Shown here piece by piece: positions 1 to 64,000 of a stretch of DNA of 64,000 nt. Origin of the DNA: a virus. Under the pieces are notes generated by a model. It was not told where the DNA came from. It did no database searches and was given only the letters and a program-made list of their open reading frames with translations. The position numbers were made by a program, and so were the translations under genes. The stretch is from the IMG/VR virus record IMGVR_UViG_3300022562_001644, positions 1 through 64,000 of that record; one strand, written 5' to 3'. Every line of letters starts with the position of its first letter. The stretch's first letter is position 1.

Positions 1-28
1 CCACCCCGCGCGGCAAAGGCGGTGAAGC

Positions 29-427
29 GTGACCACCCCACCCACGCCCGAGAAGCCCGTGGAGGAGCGGATCGCCATGGTGCTGGGCGACAAGTACACC
101 AACAGGGACCCGGATGTCCTTGCGCTGCTTCTCGAAGACGCGCAAACCGAACTGCAGAGGCTGCGGGCGGAGAATGACCTACTTAGTGATGCGCTGGCCG
201 CCAGGGGCCGCACCGCCAGGAACCGCACCGCCAGGAACCGCACCGACATGACCGTGGGCATGCTGCGGGCCCAGCTCGCGGAGGCTGTGGAAATAGGTAT
301 TAGGCTGTCGTGGCTGGGTGACCACGAGGACGGCTGCGAGTCATATCTGGAAGACGAGTGCACCTGTGGAATCCCTGGGGCTGTCGCCCGTCTCTCCGCC
401 CTGGCCAAGGAAAGCGGGGTGGGGTGA
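29..427 (+). CDS. hypothetical protein (coiled coil, C-terminal H/C cluster)
   Basis: 132 aa ORF, GTG start, TGATG coupling to next gene. Confidence 0.7.
   Translation: MTTPPTPEKPVEERIAMVLGDKYTNRDPDVLALLLEDAQTELQRLRAENDLLSDALAARGRTARNRTARNRTDMTVGMLRAQLAEAVEIGIRLSWLGDHEDGCESYLEDECTCGIPGAVARLSALAKESGVG
198..245 (+). repeat. 15-bp tandem repeat x3.2 (CCGCCAGGAACCGCA), encodes ARNRT
   Basis: Read directly; first copy has GG instead of AA. Confidence 0.9.
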
Positions 428-777
428 TGAGTGTATGCCAAGGATGTGGCGCGAATACCGATACCGAGTGCTTTCGGTGGTGCTACACCCACGACATTGA
501 CGACCTTCGCCAGCAACTCGCCGACCGCGACCGGGAGCTGGCTGAGGTGCGGGAATGGGCGAGAGGAACCACCGATGCGGAGAAGTACATCCGAGAGTGT
601 GGCAGGCGCTACCGGGACGAGGAGACACTGAAGCGCATGGCACTGGCCCGCATCGACCGGGCGCTGGCGATAGGACGAGACTGGTGCAATCAGGCAGCCG
701 GCCGCGGACTATTGCCGGTCATCGAGGACATGTGCGCTGCACTAGAAGGCAAGGAGGACGATGAAACCCCAACCTGA
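427..777 (+). CDS. hypothetical protein, N-terminal CxxC plus coiled coil
   Basis: ATG 427 overlaps previous stop; MSVCQGC... Confidence 0.7.
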   Translation: MSVCQGCGANTDTECFRWCYTHDIDDLRQQLADRDRELAEVREWARGTTDAEKYIRECGRRYRDEETLKRMALARIDRALAIGRDWCNQAAGRGLLPVIEDMCAALEGKEDDETPT

Positions 778-906
778 CAAAGAAGGCATTGCAGTCGCTC
801 CATCTCAACACGCAGAGCGAATGCGCTGCAGCCCGGCCTGGCCGAAGAAAGGGGGCTGCAAATTCTGCTACGTCCCACCACCCATGTACTGGAGGATGCT
901 TAGGTC

Positions 907-990
907 ATGACCAAAGCAGAAGCCGGAGCTCTCATCGAGCTCGTCCTCATCGTCATCGCCTGCATTCTTTTCATGAGGTATTCAGAATGA
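907..990 (+). CDS. 27-aa single-TM peptide
   Basis: GGAGG upstream; MTKAEAGALIELVLIVIACILFMRYSE; ATGA coupling to 987. Confidence 0.5.
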   Translation: MTKAEAGALIELVLIVIACILFMRYSE

Positions 991-1367
991 GACTTCCACT
1001 ATCCGTGAAACTCCTGTTGGCTGCCGTTGGGTGGGTCGACGAGAACCATAAGCTCGAGAAGCGTATTCGTGAGCTCGAGGACGAGCGTGAGACCTTGCGA
1101 GACAGGTTGCGGAGTGACTCCCTCTGTGGCGTCTGTGGAGGATTCCCCGACGACCACGTAAGTGGTCTCCCCTGTATCTGTGGAGGCACGGGCAAGCAGC
1201 GAGACGAGGCGCTCAATGCTCGGAAGATGGTCTTTGAGCTCGAGCGGAAGATTGATAAGGCTCTCACGGTTCTCGATGAAACGAGTCCGTGCTGGTGCGA
1301 CGAAGATGTCAGGGACTGTTGGGCCTGTAGGGTCCGTGGCGCCCTGTCCAGAAAGGTAACCCCATGA
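987..1367 (+). CDS. hypothetical Cys-rich coiled-coil protein
   Basis: Start at MRLPLSVK; CxxC and CxC motifs. Confidence 0.7.
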   Translation: MRLPLSVKLLLAAVGWVDENHKLEKRIRELEDERETLRDRLRSDSLCGVCGGFPDDHVSGLPCICGGTGKQRDEALNARKMVFELERKIDKALTVLDETSPCWCDEDVRDCWACRVRGALSRKVTP

Positions 1368-1993
1368 ACGAAACCAAATTCTCAAAGACGATTGAGCCAA
1401 AGGAGCTTGAGCTCTTTCACGCCTGTCGCCATGACTACAACCAGTGGGCGACCTTCGGTGGGAACACCTGGGAACACAGCCCAGGGCTGTCCTTGGTGCA
1501 AGCCATGCAGATTGAGCTCATGCGCTGGGAGCGAAACAACTTCGGCCTTCAGCCGCCGTGGACGGGCCTACTTGGAATCTTCGAAGAACTCGGCGAGCTC
1601 GACGAGGCAATAGACTTTGACGACCAGGTGGACGCCGTCGGCGATGTCTTGGTGTTCGCATCCAACCTGCTCGTAAAGTACCGGCTTGGCATTGCGCCCA
1701 TCATGGGCAACCTAAAGGATGCCCCTGAGCTAGATCCAATCTACATGCTTGAGAGCATGGGTTGGGCAAGCCACGTCATGCTGAAAAGCGAGCAGAAGAT
1801 TCGCGGCTACGATGACGTTGAGACCATTCGGCGGGACATCGCGGTGTCGGTCTACAGACTTCTTCGCTACCTCGTGGGGACCTGCGATGACATCGGCATC
1901 GACCTTCAGGGGACGTATCTCAAGATTGGGGCCAAGGTTCTAGGCCGAGACTGGAAGAGCAATCCCCACAACGCAGACAAGGTGGCTGGATGA
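1364..1993 (+). CDS. MazG-like nucleotide pyrophosphohydrolase
   Basis: EELGELDEA...DAVGDVLVF acidic all-alpha NTP-PPase motif. Confidence 0.7.
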   Translation: MNETKFSKTIEPKELELFHACRHDYNQWATFGGNTWEHSPGLSLVQAMQIELMRWERNNFGLQPPWTGLLGIFEELGELDEAIDFDDQVDAVGDVLVFASNLLVKYRLGIAPIMGNLKDAPELDPIYMLESMGWASHVMLKSEQKIRGYDDVETIRRDIAVSVYRLLRYLVGTCDDIGIDLQGTYLKIGAKVLGRDWKSNPHNADKVAG

Positions 1994-2172
1994 TGGCGAA
2001 CAAATACTCGTACCTTCACATCGTCCAGGGCCGCTACGACTTTGGCTGGGAAGATCTTGCGGCCAGCGAAGACTTTCGTGAGGCACGCAAAGACCTTCGA
2101 GCGTATCGGGTCAATGCGCCGGAGATTGACTATCGAATGATTCAAAGGAGGGAGCTCAATGAACAAGCCTGA
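1990..2172 (+). CDS. hypothetical protein
   Basis: 60 aa coupled ORF (IVQGRYDFGWED). Confidence 0.65.
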   Translation: MMANKYSYLHIVQGRYDFGWEDLAASEDFREARKDLRAYRVNAPEIDYRMIQRRELNEQA

Positions 2173-2743
2173 CCTCACCAAGGCCACCATCCTAAACGAC
2201 AACTGCCAGGAGCACGGCTCGAACCTCTACGCCCTCGAGGAGGGAGGCATCTACTGCATCAACGGTCACATGGTCGGCCAGGGCTACGGCAAGGGCATTA
2301 AGTTTGATGCAGCGGACTACTACGACACCGACGATGGAAGAGAAGTGCTCAGCCACTCTTCTCTGGAGGATGCTCTTGAGTACGTGCTCGACAATGCCTG
2401 GGAGAAAGACCGGACCTGGGACGACGTCCTCGACGAGCTATGCCCCGTCACAGTCTTCGCGTTCAGAAGGAAGGAGCTCGACAAGGGAGTCGCAAGGCGT
2501 GTCGCAGAGGATGTTATTGAACGCTTCGAAATGGATTTCTGGTACGAGGAATACGGTGATTTCGATGGCAATCATCTTCCCTGGGAGGGCAAAAATAAAG
2601 CGGCCCTAATCGACGATATGACAGCCGTTCTGGAAAAGCACCTGGCCGACGTAAAACCTTGGCAGTGCGAAGTTGTGACAACAGCAGAGTTCACGAAGGA
2701 AGAGGTCCGTGAGCTCATGAAAGGGTATTTGGAGGAATCGTAA
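2159..2743 (+). CDS. hypothetical acidic protein
   Basis: 194 aa, GGAG RBS. Confidence 0.75.
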   Translation: MNKPDLTKATILNDNCQEHGSNLYALEEGGIYCINGHMVGQGYGKGIKFDAADYYDTDDGREVLSHSSLEDALEYVLDNAWEKDRTWDDVLDELCPVTVFAFRRKELDKGVARRVAEDVIERFEMDFWYEEYGDFDGNHLPWEGKNKAALIDDMTAVLEKHLADVKPWQCEVVTTAEFTKEEVRELMKGYLEES

Positions 2744-3090
2744 TGCAAGACATGAGATACGAATCAGTTGAGTTCGAAGATGACTTCATGAAGTGTCCGA
2801 GCTGCAATGAAATTTACTTGCACCAGGACAAGGTTGAGGTTTGGCAGAGATTTGAGGAGGACGGCCCAGGGCGACACACAACCATTTCACATGGAGGTGA
2901 TGAGCTTCTGGATGTGATAGACCCAAGACCTCCCCACAGAAGAGACACCATCAGAATCCATTTCTACTGTGAGCACTGCCACGCCGGTGAGGATGCATGG
3001 GATGGCACGCCTCATGTTCTTGAGATCTACCAACACAAGGGTCATACCCTCGCCAACTGGTATGTGGATGGCGAAAGAAAGCAGCCATGA
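2743..3090 (+). CDS. hypothetical zinc-ribbon protein
   Basis: CPSC...CEHC...QHKG; TAATG coupling. Confidence 0.75.
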   Translation: MQDMRYESVEFEDDFMKCPSCNEIYLHQDKVEVWQRFEEDGPGRHTTISHGGDELLDVIDPRPPHRRDTIRIHFYCEHCHAGEDAWDGTPHVLEIYQHKGHTLANWYVDGERKQP

Positions 3091-3455
3091 AAAACATCGA
3101 ACTAGCAGAGAAGATCAACGAATTCACACGCTCCATCGTGAGCGCCACGGCAAAGGGGGAGTTCCCCGAAGACTTTAGAGAGGACGTCCGGCAGCTAACG
3201 AACTCCATCATGTTAGCTCTTGACGGAAAGGATTTGGCGGACCTGGCGAATGTCCTGAACCTTCTTGAGACAACAAAGGCGTACCTCTCCATTGCTGCAA
3301 TATCAAAACCCAGCAGGGACAAGGAGGTGCTCGACTTTACGTGCCAGGAAGTGATCACAAACTGGATTGCAATCTTCCTCTACATGACAAGACTGAACCC
3401 AGACTTGGATATAGCTGCCATTCTAAAAGAAAGCGCTAGGAGGATGAGAAAATGA
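3087..3455 (+). CDS. hypothetical protein
   Basis: 122 aa, ATGA coupling. Confidence 0.7.
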   Translation: MKNIELAEKINEFTRSIVSATAKGEFPEDFREDVRQLTNSIMLALDGKDLADLANVLNLLETTKAYLSIAAISKPSRDKEVLDFTCQEVITNWIAIFLYMTRLNPDLDIAAILKESARRMRK

Positions 3456-3679
3456 ACGACGAAGAAGAATTCGATCACGACCTATGGGACTCGGTTGTCT
3501 GCAAAGCTCGCAAAGATGGCGAGTTTGTATTCAGCGTCGATGACATTCCGTGGGTAGAGAAAATGACGGGAGTAACCTCGCTGGGATCGAGGGAGTGGTT
3601 CACTGGAGTGACCCTCTACGGCATCCCGGTGCGGATTGAGGAGGAAGCGGATGGGCGGCAAACCCAGGGTGAAGCCTGA
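3452..3679 (+). CDS. hypothetical protein
   Basis: 75 aa, GGAGG RBS. Confidence 0.65.
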   Translation: MNDEEEFDHDLWDSVVCKARKDGEFVFSVDDIPWVEKMTGVTSLGSREWFTGVTLYGIPVRIEEEADGRQTQGEA

Positions 3680-3890
3680 GCCTGGCCAACGAGACCAATG
3701 CTTCGCGGTCACCGCGGCCGGCGGGATTGGTATCAAGCTGGTCCTTGAGACGACGCCACCGAGGTCGAAGATTGAGGCGGCCAGGATCATCAAAGCCAGC
3801 TTCAAGCGGCTGGGCACTCCAGTCGAGCAGCGTACGCCAGGAGGCATTAAAGCCCTCCGGCTCGACGTCATCTACAAGGATGGGACCTGA
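3651..3890 (+). CDS. hypothetical basic protein
   Basis: GAGGAGG RBS before ATG 3651. Confidence 0.6.
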   Translation: MGGKPRVKPEPGQRDQCFAVTAAGGIGIKLVLETTPPRSKIEAARIIKASFKRLGTPVEQRTPGGIKALRLDVIYKDGT

Positions 3891-4252
3891 TGAGTGAATT
3901 CAGTGTGGAGGAGTTCAGGAAGGCTGTGGAGGAGATCGACAGGATCGTCGCCAGAGATCCGCAGCTCATGTTCCGCAAGGACCGAGAAGCCGCAAGGCAG
4001 GAGGACATCAAGGAAAGGCGGGGGTTCCTGGTTCTTTCCCCCGAGCTTCAGATTGTCAAAGAGCTTGACCCGGAGGGCATGATCTTGGAGAAAGATGGCC
4101 AGGAGTACCGGGTCATTGTCGACCCGCGTCTAGTGGGCATGACGAGCAGTGCAACAGGGGAGCCGATTCATGGCTGGTGGGTGCCGCCGATTGCCATGGA
4201 CATCAAGCCGATGGGGCCATTCACCGTACTCGATGGAGATAGAAAAGATTGA
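3890..4252 (+). CDS. hypothetical protein
   Basis: 120 aa coupled ORF. Confidence 0.7.
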   Translation: MSEFSVEEFRKAVEEIDRIVARDPQLMFRKDREAARQEDIKERRGFLVLSPELQIVKELDPEGMILEKDGQEYRVIVDPRLVGMTSSATGEPIHGWWVPPIAMDIKPMGPFTVLDGDRKD

Positions 4253-4665
4253 AGTTCACGAAAGCCAGCAACAAGAAAGTAACGGGTCGGACTGTGATCA
4301 GCATGACGTCCCGATTCATCGACGCGACCTATGAGAGCCGGGGCAAGGATGAGTCCTGGGGCCGTTTTGGCGGCGGGTGGGATCTCGAGCTCGGGGTTCA
4401 AGTAGATAGGTCGAAGCGAAACATCATCATCAACCTCGTCACCTCGTCGGTGCGAATCAAGATCAAGGAGAGTCCCTTTGGCAAACGACAAGAGAATCGT
4501 CATCGAGGAGACCGACGAGTTCGACCCGTTCAGGGAGCGAACGATAGTGATTCTCAAAGGAGACGGCTCTTTGAGCATTTCCTACGAGTATCAAAGGGCG
4601 GGCGAGGATTTCTGGCGGACCTGGCAAAACCAAGGCGCGACCCTTGGTCCTACGGCCCTAACTAG
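4249..4665 (+). CDS. hypothetical protein (long 3' overlap with next gene)
   Basis: TTG start coupled to previous stop. Confidence 0.55.
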   Translation: MKFTKASNKKVTGRTVISMTSRFIDATYESRGKDESWGRFGGGWDLELGVQVDRSKRNIIINLVTSSVRIKIKESPFGKRQENRHRGDRRVRPVQGANDSDSQRRRLFEHFLRVSKGGRGFLADLAKPRRDPWSYGPN

Positions 4666-4741
4666 GCTCAAGGAGGCTCTGGAAGAGCATGCACCACGAC
4701 GACAAGGGCGCGAAGGAGCGAAATTCCAGCAAGGCGGTTGA
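4478..4741 (+). CDS. hypothetical protein
   Basis: AAGGAG RBS, TTG start. Confidence 0.65.
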   Translation: MANDKRIVIEETDEFDPFRERTIVILKGDGSLSISYEYQRAGEDFWRTWQNQGATLGPTALTRLKEALEEHAPRRQGREGAKFQQGG

Positions 4742-4985
4742 CCCCGCTGTCTCAGCCAGGAGGGGCTGGATTCACAAGCGCCAGGTCGAGCTCTATCTGG
4801 AGAGGAACGGGATCCATCCTGATGGTCTCGTAGACAACAAGAAGTGGCAGCCGTGCTATCGGCAGGCCGAGGAAGAATGGGAGAAGAAGAATGCGACATC
4901 TAGAGATGAGTCGCCCGGAGCTAATTCGGGAGGTCGAGCGTCTACAGGAGACGCTGTGGGCGCTTCAGGATGCCCCGTGGACTAA
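4689..4985 (+). CDS. hypothetical protein
   Basis: 98 aa ORF. Confidence 0.55.
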   Translation: MHHDDKGAKERNSSKAVDPAVSARRGWIHKRQVELYLERNGIHPDGLVDNKKWQPCYRQAEEEWEKKNATSRDESPGANSGGRASTGDAVGASGCPVD

Positions 4986-5163
4986 GGATGCTCCAGGGCT
5001 CAGGGCCTATGTGAGGGTCCACCTTCACAGCGGTCGGGTGCAGCTTGATCCGCAGCAGCGCCGAGAGCTCGAGCACCATCTTCGCGAGTGGAGCCTGCCA
5101 GAGCCGAAGAAGGCAACCCGCTTACAGCTCGGGCTCAAGGAGGCCTTGATCAATGGCGGATGA
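4891..5163 (+). CDS. hypothetical protein
   Basis: 90 aa, GGGAG RBS. Confidence 0.6.
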   Translation: MRHLEMSRPELIREVERLQETLWALQDAPWTKDAPGLRAYVRVHLHSGRVQLDPQQRRELEHHLREWSLPEPKKATRLQLGLKEALINGG

Positions 5164-5749
5164 TAGAGACTGGGGAGAATGCACCTGTGGTGGAAAGATT
5201 GTACCCAAGGATGATCACTGGGCGATGTGCACGGAGTGCGGCGACGACAGCTTCCCACTGACCTACGATGCGGCCTATGGCGGAGGAGAGAATCTCGATC
5301 TCGAGCCGAATGCCGCCGAGAAGGCGCTCACAATCATTGCCGAGCTCTGCGGCATCAAGAACGGCTGGGACTTTCCAGGCCAGGTCGTGGGCTACGTCAG
5401 GCAGCTAAAGGAAACCGCGACTTCCGTCGAGGACCGCAACCAGCGTCTCCTGGCCGCCATCGCGGAGGCGATTGAGCGGACCGAGGACAATGGCCCTGGC
5501 GCCAAGAGCATCCTCCAGGCGGCGGTGAAGAGAGATCTTCCGTACGAGCCGGACAAGGGCCGAACGCACTACGAGGGTTGTTGGCGAAGCCGTGGCCACC
5601 ACAACTGCGCAGTGCGCTACATCGACGAGCTCGGCGCATCCATCAACAAGAGCCAGGCGGAGATTCAGCGCATTCGCAAACGACACGGACTCAAAGGCGG
5701 GGAACCGCTTCTGGGCCTCAACCTGCCAGAAGGAGACGAGGAGACCTGA
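5153..5749 (+). CDS. hypothetical zinc-ribbon/coiled-coil protein
   Basis: CTC..CTEC; THYEGCW...HHNCA; AAGGAGG RBS. Confidence 0.75.
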   Translation: MADDRDWGECTCGGKIVPKDDHWAMCTECGDDSFPLTYDAAYGGGENLDLEPNAAEKALTIIAELCGIKNGWDFPGQVVGYVRQLKETATSVEDRNQRLLAAIAEAIERTEDNGPGAKSILQAAVKRDLPYEPDKGRTHYEGCWRSRGHHNCAVRYIDELGASINKSQAEIQRIRKRHGLKGGEPLLGLNLPEGDEET

Positions 5750-5752
5750 GCT

Positions 5753-5760
5753 GGCATAAG
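5753..5760 (+). promoter_or_regulatory. GGCATAAG putative phage promoter motif
   Basis: Identical 8-mer recurs intergenically at 14575, 26114, 28820, 55523. Confidence 0.55.
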
Positions 5761-5766
5761 GCCTTT

Positions 5767-6018
5767 GTGAGGAAAGCACGCACGAAACAGAAGTCAGTGT
5801 TGTTTAGAGATCTCCCCAGGACCACGGCCTACGATGGACCGCCCAGAGAGACGGTGGGCACGGGGGGAATGCTTCAACACAAAGATTGCCCAAAGGGGTT
5901 TGCGAGCAGTTCGATTACGAGGGCTTGGGACCCAAAGAAGAGTGACTACTATGTCGAAGCGTTCTGCGCTTGCGGCGCAAAACAGAGAATCTATGACGGA
6001 GAACGAGGGAAAGTCTAA
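5767..6018 (+). CDS. hypothetical zinc-binding protein
   Basis: GTG 5767 in frame with ORF ending 6018; HxxC...CxC; start uncertain. Confidence 0.5.
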   Translation: MRKARTKQKSVLFRDLPRTTAYDGPPRETVGTGGMLQHKDCPKGFASSSITRAWDPKKSDYYVEAFCACGAKQRIYDGERGKV

Positions 6019-6238
6019 GAGCATGCCGGAACCTTTGAAGCGGCAGGATTTAGACAACATCAGATGCATCGATCCGCTCTGCGATAGTGACCATCCGGTC
6101 TTTGTCCAGGCGAAGTGTCATTCTGGTGCAGGAGTATCCGCAGCCTACGACAAGCATGTAGGCTGCATGAACATTTACTGCGCGGTCTGCAATGACCTCG
6201 TGGTTCGCATTCAGGTCGAGGAGGCCACAATTCAATGA
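5993..6238 (+). CDS. hypothetical Cys/His-rich protein
   Basis: CIDPLC..H..KCH..CAVC. Confidence 0.65.
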   Translation: MTENEGKSKSMPEPLKRQDLDNIRCIDPLCDSDHPVFVQAKCHSGAGVSAAYDKHVGCMNIYCAVCNDLVVRIQVEEATIQ

Positions 6239-6474
6239 GCTATCGCTGTGAAAAATGTAACGAGGCGCAAGCCCCGGGTGAAAGACCGACGAAAGTTGTT
6301 ACCGAGATTCGGACCTATCACGAGACTCCTGGTTGGCAGATTGCCAAGGAGGTAAATGCCTGCGAGGGCTGTGCCGAGGGACTGATGAACGCAGGCCCAA
6401 GGGAGACGAAGATTGCGCCTCCTAAGGGCAGCTTCATGATGTCCGAGCGCCACCTGCCGGAGTTTCGGCCGTAG
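6235..6474 (+). CDS. zinc-ribbon protein
   Basis: YRCEKC...CEGCA. Confidence 0.7.
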   Translation: MSYRCEKCNEAQAPGERPTKVVTEIRTYHETPGWQIAKEVNACEGCAEGLMNAGPRETKIAPPKGSFMMSERHLPEFRP

Positions 6475-6477
6475 GCA

Positions 6478-6843
6478 ATGACTGACGGCAGCCCCAGAAT
6501 CATCCCGGTCACCGACGACAACATCGAGGACCACACGACACGATGGCACAAGCACCGTCTGAGAAAATCGTTCCTCAAGGCAAAGGACCGGCGCAAGAAC
6601 TTCGAGCAGGGGGAGATCGCGGGCTTTCTCTACTGCCTTGGATTGCTCGCAATCATTATTGCAGCAAGTGAGCGGTTCAACGACTATGAGCTGCAGTGGT
6701 GGCTGAGGTGCCTCTCTGCTATCGCAGGAGCGTCGGCCTTGGTCGGCAAGACATACATAAAGCGGCGCTTTTGGAAACAGACCGAAGACGCCGAGTACAA
6801 CCTAGAAGAAGACGAACATGACACTAACAGACAAGAACGGTAA
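6478..6843 (+). CDS. hypothetical membrane protein (2 TM)
   Basis: Two hydrophobic helices. Confidence 0.7.
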   Translation: MTDGSPRIIPVTDDNIEDHTTRWHKHRLRKSFLKAKDRRKNFEQGEIAGFLYCLGLLAIIIAASERFNDYELQWWLRCLSAIAGASALVGKTYIKRRFWKQTEDAEYNLEEDEHDTNRQER

Positions 6844-7225
6844 GCCCCTCAACGGAGCAGAGCGCAAGCCACCCAAGAATGGCCAAAGCGGAGACAGCGT
6901 CGTCGACGTGCGAACCGTTCCGACTGGCACGCTCATTTACAACCTGGTCTTGACCGGGAGCAAGGAGCTCGGTGCCAGAGCGATGATTCAACAGCTCGAG
7001 ATGATGAAGGTGCAGCAGAAGATGGTGGCTGAGCCTCCTGAGCTGGCTGCGATGAGGGCCGAGCATGCAAACCTGGAGAATGCCAGGTACGTTATGGCTG
7101 CCGAGCTGAACGCCCGCTTCAAGGACTTTGATGCAGCCTTCGCAGCACGTCGCGGCATCGAGATGCATGAGCCCGGCGAGCTCGCATCGGAGCCCCCCAA
7201 GGAAAACTCTGGTGGCGAAGGCTAG
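6818..7225 (+). CDS. hypothetical protein
   Basis: 135 aa ORF. Confidence 0.7.
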   Translation: MTLTDKNGKPLNGAERKPPKNGQSGDSVVDVRTVPTGTLIYNLVLTGSKELGARAMIQQLEMMKVQQKMVAEPPELAAMRAEHANLENARYVMAAELNARFKDFDAAFAARRGIEMHEPGELASEPPKENSGGEG

Positions 7226-7598
7226 CTGCGGCTGTCCGTCGTCCCCGGCTGGAGTCCTTCACACCTTCGAGTGCCAGATGAGCAAGCAGGGCCACGTTGG
7301 CTTTGCGTCGCCGGCGATGCGTGCTGCGGGGATCCCAATACACGAAATGCCGGACATGCCAATCGCAAGGAACTTGGGCTCAGACCTGGACCCATGGGAC
7401 AAGGGCATCCTGGTCAACCTGGTGATGATGGAGCTCAAGCTCACGCAGCTTCGCAGCGGAAAGGCAGGGAAGATTCCAAGCAACGAGCTGCTCCTCGAGC
7501 ACGTACGAGCAGTTCTTAACAGGTTCAGAATGAACTACAGCAGACCGCTTATGGCCGAGCTCGTCCAGCGAGTGGCAAAGGAGATTCACGGTGGGTAG
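7212..7598 (+). CDS. hypothetical protein
   Basis: GTG 7212 in frame; start uncertain. Confidence 0.55.
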   Translation: MAKASCGCPSSPAGVLHTFECQMSKQGHVGFASPAMRAAGIPIHEMPDMPIARNLGSDLDPWDKGILVNLVMMELKLTQLRSGKAGKIPSNELLLEHVRAVLNRFRMNYSRPLMAELVQRVAKEIHGG

Positions 7599-7959
7599 AG
7601 AGAAGGTAGAGAAGGTCCTCGTAACCGGTTCACGCAAGTGGACCGACCCTGAACCCATCTTCCGGGTTCTTGACGAGCTCGACCCCGACATCGTCATTCA
7701 TGGAGGAGCGGATGGCGCGGACCTCATTTCTCACCAGTGGTGTAAGAAGAGGGGTCGAAGGGCGCTTGTCTTCTTCCCCGACTACAGCAAGAAGGATGGG
7801 CCATTGAGCCCCCCTCTTCGACGCAACCTGGACATGATCGACGAGAGACCAGACGTCGTGGCAGCATTCCCAATGCCAGACAGCCGTGGGACCTGGTTCA
7901 CGGTCAAGGAGTCGACGAAGGCCAACATCGAGGTCATCATCACCAAAGGAGAGTACTGA
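7591..7959 (+). CDS. SLOG family (YspA/DUF2493-like) protein
   Basis: VLVTGSRKW, IHGGADGAD, RN..M, VAAFP..SRGT motifs. Confidence 0.85.
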   Translation: MGREKVEKVLVTGSRKWTDPEPIFRVLDELDPDIVIHGGADGADLISHQWCKKRGRRALVFFPDYSKKDGPLSPPLRRNLDMIDERPDVVAAFPMPDSRGTWFTVKESTKANIEVIITKGEY

Positions 7960-8057
7960 TGTGCATGTGCGGAGGAGTCGTTGAGGTTGGAGCCGTCGCA
8001 CTTGTGGCGGCTTTCTTTGTGAAGGTCTGGAGGAAGATGCGTGGACGAGTATCCTGA
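7959..8057 (+). CDS. small single-TM peptide
   Basis: AGGAG RBS; MCMCGGVVEVGAVALVAAFFVKVWRK. Confidence 0.45.
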   Translation: MCMCGGVVEVGAVALVAAFFVKVWRKMRGRVS

Positions 8058-8238
8058 GTTGGAGGTTCCGCATTGCGTCATCAATTCGACGGTGCCGCCA
8101 GGACAGTTTGAGTGTCGGAATTGCGGGAAGACCTACTTGCCGGCGTTGCCCTGCTCGATTGACATGTACCTGGCAATGGCAAATTCGTTCATGAAATCGC
8201 ACAAGAACTGCGAACCAAAGGAGGTGACAGATGGCTGA
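8041..8238 (+). CDS. small zinc-finger protein
   Basis: CRNCG...F...H..C. Confidence 0.65.
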   Translation: MDEYPELEVPHCVINSTVPPGQFECRNCGKTYLPALPCSIDMYLAMANSFMKSHKNCEPKEVTDG

Positions 8239-8644
8239 GCCCAAGCTGGTCATCTACCACGATGCTGTCGAACCTGGCCTCATCGTGAAGAGCTACATCG
8301 GCGGGGAGGAGATATGCAAAAGAACTATCTCTGATCTAGATATTCTCAAGTGCCAGAACCACAGAGACCTATCCGAGCTCATCTGCAACGTTGCCATGGA
8401 GGTTGCGGAGAAGTCTGGGATGAAATGGCAGGAGGTTGCAAACGCGATGGCCAGTGATGTACTTGAGTCTTGGAGGCCGAAGCCGACGCTCCGGGAACGC
8501 GTGAACGAAATCCTAGACGAGGAGTACAAGCCCAAAGGCTTCATGGACAACTTCTTTCACCAGCTTGGGAAGGCCATGGAGAGGAAGGCGGAGGTCGATG
8601 GCATCACCATACCCAAGGCAATCGTCGTCAAGGAAAAGCCATGA
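8231..8644 (+). CDS. hypothetical protein
   Basis: AAGGAGGT RBS. Confidence 0.75.
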   Translation: MAEPKLVIYHDAVEPGLIVKSYIGGEEICKRTISDLDILKCQNHRDLSELICNVAMEVAEKSGMKWQEVANAMASDVLESWRPKPTLRERVNEILDEEYKPKGFMDNFFHQLGKAMERKAEVDGITIPKAIVVKEKP

Positions 8645-8668
8645 AATGCAGTTAACCAGGAGCGAACC

Positions 8669-8830
8669 ATGGACCCGAGAAAGCACCGACCTAAGACACC
8701 CGAGCAAGAAAGGCTCGACGGTGAACGCGGAATGGACCCTAACTATCATCGCGCGCGAGAGCGAAGCCCTGAGCAAGAGAGGCTCGACTGGGAAGAGGGT
8801 ATCCGCGACCAGGGGGATAGCGACCGATGA
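8669..8830 (+). CDS. 53-aa two-repeat peptide (MDP...PEQERLDxExG x2)
   Basis: AGGAG RBS, ATGA coupling, internal duplication; below ORF-track cutoff. Confidence 0.6.
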   Translation: MDPRKHRPKTPEQERLDGERGMDPNYHRARERSPEQERLDWEEGIRDQGDSDR

Positions 8831-9195
8831 AATGCAGCAAGAAGTCCTGTGAAAAGGACGCGGACGATGAGAAAGTTCTCTTCGATGAAGACGGAAAGTC
8901 TTACGCCACCTGCGACTCCCATGCGAACGAAGAGCTTTCGGGCGATGAGCTCAAGGATGGCGCGGAGCGGTACTGCCCGACGTGCCGCGGAGAAGGCTTC
9001 GTCGAGGTCGACAGAAGACATGCCTGCACCGTCCCCCTCGAGGATTGTTGCGGGGGTTGTTACGATTCCGAGCCGTGTCCCGACTGTGGGGAAGAGGAGC
9101 CAGAACCAGACTGGGACTCTATCCGGGAGGCTCGCGAAGAGGCTCGCATTGAAGAGGCTAACAATGCGGAAGTGGATTGGGAATCGCCCTATTAG
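8827..9195 (+). CDS. acidic Cys-rich protein
   Basis: Multiple CxxC including CPTCRGEG. Confidence 0.7.
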   Translation: MKCSKKSCEKDADDEKVLFDEDGKSYATCDSHANEELSGDELKDGAERYCPTCRGEGFVEVDRRHACTVPLEDCCGGCYDSEPCPDCGEEEPEPDWDSIREAREEARIEEANNAEVDWESPY

Positions 9196-9224
9196 GACTA
9201 ACGCCAAACCGTTAGACTCGTCGG

Positions 9225-9671
9225 ATGATTATCTGGCTCACCGGCATTCCGGGCGTGGGGAAGATATTTATCGCACACGCCTTGCGCGACATGCTGAGAA
9301 ATGGCCGACCGGCTCAGGTCGTTAACGCCAGTGAAGTTCGATATTTCCATCACCCAGACACGGCCCCATCTGTTGAAGAGCAGGTGGCGACTGTTGCCTG
9401 GGTAGCTCATCTCTTGGCAAGCAATGACATCACGACCATTGTGTCGTGTGTGTCCCCGATCAAAGAGCAGCGCGATGCAATTCGGCATCGCTCGTTTGAT
9501 CACGGAATCCCATTCTATGAGGTCTGGGTAGATGCGGGAGGATCATCGAGGTACCTCAAGAGGAAATTTCAATACGAGCCGCCCGAGCTCCCAGATGCCA
9601 GGGCATTCATCACACAATTTGGCGGGTGGGAAACCATCGCTCGCCAAGTGCTATCGGAGTTGGACCTATAA
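9225..9671 (+). CDS. cysC: adenylyl-sulfate kinase (CysC)-like protein, degenerate
   Basis: IIWLTGxPGxGK, VAHLL...IVSxVSPxxxxR, FYEVWVD, YEPP motifs; catalytic residues altered. Confidence 0.65.
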   Translation: MIIWLTGIPGVGKIFIAHALRDMLRNGRPAQVVNASEVRYFHHPDTAPSVEEQVATVAWVAHLLASNDITTIVSCVSPIKEQRDAIRHRSFDHGIPFYEVWVDAGGSSRYLKRKFQYEPPELPDARAFITQFGGWETIARQVLSELDL

Positions 9672-9672
9672 G

Positions 9673-10377
9673 ATGAACGAACAAATAAACCTAAACACAG
9701 ATCTGCTGATAGAGGCAGACGGGGCTTCCCCCCTCCCTCTTTCGCCCGGAGGAGGATGCTTCAGCGGCGAGATGGAAGTGCACTTCTCGGGGATTGAGGA
9801 TGTTCTGGCTCGAGAGATCCAAAATGCTGGCGCCGTTTTCGGCGTTGTCGCATGGCTGACCAACGAAAGATTGCTGGATGAGCTGGCTGCCAAAGAGGTG
9901 GCATCAATCATCGTTCAAAAAGAAGACTTCCTGCGACCAGAATCCCTGGATAAGCATCCGACGAAAGAACGCCTTCGCTCTAAGTACGGAGCCGTAAAGG
10001 GTGGTTGGAGATTCGACAAACTACCCGCGCCGATCCATGGAATGAGCTGTGCGCTCGATGCCACGATAGAAGGGGTTCGATGTGCTGGCGTTTACGATGA
10101 TTACGTCCGAGTTCATCATAAGTTCGCAGTATTCGCTCGGCACATTCGTGGCGGAGGTGACTACGATCAATGCGACGCCTACGAGCCATACGCTGTTGCG
10201 ACGGGGTCATATAACTGGACTAACAATGCCAACAGGAGCAGGGAAAACCTTGTTCTCATACACAACCCCGATGTAGCAGAGTGCTACTTCAAGGAGTGGG
10301 CTCAAATCTGTGCCATCTCTGAGTCTCTGGACTGGGAGTGGGAATACATCGAACCCCAGTGGAGGATCGGTACTTGA
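9673..10377 (+). CDS. phospholipase D-family nuclease-like protein
   Basis: VAWLT, HHKFAVF, TGSYNWT..A..SREN. Confidence 0.85.
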   Translation: MNEQINLNTDLLIEADGASPLPLSPGGGCFSGEMEVHFSGIEDVLAREIQNAGAVFGVVAWLTNERLLDELAAKEVASIIVQKEDFLRPESLDKHPTKERLRSKYGAVKGGWRFDKLPAPIHGMSCALDATIEGVRCAGVYDDYVRVHHKFAVFARHIRGGGDYDQCDAYEPYAVATGSYNWTNNANRSRENLVLIHNPDVAECYFKEWAQICAISESLDWEWEYIEPQWRIGT

Positions 10378-10421
10378 TTCCTCCAAGCGAAAACACCAAC
10401 CCCAACCAGGATCTATACGCC

Positions 10422-10934
10422 ATGGGCTACAAGCGCACCCTTTGCATCGACTTTGATGGAGTCCTCCACTTCTACGGAGACGGCTGGAAAGGTCCGACCG
10501 AGATCTACGACATTCCCGTCCCCGGAGCCATCGAGTGGCTCAAGAGGCTTCTTGCCTTCATCGGGCCGAACAACGAGCAACCCTTCGAAGTTGCCATCTA
10601 CTCAAGCCGCTCCAAGCATGAGGGCGGGGTCGAAGCCATGAAGAGCTGGCTGCTCTACCACGGCCTGGGCGAGATCGCCCTGGAGTGCATCATCTTCCCG
10701 ACACAGAAGCCAGCGGCTTGGATTACCATCGACGACCGCTGCTTCCAATTCCGCGGCGTGTTCCCGTCTCCAGAGTATTTGCTTGGGTATGAGGCCTGGA
10801 ACAAGCGTCCGATTGCGGAGAGCATCGGGAACGATGTCCGAACCCTTCGGGAGATCGCCGACACCTACAAGCAGTTTCCTGAAATACAGGATCGCCTGGA
10901 GCGGATCGCCAACGAGCTCGAGGGTCAGCGCTGA
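10422..10934 (+). CDS. HAD-superfamily phosphatase
   Basis: CIDFDGVLH, YSSR, KP, IDDR motifs. Confidence 0.85.
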   Translation: MGYKRTLCIDFDGVLHFYGDGWKGPTEIYDIPVPGAIEWLKRLLAFIGPNNEQPFEVAIYSSRSKHEGGVEAMKSWLLYHGLGEIALECIIFPTQKPAAWITIDDRCFQFRGVFPSPEYLLGYEAWNKRPIAESIGNDVRTLREIADTYKQFPEIQDRLERIANELEGQR

Positions 10935-11632
10935 TGCACACCAGAGTTGAGACCACGGACAAGGGTCCAGTTCACATTGTTCTGCCCGATGACCATGACC
11001 CCAGGGAGGGCGTGATCATCTACCTGCATGGCTGGAACTTGGGCAAGAAAAAGGGCGACTGGTACGTCGACCAGGTCTGGGAGGAGTTCGGCCTGGAGCG
11101 CAAGCTCGAGCTCTCTGGCTCGAAGGCCGCTCTCGTGGCCATCGCCACCCAAGACGGCAAGGGACGACCGCGGTACTGGGAGAGCCTAGAAGAGCTGCTC
11201 GAGCTCGTGACCTGTCATCTGCCGCCTAGCTGGAGGACGGATTATTGGGTGCATGTGATTGGTCACAGCGGTGCCTGGGCGAATTCCGTTGCCTGGCTAG
11301 AAAGCGACCAGCTTAACCACCTCACGCTGCTGGATGCGATCTATGGAGGAGCGAATCACTTTCGTGACTGGTCGCTTCAGCCTGGGAGGTACCTAGATAT
11401 CGGCGTCAACCATGGATCTGGCACCCACAAGAAGGCGTGGCAGATCATCAAGGAGCACCCCTCCTATCATGTCTGGGGCGTCATGCCGGATCTGGATGCC
11501 AAGCTTGAGACATGTGGAATGGTCTACATGCCGATCAAGCTTGGACACATGGAGTGGGTGAACAAAGACGATCCGTTCGCATTGTTTGCGAAACGGTCGG
11601 CTGCGATTCGCTCGGGAATGGAGGGGAGATGA
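10934..11632 (+). CDS. alpha/beta-hydrolase-fold protein
   Basis: IIYLHG, GHSGA nucleophile elbow, LLDAIYG, late His. Confidence 0.75.
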   Translation: MHTRVETTDKGPVHIVLPDDHDPREGVIIYLHGWNLGKKKGDWYVDQVWEEFGLERKLELSGSKAALVAIATQDGKGRPRYWESLEELLELVTCHLPPSWRTDYWVHVIGHSGAWANSVAWLESDQLNHLTLLDAIYGGANHFRDWSLQPGRYLDIGVNHGSGTHKKAWQIIKEHPSYHVWGVMPDLDAKLETCGMVYMPIKLGHMEWVNKDDPFALFAKRSAAIRSGMEGR

Positions 11633-11805
11633 GTAAACCTAGAAGAAAAGTACTGTGTCAAATTGGCCCCACGAAAGATCCTAAATGGATGGAGATTGGA
11701 ACAGCGTTCGAGAACAAGGACGGGTCGCTCAACATCTACTTGGATGCATTGCCGTCAGAGGGTCGGCTAAGGGTCGACAAGCTACAGGAAGGTGAGAAGG
11801 CGTGA
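11629..11805 (+). CDS. small conserved hypothetical (WxxIGxAFxNxDGSxNxxLDALP)
   Basis: 58 aa, GGAGGGG RBS. Confidence 0.7.
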   Translation: MSKPRRKVLCQIGPTKDPKWMEIGTAFENKDGSLNIYLDALPSEGRLRVDKLQEGEKA

Positions 11806-12029
11806 GTGAACCTTCGATGATTCTGTGGTGCGTGTACTACAAGCCGAAGGATTGGCCACATGGGTACATTGCCCGCCGGCATGATATTTATCCTGGCGAA
11901 TCAAGGGCTACGGAAGAAGTCATAAAGGCTGATTCACTGGAGAGCCTTCGCAGACTACTACCAGAAGGTCTTGTCTGCATTGCACGTCACCCAGATGATG
12001 AGCCACAGATCGTGGAGGTTTGGCTTTGA
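11802..12029 (+). CDS. hypothetical protein
   Basis: PKDWP...RHPDDEPQIVEVWL; coupled ORF. Confidence 0.7.
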   Translation: MSEPSMILWCVYYKPKDWPHGYIARRHDIYPGESRATEEVIKADSLESLRRLLPEGLVCIARHPDDEPQIVEVWL

Positions 12030-12502
12030 GTGAGAAGGGACTGTTCGAACAACTAAACGACATACTTCCAAGCCGCATGTATGAAGTCCGTGTGCCACCC
12101 GAGAGGTACTCGGGCTTTCGTTTTGGGGATAAGGTTACAGGGCATGACGTTGTCCGGGATCCAGACGAAGCCATCAGGCTGCTGAATCGTGTTGAGCTAA
12201 AGAACCCACCGTTTCCAATTTCGTTTGATTGTCACGATGAGGATGGCTACATCGAGGTCAGGGTTACCTCGGAGCTAAAGGCTAGGGATACAGGTGAGTT
12301 CTGGCGTCAGGTTGCGTTCTTTTCAATTACGCTTCCGGCGCCAGCACCGTTCATTGTTTTCTCTCTTGAGAAGGCTTTGCGCTCGGTGTTTATGCATGAG
12401 TTTGAAGAGTGCTTCCACTTCGAGGGGAGGCGTGTTCATGAGCCTCACCCAGGAGGCTCTCCAATGATTCACGAATACGACAGAGCCGGCTATCGGCGGT
12501 AA
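12020..12502 (+). CDS. hypothetical protein
   Basis: C-terminal HExxE.F...G.RV..PH. Confidence 0.7.
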   Translation: MALSEKGLFEQLNDILPSRMYEVRVPPERYSGFRFGDKVTGHDVVRDPDEAIRLLNRVELKNPPFPISFDCHDEDGYIEVRVTSELKARDTGEFWRQVAFFSITLPAPAPFIVFSLEKALRSVFMHEFEECFHFEGRRVHEPHPGGSPMIHEYDRAGYRR

Positions 12503-12511
12503 GGAGAAGCG

Positions 12512-14572
12512 ATGGAGTTGAAGGTAATTGAGGGAGGGGCTCTGAGAGAACCCAGCGGTGACTACATCAAAGACACATTTGGCAATGGAGGGCATCTGGC
12601 AAAACTGATCTCTGGCTACGAGCCACGAGACGGCCAAATCAAGATGTCTCGGATGATCGACAAAGGCATCCGCGAAAACACACACATCATTGCAGAAGGG
12701 CCGACCGGAACGGGCAAGAGCCTGGCTTACTCGGTGCCGGCGTCCTATCACGCAGCCCACAGCGGCAAGCGGGTGTGCATTGTCACGGCGAATAAGAACC
12801 TGCAGCGACAAATCTACGAGAAGGACTTAAAGACCCTGAGCGATGCTGTCCCGTGGCGGTTCACCTATGCCGTTCGCAAGGGAATCAACAGCTACCTGTG
12901 CATGAGGGACTTCGACAACGAGAAGTATCGCGAGCTGCTTTCCGGGGGAGGCTTCTCTCTGGAAGAGGAGCAGCTCATCCGGGAAACGGCTGAGTGGGCA
13001 GAGAACACTCGGACGGGCGATTTCGAGGAAAGCCCTGGCCCTGGGTACAAGATCTGGGGGAGCTTCGCCACAACCCGGGAGGACTGCACAGGTCGCAAGT
13101 GTGGTTGGTTTCAGGAGTGCCACGTCAAGGCCGCCAAGGAGCGGGCAGACATGGCAGATATCATCGTCACGAACTATCACCTTCTCTTTGTTCACCTCAA
13201 GCTCGGTGAGGCCTCCAAGGTTCTCCCTGACTTTGACGTGGTCATTCTCGACGAGGCTCACAGGGCGGCAAAGACGGCACGAGATTTCTTCGGAGAGGAG
13301 GTGACATGGGGGTCGATCTATCGGTGCGTGACCAACATGCACATGGTGGAGCTCAGTGGCTACAAGGCTAAGGGCGCAAAGCTCAGAGAGGACATCCTGA
13401 ATGAATCTAGAAATCTCTGGACGGGACTTGCTGCTCGAGCCCGGGACAGGAAGGCCATCATCGATCCAGGTTCCCCCCTGAGGAGCCAGCGACTTGAGGA
13501 GCTACTCGAGCAGGCTGCGGACTACTACACCGAGGTAGCGAACAAGATGACCGGGCCGAGGGCTCATCACAGGGCCGAGGCGCATCGGACGGCCGTTGCG
13601 GATAACTATCTGAGCCTTGCGGACAAATGCAAGGAACGGAGGGAGGTCCTGTTTCAGTTCCGAGATGCAACGATGAAGGGGCTTGTCTTCTTCATCGAGG
13701 GTTCCGGCCAGGAGGAGAAGGGTAAGTGGGTCAAGCTCAAGTCGAAGGCGGTTGACGTTGGCGGCTACATGCACCACGCACTCTTCAAACGCTTCCCGAC
13801 GGTGGTGCAGACCTCGGCGACCCTTGCAATTCGCGGTGGTGGAAAGTCGAACTTCGAGTATGTCCGTCGAGAGATGGGCATGAATGGGATCGACAACATC
13901 GCCGAGATCACCGTGGACTCACCCTTCAACTGGGCCAAGCAGGGTCTCCTAGTCATCCCCAAGTCGATGCCGGAGTACAAGTACGGTGACGATTCCTGGG
14001 ACAAGGAGATCTGCAAGCACGTCGAGAAGGTGGTCAACCTGGTCGGTGGTCGGACGCTGGGACTGTTCACCAGCTTCCGGATGATGCGCATGGCGGCTGA
14101 GCATCTGAAGAAGACCACGGGATACAAGATCTACACCCAGGGCGACGCGACAAACCGCGAGCTCGCGGAGAAGTTCCAGGCTGAAGTCGGCTCTATTCTT
14201 CTCGGAACGGAGTCTTTCTCGGAGGGTGTGTCGATTGAGGGTGAGGCATGTAGCTGTGTGATTCTCGACAAGATTCCGTTCATCACCAAGAACGACCCGG
14301 TGATGTATGGCATCGAGAAGAGGCTAAAGGCGCAGCGGTCGAGGATGAGCTCGTTCGAGACCTACTCGTTGCCGGAGGCGATCATCAGCTTCAAGCAGAG
14401 GGTAGGCCGGCTCATTCGGACTGTGAACGATGTCGGTGTGGTGGTGGTCCTCGACAAGAGGCTTCACACCAAGCGGTATCGCCACCAGTTCATCAAGAGC
14501 GTGCCGTTCGACCGGGTCCACGACGACATTGCGGACATAAGGCCGTTCCTCAAGAGGGTCGGTGCGTTGTAG
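12512..14572 (+). CDS. dinG: DinG/YoaA-family ATP-dependent helicase (Fe-S)
   Basis: EGPTGTGKS, KG..SYLC, Cys cluster, DEAH, TSATL, LFTS, QRVGRLIR. Confidence 0.95.
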   Translation: MELKVIEGGALREPSGDYIKDTFGNGGHLAKLISGYEPRDGQIKMSRMIDKGIRENTHIIAEGPTGTGKSLAYSVPASYHAAHSGKRVCIVTANKNLQRQIYEKDLKTLSDAVPWRFTYAVRKGINSYLCMRDFDNEKYRELLSGGGFSLEEEQLIRETAEWAENTRTGDFEESPGPGYKIWGSFATTREDCTGRKCGWFQECHVKAAKERADMADIIVTNYHLLFVHLKLGEASKVLPDFDVVILDEAHRAAKTARDFFGEEVTWGSIYRCVTNMHMVELSGYKAKGAKLREDILNESRNLWTGLAARARDRKAIIDPGSPLRSQRLEELLEQAADYYTEVANKMTGPRAHHRAEAHRTAVADNYLSLADKCKERREVLFQFRDATMKGLVFFIEGSGQEEKGKWVKLKSKAVDVGGYMHHALFKRFPTVVQTSATLAIRGGGKSNFEYVRREMGMNGIDNIAEITVDSPFNWAKQGLLVIPKSMPEYKYGDDSWDKEICKHVEKVVNLVGGRTLGLFTSFRMMRMAAEHLKKTTGYKIYTQGDATNRELAEKFQAEVGSILLGTESFSEGVSIEGEACSCVILDKIPFITKNDPVMYGIEKRLKAQRSRMSSFETYSLPEAIISFKQRVGRLIRTVNDVGVVVVLDKRLHTKRYRHQFIKSVPFDRVHDDIADIRPFLKRVGAL

Positions 14573-14867
14573 CTGGCATAAGGGTCTTGAAAGGAGATCT
14601 GTATGCCGTTTCACAATAGAAGATGGGCTCAACGATTCGACAGGCCCTGACGGGGCTCAGGAGTGGGCAGTCTGTCGTAAGAGCGATGGACAGCAGCTTG
14701 AGAGCATTACGGTGGGCTGGGCCACGCCGGAGGATGACAAAAAGAACATCCTTGAGGTCCAGAGGCAGTATCGCAACGGCGATGGAAGGCCTATGTGGAG
14801 TCGTGATTACACGCTTGGACCCAACGCCCTCGACCACCCTGAGGGAACCTGTCACCACTGCGCGTAG
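14562..14867 (+). CDS. hypothetical protein (start uncertain)
   Basis: ORF ends ...CHHCA just before next RBS; the best RBS/ATG (14603) is out of frame. Confidence 0.45.
   Translation: MRCSWHKGLERRSVCRFTIEDGLNDSTGPDGAQEWAVCRKSDGQQLESITVGWATPEDDKKNILEVQRQYRNGDGRPMWSRDYTLGPNALDHPEGTCHHCA
14575..14582 (+). promoter_or_regulatory. GGCATAAG putative promoter motif
   Basis: Just after dinG stop. Confidence 0.55.
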
Positions 14868-14875
14868 GAGGCACA

Positions 14876-15160
14876 ATGGACCGATATCTCAAGTACGCCT
14901 GGGATCACAATATGGACGAAGCCTTCGCTGCCTGGCTTAGAAGTGTTGACGAATACTCGATCAGATTCTTCAACATCGATATGTTTGAACTTGACCAGTC
15001 GTGGGATCCAGTCGCTCACTACATCGAGGGCATGACACCGAGAGGGTTCGTCAGGTACATCATGGTTCCAACGCTGGTGAACGACTTCGGTTGTCACTTT
15101 GTATCGGAAATCGTCGCCGAGCGTGTTCTTTGGGGAAACTCAAGGGACATAAGCATCTAG
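14876..15160 (+). CDS. hypothetical protein
   Basis: AGGAGG RBS. Confidence 0.75.
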   Translation: MDRYLKYAWDHNMDEAFAAWLRSVDEYSIRFFNIDMFELDQSWDPVAHYIEGMTPRGFVRYIMVPTLVNDFGCHFVSEIVAERVLWGNSRDISI

Positions 15161-15166
15161 AGTTTT

Positions 15167-15247
15167 GAACCGTCGGAGCGCGTCATTGGGTCCTTGGCAA
15201 TCCTGCCTGGGGGTGGCTCCGTCATGGCTCCGGCGGTTCTTTTTTTT
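15167..15247 (+). ncRNA. candidate rod-like structured RNA or extended terminator
   Basis: 13-bp closing stem 15167-15179/15227-15239, inner pairings, T8 tail; GACATAAG at 15146. Confidence 0.4.
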
Positions 15248-15259
15248 GAGGAGATAGGG

Positions 15260-15454
15260 ATGATTGAGTTTGATGGAGTAGAGATATTCAGCGCGACCAA
15301 AGCGAATGACAGAGAGAGCCTCAGCGATGAAATCACTGGATGGATCGCAAAGCACAAGAACCTAGTCAAGGTCGTTGACCGTGACGTGAGGCAGAGCTCG
15401 GACAACGCGTTTCACTGTCTTACGATCATTCTCTACTATGTGAAGAGGAAGTAG
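15260..15454 (+). CDS. small conserved protein (FSATKAxxR...QSSDxxFHCL), myxobacterial-type
   Basis: GAGGAG RBS; motif recalled from Myxococcales proteins. Confidence 0.75.
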   Translation: MIEFDGVEIFSATKANDRESLSDEITGWIAKHKNLVKVVDRDVRQSSDNAFHCLTIILYYVKRK

Positions 15455-15730
15455 ATGGCACAGAACAACTACAACGGGAAATGGAGTGACTGGATCTGGA
15501 AGGTTAGTAACGGCCGATGGATTGTCGCCGAGAATCGAGACGGCACCTACTTCACGAAGGTTACAGTGGACTCATGCGAGCTTGGGGAGATTAGGGGGCA
15601 CAATCCACTCGACCTAGTTGCAAAGGGAGCGCAGACATACGCAAACCCGAATGCGGCTATCAAGTCGCTCAAGCGGGTGTACAATCCAGAAGATGCCAGT
15701 CAAGCACGGACCGAAGAACGTCCCCGGTAA
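15455..15730 (+). CDS. hypothetical protein
   Basis: 91 aa adjacent ORF. Confidence 0.7.
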   Translation: MAQNNYNGKWSDWIWKVSNGRWIVAENRDGTYFTKVTVDSCELGEIRGHNPLDLVAKGAQTYANPNAAIKSLKRVYNPEDASQARTEERPR

Positions 15731-15851
15731 GGTCACGGTGGACGATACGTGTCAGCAGCCTGGCTGTGACAGGAAGGCCATGCGCGGGAAATTTTTGTGC
15801 AGCGATCATGAGCCGACTGATCAAATAAAGCGGGTTGCAGACGAGGCTTGA
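15693..15851 (+). CDS. small zinc-finger protein
   Basis: CQQPGC...LCSDH. Confidence 0.5.
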   Translation: MPVKHGPKNVPGKVTVDDTCQQPGCDRKAMRGKFLCSDHEPTDQIKRVADEA

Positions 15852-16221
15852 CGAATGCGCGGCAAGAGAGAAGAATGCCACCGCAATGACGATGCCAGTT
15901 CGATTCCAGGTCCTGGAGGTTCTCGGGGCTCAACCTGAGCCGATGTCAGCTCTTGAGCTTGCTCTTATGCTGGACATCGATGTCGTCGAGGTTCAGGGTG
16001 AGCTCGATGCCTTGTTTGTAGGCAGCCAGGTTGAGCGGAGCACTGGTGACGTAGTCTTCTACCGGCTACCGGAGAGAACAGATGAGCGAACCATTCAGCT
16101 ATCCATACCAGATCCCATCGCTGAGGGCTCAAGCCTTGCGAGTCGTGGATGGGGACACCGCGGACCTATTCGTGGACACGGGCTTCCGGGGGTACCACTG
16201 CTTTCGATTCAGATTCCTTGA
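15835..16221 (+). CDS. winged-helix DNA-binding protein
   Basis: VLEVL..QPEPMSALELA..L...V...L..L...QVER...YRL; start uncertain. Confidence 0.6.
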   Translation: MQTRLDECAAREKNATAMTMPVRFQVLEVLGAQPEPMSALELALMLDIDVVEVQGELDALFVGSQVERSTGDVVFYRLPERTDERTIQLSIPDPIAEGSSLASRGWGHRGPIRGHGLPGVPLLSIQIP

Positions 16222-16489
16222 TATCGATACACCGGAGCTCAACAGTCGCAACGAAGAAGAGCGTGAGAAAGCCAAGGAAGCAAAGGAGCTGGTACAAGAT
16301 CTGCTCGACTGCTTCGAACGAACTACCGTGGTTGACCTCGCTCACTGGCCGCTCCGAATCGAGACGGCGGAGGACCCGGACAACTTCGGTCGGTGGCTTG
16401 CTCGAATATTCTTCACGGATGACGGTGTGGAACGAGGGGTCAATGCTGAGTTGCTGAGCGCTGGGCTGGCGGAGCCGTACAAGCCTTAG
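16082..16489 (+). CDS. thermonuclease (SNase-like)
   Basis: RVVDGDT, RFLDIDTPE, FGRWLA, N.ELL..GLA. Confidence 0.9.
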   Translation: MSEPFSYPYQIPSLRAQALRVVDGDTADLFVDTGFRGYHCFRFRFLDIDTPELNSRNEEEREKAKEAKELVQDLLDCFERTTVVDLAHWPLRIETAEDPDNFGRWLARIFFTDDGVERGVNAELLSAGLAEPYKP

Positions 16490-16995
16490 AGTCCGCAAAG
16501 CGGATCGTTCTCTGGGCAGTGCATCTCAACCCGTTGCTGCTGATACATCTGCGCCTTGTCTAGCTTTTGCGGGACAGGGCGCAGTTTGTTTTCAGAAGAC
16601 TTTGCTTTCGGCTCAGGCGGCCTGGGCATGGCTGACGCAGTCATCCTCTCCGGCTTAGCGGATGGCTGCTCATCGGCGCCCTCTTCACCCTCATCTTCGT
16701 CTTCAGGCTCTACCGATGCCAGGTAGCGACCCTCGTCTCGCATGGCCTCGAGGTAGGTTTCAAGAACAAGGATTCTGTCCTCGCTTTCCCTGAGGAGCTC
16801 TTGAAGCTGGGCGACAGCCGGTGCAAGGGTTTCGTAGCCAGCCTCAGATTTCCTCTCAGCCTGGGACGCGCGATCTCTGATGTCGTAGTACGTCACGGCG
16901 ATGACTGATATTGCACCGCATACGGGGCCTACAATCTTAAGAACCTTGAGGGTGGTTTGAAGCCAGTGCGGCAACTTGTCGATACGCTCTCCCAT
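16486..16995 (-). CDS. single-TM coiled-coil protein ending CPENDPLCGL
   Basis: N-terminal TM, coiled coil, Pro/acidic linker; TACCAT 6 nt upstream of ATG 16995. Confidence 0.75.
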   Translation of the reverse strand: MGERIDKLPHWLQTTLKVLKIVGPVCGAISVIAVTYYDIRDRASQAERKSEAGYETLAPAVAQLQELLRESEDRILVLETYLEAMRDEGRYLASVEPEDEDEGEEGADEQPSAKPERMTASAMPRPPEPKAKSSENKLRPVPQKLDKAQMYQQQRVEMHCPENDPLCGL

Positions 16996-17098
16996 TCGTC
17001 GATGGTAAGGCATCGTGAGGGGTTTGAAATAGAATAAGAAGCATTTGAAATCAAAAAGAAAACAAGGACCAAGAAGGAAAACACAGGGTCAGACTCAA

Positions 17099-17890
17099 AT
17101 GAACTACGCAGAAATAGAGAAGGTTCTCAAAGAGAACGGACAAAACTCGACCATCGAACAGCTTCGGGCCGCGGTAGGGGAGGAGGCAAATGAGCTTAGC
17201 CAGGGCATGAAGAACAAGCTCGACGAGGCAACGGCCGTGGAGCAGGCAAGGGAGTTTTACGCTGAGGACATAACTCGCTGGATGTCGGACAACCTAGAGC
17301 CTGACCCAGAGCTGCTAATCGGGATGAGGGCGCGTTACGCTAAGTCCTGGGCCTTTGCTCAGATCATCAACAACCTGCTGGGAGCCGACGAGGAGGAGCT
17401 CGAGGTGCCGTCGGTGAACGCGGACACCCTGGTTCGGCTGTGCCTGTCCAACGCTGAGATGGGCAGCAAGCTGGTGGAGCTGATTGACTCTCTTCAGCAA
17501 GCGGCACACGCAAACCAGCTGGCGAACGCGGTAGGCATGGCCAACACTGTACTTAATCAGGCCAATGCCCCGAAGCTGGCTCCTGGCGGAAAGCGCAAGC
17601 TGGCCATCTGGGAGCGTGTGGAGTGCCTGGTGGAGGAGCTCCAAGAGCTTCGAGATCGTCCAGGAGCCATCGAGGAGAAGCGCATCTACGACATCCTTTC
17701 GGCGGTCATCAAGACCGGTGCGGCGAATCTTATCTGGATGGCCCAGACGACCCACCAGAGCTATCACACCGAGGATGGTGACTCAGAATCCTGGCGCGAG
17801 TGCAGCAAGGGTGTCTGCGGCTCGATGGAGCACATGCTCGGCCAACTCGGCTTCACGAAAGACATGAAGGAAAGGGTTCGTATTCCATGA
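17099..17890 (+). CDS. hypothetical protein
   Basis: 263 aa from MNYAEIE; C-terminal H..H..W..C...C. Confidence 0.75.
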   Translation: MNYAEIEKVLKENGQNSTIEQLRAAVGEEANELSQGMKNKLDEATAVEQAREFYAEDITRWMSDNLEPDPELLIGMRARYAKSWAFAQIINNLLGADEEELEVPSVNADTLVRLCLSNAEMGSKLVELIDSLQQAAHANQLANAVGMANTVLNQANAPKLAPGGKRKLAIWERVECLVEELQELRDRPGAIEEKRIYDILSAVIKTGAANLIWMAQTTHQSYHTEDGDSESWRECSKGVCGSMEHMLGQLGFTKDMKERVRIP

Positions 17891-18300
17891 GCTGCACAAG
17901 GCCCCACCAGACGGGGATGGAGAAACAGTGGGAGGAGTGGGTTCTTGCGACGCTGAATTTTCTCCACCGCCAAGACATCCCCTTCTATAAGACGGATGGA
18001 CAGGGAGCGAGGGTAGGCGGAAAAGACCTTGAGATTCCGAAGAGGCTTCGACTGTTAGAGGAAAGGATTGCGTCGGACCAGAGGGTAGCGATGCGGAGAG
18101 CGCAAGACCTGATCAATGAGAGAGCCGACCATCGGTCGACGAAGGACAAGCTAGCCGAGGCCCACCTGATGCTAGGCCGCGTATTCCTTACCTGGATGCA
18201 CGGTAACGATGGAATGGAAAGTGCTGCCGTGATGGAAGATCTCGAACTGTACGTCGAGAAACACCTTCCGCACTTAGTGGAGGAGGAAGCCGATGCCTGA
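17887..18300 (+). CDS. hypothetical protein
   Basis: ATGA coupling. Confidence 0.65.
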   Translation: MSCTRPHQTGMEKQWEEWVLATLNFLHRQDIPFYKTDGQGARVGGKDLEIPKRLRLLEERIASDQRVAMRRAQDLINERADHRSTKDKLAEAHLMLGRVFLTWMHGNDGMESAAVMEDLELYVEKHLPHLVEEEADA

Positions 18301-18808
18301 TGAATCACCTAACTTCTGTCCGCGCTGTGGGATTCCGTTTGCCTTCGACACCGAGCATCCGACTCCGCAGCATTGCATTGATGCTCTTCGGCTCAGCCTG
18401 AAGCGGCAGACTGAAGCGGCGGAAGGACTCGCCTTCGAGGTGTCGACGCGCATCTTTGCGGTGCTCGAGGGCCTTGCGAATGATCCGAGCGTGGCTGGCA
18501 TCGAGTACTCGATGTTCAACGGTCACACCGGGGAGCGCGTTCTCCTGAACAAGGGTCAGGTAAGCGGCGTCATGACGGCCATCTTCCGCGAGTATCAGAA
18601 GCAAGGGGATTGGTCCCCGATGCGTGACTTGAAGGAGAATAATAGAAGCACTCGGAAGACGGCCTACGATCTTCTGAGAATGCTCACTCTGATTGTTGAT
18701 GGCAATACCGGGAAAACGAAGCTTCAGTCTGAGCACCTAGCCATGGCAGACAGCGTAATCGAGCAAGCTATTGAGCTTGGGGTAAATCGATACGATCAGG
18801 ATTCCTGA
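18293..18808 (+). CDS. hypothetical protein with N-terminal zinc ribbon
   Basis: FCPRCG...H....C; GGAGG RBS. Confidence 0.75.
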   Translation: MPDESPNFCPRCGIPFAFDTEHPTPQHCIDALRLSLKRQTEAAEGLAFEVSTRIFAVLEGLANDPSVAGIEYSMFNGHTGERVLLNKGQVSGVMTAIFREYQKQGDWSPMRDLKENNRSTRKTAYDLLRMLTLIVDGNTGKTKLQSEHLAMADSVIEQAIELGVNRYDQDS

Positions 18809-19352
18809 TCTCGCCGGCATTGATCTTGCGCATGGTGTCCATAGCCCATGCGTAAGCCGCCTTCTTTCTCCACATCCACAGGTACGTCGAGGTGCCGAAT
18901 GTCTTGGCCAGCCAAGTTGCCAGGCGCTCCATCTCCTGGTCGGCGAAGTCGCCGTTGAGCTCGTGGAGCACCAGTAGAGTCTCGGTGTATCCCTCACGCT
19001 CGAACTTAGCTCGGAAGGTCAAGATGACGGGCAGAACGAGCATGTAGCAGAGCGCCATGAGGAGATGGTTGAGGGGCCAGGCCCATCGACCCAGCGGCCA
19101 GCAGTGGAACTGGTCGATGTGCTTCCTCTCGTGGCGGAGTGTCTTGTACTTCTGGTCGGGTGTTTTCTCGTCCCAGGTTTCGCCGACGTACATTGTAGAG
19201 AAAATGGTTGTTGTGAAGGTCCGGTAACTGTTCCCGGTGACCTTTTTGAGGATCCTGAACGGCAGTCGTAGCCAGGACTTGTCGCGCTCCTTCAGGGTGA
19301 AGCGTGGGTACTCGTCGCGAGTCTTCTTGAGTAGCAGTTCGTATCGGTTCAT
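18768..19352 (-). CDS. membrane-associated HExxH zincin-like protein
   Basis: TTTI, LRHERKHIDQ, TM, FEREGY; GGGAGG RBS before ATG 19352. Confidence 0.75.
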   Translation of the reverse strand: MNRYELLLKKTRDEYPRFTLKERDKSWLRLPFRILKKVTGNSYRTFTTTIFSTMYVGETWDEKTPDQKYKTLRHERKHIDQFHCWPLGRWAWPLNHLLMALCYMLVLPVILTFRAKFEREGYTETLLVLHELNGDFADQEMERLATWLAKTFGTSTYLWMWRKKAAYAWAMDTMRKINAGEIRNPDRIDLPQAQ

Positions 19353-19401
19353 CGGTTCCTCCCTGTGGATGATGGCACAAGGGGTTTGACGGAGGGTTAT
19401 T

Positions 19402-19761
19402 GTGTTTGACGAAAACGAAAAAAGCATGTCAGCCAAGCAAGCTGAGAAGATGAGGAGGGATTCCACGCTATTCGAGATTGCTCACGAAAAGGCCGTCAGG
19501 GGCTGCATAGGGTGGCTGGCGAGATACTTCATGATTCGCCATTATCGAGACAGGGCTATTCGATCTCGGGGCGACACCGTACTTTACTTGCAGGGACTCC
19601 TCGAGAGGTGTCATGCGATGGTCGAGAGAAAGCTCGATTCAGCGTATGCAATGGCACGAGCGATGGATGGATGTCAGATGGCCGCCCGGATCTACGAAGA
19701 GGAGGTCGACGAATACGGCTGGGCCGTATCAGAAGGGGGTTCGCATGACAACGGGCATTGA
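19402..19761 (+). CDS. hypothetical protein
   Basis: 119 aa, GGAGG RBS. Confidence 0.65.
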   Translation: MFDENEKSMSAKQAEKMRRDSTLFEIAHEKAVRGCIGWLARYFMIRHYRDRAIRSRGDTVLYLQGLLERCHAMVERKLDSAYAMARAMDGCQMAARIYEEEVDEYGWAVSEGGSHDNGH

Positions 19762-20656
19762 GTGGACAGATGAGGTTTGGAATCCAGTAAGGGGATGTTC
19801 CATCGTTAGCGAAGGTTGTCGAAATTGCTACGCGATGAAATTCGCAGGCAGATTCAGCAACCCAGGCATGCCCTATGAGGGGCTTATCAGATGGACGCCA
19901 ACCGGAGCGAAATGGAATGGTACTGTGCGGCTGGTCGAGGAAAAGCTCCAGGAGCCATACAAGTGGAGGACGCCTCGGCGCGTATTCGTGAACTCGATGA
20001 GCGATTTGTTTCACGAAGAGATTCCAGATCAGTACATCGCCGACGTCTTTGCTGTGATGGGGGAATGTGAAAAACACACCTTCCAGGTTCTCACGAAGCG
20101 GGCCGACAGAATGGAGGAGTGGTTTAATAGCTGGTTTGCCGGTGAGACGGCGAGCTATCTCGAGGATCATGACTTTGAGTGGCCACCTCCAAATGTTTGG
20201 ATTGGCGTGAGCTGCGAAAATCAGCAGGCCGTCATGGATAGAGTTCCACCCCTGCTTGCTTCTCCCGCTGCTGTCAAGTTCATTTCCGCGGAACCTCTCA
20301 TTGGAGAGATTGACCTGATGTCTGTAGAGTGCCCGCTCTATCGCAGCAAATTTGCTGACGGACGATGTTCCCTGTGCGGAAACGGCCAAAGTGTCATCGA
20401 GGGAACATGCATCGATGGATATTTCAATGCGTTAGAGGAGGGTATCGACTGGGTGATTGTTGGGTGCGAAACTGGCAATCGCTCATCGGTCAGGGAGATG
20501 GATGAGAGCTGGGTAAGGCTTCTGAGAGACCAGTGTGTTGCGAACGGTACTGCGTTCTTCTACAAACAGGCCCTCAGTGGACAAGGGAAGAAGATTTCCC
20601 TACCCGCACTAGACGGACAGCAATGGAAAGAATATCCGAATGAGCCAAGAAGATGA
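19745..20656 (+). CDS. phage Gp37/Gp68 family (DUF5131) protein
   Basis: IEWTD..WNPVRGC..VSEGC.NCYA, FVNSMSDLFH, LTKR, SAEPL, WVIVGCETG, FFYKQ. Confidence 0.93.
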   Translation: MTTGIEWTDEVWNPVRGCSIVSEGCRNCYAMKFAGRFSNPGMPYEGLIRWTPTGAKWNGTVRLVEEKLQEPYKWRTPRRVFVNSMSDLFHEEIPDQYIADVFAVMGECEKHTFQVLTKRADRMEEWFNSWFAGETASYLEDHDFEWPPPNVWIGVSCENQQAVMDRVPPLLASPAAVKFISAEPLIGEIDLMSVECPLYRSKFADGRCSLCGNGQSVIEGTCIDGYFNALEEGIDWVIVGCETGNRSSVREMDESWVRLLRDQCVANGTAFFYKQALSGQGKKISLPALDGQQWKEYPNEPRR

Positions 20657-21083
20657 TGACTACACCGCTCCGTTTTACAGCGAGACAACAGCCGAGGTTT
20701 ATCGGAAAGGCCAGCTTCTTGCGGACAAGAAGTACGACATCAAGTGTCGTGTTGAGGAGTTCTTGAATGAACTACGGGAGATCTATCCAGAAGATGAAAG
20801 ACTGATTCACTGGGAGCTCTACGGCAAGGCGCAGTCCTTGTTGTCAGAGATGGAGAGGAAGAAGCGTGAAGAGCGAGAAGGGAAGGAGCAAAATGGACGT
20901 CCCGGTTGGACTGATCGTGGAATCGAGGGAAGTGGTCGCGGAGTACGAGGAGGCGGTAACGGAGTACATCAAGGCGTGCGAGCTGACGCTGGAGCAGAAG
21001 AAGGTGGTGGATCACGCGAACAGGAAGATGGCGGCGATGAAGCTGCCGCTGCACGGGAACAATCTCGAGCGGTGGGACAGTGA
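20640..21083 (+). CDS. hypothetical protein (long 3' overlap)
   Basis: Plausible N-terminal ~80 aa; tail overlaps next gene. Confidence 0.55.
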   Translation: MSQEDDDYTAPFYSETTAEVYRKGQLLADKKYDIKCRVEEFLNELREIYPEDERLIHWELYGKAQSLLSEMERKKREEREGKEQNGRPGWTDRGIEGSGRGVRGGGNGVHQGVRADAGAEEGGGSREQEDGGDEAAAAREQSRAVGQ

Positions 21084-21237
21084 GGCGGCTGAAGAGTTCT
21101 CCTGTCAGCTGGACCTGCTAGCGTCCGCACACAAGGAACAGGCCGAGCGAATTCACAGCCAGGTGAGGGCGCTCCGCCGGATGAATAGGGCTATTGCACT
21201 GGTAACAAAGGAGGCGAAACCAGATGAGAACCGTTGA
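20893..21237 (+). CDS. coiled-coil hypothetical protein
   Basis: AAGGAG RBS before ATG 20893. Confidence 0.7.
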   Translation: MDVPVGLIVESREVVAEYEEAVTEYIKACELTLEQKKVVDHANRKMAAMKLPLHGNNLERWDSEAAEEFSCQLDLLASAHKEQAERIHSQVRALRRMNRAIALVTKEAKPDENR

Positions 21238-21844
21238 GCATCCACCCGGTAAATACATCTGCATTGAGGGAGGGGATGGCACCGGTAAATCGACGCTATG
21301 CGCCGAGCTGGTACGACGCCTGGGCGAGAAGGCTATGCCGATTCGTTTTCCTTCGGATGGGATTGTTGGGTCGGTGATTCGCAAAGCGCTCATGGGGGAG
21401 ATCGAGCTGGACAGCAAGGCGTTCCTCTACCTGTTCGGGGCCGACGGCCTTCAGGAGGAAGGGCGAATCAGGGAGGCTCTTGAGTTCGAGGGTCGCCATG
21501 TCATCTGCGACAGGCACCCGACGCTGTCTGGGAGAGCCTTCCAGCCAGAGCACCATCCCAAGGCGCACATCGAGGCGGTCTACGACTCGGCCACAGCGGA
21601 CGGGGTATCAAACCCCGACTTCCTGTTTGTCCTCGACGTTCCGGTGGGGGAGGCTATCCGGAGAATCGGAGAACGGAAGAAGTATGCCGACGTGGTCTTC
21701 GAGAAGCTCGATCCTGCACACATCTACAAGCTCAAGTGTCGGTACCTGGAGATCGCAGAGGGCTTTGGAGGGGTTGTCCTCGATGCCACTGAGACCACCG
21801 AGGAGCTCGCCAACATCATCATGGAGAAGGCAGGGCTTCAATGA
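21224..21844 (+). CDS. tmk: thymidylate kinase
   Basis: ICIEGGDGTGKST, FP, LYLFGAD, VICDR, PD..FVLDV. Confidence 0.9.
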   Translation: MRTVEHPPGKYICIEGGDGTGKSTLCAELVRRLGEKAMPIRFPSDGIVGSVIRKALMGEIELDSKAFLYLFGADGLQEEGRIREALEFEGRHVICDRHPTLSGRAFQPEHHPKAHIEAVYDSATADGVSNPDFLFVLDVPVGEAIRRIGERKKYADVVFEKLDPAHIYKLKCRYLEIAEGFGGVVLDATETTEELANIIMEKAGLQ

Positions 21845-21969
21845 TCGAGATCTGCAGCAAGCGCCGAACCATCGAGCGCCGGCGGTGGCCGTTGACCAGA
21901 ACTGGCAATATCGCGCTCGCCGGTCTAGCCGCAGTCGCCATGGCAGTCACCGCCCTCCTGTTCCGTTGA
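21841..21969 (+). CDS. small C-terminal TM peptide
   Basis: ATGA coupling; IALAGLAAVAMAVTALLFR. Confidence 0.45.
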   Translation: MIEICSKRRTIERRRWPLTRTGNIALAGLAAVAMAVTALLFR

Positions 21970-21997
21970 CACGATGATGCGATGGTGATAGGCATCA
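21966..21997 (+). promoter_or_regulatory. sigma70-like -35 (TTGACA) with overlapping inverted repeat TGATGC-N11-GCATCA (possible operator)
   Basis: Immediately upstream of an RHH gene. Confidence 0.5.
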
Positions 21998-21998
21998 A

Positions 21999-22193
21999 AT
22001 GATGGCGGGTAACAAAAGATCAGATGATCAAAGCGAGCCGACGAGAAATTTGCACATCAGCGTCCCGGAGAGTTTCCACAGGCGGGTGAAGCTAATGTGC
22101 GCTTTCACTGACAAAACGCTCAAGGACTATTCCATCGAGGCCATCGAGGAAAGGGTCAAGCGTGACGAAGCGGAGCTGAAGAAGTCTAGATGA
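21999..22193 (+). CDS. ribbon-helix-helix DNA-binding protein
   Basis: RNLHISVPESFHRRVK..C......LKDY..EAIEE. Confidence 0.75.
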   Translation: MMAGNKRSDDQSEPTRNLHISVPESFHRRVKLMCAFTDKTLKDYSIEAIEERVKRDEAELKKSR

Positions 22194-22705
22194 GGTGCGT
22201 TCGATGTGACTCAGAAAGACTCTTCCAGTTCGAGGCTGCCGCGGCACCACGCGAGCGACCTGGTCCGGAAGAGCTCCCGTCGGTCTGCCGGTCTTGCGGG
22301 CTAATATCGGTTGGCGGAAAGGAGCTAAGACTGCCTGCCGAGATCGAGCAGGCCGCTAAGACGTTAGCCGAGGCGGCCCAAGAGGCGGCGAGTAATGGGC
22401 GGTCTGAGATGGAGGCCATGGATCCCACGGCTGCCATCGAGGGCTACATGTCGAAATTCTATCAGCGAGCCTATCTGGATGGGTTCGTTAGGTGCCTGGC
22501 TTTTTTCAGGCACAATGCGAAGGAGGGGCGAATCAGAAGAATGCGTGAGCTGTGGGGGGAGGGGAAGCCAGTTGGAGGATCCACGTCATCTGACGGCATG
22601 CTGAGTGGGATGATGTGGCCCATGGAGGCGTATACTGAGTTTGAGCAATTGCTTCACCTCAGTGTCGCGCCAGGAGAATCTGATGTCCCGAGTACTTCGA
22701 ACTAG
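22190..22705 (+). CDS. zinc-ribbon hypothetical protein
   Basis: CVRC...CRSCG. Confidence 0.7.
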   Translation: MRCVRCDSERLFQFEAAAAPRERPGPEELPSVCRSCGLISVGGKELRLPAEIEQAAKTLAEAAQEAASNGRSEMEAMDPTAAIEGYMSKFYQRAYLDGFVRCLAFFRHNAKEGRIRRMRELWGEGKPVGGSTSSDGMLSGMMWPMEAYTEFEQLLHLSVAPGESDVPSTSN

Positions 22706-22889
22706 CATACGACCAGGACGAAGCGTCCCTCATACATGCAGAGATAGGCGTGGCAAGAGAGTAACAAGAAACGGAATCGCAGGCCGGCATTGTCGAGAAT
22801 GCGACACCTACATCGTTTACGTTTGGGATAACACGCCCAAGCCTAAGCCGAAGACCAAACGAAGAATCAGGAGAAAACGAAATGGCTAG
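22683..22889 (+). CDS. small basic zinc-finger protein
   Basis: HTC...CREC, Lys/Arg tail; AGGAG RBS. Confidence 0.6.
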   Translation: MSRVLRTSIRPGRSVPHTCRDRRGKRVTRNGIAGRHCRECDTYIVYVWDNTPKPKPKTKRRIRRKRNG

Positions 22890-23220
22890 AAAAATTGTGA
22901 CCATGGTCATCTGCGATCGCTGTAGCAAAGAGTACGAGGAGTCGGGTGAGCCCAGGGATTCGGATGGCAAGCCTCTGCTTTACTTGGAGCAGAAGGGTCA
23001 TCCGCCAACCAAGCTGGAAGACCTCTGCCCCCGCTGCGACGGCCGTGTAGCAAGTCTTTGCGAGCAGATTCGGTTGGACAAGGATGACGACAAGGGGTCT
23101 GATTCTGGCGCCAAGAAGGACAAGAAGCCTGAGGCGAAGAAGGAAAAGAAAGACAAGAAGGGTGGCGAAAAGAAAGAGCCGCCGACCGACAACAATGGCT
23201 CAGATGACGAGCCTCTCTAG
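22882..23220 (+). CDS. zinc-binding protein with Lsr2-like N-terminus and Lys-rich tail
   Basis: MARKIVTMVICDRC...DLCPRC; KKDKKPEAKKEKK tail. Confidence 0.65.
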   Translation: MARKIVTMVICDRCSKEYEESGEPRDSDGKPLLYLEQKGHPPTKLEDLCPRCDGRVASLCEQIRLDKDDDKGSDSGAKKDKKPEAKKEKKDKKGGEKKEPPTDNNGSDDEPL

Positions 23221-23229
23221 GAGACAAAG

Positions 23230-23505
23230 ATGAGCATGGATGACCTGATTCAAGGGCCCGGAGACGAGGATGAGGACGAGCTTGATGAGGACGAGCTCGA
23301 GGACGAAGACTCCGACGACGAAGACTCCGACGACGAGAATGACTACGACGACGACGCTGACTACGACGATGACAGCGATGACGACGACGATTCGGATGAC
23401 ACTGACTACGATGACGACACCGACGACATGCCGGACTATGACATGAGCGGCGATGGCGACTACTACGAGCCAGGCGATGTAGGCGGAGATCTTGGCGAAG
23501 ACTGA
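23230..23505 (+). CDS. hyperacidic low-complexity protein
   Basis: AGGAG RBS; ~53/91 residues D/E, no K/R. Confidence 0.75.
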   Translation: MSMDDLIQGPGDEDEDELDEDELEDEDSDDEDSDDENDYDDDADYDDDSDDDDDSDDTDYDDDTDDMPDYDMSGDGDYYEPGDVGGDLGED

Positions 23506-23565
23506 TTCTTAATGCCGTTGATGGGCATGCAAGAAAGGTAGGCAGATCCGACGAGATCTCCACCG

Positions 23566-23595
23566 GAGGGGCGCAAAAGTCGCCCCTCTTTTTTT
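23566..23595 (+). terminator. intrinsic terminator
   Basis: GAGGGGCG-caaaagt-CGCCCCTC followed by T7. Confidence 0.85.
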
Positions 23596-23629
23596 AGCCT
23601 GTTGACATTCACACGGGGTATGAGCGAGT

Positions 23630-23929
23630 ATGAGCGGCGTGAAGATTGACAACGAAACTGGAGCCGATCTCTCCAAGGAGGAGAGGAAGGTCATCTCAGA
23701 TCAGTGGAAAGAAATTGAGGCATGCGGTGTAGATATCAGCAGTGCCGAGGTTCGCGGTGGAGGAGCGCCTCCAAGATTCCACATCACCTTTCGCAAGGGG
23801 GAGCCGTCTGCCAGGGCCAGAGCTCACCTAGAGGAAAAGCGCTATGACGTTGGGCAGAACCTGGGCGAGAAGAACCTTTCGTTCTATGTCACAAGGCGCG
23901 TGGAGCAGGGCAAGGGATGGTCAGTATGA
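23630..23929 (+). CDS. hypothetical protein
   Basis: 99 aa; TTGACA at 23602. Confidence 0.7.
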   Translation: MSGVKIDNETGADLSKEERKVISDQWKEIEACGVDISSAEVRGGGAPPRFHITFRKGEPSARARAHLEEKRYDVGQNLGEKNLSFYVTRRVEQGKGWSV

Positions 23930-24747
23930 ACAGGTCTAAGCTCGAGAAGGCCATCGCCTACAACCAAAAGCAGTTTGACTTGGGTGAGCTGACGATGGAG
24001 CAAATCACGAAAATGACGCTTCACTGGCAGGATACTCACGAGCTCGAGGCAGACGGGATGGCTGGCAAGATCACCCTCTCAAGCATCGATGCTGTCTTAG
24101 CTCCCGAAGCGCCTCCGATGGTTTTGGGGCCGGACGGCAACCTGGCCGTTGCTGGCAAGCTCAGCCATTGGGATGGCCCAGAGGAGCGGCAGCCGAGCAA
24201 TCGACGGGAGCTCTACGCAATGCTTGGCTCGCCTGGCCAGGCCGGCCACCCAGACAAGGAGTGGGAGCGGCAGAACATCATCAGCTGTCACCAGACACTC
24301 GGCAACAGGCTTCCTGGAGTTCCAGCCAAGTGGTGGGTTCAGGTCCACAAGAGGGTCGAGCCATATCTCCGAGAGGCACTTCGCCGAGTCCAGGTCGTGG
24401 CACCCGACTTCGAGATCGAGCGGATAGGCAGCCACAACTTCCGACACATCCGCCACGATCCGAATCGTCCGCTGTCCGTCCACTCGTGGGGGGCAGCGAT
24501 TGACCTCAATCCGCATGAGAACCGTGGAGTGAGCTTCAAGAGCGGAGAGGCCCCGAAGGCCTGGAGCCCGGAGTACATGAAGATTTGGCCGAACGGGGTA
24601 ACCCCGGAGGTCGTTGAAGCCTTCAGGAGCTGCGGCTTTGCCTGGGGCTCAGACTGGGACGAGGACGGCGAGACCCACGATCACACCTTCCTCGACCCCA
24701 TGCACTTCGAGTGGATTGCTCGAGATGGAAATGCGATTGAGGTATGA
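23926..24747 (+). CDS. endolysin: peptidoglycan-binding domain plus M15-family peptidase
   Basis: WQ..HELEADGMAG..T; R...SVHSWGAAIDLN; GFAWG.DW; DPMHFE. Confidence 0.88.
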   Translation: MNRSKLEKAIAYNQKQFDLGELTMEQITKMTLHWQDTHELEADGMAGKITLSSIDAVLAPEAPPMVLGPDGNLAVAGKLSHWDGPEERQPSNRRELYAMLGSPGQAGHPDKEWERQNIISCHQTLGNRLPGVPAKWWVQVHKRVEPYLREALRRVQVVAPDFEIERIGSHNFRHIRHDPNRPLSVHSWGAAIDLNPHENRGVSFKSGEAPKAWSPEYMKIWPNGVTPEVVEAFRSCGFAWGSDWDEDGETHDHTFLDPMHFEWIARDGNAIEV

Positions 24748-24926
24748 CCAGAAATCGCGCATCCATAGAGGGCGGCTATGTTCGCAAGACGGTTAGCTTG
24801 CCTGCTGATCTCGTAAAACGAAGTGAGCTGTTGCTCGAGCAAGATCCGGAGACGAGCATGTCTGTTCTCGTCACCAGGGCGCTCGAGGCCCACATCTCCA
24901 AGCAGGAAAAGAAGAGGAATCGATAG
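24744..24926 (+). CDS. ribbon-helix-helix-like protein
   Basis: RKTVSLPADL...SMSVLVTRALE. Confidence 0.6.
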   Translation: MTRNRASIEGGYVRKTVSLPADLVKRSELLLEQDPETSMSVLVTRALEAHISKQEKKRNR

Positions 24927-25304
24927 ATGCCCTTGTACGATTTTGAATGCCCGCATGGGCACCGCTTTGAGCGGATGTGCCCGATTTCGGCCAGGCACGA
25001 TGATGTGCCATGCGAAGGCACCGTCCCCCAGCTTCTATCCGATGATGATGTGGCCAAGGCCGACGCCGGAGAGCTCGAGGGGGCTCGCATGGCAAACATC
25101 GGGGCTGAGGGTGAGCAGGAGGTCTGGGTAAAAGATGTCCCCTGCGCGCTCAAGGCAAGGCTATTGGTAGGAACACACAGCAACCCATCGGCCCTCTTGG
25201 ACCATGGACATGCATCAAACAGGGACGCAGCGCGAGAAGGGCGCTACGACCCACTAAATCCCAACCGCCGATTCATGGCGAAAGGAAGAGAGTGGAGAAA
25301 ATGA
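24927..25304 (+). CDS. FmdB-like zinc-ribbon protein with insertion
   Basis: MPLYDFECPHGHRFE. Confidence 0.7.
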   Translation: MPLYDFECPHGHRFERMCPISARHDDVPCEGTVPQLLSDDDVAKADAGELEGARMANIGAEGEQEVWVKDVPCALKARLLVGTHSNPSALLDHGHASNRDAAREGRYDPLNPNRRFMAKGREWRK

Positions 25305-25480
25305 AAAAGCCATTGTTTCAGTTTCCAGAGCCGCGTGCAGCGGTGCGAGAAGGAGAAGCCTTTCTTCAGTTCACTAGCAAAGGGGAGGTGATCGGCGAAA
25401 TCAATTTCAGTCGAATCATGAAGCAGTGCTGGGAGAACATCAAAAAGCCAAGGGAAGAGGGTCTGGAGGTGGCTCGATGA
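25301..25480 (+). CDS. hypothetical protein
   Basis: Coupled small ORF. Confidence 0.55.
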   Translation: MKKPLFQFPEPRAAVREGEAFLQFTSKGEVIGEINFSRIMKQCWENIKKPREEGLEVAR

Positions 25481-25944
25481 AGTGTCCGGTGTGCGATTCG
25501 GTGATGCGCAAAGCAGACCTCCCGAAGAAGTACAACATCCTCTATTGCGAAAGTTGCGGAGAGCTCGGCCAGGTGGTTGACGGAGCAGTGGCTCCACGAG
25601 GGACCTTGCTTGAGCGCGCCGCCTTGGGCGATGACCGAGTTCATGCAGCAATTTCCAAACCCCACGTCAGTGACGTAGCTTCGTTTATCGAGATCTTCGA
25701 GAACGCGACTCGGATGTGGCAGATGGATTTGGCTGCAGCGTCAGGGGGGTTGCGTACAATCCTCGCCCAAATTGAGAACCGCGTTGACTTCGCTATCAAC
25801 AAATTCACTGGCCTTGACATGGCCTCAGATGAGGCGGCGGACGCCCTTCGGATGCTGAGGGAGGCTCGGGAATTGGTGTCAACCCTGCCTAGTCGAAGCC
25901 GCGGGGTCCAGGAGGGAACCGATGGAGAAGTACGCAGTCAATGA
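25477..25944 (+). CDS. zinc-ribbon hypothetical protein
   Basis: MKCPVC...YCESCG; GGAGG RBS. Confidence 0.7.
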   Translation: MKCPVCDSVMRKADLPKKYNILYCESCGELGQVVDGAVAPRGTLLERAALGDDRVHAAISKPHVSDVASFIEIFENATRMWQMDLAAASGGLRTILAQIENRVDFAINKFTGLDMASDEAADALRMLREARELVSTLPSRSRGVQEGTDGEVRSQ

Positions 25945-26095
25945 CGTGAGAGAGCTTCAGGAGAAGGAGCTCAAGCAAGTTCGCTCGAGACTGGAAGAGC
26001 TTCGCGGGAGTCTAGAAAAGACCGCCGCGGAGACCCAAGAGGTTGAGCGCCTGGAGGCCCGAGAGGCCGAGATCGCGCTCGAGCTCCAGGACTGA
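25922..26095 (+). CDS. 57-aa coiled-coil protein
   Basis: GGAGG RBS; MEKYAVNDVRELQEKELKQVRSRLEEL...; below ORF-track cutoff. Confidence 0.6.
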   Translation: MEKYAVNDVRELQEKELKQVRSRLEELRGSLEKTAAETQEVERLEAREAEIALELQD

Positions 26096-26113
26096 AAGCA
26101 GTCAAATTAGCAG

Positions 26114-26121
26114 GGCATAAG
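26114..26121 (+). promoter_or_regulatory. GGCATAAG putative promoter motif
   Basis: Intergenic, upstream of bet. Confidence 0.55.
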
Positions 26122-26195
26122 TTCTGTAAGGCCAAAGGTACGCAATGGTGCACACCTGGCTGAATACATACATAGGACAAGGGGAGTGATTCGCA

Positions 26196-27029
26196 ATGAG
26201 CGATAAATCACTGACTAAGACATCTCAGAACAGCGAGTCGCTGCAACACCACAACCAGGGAAACTACGGGTTCAGTCCAGAACAAGTCGCGCTCATCAAG
26301 AAGACGATCTGCCCCGGGTCAACGGACGACGAACTCAATCTGTTTGTGACTACGGCCAGGCGCCTCGGTCTCGATCCGTTTGCTCGGCAAATCTTTGCTG
26401 TCAAGCGATGGACCAAGGACGGAGAAGTCATGTCCATCCAGGTTTCCATTGATGGCTACCGCCTGGCCGCCGAGAGGACGGGAAAGTACGAGGGCCAATC
26501 TGGTCCATATTGGTGCGGAGAGGATGGGGAATGGAAGGACGTTTGGCTCAGCAATAAGCCCCCCGTGGCCGCCAAGGTTGGCGTCTACAAGAAGGGAACG
26601 CGAGAACCCACCTTCGCTGTTGCCAGGTTTGATAGCTACGCCCAGCGGAAGAAGGATGGAAGCCTCACAGCAATGTGGAGCAAGATGCCCGACCTCATGA
26701 TTGCTAAGTGCGCGGAGGCCCTGGCGCTCCGTAAGAGCTTTCCGGCCGACCTGTCAGGGGTTTACACGCAAGAGGAGATGGCTGGCCAGAACCTCGAGGT
26801 TGCCACCGATGCTCAAATTGTTGAGCCTGGCAGCGTCGAGGAAAAGCTCATGCAGCGTCTTAACGATCCAAAGACGCAAGAGTTGTTTGCTGCCATCGCC
26901 GAGTACGAGCCAGTCACTGACCAGAAGAAGATGAGTACGCTCAAGAAGTACCGCTCAGACGAGAAGCTGTGGGAGGTACTCGCGAAAAAAGTTTCCAAGC
27001 TGAAGGAACAGGAGGCTGCTAGCGAATGA
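26196..27029 (+). CDS. bet: single-strand annealing recombinase (Bet/RecT family)
   Basis: [49 protein letters not shown]. Confidence 0.95.
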
Positions 27030-28174
27030 AGAAGCTAGTCGTTCTTGGCAAAACACTAGACGTAAAACTCTCACATTCGTTCATCCAGAACGCGGCCTGC
27101 CCCTTCTACCTGAAGTGCAACTACGTCGACAAGTTGCAGGAGAAGTACATCCGGGTCGCCGCTGAACGGGGAAAGGCAATTCACGAGGCGCTAGCAACAC
27201 TTCTTCAGGGATGCGTCGACAAAGGAATTCAGCCAAGCGATTTGCACGACACGCTGATTAGAGAGGTCGTCCAGAACCACACCCCATCTCACATCATGAG
27301 TGAGGTGGGGTTGATTCTTTCCTGGGCAATGATGTGGAGGGATAAGTTCAAACTGCCGGCCCATGTCGAGGGCATCGAGGAGAAGATTGGTCTCGACGAC
27401 GAGTATGACGAGTGCGAGTTCGCAACAGCTTCCTATCGAGGAATACTTGACCTCTGGCAGCTGAAGGATGGTCACGCGCTTATTACGGACTGGAAGTCGC
27501 AGAACCACATCATGAGCCAGACCGAGCTTGATCAGCATGAACAGATGACGTTCTATTGCTGGCTTCTCTGGAAGCTCTACCCCGATGACATTGAGAAGTT
27601 CACCTGTCGTATCTGGTACCTTCGGTACAACTTCTTCATGGATACGGTGAGGACTGAGCAGGATCTCATCGAATTTGAGAACGCTCTCATCATTAAGGAA
27701 AGGAAGATCACCGAGATCACGAGCTGGGACCCAATTCCCGGAAAGCACTGCGGATACTGCGACTACATTCTGCATTGCCCTATCGCGAAAGATCTCAGCC
27801 CAGAGAACCAAGCCATCATCACCCAGGAGCAGGCGATCATCGCAGCTCAGAAGCTTACGGTTATAGAGGCTCTCAAGGGCGAGCTAACCAACAATCTGAA
27901 GGAATACGTGAAGGCAAACGACGAGGTCATGATCGGAGACAACTGGGTCTATGGCTACAGCCACAGTCAGTCGGACAAGTGGAGCGCAGAAAAGTTGGCT
28001 CCAATTCTAAAGAAGCATGGCCATGACGTGTCCGAGCTGGCCAACGCAGACACCAAAAAGGTCAAAAAGCTGCTCAAACAGGCCACCAAGGAGAATCCAG
28101 CCCTGGCCGCCGATATCGAAAAAATTCGAGAAGAGAAGCACACGACCAAATTCCAGGGCTACCAGCGGAAGTAG
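27026..28174 (+). CDS. PD-(D/E)XK exonuclease (RecB/Cas4-like, Fe-S Cys)
   Basis: CP, G.AIHEAL, GILD, ITDWKS, QM.FY, C.YC.Y...CP. Confidence 0.88.
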
Positions 28175-28195
28175 TCTCGATGTAGACTCTGCAGC

Positions 28196-28657
28196 ATGAC
28201 AACTCGTCGCCAACTGTTCGGGGCCAACCAAAAGTCATCGGGTGAAGACATCATTCCGGCGACCGTCAAGTTCCGCATTGACAAGAAAAAGGGCCGCATC
28301 AAACCACTCAGCTCTGAAGAGAAGATGCTTTGCGCATTGCGCAAGGTTCTCGCTTCAATGTCGGATGCCAATGATCATGGATGCCGGTACTACATTGATC
28401 GGCAAAAAGTCCAGCTCACAAAGCGTCCAGCAAGCTCGAGCGATGATGGGTCCAAAAGGTCCTATAGCGCTGCAGGTCGATGTCGGCTCGGGGTTTGTCA
28501 CCCAGAGGGTCATAAGAGCTCGATGTTCGTCGAGTTCAAGATCAGCTTCAAGGACATCGTCGACGAGCGTGGCTTGCCCGACGTCGCTTTCTTTGACCCG
28601 ACAACGATTGACGAGCTCCCTCGGAACAGCCCGCTGATTCCGACGGTGCTCCGATAG
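28196..28657 (+). CDS. hypothetical protein, probably leaderless
   Basis: TAGACT 7 nt upstream of ATG. Confidence 0.65.
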   Translation: MTTRRQLFGANQKSSGEDIIPATVKFRIDKKKGRIKPLSSEEKMLCALRKVLASMSDANDHGCRYYIDRQKVQLTKRPASSSDDGSKRSYSAAGRCRLGVCHPEGHKSSMFVEFKISFKDIVDERGLPDVAFFDPTTIDELPRNSPLIPTVLR

Positions 28658-28659
28658 GT

Positions 28660-28777
28660 TGAGCACATACTGGAGGCACTCTCATAGGCCGACAGGCCTG
28701 GATCTCCTTTGCCATAAGCATGGGCCGGACACCCATGCAAAGGGGCTTTCAGTACCGGCGACAGGGCCGGGTGCTCA
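28660..28777 (+). ncRNA. candidate multibranch structured RNA (~118 nt)
   Basis: Five nested or adjacent helices found by eye in an intergenic region, followed by a terminator. Confidence 0.5.
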
Positions 28778-28780
28778 TGT

Positions 28781-28818
28781 GAAACCTCCTCTGCCTGTCT
28801 CGAGGAGGTTTCTTTTTT
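28781..28818 (+). terminator. intrinsic terminator
   Basis: GAAACCTCCTC/GAGGAGGTTTC stem plus T6. Confidence 0.85.
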
Positions 28819-28819
28819 A

Positions 28820-28827
28820 GGCATAAG
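28820..28827 (+). promoter_or_regulatory. GGCATAAG putative promoter motif
   Basis: Between terminator and RBS of clamp gene. Confidence 0.6.
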
Positions 28828-28851
28828 ACATGTACACGCAAGGAGGTGTAC

Positions 28852-30243
28852 ATGTCCAAAAAAATTGCCCTTGTGAAGATGCCTGATAAGGCTCTCCAGA
28901 AGACAAGGCAAGAGAAATTCGCTCGCAGTGAGAAACCATTCATGATGGTTCGTGGCGAGACCATGTCTGAAGAAGACATGCATTTCGAGAGAGCCCTGGA
29001 GAGAAGAGGGCGGAGTCCGATTGATGTTCTGAAAGAGTCATCTCGGATACAGCCACCGCTTGGTAAGGGAGCGATGGTAAACCTTGAGACAGCGTTGAGC
29101 TTCCTGTCTGCGTTCGATGAAATCGTTCCGTCAGGCTCAATCAACCCAGCCCTGGCTAGCATCAAGGTTTGGTTCAACCCGGAGGAGGACTGCAAGCTTT
29201 TCATGGAGGGCGGAAGTCACTGTGTGTGGGCGATTGCAGCGATTGATGCTGATCCAAAGACAGAAAAAATCTTCACAACCCTGGTTCCGGTAAGGCGGGC
29301 GAGGAATGTGCTTAGGGCGACAAGTCAGGCACAGAGGAGTGTCATGGTTGCCGTAGACGAGGACGGCGTCTGCCTTGGTTCTCACTCCATTCCGTTCGGT
29401 GGGAAGATTGCAGATTTTCCCGTTCAGCCAGTAATGCTGGAGCCAATCGCCAGGGCGGTGATGCCGTCATTCTATTATCGCGATGTAGCATCTAGAGTTG
29501 TTCCAGCGAGGGGACTGAACAGGCTTGAGGGCCTTGGGTCCGACAAGATCCTCCTGGACTTCGAGTTCTGCGATGTAGACGGAGCCTCGTCCGTGGTCTG
29601 TGTCGCAGTGGCAATGGATGGAGACCGAATCCATATGTTCCAGATGCCCAGGATGGTGATTGACCCAGAGGCAACGAGAATGCCTCCTGCGGTTCACGTA
29701 GATGCGAGTTTCTTCCGGTATCTGACGATGGTGGCAAGCGGAGACTGGACAGCTGTCGAGCTCGGGGATGAACAGGTCATCGTGAAGGGGAAGGACTTTC
29801 TGGTCATTGCTAAGGCGGTCGCCGAGAAGAAGCACTCCCCTACGAGAATTGGTGAGTGGCGAAAGATAAACGTTTCCCATGAGGGAAGCTGGCTGGTCGA
29901 GTCCGAGGGTCTCAGGGCGATGCTCGGAATGATGCCGGGCAAGTCCATTCGCATGAAATTCGATTGCATGTACGACTCGATATCGGTCTCCGGCGTAGAT
30001 AACGAGGGAACTAGGTGCAAGCGATCGATGTCGGCACAGAGGCGTGGAGGAGCGTCCTATGTAGACGTTGAGGTGAATAAGAAATACATGCTCGAGGCGA
30101 TAGATGGGTGCTCTACCAATCTTGTCCGCCTGAGCTTTGACCACGACATGGAAGAACAGCCGTCCGCCCCAATCGTGGTGCGAGGCGAAGACGAACTATT
30201 CAAGGCAATCATCATGCCTATTTCAGGAGATACCGATGCATAG
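28852..30243 (+). CDS. divergent DNA polymerase III beta sliding-clamp-like protein
   Basis: VAMDGDRIH (cf. VATDGHRL); C-terminal VN.KYMLEAI...P......KAIIMPI; AAGGAGGT RBS. Confidence 0.65.
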   Translation: MSKKIALVKMPDKALQKTRQEKFARSEKPFMMVRGETMSEEDMHFERALERRGRSPIDVLKESSRIQPPLGKGAMVNLETALSFLSAFDEIVPSGSINPALASIKVWFNPEEDCKLFMEGGSHCVWAIAAIDADPKTEKIFTTLVPVRRARNVLRATSQAQRSVMVAVDEDGVCLGSHSIPFGGKIADFPVQPVMLEPIARAVMPSFYYRDVASRVVPARGLNRLEGLGSDKILLDFEFCDVDGASSVVCVAVAMDGDRIHMFQMPRMVIDPEATRMPPAVHVDASFFRYLTMVASGDWTAVELGDEQVIVKGKDFLVIAKAVAEKKHSPTRIGEWRKINVSHEGSWLVESEGLRAMLGMMPGKSIRMKFDCMYDSISVSGVDNEGTRCKRSMSAQRRGGASYVDVEVNKKYMLEAIDGCSTNLVRLSFDHDMEEQPSAPIVVRGEDELFKAIIMPISGDTDA

Positions 30244-30892
30244 ATGCGGACCAAACTGCGGCGTATTAAAACGCCTTCGAAAGATTGCCCTACTCAGGGC
30301 GAATCCGGTATCGGATGAAATCATTCCTGTTAAGTCATGGTGCCGCGTTTGCGGTGTTCCAGTATTGCTTGAGGTGATGAACAGTTACGACATGGCCGTC
30401 CGACACTTCTACGCCCTGGACGACACGCCGATGGTTCACAAGGCAATCCACGCTGAAACCTCTGGCTGGGGAGTTCATTGGCGACTGGACGATGTCTTGG
30501 CGACGGTATTTCCCCACCAGCATCCGATTGATGAGCTCTATTGGCCGATGCCGCCCTGGTGGATTGAGAACTACGGAGAGCCGCAATCCGAGGATCAGGG
30601 GATACTTATCCTCAGCCAATCGCAGATTGACAACTACGAGGAGGAGCACATGGACCTTGAGCTCCATCTGCTCTCTCGGTACCTCCGCGACAATCCCAGG
30701 GATGCAGCTCAGCTCGAGGGCGAGTACGGTGAGGTCTGGAGCGCGGAGGACGTTGGTGAGGACTTTGAGATACTGGGCTTCAAGAGCCCATTTGCCATAG
30801 CCAAATGCAGGAAGACGGGGCAGCGAGGGAGCCTGGTCTTTCAGAACAATCCAAGGTTCTACTTTGGCTGGGATCCAGAGAGGGTCATATGA
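30236..30892 (+). CDS. hypothetical protein
   Basis: AGGAG RBS; C-terminal GQRGSLVFQ..PRFYF. Confidence 0.7.
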   Translation: MHRCGPNCGVLKRLRKIALLRANPVSDEIIPVKSWCRVCGVPVLLEVMNSYDMAVRHFYALDDTPMVHKAIHAETSGWGVHWRLDDVLATVFPHQHPIDELYWPMPPWWIENYGEPQSEDQGILILSQSQIDNYEEEHMDLELHLLSRYLRDNPRDAAQLEGEYGEVWSAEDVGEDFEILGFKSPFAIAKCRKTGQRGSLVFQNNPRFYFGWDPERVI

Positions 30893-31083
30893 ACTCCTGT
30901 GTGTTTTGCAAGAAGCCAATTGAGCCAGGAACGCCCGCCACGTCCGTTGTTGGTGGCCAATTCCCCAGGGAAGACCCCGATTTCTTCATGGTGGATGAGA
31001 CGGTTCTGGCCGAGAGCTACTCGCATCTTCCCTGCCTGATAGGAGCTGTTTCAAGAGGAGGGGAATCCGGGAACAGATCGTGA
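30889..31083 (+). CDS. small zinc-finger protein
   Basis: CVFC...HLPC. Confidence 0.65.
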   Translation: MNSCVFCKKPIEPGTPATSVVGGQFPREDPDFFMVDETVLAESYSHLPCLIGAVSRGGESGNRS

Positions 31084-31116
31084 TAGAGTCTTTGAACAAA
31101 GGACATTGCAGTCGCC

Positions 31117-31572
31117 GTGCGGGTCAAGAAGGAACTCAACACACACCACGTCAGTCGCATCAAGGGGGAGACGAGCCGAGAGCTCGCCGACCGATGTCCA
31201 GATCGACTGGTTGTGTTTCCTTCTTCTCCGTGCACCAACGTCGGTTGCAAATACGCGATCAAAGAACCCGGCTATATGAATTGTACGTTTGTCGCGGCAG
31301 AGGCTGGAGAGCATACGCTCGAGGCCATCGGCGACATGATGGGCATCACCAGAGAAGGTGTCCGCCTTATCGAGAGGCGCGCTCTCATAAAGATCCGGGC
31401 TCAGCTATCGCAGGATAAGCTCGATGAAACGGACCGGACCACCCAGCGTCAACCATGTTTTGCTTCAGGGGGAGATAACGTCTACCCCATCAGTGAAGTC
31501 AATAAGCTCTCGCACCCAGGTGACATCATTCCAGCTCTCAATGACAGAGAGCTGGGTGAATGCGGAGGGTGA
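31117..31572 (+). CDS. Cys-rich sigma70 region-4 HTH protein (no region 2)
   Basis: TLEAIGDMMGITREGVRLIERRALIKIR; upstream PCxxxxC...C. Confidence 0.75.
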   Translation: MRVKKELNTHHVSRIKGETSRELADRCPDRLVVFPSSPCTNVGCKYAIKEPGYMNCTFVAAEAGEHTLEAIGDMMGITREGVRLIERRALIKIRAQLSQDKLDETDRTTQRQPCFASGGDNVYPISEVNKLSHPGDIIPALNDRELGECGG

Positions 31573-31834
31573 ATACCGAGAACGCAAAAACCGAGTCATC
31601 GTAGAGGTGGTCGGGAAAGACTCTGCTCGAGTGGCAGAGCAGGCGAAGCTTGGTTCATGGGTTACCCTGGAAGGTTACTTCCGCTCTGAGCTCTTCAAGG
31701 GCCAGGAGTTGACGAAAGTGCGTACTCTCTCTGTTGATATTTGGGAGAGAGATAGTGACAAAGAGAGAGAAGCTTCAGGCTCGGTATCAGAAAGAGCTCG
31801 ACAGAATGGAAAGAGAGCGCTTGCCCGGCGCTAA
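31424..31834 (+). CDS. ssb: single-stranded DNA-binding protein
   Basis: SVNHVLLQG, F.L...ESW...GE, GK..A.....AKLGS.V..EG. Confidence 0.8.
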   Translation: MKRTGPPSVNHVLLQGEITSTPSVKSISSRTQVTSFQLSMTESWVNAEGEYRERKNRVIVEVVGKDSARVAEQAKLGSWVTLEGYFRSELFKGQELTKVRTLSVDIWERDSDKEREASGSVSERARQNGKRALARR

Positions 31835-32339
31835 GGAGGAACTCGAGCGAGGCGCGGGAGAAAAAGGAAAATGGATGCGCTCCCAGAAAGAGAAGATCGA
31901 GCGCGCCATAAGGGATGAGGATGAGATCTTGTTTGAGCGAGCTCTCGGGGGCTGGCTGAAGGGCTGGGGGACGGTCAATACTGAGATCGCCGAGAATTAT
32001 CGCAAGACCGTAGAGCCCGAGATGTGGGAGCTCCGTTACGTTCGATGGATGAACATCAGGTTCATGAAGCTCGAGTGCGACATGGGAACTTTTTACATCG
32101 TCCCCAGGACTCCGAATCGCAGGCCAAAGACTGACCACTGGTTCACCGTAGACGAGATGCTAGACATTCTCGCTGCTCCCGGTGTAGTGGCGTCATCCAA
32201 GGCGTTCGGTGCACTGCCCAGTCGCCCGGACTCTACATCCAGGCCTGGGTCTGACGAGCGCCACCTTGTGGTCAACTTTGCCGACAGTAACAAGCCTGCC
32301 GTTTACTACGACTATAGGGGGAGGCCTAGCGATGGCTGA
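31755..32339 (+). CDS. hypothetical protein
   Basis: GGGAG RBS, GTG start. Confidence 0.7.
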   Translation: MTKREKLQARYQKELDRMERERLPGAKEELERGAGEKGKWMRSQKEKIERAIRDEDEILFERALGGWLKGWGTVNTEIAENYRKTVEPEMWELRYVRWMNIRFMKLECDMGTFYIVPRTPNRRPKTDHWFTVDEMLDILAAPGVVASSKAFGALPSRPDSTSRPGSDERHLVVNFADSNKPAVYYDYRGRPSDG

Positions 32340-32829
32340 AAAGGGTTTTGTCGATGCACTCATCAAGACAGTGAAAGATTTCGAGAATGCTGTAGCGGTT
32401 CGCCCATCCGACAACTACACGATGGGAATACCGGATGTGCTTGGCTGGATTCCGGTGAACTCTCCCAGTCCCGTGGTCTGGGCCGTGGCCATAGAGGCCA
32501 AGGAGGTTAACCCTCTGATGGAAGACCCGTTCCACAAGGGGCGCCGAACGGGTCGGATGCTGAAGCACGAGTTCACAGGCCCCCAGGTATCGATGTTGCG
32601 GAAGATGAAGCAGGCTGGGGTCGACGCCTTCGGTCTTGTCAGAGCCTCCAGTGATACTGCCTTCCGAATCGAGCCGGAAGATATCCCCACCAAGACAGGA
32701 AATTTCACGCACGAAGAGCTCGTGAAATTCGGCACCGTGGTCCGGCGAGAAAAAGGCATCTGGAAATTCTGGGAGACAGACAATGATCAAGTACCTGGTT
32801 CAAGACATCGAGACGATCCCCGAGAGTGA
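32332..32829 (+). CDS. PD-(D/E)XK nuclease, Holliday-junction resolvase-like
   Basis: E..F, GIPDVLG, IEAK, Q...L. Confidence 0.7.
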   Translation: MAEKGFVDALIKTVKDFENAVAVRPSDNYTMGIPDVLGWIPVNSPSPVVWAVAIEAKEVNPLMEDPFHKGRRTGRMLKHEFTGPQVSMLRKMKQAGVDAFGLVRASSDTAFRIEPEDIPTKTGNFTHEELVKFGTVVRREKGIWKFWETDNDQVPGSRHRDDPRE

Positions 32830-33577
32830 GATCGTAGACATGTGGACGCCCACCGATGCGGACAAGGAGCGCTACCCCGACAGGGCACCCTTCCCGCCAA
32901 TCTGGTGTCACAAGGTCATCTGTATCGGAATGCTCGCCTTGGACAAAGATTTCAAGGCCACGAAGGGTGGTTGTGCCGCCGGCGGACTGAGCGGTGGCAA
33001 ATCCGAGAAGGAGATGATCGAGCGCTGGAGCTACGCGGCATCAGGCAAGATGTGGGAGCAACCGCGAGCTCTTCGCATGGTGGATTACAACGGCCGGGGT
33101 TTCGATGTCCCCGTGCTTCAGACTCGAGCTTTCCGGTATGGAATTCAACTGCCCTGGTACTTCGGAAGGCTGCCGGACAACAAGGGAACTATCTCGACGT
33201 GGTCCAAGGAATACCGAGACCGCTACGGCGGGCATCATCTTGACATCCAGGAGCTCTGGACCAACAAGGGCTCATTCCGTTATCCGCACCTGGCCAACCT
33301 GGCATGCCTTATGGGCCTGCCTGGAAAGGTCGGGATCGACGGCAGCAAGGTTCACGAGGCCTACCTGAAGGGGCAGCGCGAGGAAATCGACATCTACTGC
33401 ATGCAGGACGTCTATCAGACGGCTTTCATCTTCCAGCGGTTCCAGTACATGTCGGGGCGACTGGCTCTCGAGGGTTACCGCGAGGCGGCCACAAGTGTCC
33501 TTGATATCATCGCAAAAGAGGAGGTCCACTCTGATTTCCTTGGGCAAATCGACAAGGCTGCCGTTCTGCTCGAGTAG
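32783..33577 (+). CDS. stand-alone 3'-5' exonuclease (PolB-related DEDDy)
   Basis: DIET, YNGRGFDVPVL, HLD, GLPGK..DG..V, YCMQDV. Confidence 0.88.
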   Translation: MIKYLVQDIETIPESEIVDMWTPTDADKERYPDRAPFPPIWCHKVICIGMLALDKDFKATKGGCAAGGLSGGKSEKEMIERWSYAASGKMWEQPRALRMVDYNGRGFDVPVLQTRAFRYGIQLPWYFGRLPDNKGTISTWSKEYRDRYGGHHLDIQELWTNKGSFRYPHLANLACLMGLPGKVGIDGSKVHEAYLKGQREEIDIYCMQDVYQTAFIFQRFQYMSGRLALEGYREAATSVLDIIAKEEVHSDFLGQIDKAAVLLE

Positions 33578-33591
33578 TGTAGAATCGGGCC

Positions 33592-33945
33592 ATGCCCACG
33601 CTGAAGATTGACGGAACGCTGTCCTTCCCCATTGGGTCCGAGTCGAATCTTTCGAGTCGCACGTTTTCCGCACAACTCTTCTACGATGAGCGAAGCTTGG
33701 ATGACGTGTCGATTCCTGGTGCTGTAGTTGACCAGGATCTCATGAGTCTTATCGCGGATGCGAAGGCCTGTTACATCGAGGTCGTGTCGGGCGAGGGAGA
33801 GCTAAAAATCAATGGCTCAGCTCCAACCTTGCCGATCTCGGTGGATGGTGGTTTCTGGGTCTGGTTCAATCCCAACGGAGGATTGACCGCCCTCTCCATC
33901 ACCACGGCCGCAGCCGCAAAGCTGCGCGTCTACATGTTCACTTGA
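33592..33945 (+). CDS. beta-rich hypothetical protein (possibly virion), leaderless
   Basis: TAGAAT 6 nt upstream of ATG. Confidence 0.7.
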   Translation: MPTLKIDGTLSFPIGSESNLSSRTFSAQLFYDERSLDDVSIPGAVVDQDLMSLIADAKACYIEVVSGEGELKINGSAPTLPISVDGGFWVWFNPNGGLTALSITTAAAAKLRVYMFT

Positions 33946-33966
33946 TCAAAACGTCTTTTTTTAGCA

Positions 33967-33995
33967 TTGACGCTTTGATGTCCCTTTCGTAGGTT
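33967..33995 (+). promoter_or_regulatory. sigma70-type promoter TTGACG-N17-TAGGTT
   Basis: 17-bp spacing, 6 nt before ATG 34002. Confidence 0.7.
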
Positions 33996-34001
33996 TGGGC
34001 C

Positions 34002-34514
34002 ATGCCATCACGCTTATTTGACGCTCGAGTAAAGCTAATGAGCCAGGAGGAGGCTCGAGCGTCCCGCGAGGAAGCGAAGAAGAGAGCCCAGGAGGCGGAT
34101 GACGCCATCAAGGAGCTTGAGGAGACGGACGCCGCCAGCGTCAAGCTTAGAGAGACCCTGGCCGCGGCACAGGCTGTGGCGCCGATCGTCTACAAGGAGT
34201 ACCGCCGGCCTGGCTCGAAGTGGATGATCGAGCACTCCCAGGTAGGCCAAGACTACATCTTCCAGGTCCACACCCTGAAGCCGCCGAAAATCGAGGTCCA
34301 GGGAGTACTTGGGCTGATGATCAGCGCAATGGACGTGATCTTCCCAAGATCGTTGGATATTCGCTATGTTCCGCCGAGCCCGCGGTACAAGCTTCAATTT
34401 TACACAATCAGGGTAGAGAAGGTGGTGGGACTGCCTGGATGGTCAACGGCCATCGAGCGGGCACTGGCCTCCCTGTCAGTCATGGACGCCTGGCCTCGCC
34501 AGGAGCGCGGCTAG
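34002..34514 (+). CDS. hypothetical protein
   Basis: 170 aa; last gene of + arm. Confidence 0.75.
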   Translation: MPSRLFDARVKLMSQEEARASREEAKKRAQEADDAIKELEETDAASVKLRETLAAAQAVAPIVYKEYRRPGSKWMIEHSQVGQDYIFQVHTLKPPKIEVQGVLGLMISAMDVIFPRSLDIRYVPPSPRYKLQFYTIRVEKVVGLPGWSTAIERALASLSVMDAWPRQERG

Positions 34515-34807
34515 CCCCGTCCACGTCGCGACATGCGACCGATGGTCTTGAGCCCCAGGGCGGCCAGGAGACCGCCGAGAGCGCCCTTCTTGAGAGCTCC
34601 CACGGCAGTCTCCTGGGGTCCGTCGTATGGGTTGGGGGAGAAGCCGGCCTTGACGCTGTCGATGGCATGGCCCCCGAGTCCTGCCAAAGCGCCGCCGACC
34701 CCGAGTCGTTCATACAGGCGGTCCGGCCCAATCCGGATTTTCGCCTGCTTAGCGAAGCCCCCCGGCCTGAGCCGGAGGAGTTCGTCGGTGAACGACTGTA
34801 GGTTCAT
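34511..34807 (-). CDS. small glycine-zipper protein with FxDEL leader
   Basis: MNLQSFTDELLRL...FAKQA; GVGGALAGLGG and GALGGLLAALG. Confidence 0.75.
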   Translation of the reverse strand: MNLQSFTDELLRLRPGGFAKQAKIRIGPDRLYERLGVGGALAGLGGHAIDSVKAGFSPNPYDGPQETAVGALKKGALGGLLAALGLKTIGRMSRRGRG

Positions 34808-34813
34808 TGAGGT

Positions 34814-35584
34814 CTACTGGTTGGCGAACAGCGGCTGGCCAGCGCCGGTGAGCTGCATACGGATCGGGCGAACCTGATCGAACTGAAGACTCACGCCCTC
34901 CATGAGGAGGACAGAGCCAGAGCTGATGGACAGCTGGTGGCCCTGGATGTAGCACTCCTCGAGATAGACGGCACCGAGAGTCATGTCGAGCTGGTTGCGG
35001 AAGTAGATGCAGATACCAGTGGGCTGATTGAAGATATCCGACGCCAGGTTCATCCAGAGATCGTCATAGCCTGGATTGAACCGAACCCTGTGGAGCTCTT
35101 GCTGAAGCTGAGGAAGATTCAGCAGAGTCTTGTTGGGGTTGGGAATATCGACGCCGCCGACATTGACCGTGTCATCGCTTTCGTTCAGGAAGTTGAACTT
35201 GTCGGAAGCGGTCTGTTTGTAGTGGGCGTACAACACCTTCAGAAGGGATGGACCGTGGTAGAGGACTCGACCCAGGGTGATCGAACCAATGGTTCGGCCG
35301 GGGATGAAGTACGAGCGGCTGGAGCCAATCTCGAAGATTCGCTGAAGCTGCTTCGACTGGCTCAGGCCTACGTTCTCTAGAACTCCGATGGGGAATACCT
35401 GGTCCCCTTCGTCGTCGGTCAGGGCGTCATCGCCATTGCCGATGTCACTAAGCCGAGGAGGCCCGGCGGCGATGAGCGTTGTCTCTGCCGAGACAAATTC
35501 ACCGCCGAGGAGCTCCTCTTGGACGTGGTGGTTGTGGAAGTCCCAGTTGTTGAAGGACGTGGTTGCTGCTGGACGAAGAGGCAT
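34814..35584 (-). CDS. putative tail tube protein
   Basis: Downstream of sheath; QRIFEIGS, YLEECYI, EGVSLQF tube-like pattern. Confidence 0.7.
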   Translation of the reverse strand: MPLRPAATTSFNNWDFHNHHVQEELLGGEFVSAETTLIAAGPPRLSDIGNGDDALTDDEGDQVFPIGVLENVGLSQSKQLQRIFEIGSSRSYFIPGRTIGSITLGRVLYHGPSLLKVLYAHYKQTASDKFNFLNESDDTVNVGGVDIPNPNKTLLNLPQLQQELHRVRFNPGYDDLWMNLASDIFNQPTGICIYFRNQLDMTLGAVYLEECYIQGHQLSISSGSVLLMEGVSLQFDQVRPIRMQLTGAGQPLFANQ

Positions 35585-35603
35585 TGTTTCTCCTTACCTG
35601 GGA

Positions 35604-38438
35604 CTAGACGAGAAGGGTCAGCTTGATGTTGTTGAGTGGAATCGGAATGGAGATGTCGATGTCGATCTCCACCGTATCCGGCGCGATATCGGACTCCTCG
35701 ATCCTGGTCAGAGAGCCGCCGCGGAGCGGAGCTCCGATTCGAGCAACTCGTTGATCTAGCAGGAAAGTGATGCCGCTCTGCCCCCTGGTCTTGAGTAGGT
35801 CCAACAGACCGTCGGTGATGTTGTAAATACCCAGGAACGGGCGATAGAGGCGACGGAAGAATCGCGCGATGAGGTCGACGTTCTTCGTGACCGAGAACTC
35901 CTGGAAGTAGATCGTGGTCAGGTCGGTGGTCAACTGGTGGCGAACAATGAGAGCAGCGTCCGGCACTGGCTGAACGAAGATCATGTTGCCGCCGCCGGCG
36001 ATAGTGTCGAGCTGGACGTCGCTGAAGATGTCATCCGAGTTCTCGCGACCAACGAATCCAGTCAGGGCAAGATTGGTGAAGCCCTGCTGGCTCGGCAGTC
36101 CGGCGGTTAGGCCAGAGAGAACCGGTGCAGCAAAGTACCCTGGGATGAGAGTTGCTTCGCCGTTGACCGACACGGCAAGCCTGTCCGGCCAGGTGTGAAC
36201 GACACGGCGGCTTCCAAAGGAGCTCGCGTATCCGGCCAGGAAGTCCGCTTGCTCATTGAGCGAGAGGTCTTTCGTGATGCGGTACTCTACATCGGTAAGG
36301 GTGCCACCGAATCCAGCGGTCGGATCGGAGTCGAGGGTGATCTGAGACTCAGAGTCAATCGATGCAATCGGATGACGAGTGCCAGTAATGAAGGCATCCT
36401 CGGTCGCATTTGGCGTGACCGACACGACATCGAGAGTCGTTAAGGTCGGAGTGGTGAGACCGTTGAATTCCTCGGTGACCGGGACAGTGCTGTTGTCTGT
36501 CCGAACGACCGTAGAGGAGAGAACAGCCTCGATGATGTGATCGGCGTTGTTGGCGCCGTTGGTAGCACCAGCAACACGCAGCTTCCGACCGATGTCGTCA
36601 TCAGTGAAGATCGCGCCGAGGATAGTCCACTGCCGGCTCGGTCCGTCGACGGAGTCGGAGACAGCATCGCGAGCAGGCTCACGATTGATGTCGTACAGGG
36701 TCGCCGCATGGCCGGCAAATGTTTCGTCAGCCCCGGGAACCTCGATGGTGGTGATGGTCGTAGAGCTGAGGACGTTTCCTACGGTGAAGACGCCGTCATT
36801 GAGCCCACCGACAGTTCCGGTGATGTACAGCAGGCGACCGATATCAGCCGGCGTGAACGCGCCATTGGTGAAGGTCCAGGTCTTGGTGGCCTGGACAACA
36901 TTGTCGACACCGTCATCGGTGGTGATGGCTCGAGCCAGGTCAACAATCCAGGCACGGGTGCCTGCGGCCATGAGCTCGGCGCCGCCCGGCGGAGTCGGGG
37001 TCACACCGACCTTCGCAGTGCTCACGATGGAGGCAATTGCGTAGGCGATATCATTGGCCGGGCTGGTCGCACCGCGGACCAGGATGGTTCTCCCGACGTC
37101 TGCGGCAACGAACTCGCCGTTGGTGATCTGGATTTCATCCGGGCCAGCGGTGAAGTAGTCTCGCTCGTCCGGAGTTACCGAACGCTGGACACCTTCAACA
37201 GCGGTGTACGAAATGATTTCCAGCAAGGAGCCAACAGTCACGTCATCGGTGATGAAGCTTCCGTTGTCTGGGTCGCGGAACTGAGTGTTTTCGGTTCCGG
37301 CGATTCCATTGCCGACGCCGGAGGATGTCTCGGTGCCAATCCCGCTGGGCGGGACAAGAACTTCGACTGTGCGAATCTTTCGGTTGAAGAAGCAGACCCT
37401 TTCCCTGCCGACGGTTGATACAGACATGCCTTCGACATGAGCCTTGGCGAGCTGGTGAACGGCAGTGTTGTGGGTCATTACGGCAATGCCGTAGACGTCC
37501 TTGTTCTCAAGGAACTCCAGGGCGTCCTGCCAAGCCTGCTCTTCATTCGAGAGAAACCCTCCCCCCAGGCCAGTAAAGCTAACCTCGGTGGTGGTGTTCT
37601 GCAGGGCGAGGTTTACGCCGTAAGCGCCGACGTTCGAGGGAACAATGTTGCCAATCCCGAAGACGGCCTCAAGAGAGTCTAGGTCGGTGAATACCGTAAG
37701 GTCTCCGGCTAAGTCAGGTCGGAGAGCTCTCCAGGAGAGCAGAACGGTTCCCTCAACGACAGGAAGAGGGGTCGCATCGTTGCTTTGAAGGCCGGGGAGG
37801 ACGTCGACGCTGGTGGCGGTCTTGGTGATGCCGTTGGCAGCAAAGTCTTCTTCTGAGTACTCTTCTTCCGCTCGGTACTCAAGGACTCGGTACTCGACGT
37901 TGGTTAGGGGAAGAGCACTCTTCCACTCGGCAGCGAGAACAAGGGTGTTGTCATCGGTCTTCCTGATAACAAGCTTACGCCCCTGGTCGGCTGGATCTAT
38001 GCCAACTGCATCGATGATGTCGACGTAGAAGACGGGGGCACCCTCTGCGTCAGGATCGAACGATGAAAAGGCGCCAGCCGTGGCATCGGTGAAAAGATTT
38101 GGAGTGTCGAGGACTCCAGTAATCTTGCTGGCCGATGGCAGCGGGGGTTCTTTTACGAGGTAGACGTCCTGGAGCTTGAAGCCAACGCCCTTGTGGGCAC
38201 TAGCCTCGGCTTCATCATCGGGAGCATCGCCGAGGTCAACAATTGCACCCACCTCGAGCCCGACATAGGGATACGAGGTGATGGAAAGGTTGTCCTCAGA
38301 GTAGACACCGGCGTTGACGTCGTCTTCGATTTGGTAAGCCGGTCCGGCTACCAATGCGGGAAGAGACGGAAGCGCAAGTGCGGCGGCGGCTTGCTGGAAC
38401 TCTTGGATTACTTCAACTGCAGGTCGGCGATATGCCAT
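35604..38438 (-). CDS. tail sheath protein with repeated inserted domains
   Basis: MAYRRPAVEVIQE N-terminus; VRHQLTTD, EFSVTKNVD, PLNNIKLTLLV C-terminus. Confidence 0.85.
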   Translation of the reverse strand: MAYRRPAVEVIQEFQQAAAALALPSLPALVAGPAYQIEDDVNAGVYSEDNLSITSYPYVGLEVGAIVDLGDAPDDEAEASAHKGVGFKLQDVYLVKEPPLPSASKITGVLDTPNLFTDATAGAFSSFDPDAEGAPVFYVDIIDAVGIDPADQGRKLVIRKTDDNTLVLAAEWKSALPLTNVEYRVLEYRAEEEYSEEDFAANGITKTATSVDVLPGLQSNDATPLPVVEGTVLLSWRALRPDLAGDLTVFTDLDSLEAVFGIGNIVPSNVGAYGVNLALQNTTTEVSFTGLGGGFLSNEEQAWQDALEFLENKDVYGIAVMTHNTAVHQLAKAHVEGMSVSTVGRERVCFFNRKIRTVEVLVPPSGIGTETSSGVGNGIAGTENTQFRDPDNGSFITDDVTVGSLLEIISYTAVEGVQRSVTPDERDYFTAGPDEIQITNGEFVAADVGRTILVRGATSPANDIAYAIASIVSTAKVGVTPTPPGGAELMAAGTRAWIVDLARAITTDDGVDNVVQATKTWTFTNGAFTPADIGRLLYITGTVGGLNDGVFTVGNVLSSTTITTIEVPGADETFAGHAATLYDINREPARDAVSDSVDGPSRQWTILGAIFTDDDIGRKLRVAGATNGANNADHIIEAVLSSTVVRTDNSTVPVTEEFNGLTTPTLTTLDVVSVTPNATEDAFITGTRHPIASIDSESQITLDSDPTAGFGGTLTDVEYRITKDLSLNEQADFLAGYASSFGSRRVVHTWPDRLAVSVNGEATLIPGYFAAPVLSGLTAGLPSQQGFTNLALTGFVGRENSDDIFSDVQLDTIAGGGNMIFVQPVPDAALIVRHQLTTDLTTIYFQEFSVTKNVDLIARFFRRLYRPFLGIYNITDGLLDLLKTRGQSGITFLLDQRVARIGAPLRGGSLTRIEESDIAPDTVEIDIDISIPIPLNNIKLTLLV
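36450..37190 (-). repeat. three ~85-aa repeats within sheath (FxxxD(V/I)GRxxxxxGxxxxxN...SS)
   Basis: FVAADVGRTILVRGAT / FTPADIGRLLYITGT / FTDDDIGRKLRVAGAT. Confidence 0.8.
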
Positions 38439-38460
38439 CTAACGATCCTCCTGATGCACG

Positions 38461-39147
38461 CTAGTGTGTGCCACTCCCGCTTGTCCGTACAACAATGTCT
38501 TGCAGCTTCTTGGAGTTATTCGGCCTCACGCTGTATCTCCGCTGCACCATGGCCTGAATGGCGATGGGAACAACAGACATTTCTGGGCGTGAGTCGCTTT
38601 TTACGAGGGCTTCTTCCCCCATGTTCGTGGCCTCGACTTTGAAAAAGCCTAGATGATTCGGGACCATGATACCGCGTCTTGCGATTTTCCGCAGGACGTC
38701 TCGTAGCACCTGGAATCCCTCAAAAAGGTAGCCAGCAATGTCCTCGGCCTCGACGCCCTGGCGAGAGAAGCAAGAGAGAACTACAGACCCTCGAATGAGG
38801 TCGGTGTGAGTCCTGGTGTCGGTTCGCATGTCGATGGACTGGAGCTGTCGAAAACCGCTTGTACGCATCCACGCGAGGGGACCCCGATTGGCCACGATGG
38901 CCGGCTTGGAGCCAACCTGGTCGAGGTTGAATGCGTACTTATCCACAATCATTATCTGGGTTTTCTCCTGGTCTGGATCCCAGCAGATTCCCATCGGGTT
39001 GTTCTCGAGGAACATGAGCTGAGCAATTTCAAGGGCGTATGACTTGATGACCTGGTGCGCGCGCACGTACCGCCGCTGATCGTCATGGACGCTGCGGGCG
39101 TTGTCCTGAGAGACCTCAGGGGGAAGTACTGGTTGGTCGTCGCTCAT
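38461..39147 (-). CDS. putative tail completion/terminator protein
   Basis: Position upstream of sheath; PAIV.NRG, S....EAEDIA pattern. Confidence 0.55.
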   Translation of the reverse strand: MSDDQPVLPPEVSQDNARSVHDDQRRYVRAHQVIKSYALEIAQLMFLENNPMGICWDPDQEKTQIMIVDKYAFNLDQVGSKPAIVANRGPLAWMRTSGFRQLQSIDMRTDTRTHTDLIRGSVVLSCFSRQGVEAEDIAGYLFEGFQVLRDVLRKIARRGIMVPNHLGFFKVEATNMGEEALVKSDSRPEMSVVPIAIQAMVQRRYSVRPNNSKKLQDIVVRTSGSGTH

Positions 39148-39665
39148 GTAGTCGGGTTCTCATCTTCGACTTCCTTCAAAGCCTCTTCGAAGGCGTCGCC
39201 CAGTCTATTCCTAACCGTGTTGGTTACGGTGTTTTTCATGGATTCGACGGAAGCCTTTTCTGACTGCTCACGGAAGATGTTCTCGAGCTCGATGCGACGG
39301 AATACGAGGTCCGATCGGCCATCTGACCGAGACCTGATTTCGGGGACTCCAGTGCTGGCCTCGAACAAAGACTCTACCGATACGGCATCGACCCCCTCAG
39401 ACTTGTCATGTTGAGCCATCTTCGAGGTGGCCCCAAGAATTTCGCTGGCATTGTCGGAGGTAATAACGAAGCGATTCCCTTCCGTCTTAACCTTGACTGC
39501 TGCACCGGGAGCTCTGTTGAGCCCTGGATCTGCCTGAGTGTTCAGATCTCTCTCAATGTTCTTGCCGATCTTGTCGTTCACCCTCTGCAAAACGTCTTCG
39601 TAATTATCGAAGGCCGTCGACTTTCTCAGGTCGAATCTGAACCAGTTGTTGAAGTTCGTGCTCAT
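39144..39665 (-). CDS. hypothetical neck-region protein
   Basis: 173 aa, coupled. Confidence 0.65.
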   Translation of the reverse strand: MSTNFNNWFRFDLRKSTAFDNYEDVLQRVNDKIGKNIERDLNTQADPGLNRAPGAAVKVKTEGNRFVITSDNASEILGATSKMAQHDKSEGVDAVSVESLFEASTGVPEIRSRSDGRSDLVFRRIELENIFREQSEKASVESMKNTVTNTVRNRLGDAFEEALKEVEDENPTT

Positions 39666-39910
39666 GAGAGGCTGGAAAAGTTCGTCAGGTGATTGGGGGT
39701 GGTCAGCGGAGTTGGTGCCACATTGTATTGAGCGGTGGCGGTTAACTGCGGCTGGCCAGACTTGAGTCCAGTCCTTGCGCCTGATCCCTGTGTTGCATCC
39801 ATCACGGACTGGATCGCAGACGCGAGGTCATATCCGGCCGGTCGCTCATGCTGAGGGTAAGCTGCTATCTTGATGAGCTCGTCGGCAAATCCGCGCATGA
39901 AGTGATTCAT
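39662..39910 (-). CDS. small protein with MNHFxxGFxDELxKxA leader
   Basis: MNHFMRGFADELIKIAA. Confidence 0.75.
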   Translation of the reverse strand: MNHFMRGFADELIKIAAYPQHERPAGYDLASAIQSVMDATQGSGARTGLKSGQPQLTATAQYNVAPTPLTTPNHLTNFSSLS

Positions 39911-40785
39911 CAGAAAAGCCTCTCGTCCTTAATCTTCTCCCATTCTCGCACGATTTCACGCAGCTCTGCGTCGTCAATCTTCTGGACGAGTCTTGTGTAC
40001 TCAACCTGGTCGCGACCAATGCCATTGAGGCGGCAAATGTGCTGAATGGTTGTGCCCATGGGCTGAATTGTGCGAACCGATGCGATTCGCCAAAGCGTGG
40101 CAGGCATGACCTCGTAGATGAGGTCCCCGGGTTTGACCTGAGGGTATGCGGAGAACCAGCAGTCTTTTTCTTTAGACTGGAGCTCGCCGAAGTCGGCTAT
40201 CTGAACCAGCTTCTCGTCGGGGTTGTAGTCGACGAAGAATGGAATCGGATCGAAGTATGGCCGCTGTCGCCCGGTGTTTAAGCACAGCGTGCAATCTGAG
40301 CGGTCCGATCTTCCAGTTGTCGGGTTGTAGCAGACGCACCTGGCCGACGAGATCGTCCGCTCGACGAAGGCAAACGATGGCTTGCCCTGGAGATACTGGA
40401 GGACGAAGTCGTGGCGACGGATGATCTCAAGCTCGTGGGGCCTGGGGCTCGTCTCCCATGTACGAATCTCGGACAGGATGTCGCCGTTGGCCGTGGTTGC
40501 CCGAATTCGGTAGTAATACCTGCGCCACCAGTTGATAAGGTTCGCCGTGATGTCGACGTACTCATAGGATAGAACACCGCCCTGTCCAGCGATGCCGGTT
40601 TCGAGAACATCTATTTCATCGTCATCCGAGAAGCTCGGGGACTGAGATCGTTCGACGGCGAACTCAACTGTGTCGAGACCGCTGTGCTGGGTGACGAGAT
40701 CCCATGAGACCAATATCCTCGCATTCCCGCTCGGCGGCGACTCGGGCTGAGCGATGATTATGTCGAGCCGTTTGAAAGCGAGCAT
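39910..40785 (-). CDS. putative head-closure/neck protein with FN3-like domain and Cys cluster
   Basis: VSW...F.VERS...YYYRIRA; C.C...C..C..TG. Confidence 0.6.
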   Translation of the reverse strand: MLAFKRLDIIIAQPESPPSGNARILVSWDLVTQHSGLDTVEFAVERSQSPSFSDDDEIDVLETGIAGQGGVLSYEYVDITANLINWWRRYYYRIRATTANGDILSEIRTWETSPRPHELEIIRRHDFVLQYLQGKPSFAFVERTISSARCVCYNPTTGRSDRSDCTLCLNTGRQRPYFDPIPFFVDYNPDEKLVQIADFGELQSKEKDCWFSAYPQVKPGDLIYEVMPATLWRIASVRTIQPMGTTIQHICRLNGIGRDQVEYTRLVQKIDDAELREIVREWEKIKDERLF

Positions 40786-40789
40786 CGAC

Positions 40790-41266
40790 CTACCAGAAGT
40801 AATTGAGGATGGAGTATTCGGAGATCACGCCGCTGGCGAGCGAGCTGTTGATGTTCGCCGAGATCTTGAAGTTTTGCTTCTTCCGCTCGTACTCAGCCAC
40901 GAACTGCGCAATCCAGCTCTGGTAAAGCTGGGTCTTGTCGAAGATACGGACGGAAACACCGCCGGAGCTATATGCGAGCTCATTCCTCGATTGCAGAATG
41001 CCCTTGCTTCGGAGCACCTGGATAGTGGCTCCATATATCAGCAGGTACAGAGAGGGAAAGGTAGCAAGACCACTGGCACCCAGGAGGGGCGCCGTGATGT
41101 TGTAGTCGTCGATGGCCAAGTCGATTGCTAGATCGAGGTCCGTGTCCGTCGACTCTTCCCGTCGAATCAGCCGGTTGAGCTCGGGGGTATCATTGAGAAA
41201 GAGGCGAAGGAGCTTCCTTACTCGTTCGCGCTCGTTCTCTTCTGCGGTACCGGTTGTGGTTGCCAC
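40790..41266 (-). CDS. putative head-tail adaptor
   Basis: LRLFL.D....N.L; YSSGGVSV; position after MCP. Confidence 0.6.
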   Translation of the reverse strand: MATTTGTAEENERERVRKLLRLFLNDTPELNRLIRREESTDTDLDLAIDLAIDDYNITAPLLGASGLATFPSLYLLIYGATIQVLRSKGILQSRNELAYSSGGVSVRIFDKTQLYQSWIAQFVAEYERKKQNFKISANINSSLASGVISEYSILNYFW

Positions 41267-41294
41267 TGACTAGCCTCCCGGCGGGTGCCGGCGA

Positions 41295-41756
41295 CTAGCC
41301 TTCCCCGCGCCTGTTACGACGCTTTTTCTTCGAGCTCGAGTCATCCTCGGAACTCGAATCAGCATCGTCGGCGGAGGAAGACTCATCGCTGTCCGTTTCC
41401 TCCGCGGACGCAGCCTCGGCCTCAGCCAAGGCTTTTGCCTCGGCCTCAGCCTTCGCTTTCGCCAAAATCTCAGCCTTGGCTTTTTCCTTGGCTTCAGCCT
41501 CGGCCTTGGCCTTGGCGGCCCCGTCGTCCGAAGCCTGCTTAGCAGGCTCGGACTCGGGGAAGATCGGAGTAGGAGCGAACGAGCCCTCCTCGAGCTTCAG
41601 GACACCGGCGTCAACCAGAACCATGGTTCCCTTGTCCAGTCTGTTGACCGGACACTTGTCCCCTGGTTTCAGAAGTTTTCCGGCCTCAGTCAAGAAGACG
41701 TTTCGAGCACCCTTCTTGGATGAGGCGGAAATGTTTGTGACCCTGTACTTGAGCAT
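41295..41756 (-). CDS. hypothetical protein with AKAKAEAE repeats, acidic linker and basic tail
   Basis: Directly downstream of MCP. Confidence 0.7.
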   Translation of the reverse strand: MLKYRVTNISASSKKGARNVFLTEAGKLLKPGDKCPVNRLDKGTMVLVDAGVLKLEEGSFAPTPIFPESEPAKQASDDGAAKAKAEAEAKEKAKAEILAKAKAEAEAKALAEAEAASAEETDSDESSSADDADSSSEDDSSSKKKRRNRRGEG

Positions 41757-41807
41757 GGCTTACGTTACGCTCCGTCCGGTACTTGCGTCAAGTGACGTGA
41801 TGATCTC

Positions 41808-42701
41808 TTAGATCAGGGTCATCTTGGCGGCGGCACGGAGGTTTCCGTAGCCCATACCGACGTATTCCCAGGTCTGCCAGGAGACCATGTCAGCACGCTT
41901 CTCGATGTAGAACTTGGTGTCGTTCAGAATGTAGAAGTTGCCGAGGTATTTGGGGTCGGTGAAGATGTACAACGTTCCCGGGGGCACGATCGACGACTTG
42001 ATCGTGACGACCAGCTTGTGGCCGAGGATGGTGTTGTACTTGTAGCCGTTGACCAGGATCTCCGAGGCCAGCGGCGAGCCGATGACGGCCGACTCCTGGG
42101 TCATGAAGTCGTCCCAGTCCGCCTTGTGCATCAGGATGGTGCCAACGGCGAGCTCGTCGGTGTCGAGGGCCTTGAACAGTTTCACCAGGTTCTCGGAGGT
42201 GGCCGGGCCGGCAACCGCCGGGGCAACGTCCTTGCCGTTCGCGGCGATGACCGCGTCGGTGAACTCGATGAACTTTCCGTCCTCGATCTTCTGGATGTCC
42301 TTGACCGAGTTCTCCTCGATGACCTTGGTCACCGGGAAGTCGTAGGCCAGGAGCTCGGCTTCGTTCTTCTTGAACTTTTCCGATTCGATCTTGAAGAACG
42401 GAATCTCGTAGCGGTCGCCCTCGATGTACCGCTCGAACGCCTTGCCTCGGAAGTTCACCGCGGCCGCCGAGCTCTGGGGCTCGATGTCGACGATCTTCAC
42501 GAGGGTGTCGTGATTGACCGAACGCTGGCAGTCCGCCTTGGTGACGTATTCCGGGGGAAGAATCGAACGGGTGAACGAGACTTCGCGCAGGCGCTCGCGC
42601 ACGAAAGCGCCACCCGCCTGAGCGGCCTTCTCGAGACCGTCGTTGGTGTCCAACCTGGAAATGAACAGGTTGTTAAAGGTTGCGGCATCAATCTGATCCA
42701 T
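41808..42701 (-). CDS. major capsid protein (HK97-like fold, inferred)
   Basis: 297 aa, strong codon bias, AGGAG RBS, follows decoration/scaffold genes; VPPGTLYIFTDPKYLG. Confidence 0.8.
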   Translation of the reverse strand: MDQIDAATFNNLFISRLDTNDGLEKAAQAGGAFVRERLREVSFTRSILPPEYVTKADCQRSVNHDTLVKIVDIEPQSSAAAVNFRGKAFERYIEGDRYEIPFFKIESEKFKKNEAELLAYDFPVTKVIEENSVKDIQKIEDGKFIEFTDAVIAANGKDVAPAVAGPATSENLVKLFKALDTDELAVGTILMHKADWDDFMTQESAVIGSPLASEILVNGYKYNTILGHKLVVTIKSSIVPPGTLYIFTDPKYLGNFYILNDTKFYIEKRADMVSWQTWEYVGMGYGNLRAAAKMTLI

Positions 42702-42712
42702 GACTTTCTCCT

Positions 42713-42752
42713 ATAGTCCTTGCTGGGTTGCCTTTGACTCAGCCGGGACTAT
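42713..42752 (-). promoter_or_regulatory. stem-loop directly 5' of MCP RBS
   Basis: ATAGTCC/GGACTAT outer stem plus GCTG/CAGC inner stem. Confidence 0.45.
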
Positions 42753-43255
42753 GCCGGCGACTCGTAGTGAAGGACGCCGTTCGCGACTTCAAGAACCCGG
42801 CCAACGGCCGCTTGAAGCTGCGCAACAGTGACAGCGCCGGGGTCGACGGCATCGAGCATGCCCTTGCCGCCCTGGAAGGTGGCTACGAGCAGGTTGCCGG
42901 GGGCGAGGAAACCGGAGGCCGCATTGTACAGCTTGGTTTTCGCCTGGTAGGTGCCGGACAGAAGGTCGACGGTGCCAGTGGCAAGCGCGTCGGCCTGGCC
43001 GTTGCAGGAATCATCCTGACGGTAGCGGGTCCACGACGCTTTCGCGCCGAGGGCCGGAGCAGCGAGGGTATCGCCAGCGTCCAGCTTGGCAGCCTGGGTT
43101 TCTCCGCCGGCGGAGACAGGCTTCAGCCATTCACCAACATCGATCTCGGCAGCCGGATCGTTGATGGTCATGGGGTGACGAATGAGCTCGTCCATTCCTT
43201 TGACGAGTTCGAATTCGCGGGTAGTGCGAACATCTTTGGGTACGGGAAATGCCAT
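42749..43255 (-). CDS. putative head decoration protein
   Basis: 168 aa beta-rich, immediately upstream of MCP, AAGGAGGT RBS. Confidence 0.65.
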   Translation of the reverse strand: MAFPVPKDVRTTREFELVKGMDELIRHPMTINDPAAEIDVGEWLKPVSAGGETQAAKLDAGDTLAAPALGAKASWTRYRQDDSCNGQADALATGTVDLLSGTYQAKTKLYNAASGFLAPGNLLVATFQGGKGMLDAVDPGAVTVAQLQAAVGRVLEVANGVLHYESPA

Positions 43256-43276
43256 AGTTGACCTCCTTCAGGATCG

Positions 43277-44059
43277 TTATTCTTCCGCCAGCCTATGGAA
43301 GAAGGCTGCCGTGGCATCTTGGGGAACGCCTCCAGAAGAGGCAACTTTGCCGAAATCGGGCATGTCGACGTCGAGATTCAGAGCTTCTTCGACGACACGA
43401 AGATCTTTCTCCATAAGAGAAGCGATCTTTTCCTCGAACTCAGCGAAATTTTCAAACGGGGCAACCTTGCCTCGTTCCACCATGCTGAAAGCGAGCTTCA
43501 CTGCATCATTGCGTCGCTGGACATGGTCGAGCATGTCGGCCGCCTGCTTCAGCAGAACGTCTTTATCTTCCACTCGCTGTTCGTTGTCGTTTGCCATTTT
43601 CTCTCCGCCTGTCTTGTCTAGTTTCTCCGCAACGTACATTGTTGCCGCCAGCGGCGATACTACCTTGACTGCCTTCGAGATTGGGGCCGTTGCACTGTGA
43701 GTCTCATGTTCGATGAGTGCCCGATGCTTTGCCATTCCCATGGTACGCCGGGTGGGTAATACGTCAACTTGGCGAAACATTTTCTTTGTGCCGAGCTCGC
43801 GCTCGAGCATCCGCCCCAGTTTCTCGTCGATGTTTTTGATGGGACGGTGGTACTTGTCGTACAAAGCACGATTGACGCGCTCCTTACCCTTGAGCTTTCG
43901 GGCACCTGCGAGGAGCGGCCATAGGAAAAGAGAGCCAGACCCCTCGTCCTTCATAGCCTGACGGCGTCCCTCTCGAACGATCTTACTCGTGCTCGGGCTA
44001 TCCTTTGTGATGCGTCGAGCCAGGTCGCGCACCGTAGCCATTGCGCGACGGCGAGGCAT
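43277..44059 (-). CDS. head-cluster protein; C-terminal scaffold-like module with internal start at 43597
   Basis: KQAA, KVAP, KIAS, KVAS sites; GGAGAG before internal ATG. Confidence 0.7.
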   Translation of the reverse strand: MPRRRAMATVRDLARRITKDSPSTSKIVREGRRQAMKDEGSGSLFLWPLLAGARKLKGKERVNRALYDKYHRPIKNIDEKLGRMLERELGTKKMFRQVDVLPTRRTMGMAKHRALIEHETHSATAPISKAVKVVSPLAATMYVAEKLDKTGGEKMANDNEQRVEDKDVLLKQAADMLDHVQRRNDAVKLAFSMVERGKVAPFENFAEFEEKIASLMEKDLRVVEEALNLDVDMPDFGKVASSGGVPQDATAAFFHRLAEE

Positions 44060-44062
44060 AAC

Positions 44063-44935
44063 CTAGCCGGTGATGATTACGGGACCGCGACCAGACTTCT
44101 GCTTGTCGCCGCCGCCAGAAAGCGCCCTGTGACCCATATATCCCGCGCCAGCGTAGAGAGCAGGTTTCTTCATGGCATTGAGCTGCTTGCTGGTGAGACC
44201 AACCTCAGACCCACCAATCGTTCCGCTGACGGCGTAGTTCTTGGTGGCTTTCTCGCCAGCCTGAGCTGCCTGCATGGGGACAGACTTTTTCAGGTCATCG
44301 AACCCTGGAACCTTTTTGAAGCTCGTGTTTGGCATCGAGGTAAGAAGATTCAGTGATGAATCGTCGCCGAGATTCCGCCTCATCCTGGATAGGATAGCCA
44401 TTTTCTCTGCTTCACTGGCACCCTCGGCCCTTCTAAGAACATCCTGCCACTCGCGAATGTTCTTGCTGCTGTAGGCCTGAGCCTTCTCAAGCTTTTGGCC
44501 GGCTCGACCGAACCTTTTGGTCGCTACAAATTCTCGGGCCCGACGGCCCACTCGCCCGAAGACAGCCTGTTTCTCGAGAAACTCAGCAACCTCATGCGGG
44601 CTATGGCCAGCGTCAAGGGCAGCTTTGATGAAAGCTGCTTCCTTGGAGCCAAACTGCGCGGCCACCTTCACCGACCCTGGAGAGGAGTCTTCGATTTCTC
44701 GAAGCTCGGACAGAGTCCGGCCAATGATGGCGACCGCAGCAGTTTTCTCGACCAGTTCCTGCTGGTTCGACGAAACGACCTCTTCGGGGGTCGCCTCTGC
44801 AGCACGACGACACCGCTCGGCCAGTTTCTGAAGATCAGGTCCCTGGCTTTTTGCGGCGGCTTGTTTTTTCAAGCTGCCACCGGAGAGCTCGCTGACTCCG
44901 GTGACATCAAGAAGTTGATCGAGTGTGTAGCCCAT
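44063..44935 (-). CDS. head-cluster protein with K-x-A sites and C-terminal hydrophobic helix
   Basis: KQAA, EKTAA, VKVAA, EKQA; ALYAGAGYMG. Confidence 0.75.
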   Translation of the reverse strand: MGYTLDQLLDVTGVSELSGGSLKKQAAAKSQGPDLQKLAERCRRAAEATPEEVVSSNQQELVEKTAAVAIIGRTLSELREIEDSSPGSVKVAAQFGSKEAAFIKAALDAGHSPHEVAEFLEKQAVFGRVGRRAREFVATKRFGRAGQKLEKAQAYSSKNIREWQDVLRRAEGASEAEKMAILSRMRRNLGDDSSLNLLTSMPNTSFKKVPGFDDLKKSVPMQAAQAGEKATKNYAVSGTIGGSEVGLTSKQLNAMKKPALYAGAGYMGHRALSGGGDKQKSGRGPVIITG

Positions 44936-44977
44936 CTACATTTCCCCTGTGGGATGAGGTTTACCCTCGGTAATCCC

Positions 44978-45433
44978 CTAGCCGGGGTAGTGCTTAGAGA
45001 TCAGGTGAGAGACGTAAGAAGGGTCTTCGGCCATGCGCTCGAGGATTGCAGCCTTGATGGAGGCCTTCTTCTCGGACTCTTCGCCGCCCTTGTCTTCCTC
45101 GCCTTCACTCTTGGCTTTAGTTTCCTCGTCCTTTTTCTCGGACTCGGAAGACTTCTCGCCTCGAGCTTTCGCCATGAGGGCGGCGACGGCTTTCTCTTTC
45201 TCGCCTTCGCTCGCCTCAGGCATTTCCTCTTCCATCGCCTCTTTGACCAGATCGGCCATGACGTGATGGGCGAGAACTCGACCAATGTGGTCGTAGTCCT
45301 GTGCTTGCTTGATCAGCTCAGCGTCGACATTCGAGAAGTCGGCTCCGTACTGAGCGGAAGCCTGCGCCTGGGCTTCTTTGACGTGGTCTTGCTCATTGAG
45401 CGCCACGAACACTTCTTTGAGTGAGTTCATCAT
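44978..45433 (-). CDS. acidic scaffold-like protein (paralog of 45481 and 48787 genes)
   Basis: MNSLKEVF...VKEA...QAQDYDHIGRVLAH...DLVKEA. Confidence 0.75.
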   Translation of the reverse strand: MMNSLKEVFVALNEQDHVKEAQAQASAQYGADFSNVDAELIKQAQDYDHIGRVLAHHVMADLVKEAMEEEMPEASEGEKEKAVAALMAKARGEKSSESEKKDEETKAKSEGEEDKGGEESEKKASIKAAILERMAEDPSYVSHLISKHYPG

Positions 45434-45480
45434 CTTCTCCGGGGTTCAGTTGGAAATAACGGTCGGGGAAAACCCCAGGC

Positions 45481-46197
45481 TTACGCCTGGAGATCTCGAA
45501 CCGTGGCGAACCCGGCCGGCGAACCGCTGCCCAGGCTGGTCGCCATGGACTCGGGGTCATCGCTGGTGCCCTGGCCGGCAGAGATGGTTTTGTTCGGCTT
45601 CAGCGAGTCTTTGTAGACTTGCTTCGGCGCCATGCCGGCGGTTTCGATCTTGCCGTCGTGGGCTTCGTTGCCAGCGAAGTTGGTTTCGACAGTCGGCAGA
45701 CCGCGATCACCAAGAGCCGGGGTCGACGCCGCAGACGGCGATTCGGTCATCTGGTTCTCGTTGACATCGGTGTCCATGTTGCCGGCGAGCTTCTGGAACT
45801 CATCGAAGAAGCCGCGAGCCATGATGCGGCCAGCAGCGTCATACTCCGATGCGATCTTGATGATGTCCGGAGTCTCCTCCTGAACGTACTCATCGGCCTC
45901 GGCGTCGGCCAGAGCCTCAGCCATCTTGGCAAAGTCGACGTCTTCTTCGCCGTAGTACTCTTCGCCGTAAGCTTGCGGGATGGCGGCGGCTTCTTTGACC
46001 ACGCCATCGTGCTGATTGATTGCCATGTAGATGTCTTGCAGTGAGTGCATTTGTTCCCCTCCAGAGGCGAGCTTGGTTGTGCCGACACCATCGTCGGCAA
46101 AGTTACTATCCGAGACGAATTCGCCTCCGGAATCAAAGGTTTCATCGGCGGCCGCAGCCGAACCGAACTTCTCCATCAACTCATTGAGAGTGGCCAT
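45481..46197 (-). CDS. acidic scaffold-like protein with GFFDEFQKLA motif; internal start at 46050
   Basis: AAAGGAA RBS before MATLNEL; GGAGGGG before MHSLQD. Confidence 0.75.
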   Translation of the reverse strand: MATLNELMEKFGSAAAADETFDSGGEFVSDSNFADDGVGTTKLASGGEQMHSLQDIYMAINQHDGVVKEAAAIPQAYGEEYYGEEDVDFAKMAEALADAEADEYVQEETPDIIKIASEYDAAGRIMARGFFDEFQKLAGNMDTDVNENQMTESPSAASTPALGDRGLPTVETNFAGNEAHDGKIETAGMAPKQVYKDSLKPNKTISAGQGTSDDPESMATSLGSGSPAGFATVRDLQA

Positions 46198-48133
46198 GAG
46201 TGGTTCCTTTCTTTTTCTGCGCGAGCCGCTTGATTGCTTTGAAAATGGCTGCGTCGATGGCTGCGCCAGCCAGTACAGCCGGCATGAGCTTTGAGGATGA
46301 TCCCACCGCATACAGCGCCATGTCTCCCATTGCGCTGCTGTGCTTCGTGAGGTTTTTCATCCCTTTCATCACCTGAGGTGCCAAGGCAAACGAGGCGAGT
46401 CCGGCAATATCTGGACGCATCGCTACGAAGCGATCGAATGCGTTCAGTTTTGCTCCCTGTCTCCATCGTTTTTGTTGGACGCCTGAGTAAATGTAAGCGA
46501 GGGGAATGAGGCCAATACGGGCCAATGGGTTCACCCCTGCAGTCTTGGAATGATGGTAGGCGGATGATTTCTTACCGTCAAGCCCGCGTCCTGTGCCGTT
46601 AGGACTTAATGGCATGGGCCTGTCTTGGGCGTCAAAGCCAACTGTAGCCCCGATTCCAGCACCGATTAGAATCGGAAGCAGCCACGGGTGCTTCGCCAGA
46701 GCCTTGATTGGGGCCGGTCCTTTGGTCACAAGCCCCGGGAAAGCCCTGCGGAAAACCAAGAATCCACCGGCCAGAGCCATGCTTGCTGGAAGCATTCCTC
46801 TCGTGCCCGACGAGGCCCGCAACCCCTCTTCGGTCATCGGATACCACTGGTTGCCCCTATCGTATCCGTCGAAGTCAGCTTTCTTCTCCATGTCTTGGAG
46901 GCGCCCGAGAAGAATTTCTGGGTAGCAGGACCGGTCAGCGACATAGGGTCGAAGCATCATCGCCACCTTTTCGCTGACGTCATCTTCCCCAAGCTGCGCA
47001 AATTCACTTGACCAGGATGGTGGCGTCGAGCTCGGTCTGGTCTCATCGAAAACCAGGCGATTCCGCTCGAGCTGGTCGGCGAGCTTCACATGCCCCTGCT
47101 TGATTAGGATGATTCGCTGGAATTCCTGCGGTCGAAGATCGATACCAAGAGCGGCGATAGTGCCAAGAATTTTCCGCAGAGGGAATCCGTTGGACAGTCG
47201 GTCGAGAAGTTCGGGCGGCAGCGGTCGCTCCATCCCTTTGACCGTGCCAGCGTCCTCCATAAAGGAGTTCAGCTTGGCCTTGTCCTCGGGGGTGGCCCCT
47301 TCAATGTTCGCCGCCGGCTGCGAAGGAACATCTTTCTCGATCTCGGCCCGCTTGTCCTGGGCGGCCCGCTTATCTTCTGCAGACAGCTTGGAGTAGAAGA
47401 CTTCCCCGAGTTCCGCTGACGGACGCACCTCATATGGGCGCTGAGTGTAAGCCACCTTCTTGAGGACATGGCTAGCCTTCTCGGCGCCAATGGTGACGAA
47501 GCTGATGTCGAAAAACTTCGGAAGCCTGTTGTAGGCAAAGACCCTGCGACCATCCTGCAAGATCTTGTTCATTTGGTAGCGCAGATGCGTGCAGTACTCA
47601 CCACGGTTCCGTGCGCGGTTTTTACAGATGGAGCATTCGTCCCACGGGACCTTGCAGCCCATCGAGACATCCCAGTAGTGGTTCTTTGCCAGGTCGCCAA
47701 GAATATCCTGACACTTCATGTCGTCGACGATGACGATGAGAAGAACCCGGTGCATGTTGGGGTCGTAGGCAGATAGCTTGACCTTCTCCCCGTATGCGCG
47801 CGCTGGGTCTTTGTTGACATGGTGCTTGTACGGGTAGGCGTAATGCATGAACGTCTCGTACCCGTAGTCGGCACCTTTGTGGCGGAGGGCTTCTTCGGGG
47901 AAGTAGTCTCCGTTGACGTTCGATCCGTAGTACTCGCCAGCCCCCATCGCATCGATGAGGAGCTGCGTCTTCCCGGGGATGGGCTTGGCCGACCGGATGT
48001 AGTTTTCCATCTCCGGTGGCAGCGGACGAGCCATCTTGATATGGCCGATGGTCTTGTTGACGTCGGCCTCGATGGGAAAGATGTGGGGTCCGGTAGCGTT
48101 GTCGTACCCCGCAAATGTGACAAGCTTGTACAT
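46181..48133 (-). CDS. prohead (capsid maturation) protease with long hydrophobic C-terminal extension
   Basis: N.NGDYFP, HH, VSMGCKVPWDECSIC...YCTH, NxxPKFFDISFVxxGA. Confidence 0.8.
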   Translation of the reverse strand: MYKLVTFAGYDNATGPHIFPIEADVNKTIGHIKMARPLPPEMENYIRSAKPIPGKTQLLIDAMGAGEYYGSNVNGDYFPEEALRHKGADYGYETFMHYAYPYKHHVNKDPARAYGEKVKLSAYDPNMHRVLLIVIVDDMKCQDILGDLAKNHYWDVSMGCKVPWDECSICKNRARNRGEYCTHLRYQMNKILQDGRRVFAYNRLPKFFDISFVTIGAEKASHVLKKVAYTQRPYEVRPSAELGEVFYSKLSAEDKRAAQDKRAEIEKDVPSQPAANIEGATPEDKAKLNSFMEDAGTVKGMERPLPPELLDRLSNGFPLRKILGTIAALGIDLRPQEFQRIILIKQGHVKLADQLERNRLVFDETRPSSTPPSWSSEFAQLGEDDVSEKVAMMLRPYVADRSCYPEILLGRLQDMEKKADFDGYDRGNQWYPMTEEGLRASSGTRGMLPASMALAGGFLVFRRAFPGLVTKGPAPIKALAKHPWLLPILIGAGIGATVGFDAQDRPMPLSPNGTGRGLDGKKSSAYHHSKTAGVNPLARIGLIPLAYIYSGVQQKRWRQGAKLNAFDRFVAMRPDIAGLASFALAPQVMKGMKNLTKHSSAMGDMALYAVGSSSKLMPAVLAGAAIDAAIFKAIKRLAQKKKGTTHGHSQ

Positions 48134-48774
48134 TAGGTTGGCGGCTTAAAGGTCGTATTGCTGAGCGCGTTGCGTATCCTTGGAGCCGGCACAGGAGCAC
48201 TGGCTACACTTCTCTGCGCTTGAGGCTGGAAGCTGGGGGTGAAGGACCCTTTTGGAGTGCCAGATGGGTTTAGCGCCCTCATAACGCCTCCGGCGAGCTG
48301 CTTTGCTTTGCCTACCTGCTTGCTGCCCTCAGCCTTCTGGTAGGCGTCCCAGCTCTTCTTCTTCTCAAGCCTGACCGCTCTTTCCTGATTCGTCTCCCAG
48401 GCCGGCCTATCGTACTTGGCCGCCGCGCCGCCCTTGCCCCTGTTACCAGAACCGCGCTGTTTGGACGCAGCCGGTGCTGATTCGGGCGATGAGTCGAACT
48501 TGATTCCAGGGGCTGGCCGATACTGCGCTGGTTGTTCGGTGGGCCTGTAGGCACCAGGGCTAACCCTCGAAACATTGACCGCCGGCTTCCCAAGAGGGCC
48601 AACCTCTGCCGGCTTTGGAGCCGGAGGGGATTTGGGCGCACCGCCCCCTGCCGGCTTTGAGGCCGGAGGGGGCTTGGGCTGGCTCGCCCGAAACGTACTT
48701 TGCTGCTCAAGTGGGGCCTGTGCGACCCCAAGCTTGAGCAGTTCAGTAGCGAATCCGTGCAGGAAGTGGTTCAC
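48133..48774 (-). CDS. Pro/Ala/Lys-rich disordered protein with MNHFxxGFxxELxK leader
   Basis: GTG-NHFLHGFATELLKLG. Confidence 0.7.
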   Translation of the reverse strand: MNHFLHGFATELLKLGVAQAPLEQQSTFRASQPKPPPASKPAGGGAPKSPPAPKPAEVGPLGKPAVNVSRVSPGAYRPTEQPAQYRPAPGIKFDSSPESAPAASKQRGSGNRGKGGAAAKYDRPAWETNQERAVRLEKKKSWDAYQKAEGSKQVGKAKQLAGGVMRALNPSGTPKGSFTPSFQPQAQRSVASAPVPAPRIRNALSNTTFKPPT

Positions 48775-48786
48775 GGTCAGTCAGTC

Positions 48787-49212
48787 TCAGCCCCGCTTCG
48801 GCACAGTGCCAGTTGCTCGAGAGTGAGTAACCGATTGCGAAGCTCCAAGGTCATTTTGGGGCTTCGGGGTAGAAGCCTTCCTGGATCCAGGCATACTAGA
48901 ATAGCCAGTGTTCGATGACTTGGTGTTCCCACCAGTCATTTTCGACATTGGCCAGTTTGCCTTAGTCTGCGATGGACCTCCAGACAACTTCTGGCCGGCT
49001 ACACTGTACTCGTTGTTCTTGTTAAGTTGAACGACGCCGCCCGTGAGATTCGGCGCAGCAAGCTTGCTGAGCTCATCGGCGAAACCGCGAGCCATGATGC
49101 GACCGGCGGCATCTTCTTCTTCGGCTTGCTTCCACATTTCAGCCGCTTGCTTTTCGAGCTCCTCGTCCAAGGGGACGATTTGCTGGTTGTACAGATCTGT
49201 AAGACTATCCAT
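48787..49212 (-). CDS. scaffold-paralog protein with GFADELSKLAA motif
   Basis: MDSLTDLY...EKQAAE..KQAEEEDAAGRIMARGFADELSKLAA. Confidence 0.75.
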   Translation of the reverse strand: MDSLTDLYNQQIVPLDEELEKQAAEMWKQAEEEDAAGRIMARGFADELSKLAAPNLTGGVVQLNKNNEYSVAGQKLSGGPSQTKANWPMSKMTGGNTKSSNTGYSSMPGSRKASTPKPQNDLGASQSVTHSRATGTVPKRG

Positions 49213-49238
49213 TTTCCTGCTCCTTGGTTATTGCGGGC

Positions 49239-50324
49239 TTAATCCCCGGCGACCAGTTTCTTAAGCCCGCCGAACGTTCTTCCGGCGAGACTGGGTTGTG
49301 GTTTGCGTCCAACTTTGGCCAAACGGCCAAGACCTTTCATGCCCGCGCGTCCGAGAAGGAAGGCGCCGAGACCCACGGCGAGTTTGCTCTTGGATGCATC
49401 CTCAAGCAACTTTCCACCCCTATCCACAATCTCACGACCACCTTCTTCGCCCGTTCTCACGATGTTGCGTCCGAGCTCCTCGAGGGAGACAGCAGACTTT
49501 TCCATCCCTCGGTTGTACGAGGTCCCAAGGAATCGCTGCGGCGCCGCAGGGGCGGAAGCATGCTTGCCCATCTGATGACCCGAGCCCTTGCCCATACGCA
49601 TGCGACCGCCTTCGACCAGGCCGTGACCCGTGCCGGTGTAGGCCGGTCCCTTGGCAGTGGTGCTGTGGAAGCGTTCGCCGCCAGCCTCGAGGGCCTCGGG
49701 TTGCTCGTATGATGGGCGATGGAATCCGGTCGGCAGACCGTCGCTCTCCATCACGTCAATGTCGCTTGGAGTGGCAGCCGCGGACTTCTCTTCACTGTCT
49801 TCACCCTCTTCACCCTCTTCGGCCTTGCGTTCTTTGCCGCCGGCGGCATTGGCAAGGAGGTCTTGGAGACGATCCGTGTCGTTCTCCTTCTTCTCGGACT
49901 CCTTGCTTTTCACGCCCTCGCCAGAGCCGTACATGCCGCCACCCTTGCTGCCGGGCTGAATCATGACGTTCCGGCCCACCGACTGACCGCTCAGCATGCC
50001 ATCATTGGGAGGCGAGACATTCATTCCTCCGCCGGCCGGAGTACTCGCTGCTTGCGCGCTCTTCTCGTGGAAGTTTGCGTCATCCCGGCCTGGCATGTCA
50101 CGAAAGAACCGACCAGCCTGAGGACGAGCCATCTTCTCGAAGAACAAGCCTTCGGATGCTTTCTTTTCTCGCATGGGGGGTAGGTTCTTTCTCTTGGGGT
50201 TTACCTGAGGGTTCTTCTTCTCGGGAAGATTTTTGAAGCTCTTCGTCTCGTCAGCCCACTCTTTGGCCTTACTGGGATTGGTGGCGAACATCCACCTTTG
50301 CTGGGCTTTGGACTTGAAGGGCAT
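49239..50324 (-). CDS. multi-segment head-cluster protein (MPFKSKAQQRW N-terminal motif)
   Basis: Segments separated by EKKAS, EKMA, EKSA, KHAS; C-terminal hydrophobic helix. Confidence 0.75.
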   Translation of the reverse strand: MPFKSKAQQRWMFATNPSKAKEWADETKSFKNLPEKKNPQVNPKRKNLPPMREKKASEGLFFEKMARPQAGRFFRDMPGRDDANFHEKSAQAASTPAGGGMNVSPPNDGMLSGQSVGRNVMIQPGSKGGGMYGSGEGVKSKESEKKENDTDRLQDLLANAAGGKERKAEEGEEGEDSEEKSAAATPSDIDVMESDGLPTGFHRPSYEQPEALEAGGERFHSTTAKGPAYTGTGHGLVEGGRMRMGKGSGHQMGKHASAPAAPQRFLGTSYNRGMEKSAVSLEELGRNIVRTGEEGGREIVDRGGKLLEDASKSKLAVGLGAFLLGRAGMKGLGRLAKVGRKPQPSLAGRTFGGLKKLVAGD

Positions 50325-51158
50325 TTACTTCCCCGATGCGGCCTGTCGGCGATGCTGCATGAGAGCTCGATGGTAAGCAAGAACACCTTCGCGGCGACCG
50401 ATCATGCGAGCCTGCTGGGCCACGTCCATGACATCTTTGCTGCCGCTCTCGTAGCCGGACTTTCTGCCTCTGCGCCGACCGACCTCAGCGCCAGCGGCTC
50501 CGGTTGCGCCAGCCACGAGAAGGCCTTTGCCAACACTCATCTTGCCTGGAGTTCGACCTTGGGCAGCTCGACGCCCGACCATTTGAGCAAGGCGGCCCAT
50601 CGATGGGCGAGCCATCTTGACCAGTTCGTCACCGAAGCCACTAATAAAATTCATCGCTACTTTCTCCCTTTGAGCTCGATCGAGAAGATCCTGCATGAAC
50701 TGCGCCTTGCGTGGAACCACTTCTTTGGTTTTTTCGTTGTGAATGAAGAACTCAGAGAAGGTGTCGCAGAAATCTTCCTCTGGGCTTGTTTTCGCATAAT
50801 CGTCGACAAATCCATCGCCCTTTGTTGACTCAGACCATTCTAAAACAAGGGAAGGGTCGTGTTTGAGGATGGCGTGAGCGAGCTCATGATAGACAGATCG
50901 GCGAAACTGTTCAGGATCAATCTTCCCGTCATGATACACGCCCTTGTCGAATACAACAATTGCGCCGAGCTTCGGCTCGTACTTTGAATGCCCCGGAGCC
51001 TCGGGGGGTGCATTTATGAGGACCGGCCGCCTGATGATGCTTTTGATATGGGGGTTTTGCTCGAGCCATGCCGACGGCAATGGTTTGAGCATCGCCAAGA
51101 GATGGCGAGCCTCCTGGGGCGACCATTTGCCCTCGAGCTCGACGCCGCGAATTCTCAT
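50325..51158 (-). CDS. zincin-like metallopeptidase fused to GFGDELVKMA glycine-zipper module
   Basis: VYHELAH, FVDDYAKTSPEEDF; EKVA-MNFISGFGDELVKMA. Confidence 0.75.
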   Translation of the reverse strand: MRIRGVELEGKWSPQEARHLLAMLKPLPSAWLEQNPHIKSIIRRPVLINAPPEAPGHSKYEPKLGAIVVFDKGVYHDGKIDPEQFRRSVYHELAHAILKHDPSLVLEWSESTKGDGFVDDYAKTSPEEDFCDTFSEFFIHNEKTKEVVPRKAQFMQDLLDRAQREKVAMNFISGFGDELVKMARPSMGRLAQMVGRRAAQGRTPGKMSVGKGLLVAGATGAAGAEVGRRRGRKSGYESGSKDVMDVAQQARMIGRREGVLAYHRALMQHRRQAASGK

Positions 51159-52765
51159 AGGACACGCGCGAGGTCCGAATACATCTTGGCAAGCACGCCG
51201 CCAGAAAGAGCAGCGCCAGCTGCGACCAGTCCAGCAAAGCGAAGAGGATGGCGCTCACGCCACTCGTCGTTGGTGCGGCTGTGAACCAGAGCAAGACCTT
51301 CGTCTGAGCCCGATTGAGTTCTGCGAACGTCCGCTGGGTCCATCCGCTTCCGAACCTCCTTGCCGCTTTCTGTACCGTAAAGATACAGACCGGCGAGGGT
51401 CGCAGGCACGGCAGAGATCATCGCGCCCTGGATAAATGTTGGATCGGTGCCAACTTCTTTGGCGGCCTGAGTGACCCGGTGCAGAACCTCGCGGTTGTTG
51501 ATCATGTCCTTGGACTGCTGGGCGATTTGCTTCCCAAGGAAGGCTGCGTCTCTCCCCGCCGATCTGATGCCTCGAGCGGCTTGCCCGATGAGATCTACTG
51601 GATTCATAGACCTAGCAAGGTCAGAGATGGCACCGCTGGTTTTCTCCAGGTCTTGCAGCTTCTGGGCAATCAAGTCTTCGGTCTCACCCTTCTCCTCCCT
51701 TGCCTCCCGCATGTACTTGCGAGCAAGCGAGAGCCCAACGATCGTAGGGATGGCACCGAGAACGTAGGTTCCCCACCCTGCACCAAGACGCTTGAGGGAT
51801 TTCAGCGCAGCCGCACGCCCTTCTGTCTCCTTGATGTGCTGAAGTGCGAGGACCGACGCCTTAGCCTCCGGGTAGAGAGTCGTTGCAGCAATCGTGGCCC
51901 CGGCAATCTCCGGGGCATGCCTTTGCATGAACTCAATGGCCTTGTCGTCGATGGTTCCCGGGAGAAGCTCTTTGATTCGATCACCGGCAATGAGCGCGGT
52001 GGGCAGAGCAATCTGCGCACTTCTGCGAAGCAATGGCTCCAGGTTTGCGCGAACCTTGCCAATCCGACCCTTGGTATAGTCGGCTGCGTGGCCGAGTTCG
52101 TGTAGCGCGAGCTCCTTGCTGACATCGGGGAGGTAGACGCGCTTTGTTGCGAGCTCGTATCGAGGACCAAGCATCCAGTTGAGTGGTCCCTGCTTTAGGT
52201 TTGTGGTGACACCCTTTTGAGCCAGGTTGTGCTTGTCGATGAATGAGTCGACGGTGTCCGTGATCTTGCTAACGGTACCCAGCACATTTATCCGCTTCTC
52301 CCCCAGAGGATGTTTCCAGGTGTGCTTGTACTCTGGGTTTTCTGCGAAGCGAGCGAAGGCTTCGTCGGTCTCCTTCAATACAGCCTCCGGAATGCCAGGT
52401 ATCCGAGCCTTCACATCAAAGAGACCAAGCAAGCGAGCTTTCGGATCCTTCGCACCGTAGTTGAGATCACCCAGCCGTTTCAGATCGGACGCCTGGGTCT
52501 GCCTGATGATTGTTGCGAACGGAGACTCCTTATCACCCTTCATCATTGCGTTGCGGAGGGCCACGTTGCCAAGGAAGCTGGCGACCCCGCCAACGGTGGA
52601 GCCGCCGACGGCGAGTATTCCTGCCATGGCTCGTTCCCCTGGATCAATACTTTGTGGATCCGGGTCGCGAGTGAAAGGCTTCTGCTCAATATCTTGAGCG
52701 GTATCTACCGCAGACTCTGTCGCGGTCTTCTCGTTCAAGAAGAATGTAAGGGGATCCCTGCTCAC
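51155..52765 (-). CDS. membrane-type HExxH zincin protein, multi-helix
   Basis: ALHELGHA, downstream EAKAS; several Gly/Ala hydrophobic helices; EKTA, EKTS sites. Confidence 0.75.
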   Translation of the reverse strand: MSRDPLTFFLNEKTATESAVDTAQDIEQKPFTRDPDPQSIDPGERAMAGILAVGGSTVGGVASFLGNVALRNAMMKGDKESPFATIIRQTQASDLKRLGDLNYGAKDPKARLLGLFDVKARIPGIPEAVLKETDEAFARFAENPEYKHTWKHPLGEKRINVLGTVSKITDTVDSFIDKHNLAQKGVTTNLKQGPLNWMLGPRYELATKRVYLPDVSKELALHELGHAADYTKGRIGKVRANLEPLLRRSAQIALPTALIAGDRIKELLPGTIDDKAIEFMQRHAPEIAGATIAATTLYPEAKASVLALQHIKETEGRAAALKSLKRLGAGWGTYVLGAIPTIVGLSLARKYMREAREEKGETEDLIAQKLQDLEKTSGAISDLARSMNPVDLIGQAARGIRSAGRDAAFLGKQIAQQSKDMINNREVLHRVTQAAKEVGTDPTFIQGAMISAVPATLAGLYLYGTESGKEVRKRMDPADVRRTQSGSDEGLALVHSRTNDEWRERHPLRFAGLVAAGAALSGGVLAKMYSDLARVL

Positions 52766-52774
52766 GGGGTTCCC

Positions 52775-53467
52775 CTACATCATGAGAGCTTTGGCCGCAA
52801 ATTCGCCAGCCTTGAGCGGAGCCATTTTCATGGGACCCCGATCTTCCCTCGCTTCATCAATCCTGCTTTGGGTCTCAGCGAGGTTCTTGATGTCGGCCGG
52901 CTGAATTTGGCCAAGCTGGGCGGTGGACGTCACCCAGGTTCCGGCCACGGTTGGATCGGCTGCAAGGGATGGGGCATACCTCGCGAGGACGCCGAAGTGA
53001 CGGCGGACGCGACCTGGATCGTCCTCCTCGAGCTCCTTCAGAACCGGATGCTCTTTGAACATCTGTTTGTAGGACATGTCGATCTCAGTCTTGAGCTTTT
53101 TGTCTCGGCTGTGACGCATAAGCCCGCCGATGCCAGCGGTGGCTCCAGCCGTCATGCCAGCCAGCGCCATCATCTTGCCAAGATTGGCTGCGACATCAGA
53201 CCAGCCAGCGGTCTCTGGCGGATCGCCCTTGATCGGAGGAGGTGGAGTCCTTCCACCAACCTTGAGCTTTTCAAAGAACCCACCAAGCCCACCGGAGGGC
53301 TCTTTTCTCGGAAGGCCTCGCATCGACTGAAACAGTCGGCTTGCGTATTTCCCCATCTCTTTTTTGATGAGGCGTTCACGTTGCTGGAGGACTTCGGCGG
53401 CAGCCTCCTTGGACATAAGGCCACGGCGTTGACACTCAGCGATCATTTGCAGCGATGACTTGGGCAT
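52775..53467 (-). CDS. head-cluster protein with glycine-rich hydrophobic helix
   Basis: ALAGMTAGATAGIGG; YAPSLAADP. Confidence 0.75.
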   Translation of the reverse strand: MPKSSLQMIAECQRRGLMSKEAAAEVLQQRERLIKKEMGKYASRLFQSMRGLPRKEPSGGLGGFFEKLKVGGRTPPPPIKGDPPETAGWSDVAANLGKMMALAGMTAGATAGIGGLMRHSRDKKLKTEIDMSYKQMFKEHPVLKELEEDDPGRVRRHFGVLARYAPSLAADPTVAGTWVTSTAQLGQIQPADIKNLAETQSRIDEAREDRGPMKMAPLKAGEFAAKALMM

Positions 53468-53469
53468 GA

Positions 53470-53805
53470 CTATCTCCGAAAGGCCTCTTCTTTGTATTTA
53501 CCATGGATGCGCTCGAGCTCGCGCTCAGTCGGCTTGTTCTTCATAAGCCGATTGAAATTCGTTGTCGCCGCTGGACTGACGTAGGCCTGCCTGGCTATCG
53601 GGTCGTATCCGGCATGAAGGTAGCTCTCAGCCTGCTCGCCGGATCTTCCACGCTTGTATCCCTGCCTTGCCGCAAGGGCTGTTCCGCCGACGGTCATCCC
53701 CAACCCGAGGGAATGAAGGGGGTGTTTTACAGCAAGGCCCAGAAGCTTTTTTGCAATAGCTGTCTTGACGAGCTCGTCACCAAACCCTGCAAGAAAATGG
53801 TTCAT
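53470..53805 (-). CDS. small protein with MNHFLAGFGDELVKTA leader and hydrophobic helix
   Basis: Motif at N-terminus; LGLGMTVGGTALAA. Confidence 0.75.
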   Translation of the reverse strand: MNHFLAGFGDELVKTAIAKKLLGLAVKHPLHSLGLGMTVGGTALAARQGYKRGRSGEQAESYLHAGYDPIARQAYVSPAATTNFNRLMKNKPTERELERIHGKYKEEAFRR

Positions 53806-54752
53806 GACAGCTCGCGGAGCCTCTGGTGGTAAACCTTCACCTCGTCATCGATACGCAGAAGGTTGTGGAGACCGTTCTTGATCTCGCCGGTCTTGCGCTG
53901 AACGGTATCCAACGAGATGAGGACGGGGTGAGCACCATTGATGACGGTGACGTTCCCCATGTCATCACTGATGTAGTCCTCCGGGGCCTTTGAGATCGCC
54001 ATCTTTTCCAGTCTAAGACGGGCGCTTCCGTGAACCTCCTTGAGGAGGCGTTCCTCGAAACGTGGAAGATATTCTTCGGCGACCTTGTGCAATCCAGACC
54101 CCGACGCAGCTTCGTAAATCTGCCTGAAGGTGGCACCACCGAGAACAGCTTGTTTCACAGTGGCATAGGCACTCTTCTCAAGCGATTCAAGCTCCATGCC
54201 TTTGTAAAGAACCTTGTCCTCGGCGTCCTGGCGTTCGGCGGCCTTTTTCTGGAGGATGATGATGATGCGCTTCTTTTCACCGTCCTCGTGAAGACCATTG
54301 TGCACGGCGGCGGGATCTGCGCCCATCATTGAGATGGTCGACGGGCCGGACAGGGGGATACCCTTCGGCGGACCAGCGTAGTCGGAGTCTGACATCGGAG
54401 GACAGCTGACCATCGGACTCTCTGGATCGTCGGAGTCAAGCGGCTTCTTTCCGACAACCTGAACAACGGTCTTGGCATCTGCCAGAGGGAATGCAATGGA
54501 CTCCTTCTGGGCGGTCTTTGACCAAAGAGCTCGATGAGTGGCAATGTTGGCCATCTCACAGATGCGCTCGATCTGGTTTGCGTTCAGATCGTTTTCTTCG
54601 GCGATCTTCTGAATCGTGGAGTTGAGCGGAACTCGTTCTTCGAGATATCGCTTGGCTGCAGTTTTGGCCAGAAGCTCGAGGCGATCGGCCGCAACCTTGA
54701 TATGTCGACTGCTCGGTTCGGAAAGCAGGTAGTTAAAGTGGCTCATGGACAT
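53802..54752 (-). CDS. first gene of head cluster, hypothetical (K-x-A rich)
   Basis: KVAA, KTAA, KIAE, KKAA, EKSA, KVAE, EKMA. Confidence 0.75.
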   Translation of the reverse strand: MSMSHFNYLLSEPSSRHIKVAADRLELLAKTAAKRYLEERVPLNSTIQKIAEENDLNANQIERICEMANIATHRALWSKTAQKESIAFPLADAKTVVQVVGKKPLDSDDPESPMVSCPPMSDSDYAGPPKGIPLSGPSTISMMGADPAAVHNGLHEDGEKKRIIIILQKKAAERQDAEDKVLYKGMELESLEKSAYATVKQAVLGGATFRQIYEAASGSGLHKVAEEYLPRFEERLLKEVHGSARLRLEKMAISKAPEDYISDDMGNVTVINGAHPVLISLDTVQRKTGEIKNGLHNLLRIDDEVKVYHQRLRELS

Positions 54753-54841
54753 CCAGGATCCTCGCTTCTTGGTTCTACTCGAAGGTATAAGGATAGAGTA
54801 TCAGGGTCAAGAAAGCGGAAATACAGTCAAAGGAGAAGCAA

Positions 54842-55513
54842 ATGAAATTTTGTCCTCATTGTGGAGGAGACCTCACATCATACATGGCAGCCGAGCAAGG
54901 CAACTCGGCTGTCCTGAGGCCCCCAAACCGTGAGAAGTACGACCAGGACAAGACCTGGCGTCAGCTCATCATGGATGCCGAGGCCCTCAAGGGGTCACCC
55001 CCCACCCCCATGGAGCTCGTCGGCAAAGCGGTCGACAGGGTTCGAGGGGCATTTTCGGGCACGAAGGAGGGTGACTCCGTTGGCACGATTGTTCATATCG
55101 CGACAGATCGCAATATCCAGCCCCAGGGCGGAGTCCTGCATCGAGCGACCCTCCTGGAGGGGAGAGTGCAAGACGACATCAGCAAGATGGAGCGGATGGG
55201 CTATGCCGTTCAGGACGGGAAGGTGGTGGTCGTCAACGATATCCCGGTTGGACGCGGTTACGTCGCAATCAATTACTGGGGAGGGGAAAAGCAGTATCGC
55301 CGCTGGCACATGTCGAAACCGGTCACCATAAACCCATCGAGGAACGGCAACCCCTTCTTCATGGACGAGAACATGATCGCATTCGGAGTATCGTGGAAAG
55401 ACCCAAGCAAGATGGAGGAGGCGCTTCTCGAGCTCTGCGAGATCCTGGCCGAGGGCGTTCATAAAGAGCGGACCATCGGCATACCGCTAGCCATGGAGCT
55501 TGTCTGGCAATAG
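54842..55513 (+). CDS. zinc-ribbon hypothetical protein (opposite strand to structural arm)
   Basis: MKFCPHCG; AAGGAG RBS; GTATAAG upstream. Confidence 0.75.
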   Translation: MKFCPHCGGDLTSYMAAEQGNSAVLRPPNREKYDQDKTWRQLIMDAEALKGSPPTPMELVGKAVDRVRGAFSGTKEGDSVGTIVHIATDRNIQPQGGVLHRATLLEGRVQDDISKMERMGYAVQDGKVVVVNDIPVGRGYVAINYWGGEKQYRRWHMSKPVTINPSRNGNPFFMDENMIAFGVSWKDPSKMEEALLELCEILAEGVHKERTIGIPLAMELVWQ

Positions 55514-55522
55514 TCGGTTCCT

Positions 55523-55530
55523 GGCATAAG
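55523..55530 (+). promoter_or_regulatory. GGCATAAG putative promoter motif
   Basis: Intergenic. Confidence 0.55.
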
Positions 55531-55552
55531 AAGGATGAAAGGAGAACTTCTT

Positions 55553-56002
55553 ATGTCCATAGGAACAATGAGAGAGCAATTCGCTGAAGCGTTTGACCGC
55601 CTAATGCATTGCCGGATCGTTCTCGAGAACCTCAAGAAAACAGCCGAAGATTGCCTGGAGCCAGCTCAGCCAATTCTCAAGCTCATCCATCTTGGTCGCC
55701 TGAAGGCTGACGGAGAGACCATGCGAGACATCGAAATCGGTGTGAAGCGGGTTGAATCCGACAAGCGGAATGCAATCAAGTGCATGGATGATGCCGAGAA
55801 GAAAGCTGATTCCTGCTCCAGCATCATCAGCCGGCTTGAGCTCTACTCGAGAACGCCAACCAGCAATGAAGAAATACGAAGGTGGGAGGACAAGTTTCAG
55901 GAAGAACTCTGGTTTCTGAATGCCTCGATAGAGGAAGTTCAAGCGCTACGTGCGCAAATCGAAGGGAGTGCAGCTTCCCTAGACAAATCGCTGCCCCTGT
56001 GA
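55553..56002 (+). CDS. coiled-coil hypothetical protein
   Basis: AAAGGAG RBS before ATG 55553. Confidence 0.7.
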   Translation: MSIGTMREQFAEAFDRLMHCRIVLENLKKTAEDCLEPAQPILKLIHLGRLKADGETMRDIEIGVKRVESDKRNAIKCMDDAEKKADSCSSIISRLELYSRTPTSNEEIRRWEDKFQEELWFLNASIEEVQALRAQIEGSAASLDKSLPL

Positions 56003-56006
56003 GCCA

Positions 56007-56045
56007 CAGCGGGGGGCCTCACGGTCCCCCGTTGCGGTTTTTTTT
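56007..56045 (+). terminator. intrinsic terminator
   Basis: CAGCGGGGGGCC/GGTCCCCCGTTG stem plus T8. Confidence 0.8.
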
Positions 56046-56067
56046 AGCTATCGGGTAGACTGTGGGC

Positions 56068-56577
56068 ATGGATAACGTCCTCGAGGGGTTTGCCGATGAG
56101 CTTGTAAAGCTCGCTGGGAAGCGGAGTTCGTCGGCGGGCGCGGAGGACGAAGACCTTCTCGCTCTCTACCAAAGGGTGAAGAGCAGAAGTGACAAGGGCC
56201 TAAATGATAGCACTCTGAAAAAAATCAGAGGTAAGGGACGTCAAGTCAGTCGCGATTACCTGGCGTCCACCCTGATTGGCTCTGTCGCAACCCCAGTTGC
56301 CCTCCTTGGAAGCAAGCGGATCTCGAGAGCCTTGCACAACCGAGAAGTCCTCAAGGCCATGCAGGGTGTGAAGGGGAGGCGTCGAAAAGCCCTGGCTGGA
56401 TACCTAGAGAGCGGCCCTATGCTTGGGAAGACGAAGGTTCCTGGGATGATGAAGGGCAAGAAGCCCATGATGACCCACGCCGAGCTAGCCGGTCACTCAA
56501 TTCGCGGTGGAGCGATGGGTTCCATCATCCAGATGCTGCGAGACCGGTTCTCTGGCTCAGCTGGCATCGGCGAGTAG
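56068..56577 (+). CDS. basic protein with GFADELVKLA leader, leaderless, outside head operon
   Basis: MDNVLEGFADELVKLAG; TAGACT 6 nt upstream. Confidence 0.75.
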   Translation: MDNVLEGFADELVKLAGKRSSSAGAEDEDLLALYQRVKSRSDKGLNDSTLKKIRGKGRQVSRDYLASTLIGSVATPVALLGSKRISRALHNREVLKAMQGVKGRRRKALAGYLESGPMLGKTKVPGMMKGKKPMMTHAELAGHSIRGGAMGSIIQMLRDRFSGSAGIGE

Positions 56578-56685
56578 CTACCACCACTGGCCTACGAATA
56601 GGCCCAGTGTGAAGAACAGCGTAGAGAACACAAGCAGCCTCCAGTTCCTGCCAAGCCTCGTCAGGCCCTCCTGGGGAGTCTTCAT
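56578..56685 (-). CDS. 35-aa single-TM peptide
   Basis: ATGA coupling; LLVFSTLFFTLGLFVGQWW. Confidence 0.5.
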   Translation of the reverse strand: MKTPQEGLTRLGRNWRLLVFSTLFFTLGLFVGQWW

Positions 56686-56882
56686 GCCGGGCTCCAGTGC
56701 CCCATGAGTACACCCAGGGCGAAGGCTGTGACGAAGTACACCCAGCGCCTCTGGGTGAACCAGGAGCGCAACACGGACGAGTAGGTGTTGTTCGCAACCC
56801 TGTCGACGGCTAGATAGATGTCGATTGCGATCAGTATGAAGATGACGCAGAGGACGAATATCTTTGTTGCTGTCGGGCTCAT
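56682..56882 (-). CDS. 66-aa two-TM membrane protein (holin candidate)
   Basis: Two hydrophobic helices; ends GVLMGHW. Confidence 0.6.
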   Translation of the reverse strand: MSPTATKIFVLCVIFILIAIDIYLAVDRVANNTYSSVLRSWFTQRRWVYFVTAFALGVLMGHWSPA

Positions 56883-57994
56883 TCGTCTTCACTCAGGCAG
56901 TAGAAGGCCGCGGTGACGTACGAGCCGCCAAAAGCCGTTCCGTGCTCCAGATAGATGCGGACCTCCATGCCGGCCGCGCTGGACAACGGAAGAGCTGCTG
57001 CATAGTTCCATGGGAACACCGTGACCGGCTGGCTGGCCCCTCTCCAGTTGGATCCGATGGATGGAATCGTTGGGTAGGCTCCGTTGCTTTCGTCGATGAA
57101 CTGAGGAAGTGACTTGTAGACAGTCTTCCTGATCGGGATCAGGGTCCCTGACGGGTAGGGGCCAGGTGGGTCGGCGGTGTCCAAGAGCTGTGGGGCAAAC
57201 ACATCAACATAGCCATAGGTTTCAAACATGACCGTGTCATTCAGCTCCACGTCGGCAGAGAACTGGACTTCAGCGGCGTTGATGAGCAGACGCTTCCCTG
57301 CGTCTGGCTTGAGCAAAAAAGTGCTTCCGCTTTCGTACCAGTAGCTCGCGCGAACGCTGGCGCCAGGATCGATGACTGGACTGAAGGTGATCTTTCCAGT
57401 GGCATAGTTCAGAGTGTAATCGCCCACGCCTGTATGCGGATCGTTCTCCGTCTTGGAGGTCCACCCTCCACCCTCATCGATCTCCACCAGTACACTGTGA
57501 GTGGCCTCGAAGCCCTCCTCCTCCCAAAGCTTTCCATGTCTCACATCGATGATGTTTTGATGCGGCATGTCGTAGCTGGTCCCTGCGACATCCGCTGCAC
57601 AGGCCTGCTCCGTAGCCTGCACTGAGTCATGAATCCACGTTGTCGGATCATTCCAGCGGTGAGATATCTTGGTCGTGCGAGAACCCTCTGTCGGCCATGG
57701 AGAAACCTTGAGAACCTTATCGGAGGTATACCGGGGACCAAAGTTCTCGCCGAACTGTGACTGGATAACGAACGCCAGGGCATCATCTTCGTCGACCGCC
57801 AGAGCGGCGCCAGGAAAAGATGATAGCCAATCAGCGTGGTCTGCTCCCCACACAACAGCCTTCACAGGAGTCTCTGCCGTTCCCGAGTAGGCGATGATTC
57901 GATCAGACTTGTTCCCCTGGGTGTACCAAGAAGGCCACATCGCAGAAGTGACAAGCGACTTCCATGTTGCGTATGGGATGTTCAGAACTCTCAT
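56879..57994 (-). CDS. putative virion structural protein
   Basis: DYTLNYATGKITF Ig-like virion motif; beta-rich. Confidence 0.65.
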   Translation of the reverse strand: MRVLNIPYATWKSLVTSAMWPSWYTQGNKSDRIIAYSGTAETPVKAVVWGADHADWLSSFPGAALAVDEDDALAFVIQSQFGENFGPRYTSDKVLKVSPWPTEGSRTTKISHRWNDPTTWIHDSVQATEQACAADVAGTSYDMPHQNIIDVRHGKLWEEEGFEATHSVLVEIDEGGGWTSKTENDPHTGVGDYTLNYATGKITFSPVIDPGASVRASYWYESGSTFLLKPDAGKRLLINAAEVQFSADVELNDTVMFETYGYVDVFAPQLLDTADPPGPYPSGTLIPIRKTVYKSLPQFIDESNGAYPTIPSIGSNWRGASQPVTVFPWNYAAALPLSSAAGMEVRIYLEHGTAFGGSYVTAAFYCLSEDE

Positions 57995-58728
57995 TATTCG
58001 AATGTCCCGTAGAAAGTTGCCGTCAGGTAGGTGACTCCGAGGGCTCCTAGACCAAGGTTATCTCTGATGGTCACCCGAACCTCATCAGAGGTCCCACCTT
58101 TGAGCAACGTTCTTCCGCCGAACTGGAATGCTGCCGCCAAAACTTGGTTTGCAGCGTTCCTGTCAACAAAAGGAGTACCACCGATCAGTCGAAGCCATCC
58201 TTCGTTAAGAAAGATTTCCGCGAGAGTAGTCGTCGACCCATTGTTGATGGTCGCATCAAACAAGATGCCGTTGGTTAGTCCGCTGCCTTTTCCGAAAGAA
58301 GAACCGTCGAACGATATTGTTCCGAGGACAGAAAATACGAATCTGATCTCGGAAACGAGGATGTCATTTACCGGGTCGGCAGGAAAGCTGAACACGACCG
58401 GTGTGACAGATCCGTTGACGATCATGTCGTGGGAGCCAGCCGGAGTCCCGTCGTCGGTCAAAAATTGTTGAACAATTAGATCTGGATCTGGCGTGGCCGG
58501 AACGACAGATATGGTTGCACCAGGCTTTATGTCTGCTTCGACCTGGAGTCTCTTGTGAGTGGCGTTGACTGGGTCCTGTATGGTTGTGACCTTGACCTCG
58601 GCTCCAGTCCCAGCCTGCTGCCCGACCAGCGTAGACCTGGTCTCGAGTCGTCGTATCGAGTTGTCGAGAACGACCGCCACAGCGTTGCCGGCTGCGTCAT
58701 AGAGAATGGATACGGGTGAGTCGCTCAT
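57994..58728 (-). CDS. putative virion structural/fibre protein
   Basis: M.VNGSVTPVVF, LTNG, VTIRDNL; beta-rich. Confidence 0.65.
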   Translation of the reverse strand: MSDSPVSILYDAAGNAVAVVLDNSIRRLETRSTLVGQQAGTGAEVKVTTIQDPVNATHKRLQVEADIKPGATISVVPATPDPDLIVQQFLTDDGTPAGSHDMIVNGSVTPVVFSFPADPVNDILVSEIRFVFSVLGTISFDGSSFGKGSGLTNGILFDATINNGSTTTLAEIFLNEGWLRLIGGTPFVDRNAANQVLAAAFQFGGRTLLKGGTSDEVRVTIRDNLGLGALGVTYLTATFYGTFE

Positions 58729-59198
58729 ACGATGGTTCTTGTTCGATCAGTCTCGAATGGGCCGCTGTAGGAAATGGTATCCGTCACGGTGACTAGAACG
58801 GTTGTGCCATCGGTATCGTACATTTTCCACTGGATCGTAGTTGGAAATGCCGTCGTATAGGTGATGGTCTTCTCGACAATCTTCTGGGCTTTACCGTTGT
58901 CGGTGTACCAGATGATGGATGTTGGGAATGGGTTGGCCGTTGGGAGAACTTCCTTGTAGGCCCCGGTGGCGAACCCTTCGGCAGGTCCGTTGTCGATGAA
59001 GTGAATCAGCGACCGCACGGGGTCGTGAATCTTCTTGTGGAGTAGGGCCTCCACACCGGACGAGAATCTGTAGCGGATGCTGTCGCCGAGTCGGCGCATT
59101 GCCCCTTGGACTATGGGGTCCCCGTCGACCGTGCGGTCCTCGAGCTGGAGCTCCTCTTCGACTGCCGGTCCCGGCGTTCTGTCTGGGGTGAGTCCCAT
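58725..59198 (-). CDS. putative virion structural protein, leaderless
   Basis: Internal FPTSIIWY / FPTTIQW repeat; TAGACT 6 nt upstream. Confidence 0.65.
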   Translation of the reverse strand: MGLTPDRTPGPAVEEELQLEDRTVDGDPIVQGAMRRLGDSIRYRFSSGVEALLHKKIHDPVRSLIHFIDNGPAEGFATGAYKEVLPTANPFPTSIIWYTDNGKAQKIVEKTITYTTAFPTTIQWKMYDTDGTTVLVTVTDTISYSGPFETDRTRTIV

Positions 59199-59207
59199 GG
59201 CCCCAGT

Positions 59208-59705
59208 CTAACCCTTGCCAGGGCTCGCAGAAGATCTCTTTGACTTCTTTCGCAAAGGCTTCTTGTGGCTAACCTTTGGTTTCGCAGCCTTGCTTCGCGC
59301 CTGCTCAGCAAGCCCGTCACGCTTCTTTGCGAACGCGCGATGCGCTTCCGCCTGCTTCATGAAGTCGTCGGCCATGGTCTTTGCATGGTCAGATTGCCCC
59401 TCCACCAGGAGTTGTTGTCTCTGCTGATTTTTTGCATTCCTATCGCATTCAGCAGCAAGTCTCCTGATGAGCTTCTTCATTTCTCTGAGAAGGAGCTCGG
59501 CCTTTTCACCGCGAATCTCTGTACTGGCAGAGATCTCTTCCTCGACCGTTGCCGCATGGTTGAGTATCTGATCGGTCATCAGCCTGAAGGCATCGTAAGC
59601 ACCTTTGTGCTCGATGGATTCGCGGTACTTCTTGAGGGCGATGGCCTTTTGCTTCTCCGCCTGGTCCTCAAGCACTGAAACGAGGGCTTCTGTCTTTTCG
59701 CTCAT
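59208..59705 (-). CDS. coiled-coil protein with basic tail
   Basis: Start MSEKTEAL after terminator. Confidence 0.7.
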   Translation of the reverse strand: MSEKTEALVSVLEDQAEKQKAIALKKYRESIEHKGAYDAFRLMTDQILNHAATVEEEISASTEIRGEKAELLLREMKKLIRRLAAECDRNAKNQQRQQLLVEGQSDHAKTMADDFMKQAEAHRAFAKKRDGLAEQARSKAAKPKVSHKKPLRKKSKRSSASPGKG

Positions 59706-59723
59706 GTTTTTTGTTCCTGGTGT

Positions 59724-59758
59724 AAAAAAAACCGGGGACGCCACTGGACGCCCCCGGT
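59724..59758 (-). terminator. intrinsic terminator
   Basis: Minus strand ACCGGGGGCG/CGTCCCCGGT stem plus T-tract. Confidence 0.8.
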
Positions 59759-59777
59759 GGTTTATAGGGACAAGCTA

Positions 59778-61397
59778 CTACGGGATCTCAAGCCAGTCCA
59801 CGATGTAGATGACGTCTCCAACCTTGATCTTCTTCTCGAACTTGAGCTGGCCGTTGGCCAGCGAAGTGCCTGGGTAGACGTCCTTGTCGTTTGCGCCAGT
59901 CGTGGAGGTGTCTTGCACCTGAATAGCGCCGTTCAGGTAGATATCAAGCTTTGTGCTGGAAAGGCCGAAGTCGTGGCCCGAAAGGTTGCCCAAATCTGTG
60001 TCGAGGTTGTTGTCGTTGGATGGGCCAGATACGTCGACGTCAGCGTTTGCATCTACCGTGCAGACGGCATACACGATCCGCCTGGTGGTTGAAGCCTTCG
60101 CCTCAATGAGCATCTGAATAAGAGACTTTTCTCCACCATAGATGGTCTCAAGGTTGCTCCACTCAAGTGTGGTCTCCGATAGCTTCAGGCCAAGAGTGGC
60201 CCAGGTGGAGCCTGTTCGGTTTCCGTCGTCGAGGTAGAGCTCGCCGGCGCCAAGCATGGTGAGGTCTGCGCCGCCACCGGAGGCTACGGTCAGCACACCG
60301 CCTGCGTCGATCTGGTTTGGTGTGACACCAACGTTAATCGTGGTCGCAATAGATCCAGTGTCAAACGATGCCCCATTGAGGAAATCGTTTACGGATGCGT
60401 TGTTATCAAAGATATCAACGTCCGCCCCGAATTCGATCTCACTGGTCCCCCCAGCACTTCCCTCGATGATGCGGAACAACGAGGCTTCAAGATTGTCGCG
60501 AATCGTCCACTCGACACCGGCGGCTTCCAGGTCAAGGAAGGAACTTGTGAGCACATCGACAGGAGTGGTGCCCTGGTTTCCGTAGCCAGCCTGTCGCGTA
60601 ACCAGTGCAGTTCCCGGAACATCGACAATCGCACCGGTCAGGAAGTCATACTCGTTGAGGTCCTGCTGTCTGACTCGCTCCCTGGTGCAGTAGTTGATAG
60701 TCCTGTTTTCGACGTCGGCGAATGGGACTGCTTCGAGGTCATCCCCGGTTGCGTTGACGCGAACAAATGAGATCTGAACCCTGGTCGTTGTCGTATCCGT
60801 GATGGTGGCGCCATCCGTTAGACCAGACTCTCCTTGCAGCAATCCATAGACCTTGCGGTTATCTGACAGAATGTCATCGCGCGTATTCCCATCCACGATT
60901 TGCATCAGATTGAGCGGGCTGATTGCGTTTGCCCCAGGAATTTCAGACAGGGCGTGAGTCCCGAAGGTTCCGCCATGGGCTGCGACTACAGTGCCGAGCG
61001 TGGTCACGCCTCCAACGGCTGCAGTTGTGTTGGTTGGAAGCTCGCCAGTTCCGAGGATTACAAAGTTGTTTCCTGCGCCAACAGTGACATCCACGAAGCT
61101 GCAGACGTCACGAAGGACGCGCTTCTTCTCAAGAGCATGGAGGGCCGCGTTGAGATCGTTGACGCCCCGCTGGCTACCCGTTTCGAGGGCCGATGGTGTA
61201 GCCAGATCCCCAAACCAGTTGCTTCCCCTGTTGTCCAAGAGCGTGTGGATCTGGGATCGCAGGCTGTTCAGATCGTCCAGCAGGGACACCGGGTTCGTTT
61301 CAAAATTCGCCTCAGACGGAGCAATGCTATCGTTGTAGAGGGAGACGGGAAACGTTCGTCGGATCTGTGTTTCTTGGTCGAGTAGTGAGATTGCCAT
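59778..61397 (-). CDS. putative fibre/virion structural protein
   Basis: Thr/Gly/Asn-rich; SL.DDLN.LRSQI; C-terminal YLNG Ig-like domain. Confidence 0.7.
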   Translation of the reverse strand: MAISLLDQETQIRRTFPVSLYNDSIAPSEANFETNPVSLLDDLNSLRSQIHTLLDNRGSNWFGDLATPSALETGSQRGVNDLNAALHALEKKRVLRDVCSFVDVTVGAGNNFVILGTGELPTNTTAAVGGVTTLGTVVAAHGGTFGTHALSEIPGANAISPLNLMQIVDGNTRDDILSDNRKVYGLLQGESGLTDGATITDTTTTRVQISFVRVNATGDDLEAVPFADVENRTINYCTRERVRQQDLNEYDFLTGAIVDVPGTALVTRQAGYGNQGTTPVDVLTSSFLDLEAAGVEWTIRDNLEASLFRIIEGSAGGTSEIEFGADVDIFDNNASVNDFLNGASFDTGSIATTINVGVTPNQIDAGGVLTVASGGGADLTMLGAGELYLDDGNRTGSTWATLGLKLSETTLEWSNLETIYGGEKSLIQMLIEAKASTTRRIVYAVCTVDANADVDVSGPSNDNNLDTDLGNLSGHDFGLSSTKLDIYLNGAIQVQDTSTTGANDKDVYPGTSLANGQLKFEKKIKVGDVIYIVDWLEIP

Positions 61398-61451
61398 GAG
61401 TGCCCTTGCCTATCGCGTTGCGGAAAATTCTATCACGCAGACTTTTTCAGA

Positions 61452-61823
61452 TCATTCGTCCCAGTCGATGAGCGTAATGATGTCGCCAACCTTGAGTTTC
61501 TTGCTGAATTTCAACTGGCCATTGATGAGGCTTGTCCCCGGATAGACGTCGCCAGAGCCTGGTCCAAACACTGCGACTTGCCTGGCTCCGTTCAAGAGAA
61601 TGTCGTAAGCGGTTACAAAGGATGCTCCTGCAAGACTGCCTAGGTCGGCATCCAGGTTGTTGTCCCCCGAAGGACCCGACACGTTCGTATCGGCAGGAAT
61701 TTGAGACGTCACGGTTGCATAGACAATTCTACGATCCAGCGGAGACGGTCCACCACCAGGTGGTGTGCCGCCGCCGCCGGTATCGCACAGCGAGCAAGAT
61801 GCTTTGCCGTTACGAAAAGCCAT
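61452..61823 (-). CDS. stand-alone paralog of the C-terminal domain of the 59778 protein
   Basis: RRIVYA...VSGPSxDNNLDxDLG...DVYPGTSLxNGQLKFxKKxKVGD...DW shared; TAATG coupling. Confidence 0.75.
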   Translation of the reverse strand: MAFRNGKASCSLCDTGGGGTPPGGGPSPLDRRIVYATVTSQIPADTNVSGPSGDNNLDADLGSLAGASFVTAYDILLNGARQVAVFGPGSGDVYPGTSLINGQLKFSKKLKVGDIITLIDWDE

Positions 61824-62218
61824 TAGACAGGTGATTGCAGGTGAACCCTGCAGATAAGCTTTGCTGAAGCGCCTGCAGTCCTGACTACCAGCGACTGCTT
61901 GGCTGTGATAATGAATGAGTCTGCGAGAGTTGTCAGGAAATCTGTCTCGTCCGTCCCGCAGAGAATGAGGAGCTCGTCCCCATCCTTGTCCCGCTTGTGG
62001 ACCGTCCAGGCCGTCTGGCCGCCGAGCTTGAGCTCGATGCTGCGGACCCAAAGGGGCTGGTCGCAGTCATAGGGGTCGAAGTCGAATAGGCCTCCCGCCG
62101 GCCCTGGGGGCCATTCCTCGATGTTGTTGGCCCGGGTAAGACTCCCCGCCGGAATCGTGCCATCGAAGTCATTTCCAGCCGCGACAGTCTGCTGGAATGT
62201 GCGAATTCCGAGACCCAT
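61823..62218 (-). CDS. hypothetical beta-rich protein
   Basis: 131 aa immediately after terL. Confidence 0.7.
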   Translation of the reverse strand: MGLGIRTFQQTVAAGNDFDGTIPAGSLTRANNIEEWPPGPAGGLFDFDPYDCDQPLWVRSIELKLGGQTAWTVHKRDKDGDELLILCGTDETDFLTTLADSFIITAKQSLVVRTAGASAKLICRVHLQSPV

Positions 62219-62221
62219 CGA

Positions 62222-63991
62222 CTAGAACTTCCCAATACTGATGTCTGCAGCGAGCTTGCAGTAGGCCAAGCTGTGCAGGGCATCGTCTGGTTGATCGATG
62301 GGGTGGTCGTACATCATCGTCCTGGTGCGCTCATTGTACTCCACGTACTCGGCCAAAATGTCCTTGGCAAATGGCTCGAATGTTTCCCATTCGGGGAACA
62401 GGAAATTCTGCTGCTTGATGCTCTGGAAAAGGTTGGACAGGACCGCGTTCCTGTTGATGATGAACTTGAAGGCGTCGGGATCCCACCGCTTTCTTTCTCC
62501 CAGCGAGGTCGAGTAGGCAAACTGCATGACTCCCTGGCGACCTCGAGCCTTAAACAGGCGGCTGTTCATTCCCCAACCATGCCCCCAGTCGGCGCCAATG
62601 ACTTCGACATTCCAGTGACCGCAGATATGAAGAACGTCAGGGACGATGAATTCAGGGTCGATCTCCTTCCCGACATATCGTTTCATCAGGAAGGGCCAAA
62701 AAAGATCTGAGTTCAGGTAGCAGCCAAGCGTAAGCACGGTCCAGGAGGCAAATTTTTTCTTACCTCCAGCGACCTCACCTTCCTCACGCCCCTCACCCCA
62801 GTCGATGCCGGCGAAGAAACGGAAGTTCATTGTGCTATCTCGGGTATGAATGAACTTGCTGCTATCTCTTCCGGTGATTTTCTTGATTGGATAGCAGCAC
62901 TGCTGGACATCCATCTTGGTAACTGGGGCAGATGCTGTGTCGTAGGAAAATCCAAGGATCTCGTTTTGAAACTTCCCGTCCGGCCATTTTTCGTAAGGGA
63001 GAACAATCTCAGCTCGCCATGCCTCCTCCGACTGCTTCCACGGCACCATGAGCTGAGAGATGTGATAGCCGACGTAGTGCTCTCCCGGCGCAAGTGTTAC
63101 CCATTGGCCGTCCATGGGATTGATTCGCTTGTCACAGTTCGCGCAAACTAAACCGTTCTTCCCAATGTTCTCCGGTCCAAGCAGGTTCCAAAAGCGCGGC
63201 TTCTTGCAGTCACATGGAACAAGCCATTCGTTCTGCGTTGACCACTGCCAGTACTCCTCAAGAGTATTGGCGAAGGTCAGGGGCGTCCCGCAGATGAACT
63301 CCATACCCTCCACGCCAGCCGAGAGGCGGGATGCCGAGAGAGACTGCGAGATGACCTTGATATTGTCCTTGAGGAGATCCTGGGCCTCGTCGAAGAATAC
63401 GCGGCTGGCCGGAATGCCTCGAGCTCGAGCAGCAGTGAGAAAGGCGTAGCGCAGGAACATGTACGACCCATTCAAGATCGTTTTCTCGAAGACCTGGTCC
63501 GTTATCCCCTTTCCGATGAACGCACGCTTGACGAACGGAGAATCGTACAGGGTAGGGCGCAGTTTCTCGTTGGAATACTGTCTGGTCTGGAGTGCTGACG
63601 GAGAAACATAGAGGCTTCTCCAGTGCGGTCGAATCAGGGACTCGGTTACCTGCAGATTGCACACGGTCGTCGACTTAGCGACCTGGCGAGAGCACTTAAG
63701 GACTAGCCGCGGGTCTTCGTCGTTGTAGACCGGCAACATAAAGGCATGATTGTCTAGTCTGAGGGGTCTCCCAAGGTGATGAAGACAAGCCTGGGCAATG
63801 TCGCTTTTTCGACCCTTGAATCCGGGACGATCCGTGTCCGTGGTGATCTCAATAAGGCGAGGCTTCCAGTCGTAGAGTTCTTCATTCCAGTTGATGTCGG
63901 GAACAAGGTTTGGAAGTTCACCAGACTTGCCGGTGAAATCAAATGGGTCGCTGTCGAGCTCGTCAGGCTCATGTGCCAGTTCCTCCATCAT
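62222..63991 (-). CDS. terL: terminase large subunit (GpA-like ATPase plus RNase H nuclease)
   Basis: SRQVAKST Walker A, FFDEAQD Walker B, GTP motif, Cys knuckle, AGIDWG, DDALHS. Confidence 0.92.
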   Translation of the reverse strand: MMEELAHEPDELDSDPFDFTGKSGELPNLVPDINWNEELYDWKPRLIEITTDTDRPGFKGRKSDIAQACLHHLGRPLRLDNHAFMLPVYNDEDPRLVLKCSRQVAKSTTVCNLQVTESLIRPHWRSLYVSPSALQTRQYSNEKLRPTLYDSPFVKRAFIGKGITDQVFEKTILNGSYMFLRYAFLTAARARGIPASRVFFDEAQDLLKDNIKVISQSLSASRLSAGVEGMEFICGTPLTFANTLEEYWQWSTQNEWLVPCDCKKPRFWNLLGPENIGKNGLVCANCDKRINPMDGQWVTLAPGEHYVGYHISQLMVPWKQSEEAWRAEIVLPYEKWPDGKFQNEILGFSYDTASAPVTKMDVQQCCYPIKKITGRDSSKFIHTRDSTMNFRFFAGIDWGEGREEGEVAGGKKKFASWTVLTLGCYLNSDLFWPFLMKRYVGKEIDPEFIVPDVLHICGHWNVEVIGADWGHGWGMNSRLFKARGRQGVMQFAYSTSLGERKRWDPDAFKFIINRNAVLSNLFQSIKQQNFLFPEWETFEPFAKDILAEYVEYNERTRTMMYDHPIDQPDDALHSLAYCKLAADISIGKF

Positions 63992-64000
63992 CCATCCCCC

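Follow-up and report, generated by a model that had tools for sequence, protein, structure and literature searches.

A short tag copied from the scaffold heads several head-region proteins

Several otherwise unrelated head-region proteins of an uncultured, contractile-tailed phage carry a common short leader at their extreme N-terminus, and this leader corresponds to the last 16 residues, from a Met onward, of a unit within the scaffold-like proteins of the same phage. We place the probability that this tag is a capsid-targeting leader copying the phage's own scaffold at roughly 55%; docking, a receptor, a cut and packaging by the tag are what we infer. The window analyzed was a stretch of 64,000 nucleotides (positions 1 to 64,000 of IMG/VR record IMGVR_UViG_3300022562_001644), and motif scans covered the whole 91,958-bp (~92 kb) genome. 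A six-frame scan with the strict expression GFx[DTE]E[LF]xKx[AG] returned seven copies genome-wide, each of them in a real gene in the 39.8-56.1 kb interval. Every copy reported by the first-pass annotation, N-terminal and internal, was confirmed at its position. A profile HMM of the tag scored the strict copies at 24-37 bits and a weakened copy at a marginal 8.3 bits, while the best control score was 7.1 bits for a set of 10 codon-block shuffles and 4.9 bits for the reversed genome. The seven strict copies are seed members of this HMM and the informative part is the empty gap and the absence of further matches. Beyond the seven strict, one weakened and one decayed copy, neither the six-frame scan nor the HMM found another copy in the genome. 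The genome-wide profile scan proposed earlier as a check revealed no enrichment elsewhere; the copies are limited to the structural gene block, with all carriers at 34.5-56.6 kb. The 2063-aa RNA polymerase of the phage, putatively virion-packaged, was without the tag in the genome scan, suggesting that the tag is not the sole route into the head.

The window holds four strict N-terminal copies, all with Phe at residue 8, and one weak one. The tag MNHFMRGFADELIKIA (39863..39910, minus strand, 36.6 bits) opens an 82-aa protein (39662-39910) and matches the strict expression. Tag VNHFLHGFATELLKLG, with a GTG start (48727..48774, minus strand, 24.2 bits), opens a 213-aa Pro/Lys-rich basic protein (48133-48774), MNHFLAGFGDELVKTA (53758..53805, minus strand, 32.1 bits) a 111-aa basic Gly/Ala-helix protein (53470-53805) and MDNVLEGFADELVKLA (56068..56115, plus strand, 27.9 bits) a 169-aa basic protein (56068-56577). 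The last of these starts at ATG 56068 and not at GTG 56062, and ortholog starts are in the same register. The weakened tag, MNLQSFTDELLRL / MNLQSFTDELLRLR (34766..34807, minus strand, 8.3 bits), has its Phe at residue 6 and opens a 98-aa Gly-zipper protein (34511-34807). Its orthologs read MFLEAFTDELIRIE and MDRKAFADELLKTA, and because the latter is the reading in a relative we consider the copy a genuine member. The gene for this carrier sits past the tail tube gene, outside the head genes.

Internal copies were found in a zincin-like protein and in scaffold-like proteins. The internal tag KVA-MNFISGFGDELVKMA (50610..50663, minus strand, 26.0 bits) spans residues 166-183 of 50325-51158, a zincin-like protein of 277 aa, with K-x-A on either side. 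ATG 50654 within this gene is preceded by an SD-like AGGGAG and a nested start is possible. The protein matched Pfam Peptidase_Mx1 at E 0.005, under the curated cut-off. Scaffold-type units are KQA-EEEDAAGRIMARGFADELSKLA (49057..49131, minus strand, 32.9 bits) in a 141-aa scaffold-like protein (48787-49212) and KIA-SEYDAAGRIMARGFFDEFQKLA (45784..45858, minus strand), a strict copy, in a 238-aa scaffold-like protein (45481-46197). A decayed unit, KQA-QDYDHIGRVLAHHVMADLVKEA (45236..45310, minus strand), was recognized in the scaffold paralog 44978-45433 by paralogy and ortholog alignment and was undetected by the tag HMM. It had been described as a degenerate copy of the motif; the stretch is indeed the homologous part of a scaffold paralog, but the invariant Glu is gone.

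The motif unit of the scaffold-like proteins

The three scaffold-like paralogs (45481-46197, 48787-49212 and 44978-45433; BLASTP E 3e-6 between the last and the first) had no Pfam or PHROG family match. They fit the profile of a phage scaffold, being helical or disordered, acidic-rich, encoded between the protease and capsid genes and conserved with both. On reading the sequences, the scaffolds look acidic-rich as against the mostly net-basic carriers. Their unit is a 22-residue amphipathic helical segment, K-x-A / E-E-x-D-A-A-G-R-I-M-A-R-[GA]-F-x-D-E-L-x-K-x-A. In the alignment of a 24-member scaffold family, the unit in 45481-46197 is the longest run of invariant residues, and K114, A116, K136 and A138 are invariant. 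Residues 110-139 of this protein were predicted as a single helix at low confidence (AF2, pLDDT 52), and the monomer model was used for this helix call alone. Complex predictions of the 82-aa carrier with the capsid protein, protease residues 1-250 or scaffold residues 95-238 scored 0.00 with no controls run, which is no evidence either way.

The tag is a portable peptide module

In all-versus-all BLASTP, carriers resembled each other over ~15 residues only; longer similarity was seen for the scaffold-like paralogs and, weakly, for a 39662/53470 pair. This agrees with the initial impression that the remainders are mostly unrelated. With the tag masked, 121 tagged proteins from relatives fell into 41 clusters. 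The full-length homology that would have reduced the motif to simple paralogy was not found for most carriers by BLASTP or by tag-masked clustering, and simple paralogy is ruled out for these; it may hold for short low-complexity proteins. The carriers, mostly small and of low complexity, could be paralogs diverged past detection. At identical residues third-base identity was only 0.46, with synonymous codons varying freely, indicating selection for the peptide itself and not for the nucleic acid sequence. The differing synonymous sites also rule out recent gene conversion, or an element acting at the DNA or RNA level. Together these data support the motif as a discrete peptide unit, portable between proteins and selected at the protein level. 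The modular tag common to the scaffold paralogs that the first-pass annotation envisaged is borne out in its placement, internal in the scaffold-like proteins and strictly N-terminal in the unrelated small proteins. Among cargo tags, within-genome identity was 0.481 compared to 0.453 between genomes (p 0.03), with no signal when all tags were used; concerted evolution or homogenization of the tags, which a common receptor would lead one to expect, is only marginal.

Carriers are almost all 57-323 aa, basic and Gly/Ala/Pro-rich, plus the one zincin-like fusion. The varied cargo suggested earlier stands as regards the unrelated remainders, but its range is narrower, consisting of small basic Gly/Ala/Pro-rich proteins and this single fusion. 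N-terminal carriers are small and for the most part net basic.

Conservation in related phages

Six related IMG/VR contigs have the tag at equivalent places in their gene order. In these relatives the capsid protein is 93-96% identical and the tagged proteins just 31-50%. The tag of 39662-39910 is retained in six orthologs with the remainder 40-53% identical, and orthologs of 48133-48774 are alignable over the first ~26 residues only. In 50 N-terminal carriers from relatives, a few residues at most separate the start codon from the tag. Gene neighborhoods of relatives were read from IMG/VR loci. A broader form of the motif, [GAS]-F-x-D-E-L-x-K-[IL]-[AGS], heads many small basic Gly/Ala/Pro-rich proteins in relatives and is internal to the scaffold in most of a large uncultured phage group. 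Of 41 relatives whose sequence extends at least 5 kb upstream of the capsid gene, 29 have a scaffold-type ORF with the motif; in the loci listed it lies a few kb upstream of that gene. The capsid protein is shared by more than 408 IMG/VR contigs, and the scaffold family of this phage has 163 proteins. Scaffolds throughout a very large uncultured group contain the motif, and the tag of this phage is its local version, not a peculiarity of one genome.

The canonical motif is absent from a sister clade with a capsid protein ~58% identical. The GenBank relatives Salmonella phage Arash, Vibrio phage D69 and phage G have 22-32% capsid identity. No tag was found by the expression or the HMM in the head regions of Arash and D69 (capsid 32% identical), and neither has homologs of the carriers, so their virion annotations are not transferable to this phage. 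No scaffold relative was found in GTDB genomes, which yields no prophage and no clue to the host. One scaffold homolog is labelled as from a Thermoanaerobaculia MAG. A portal was sought in 53802-54752 and 59778-61397, neither of which had a match in PHROG, Pfam or PDB sequence searches.

The prohead protease and candidate cut sites

The gene adjoining the scaffold genes encodes a 650-aa prohead protease (46181..48133, minus strand; PHROG 18299, E 2e-7) with a gp21-type N-domain (~1-216), a CxxC...CxH insert and a conserved 400-aa C-terminal extension. Its AF2 model matched T4 gp21 (5JBL_B) with Z 12.4 and an rmsd of 3.0 A over 147/164 residues, compared to Z 5.3 for the next match, and the top three Foldseek matches were all 5JBL. 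H104, H105 and S157 are invariant. The HMM found no copy of the tag in the protease itself. The major capsid protein (297 aa; 41808..42701, minus strand; PHROG 2522, E 2.6e-17) has a K25-x-A27 near its N-terminus; both residues are unchanged across 30 sequences with identities as low as 47%.

K-x-A also recurs elsewhere in the head module. The pattern h-x-K-x-A occurred 30 times in head-module proteins versus 9.7 expected (z 7, threefold) and 36 times versus 25.4 expected in the remaining genome. K-x-[AGS] terminates 90% of tags, and 67 of the 71 internal tags have K-x-[AS] within 16 residues upstream (random windows, 27 +/- 3.7), mostly 5-6 residues ahead of the GR that opens the unit. The gp21-type proteases of T4 and phiKZ cut after Glu, as to our knowledge does every gp21-type protease with characterized sites. 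Glu11 is the sole 100% invariant residue of the tag. On these patterns there are two candidate cut sites, one behind K-x-A and the other behind the invariant Glu.

These patterns also fit a reading in which the tag does no addressing and is only a propeptide, with an enlarged signal for recognition and cleavage by the gp21-type protease; the carriers would arrive otherwise or simply be processed. The tag ends in the very h-x-K-x-A enriched in head proteins, and K-x-A is also invariant near the N-terminus of the capsid protein and reappears at the domain borders of the protease. The one fully invariant tag residue is a Glu, as is the P1 of the gp21-type protease of SPN3US (PMC10052503). However, the upstream h-h-x-[GA]-F-x-D-E part is missing from the other conserved K-x-A sites, known three-residue gp21-type sites require far less than a 16-residue helix in a fixed N-terminal register, and cutting off a leader without an earlier function is hard to justify. 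The T4 capsid-targeting sequence (CTS), moreover, unites both roles. We regard a pure propeptide as a minority possibility.

Proposed mechanism and remaining alternatives

Under the capsid-targeting reading, the tag helix would admit the carriers to the scaffolding core during prohead assembly, whether through pairing with the copy in the scaffold or via a receptor used by the scaffold. The gp21-type protease would then remove the leader, and the basic mature parts would remain DNA-associated as internal or ejected proteins. N-terminal tags front several proteins that are small, basic and quick to diverge, and whose genes lie among those of the head and neck. Points against this reading are the narrow cargo set, the untagged RNA polymerase, the sister clade in which the canonical motif is absent, the marginal homogenization of the tags and the carrier gene past the tail tube gene. 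The fullest version, to which we give tentative credence, is true scaffold mimicry, with a 16-residue 'entry ticket' taken from the K-x-A-bracketed unit and placed on new genes, together with a gp21-type protease switched from Glu to Lys-x-Ala.

A somewhat less probable alternative than the propeptide is that the carriers are minor scaffold or core-building proteins derived from the scaffold gene, the motif being a retained co-assembly helix; their fate, like that of the scaffold, would be degradation and expulsion. The T4 core genes 67 and 68 lie between the packaging genes and the protease, the position of the carriers here; paralogy is demonstrable among the three scaffold-like proteins, and the motif is ancestral in the group's scaffolds with the N-terminal copies patchy. 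Against this, N-terminal carriers have no detectable similarity to the scaffolds once the tag is masked, they are mostly net basic with Gly-zipper helices where the scaffolds look acidic-rich, and the tag also occurs behind a zincin-like domain. A helix role unrelated to the capsid is improbable; it might lie in directing small membrane proteins to the membrane or in recruiting a host chaperone, as is reported for the N-terminus of T4 gp23 and GroEL. Hydrophobic helices rich in Gly/Ala do occur in many carriers and in the protease tail, and propeptide functions besides targeting are discussed in PMC10052503. Against such a role, soluble acidic scaffold proteins in most of the group contain the motif unit internally, several carriers lack a hydrophobic segment and every copy is inside the structural block.

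Comparison with known systems

Internal proteins of T4 are small and basic. An N-terminal CTS on the internal proteins IPII and IPIII loads proteins, including GFP, into the core, where the prohead protease is gp21 (Mullaney & Black 1996, reviewed in PMC9958956). The tag resembles the CTS in being a short N-terminal leader on several small head-region proteins (head-internal in T4), with genes near those for protease and scaffold, a protease of equal fold (Z 12.4 to 5JBL), basic carriers and a leader that plausibly bears the protease site. It differs in its unrelated sequence and in its length, 16 residues compared to ~10 in T4. The leader here is a copy of a unit within the scaffold proteins, for which we know of no report in T4, and the conserved boundary is K-x-A instead of [LI]-x-E.

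In lambda C/Nu3 and herpesvirus UL26/UL26.5, nested genes give protease and scaffold a common capsid-binding tail, which in UL26/UL26.5 is cut off by assemblin at an Ala-Ser site. These systems are alike in having a short peptide common to the scaffold and other prohead-internal proteins that is freed, in our phage putatively, by a protease of assemblin/gp21 fold, where P1 may be Ala, and the possible nested start at ATG 50654 in 50325-51158 is a further likeness. Theirs is a C-terminal peptide in one nested frame, whereas here the copies are N-terminal or internal in separate genes and the protease is without one. Encapsulin cargo peptides are usually C-terminal and are not known to be removed. 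As with the tag, whose capsid addressing we infer, they are short portable peptides on diverse proteins, which they send inside an HK97-fold shell (PMC8346489). The consensus differs, and the present phage is a DNA-packaging tailed phage; its terminase large subunit (PHROG 675, E 7.5e-50), tail sheath and prohead protease exclude an encapsulin cargo-loading system. In the giant phages many head proteins lose N-terminal propeptides, some of 20-24 residues, to the proteases phiKZ gp175 and SPN3US gp245 (PMC10052503). The likeness is an N-terminal leader on head-region proteins beside a gp21-type protease, with removal presumed here. Unlike the tag, no common leader sequence is given in PMC10052503 and the cuts follow Glu (A-x-E type).

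No description of the tag motif was found in the literature searched. Protein sorting into the prohead scaffolding core of tailed phages is still called mysterious, even in T4 (PMC9958956). Here a putative address peptide is readable from the sequence, is visibly scaffold-derived and is conserved over a large uncultured group. Cargo entry by scaffold imitation is a concrete hypothesis, testable with a few recombinant proteins. If scaffold mimicry is true, it would give a sequence-readable rule for capsid-riding proteins across hundreds of uncultured phages, and if the cut follows K-x-A, it would be a new specificity in the gp21 protease family. The tag may offer prediction of capsid-internal and possibly host-injected proteins in metagenomic phages, and it is a candidate portable label for packing proteins into phage capsids.

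Distribution of the tag in the phage genome

The window, the opening 64 kb of one 91,958-bp contig, comes from a tailed phage and has genes for a terminase large subunit (PHROG 675, E 7.5e-50), a tail sheath, a major capsid protein and a prohead protease. The lineage is known from metagenomes only; no close relative of the genome was found among 50,697 GenBank phages, and the scaffold was without any relative in GTDB (185,579 species genomes). No portal protein was recognised when 53802-54752 (-) and 59778-61397 (-) were examined. The former (316 aa) may be a small portal or core protein: every lineage has kept it, and in the distant relatives L012 and L019 its gene comes after that for the terminase.

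The 16-residue tag in its strict form, GFx[DTE]E[LF]xKx[AG], occurred seven times in a six-frame scan of the whole genome, confined to 39.8-56.1 kb and always within long ORFs. N-terminal copies, with Phe at residue 8, were found in 39662-39910, 48133-48774 (GTG start), 53470-53805 and 56068-56577, and internal copies in the zincin-like protein 50325-51158 and the scaffold-like proteins 48787-49212 and 45481-46197. These copies scored 24-37 bits with a profile HMM and shuffled or reversed genomes at most 7.1 bits. A weakened copy at 34766-34807 (8.3 bits) is genuine, as its orthologs in related contigs have MFLEAFTDELIRIE and MDRKAFADELLKTA. The scaffold paralog 44978-45433 has lost the Glu from its homologous stretch, which accounts for the degenerate copy there.

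The tag is conserved as a peptide

All-against-all BLASTP of the tag-bearing proteins (carriers) showed similarity over only ~15 residues, apart from the scaffold-like trio (37 residues shared by 45481-46197 and 48787-49212; 25% identity across 140 residues for 44978-45433 and 45481-46197) and a weak 39662-39910/53470-53805 pair. The claim of one motif on mostly unrelated proteins was therefore borne out, and simple paralogy does not account for most carriers, though short low-complexity ones may be diverged paralogs. The third base was shared in only 46% of codons at identical residues, and all four Gly codons and several each for Phe and Leu were used. This synonymous variation indicates that selection acts on the peptide, and it rules out both a signal in the nucleic acid and gene conversion of recent date.

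Six IMG/VR contigs were fully syntenic with the window. Their capsid proteins were 93-96% identical to that of the window (41808-42701) and their carriers only 31-50%, with the 48133-48774 ortholog alignable over its first 26 residues only; each contig retained the tag in most of the corresponding genes (5-8 copies apiece). The capsid protein had more than 408 IMG/VR relatives, on contigs of up to 204 kb. An iterated tag HMM, run over 80 of these loci (1.16 Mb), detected 114 tags and nothing above threshold in their reversed sequence. Counts per locus were restricted to loci whose sequence extends 5 kb or more upstream of the capsid gene. Of these 41, 35 carried a tag, 29 a scaffold-type tag, and 6, all of this phage's clade, at least five tags. 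Rescanning the loci together with the window genome and other loci gave 184 hits in 121 unique tagged proteins, 119 of which yielded the general logo [GAS]7-F8(86%)-x-D10(76%)-E11(100%)-L12(74%)-x-K14(93%)-[IL]15-[AGS]16.

The canonical tag was absent from a sister clade with ~58% identical capsid proteins (L034:6654-9414, L036:6825-9419), in which the scaffold carries only a diverged version, EEALGARAFDHY...EKIA, and a 293-aa protein carries, ~11 residues from its N-terminus, the look-alike EAFLRGFVRRLKGQAG with R-R in place of D-E, a charge swap. In a distant lineage (L012:9866-10408, L014:9878-10372) one scaffold protein of 164-180 aa has two tags, N-terminal MGNTLQEIIAELEKVA and an internal copy, and a neighbour homologous to the untagged 52775-53467 of the window is tagged near its N-terminus, evidence that the module has been gained and lost.

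The tag copies a scaffold unit

The scaffold-like 45481-46197 had 163 unnamed homologs in a collection of 5.8 billion proteins, and the longest invariant run of the family (24-member alignment) lay in the motif stretch K114-x-A116 ... E-Y-D-A-A-G-R-I-M-A-R-G-F-x-D-E-F-x-K136-L-A138. The N-terminal tag corresponds to the final 16 residues of a 22-residue unit internal to every scaffold-like protein. Residues 110-139 of 45481-46197, containing this unit, were predicted as one helix in a low-confidence model, and the seven strict tags had hydrophobic moments of 0.43-0.57, in agreement with the amphipathic helix proposed earlier.

The varied cargo proposed for the tag held up in part. With the tag masked, the 121 proteins fell into 41 clusters, so the tag is modular; the cargo class is narrow. 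The 50 N-terminal carriers were 57-323 aa, mostly net basic (up to +39) and Gly/Ala/Pro-rich, often with one or two Gly-zipper hydrophobic helices. The sole enzyme-like carrier was the zincin-like protein 50325-51158 (HELAH; Pfam Peptidase_Mx1 E 0.005, under the cut-off). The Met opening its internal tag, at 50654 (-), lies 9-10 nt downstream of an SD-like AGGGAG, and every ortholog keeps it, within E-K-[VIT]-A-M. A nested start may yield the tagged C-terminal part as a separate product, or cuts on both sides may free it.

The 536-aa protein 51155-52765 (-), without a family match, carries the zincin motif HELGH along with several hydrophobic helices rich in Gly and Ala; it had homologs (43-46% identical) in just the two close relatives that were compared, and shares a ~5-kb insert between conserved head genes with three tagged genes. 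The N-terminus of 49239-50324 (-), MPFKSKAQQRWMFA, matches PHROG 1375 (E 1.5e-7, function not known), and the remainder is rich in Gly, Glu and Lys, with a Gly-zipper helix at the C-terminus.

Proposed role of the tag and its processing

The carriers are located between the packaging genes and the protease, and beside neck genes. In T4, core genes 67 and 68 occupy the position between packaging genes and protease, and this match fits a role like that of the T4 capsid targeting sequence (CTS). We favour, at roughly 55%, scaffold mimicry as the way in which carriers would gain access to the scaffolding core: the tag would pair with its counterpart in the scaffold or occupy a receptor used by the scaffold, and the leader would be lost during digestion of the core by the gp21-type protease. 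T4 internal proteins IPII and IPIII are loaded in this manner by the CTS (PMC9958956). The system of this phage would work like that of T4 and shares a T4-type protease with it, but the window leader is of unrelated sequence, longer, and demonstrably copied from a unit of the scaffold. Counted against a CTS-like role were the lack of the canonical tag in the sister clade, the marginal homogenisation of tags within genomes, and the large RNA polymerase of the phage, in which the six-frame scan found no tag.

The 650-aa protease (46181-48133, -) has a confident N-domain in its AF2 model that matched T4 gp21 (5JBL) with Z 12.4 and rmsd 3.0 A over 147 residues; the next match had Z 5.3. His104, His105 and Ser157 were invariant among 23 homologs, as was a Cys/His cluster inside the catalytic domain (C167-x2-C170 ... 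C181-x-H183), probably a zinc knuckle. A 400-aa C-terminal extension, aligning over most of its length in 23/23 homologs, contains hydrophobic helices rich in Gly and Ala as well as a helical domain (~residues 282-420) that was modelled with confidence. Both the cluster and the extension are absent from T4 gp21.

K-x-[AS] occurred within 16 residues upstream of 67 of 71 internal tags (27 +/- 3.7 in random windows), mostly 5-6 residues before the GR opening the scaffold unit, so that internal tags are bracketed by K-x-A on both sides. In head-module proteins (39000-56600) h-x-K-x-A was enriched threefold (30 observed, 9.7 expected, z 7.0), and the remainder of the genome had 36 against 25.4 expected. 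Across 30 capsid protein sequences, the most divergent at 47% identity, K25 and A27 never changed but flanking residues did, and K-x-A recurs at protease domain borders. These sequence patterns point to K-x-A as a functional site. Of the alternatives to scaffold mimicry, we regard a pure protease signal as unlikely. That the carriers are minor scaffold proteins and not delivered cargo appears somewhat less likely again. A tag function unrelated to the capsid is very improbable.

The proposed entry into the core by scaffold mimicry recalls lambda C/Nu3 and herpesvirus UL26/UL26.5, where protease and scaffold have a capsid-binding tail in common; there the sharing stems from nested genes. An encapsulin system was rejected, as this is a tailed phage with terminase, tail sheath and prohead protease. 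We found no published description of the motif.

T4 gp21 and phiKZ gp175 cleave after Glu. The gp21-type protease of SPN3US likewise cuts after Glu (PMC10052503). Glu11 is the only fully invariant tag residue. The T4 CTS ends in F-I-A-E, which the F-x-D-E of the tag resembles. Given the Glu specificity of these three proteases and the invariance of Glu11, the tag could be cut after Glu11 or after K-x-A16. The head-module enrichment of h-x-K-x-A and the invariant K25/A27 of the capsid protein would agree with cleavage governed by a Lys-x-Ala code. Such a code, if true, would set this enzyme apart as unusual among gp21-type proteases.
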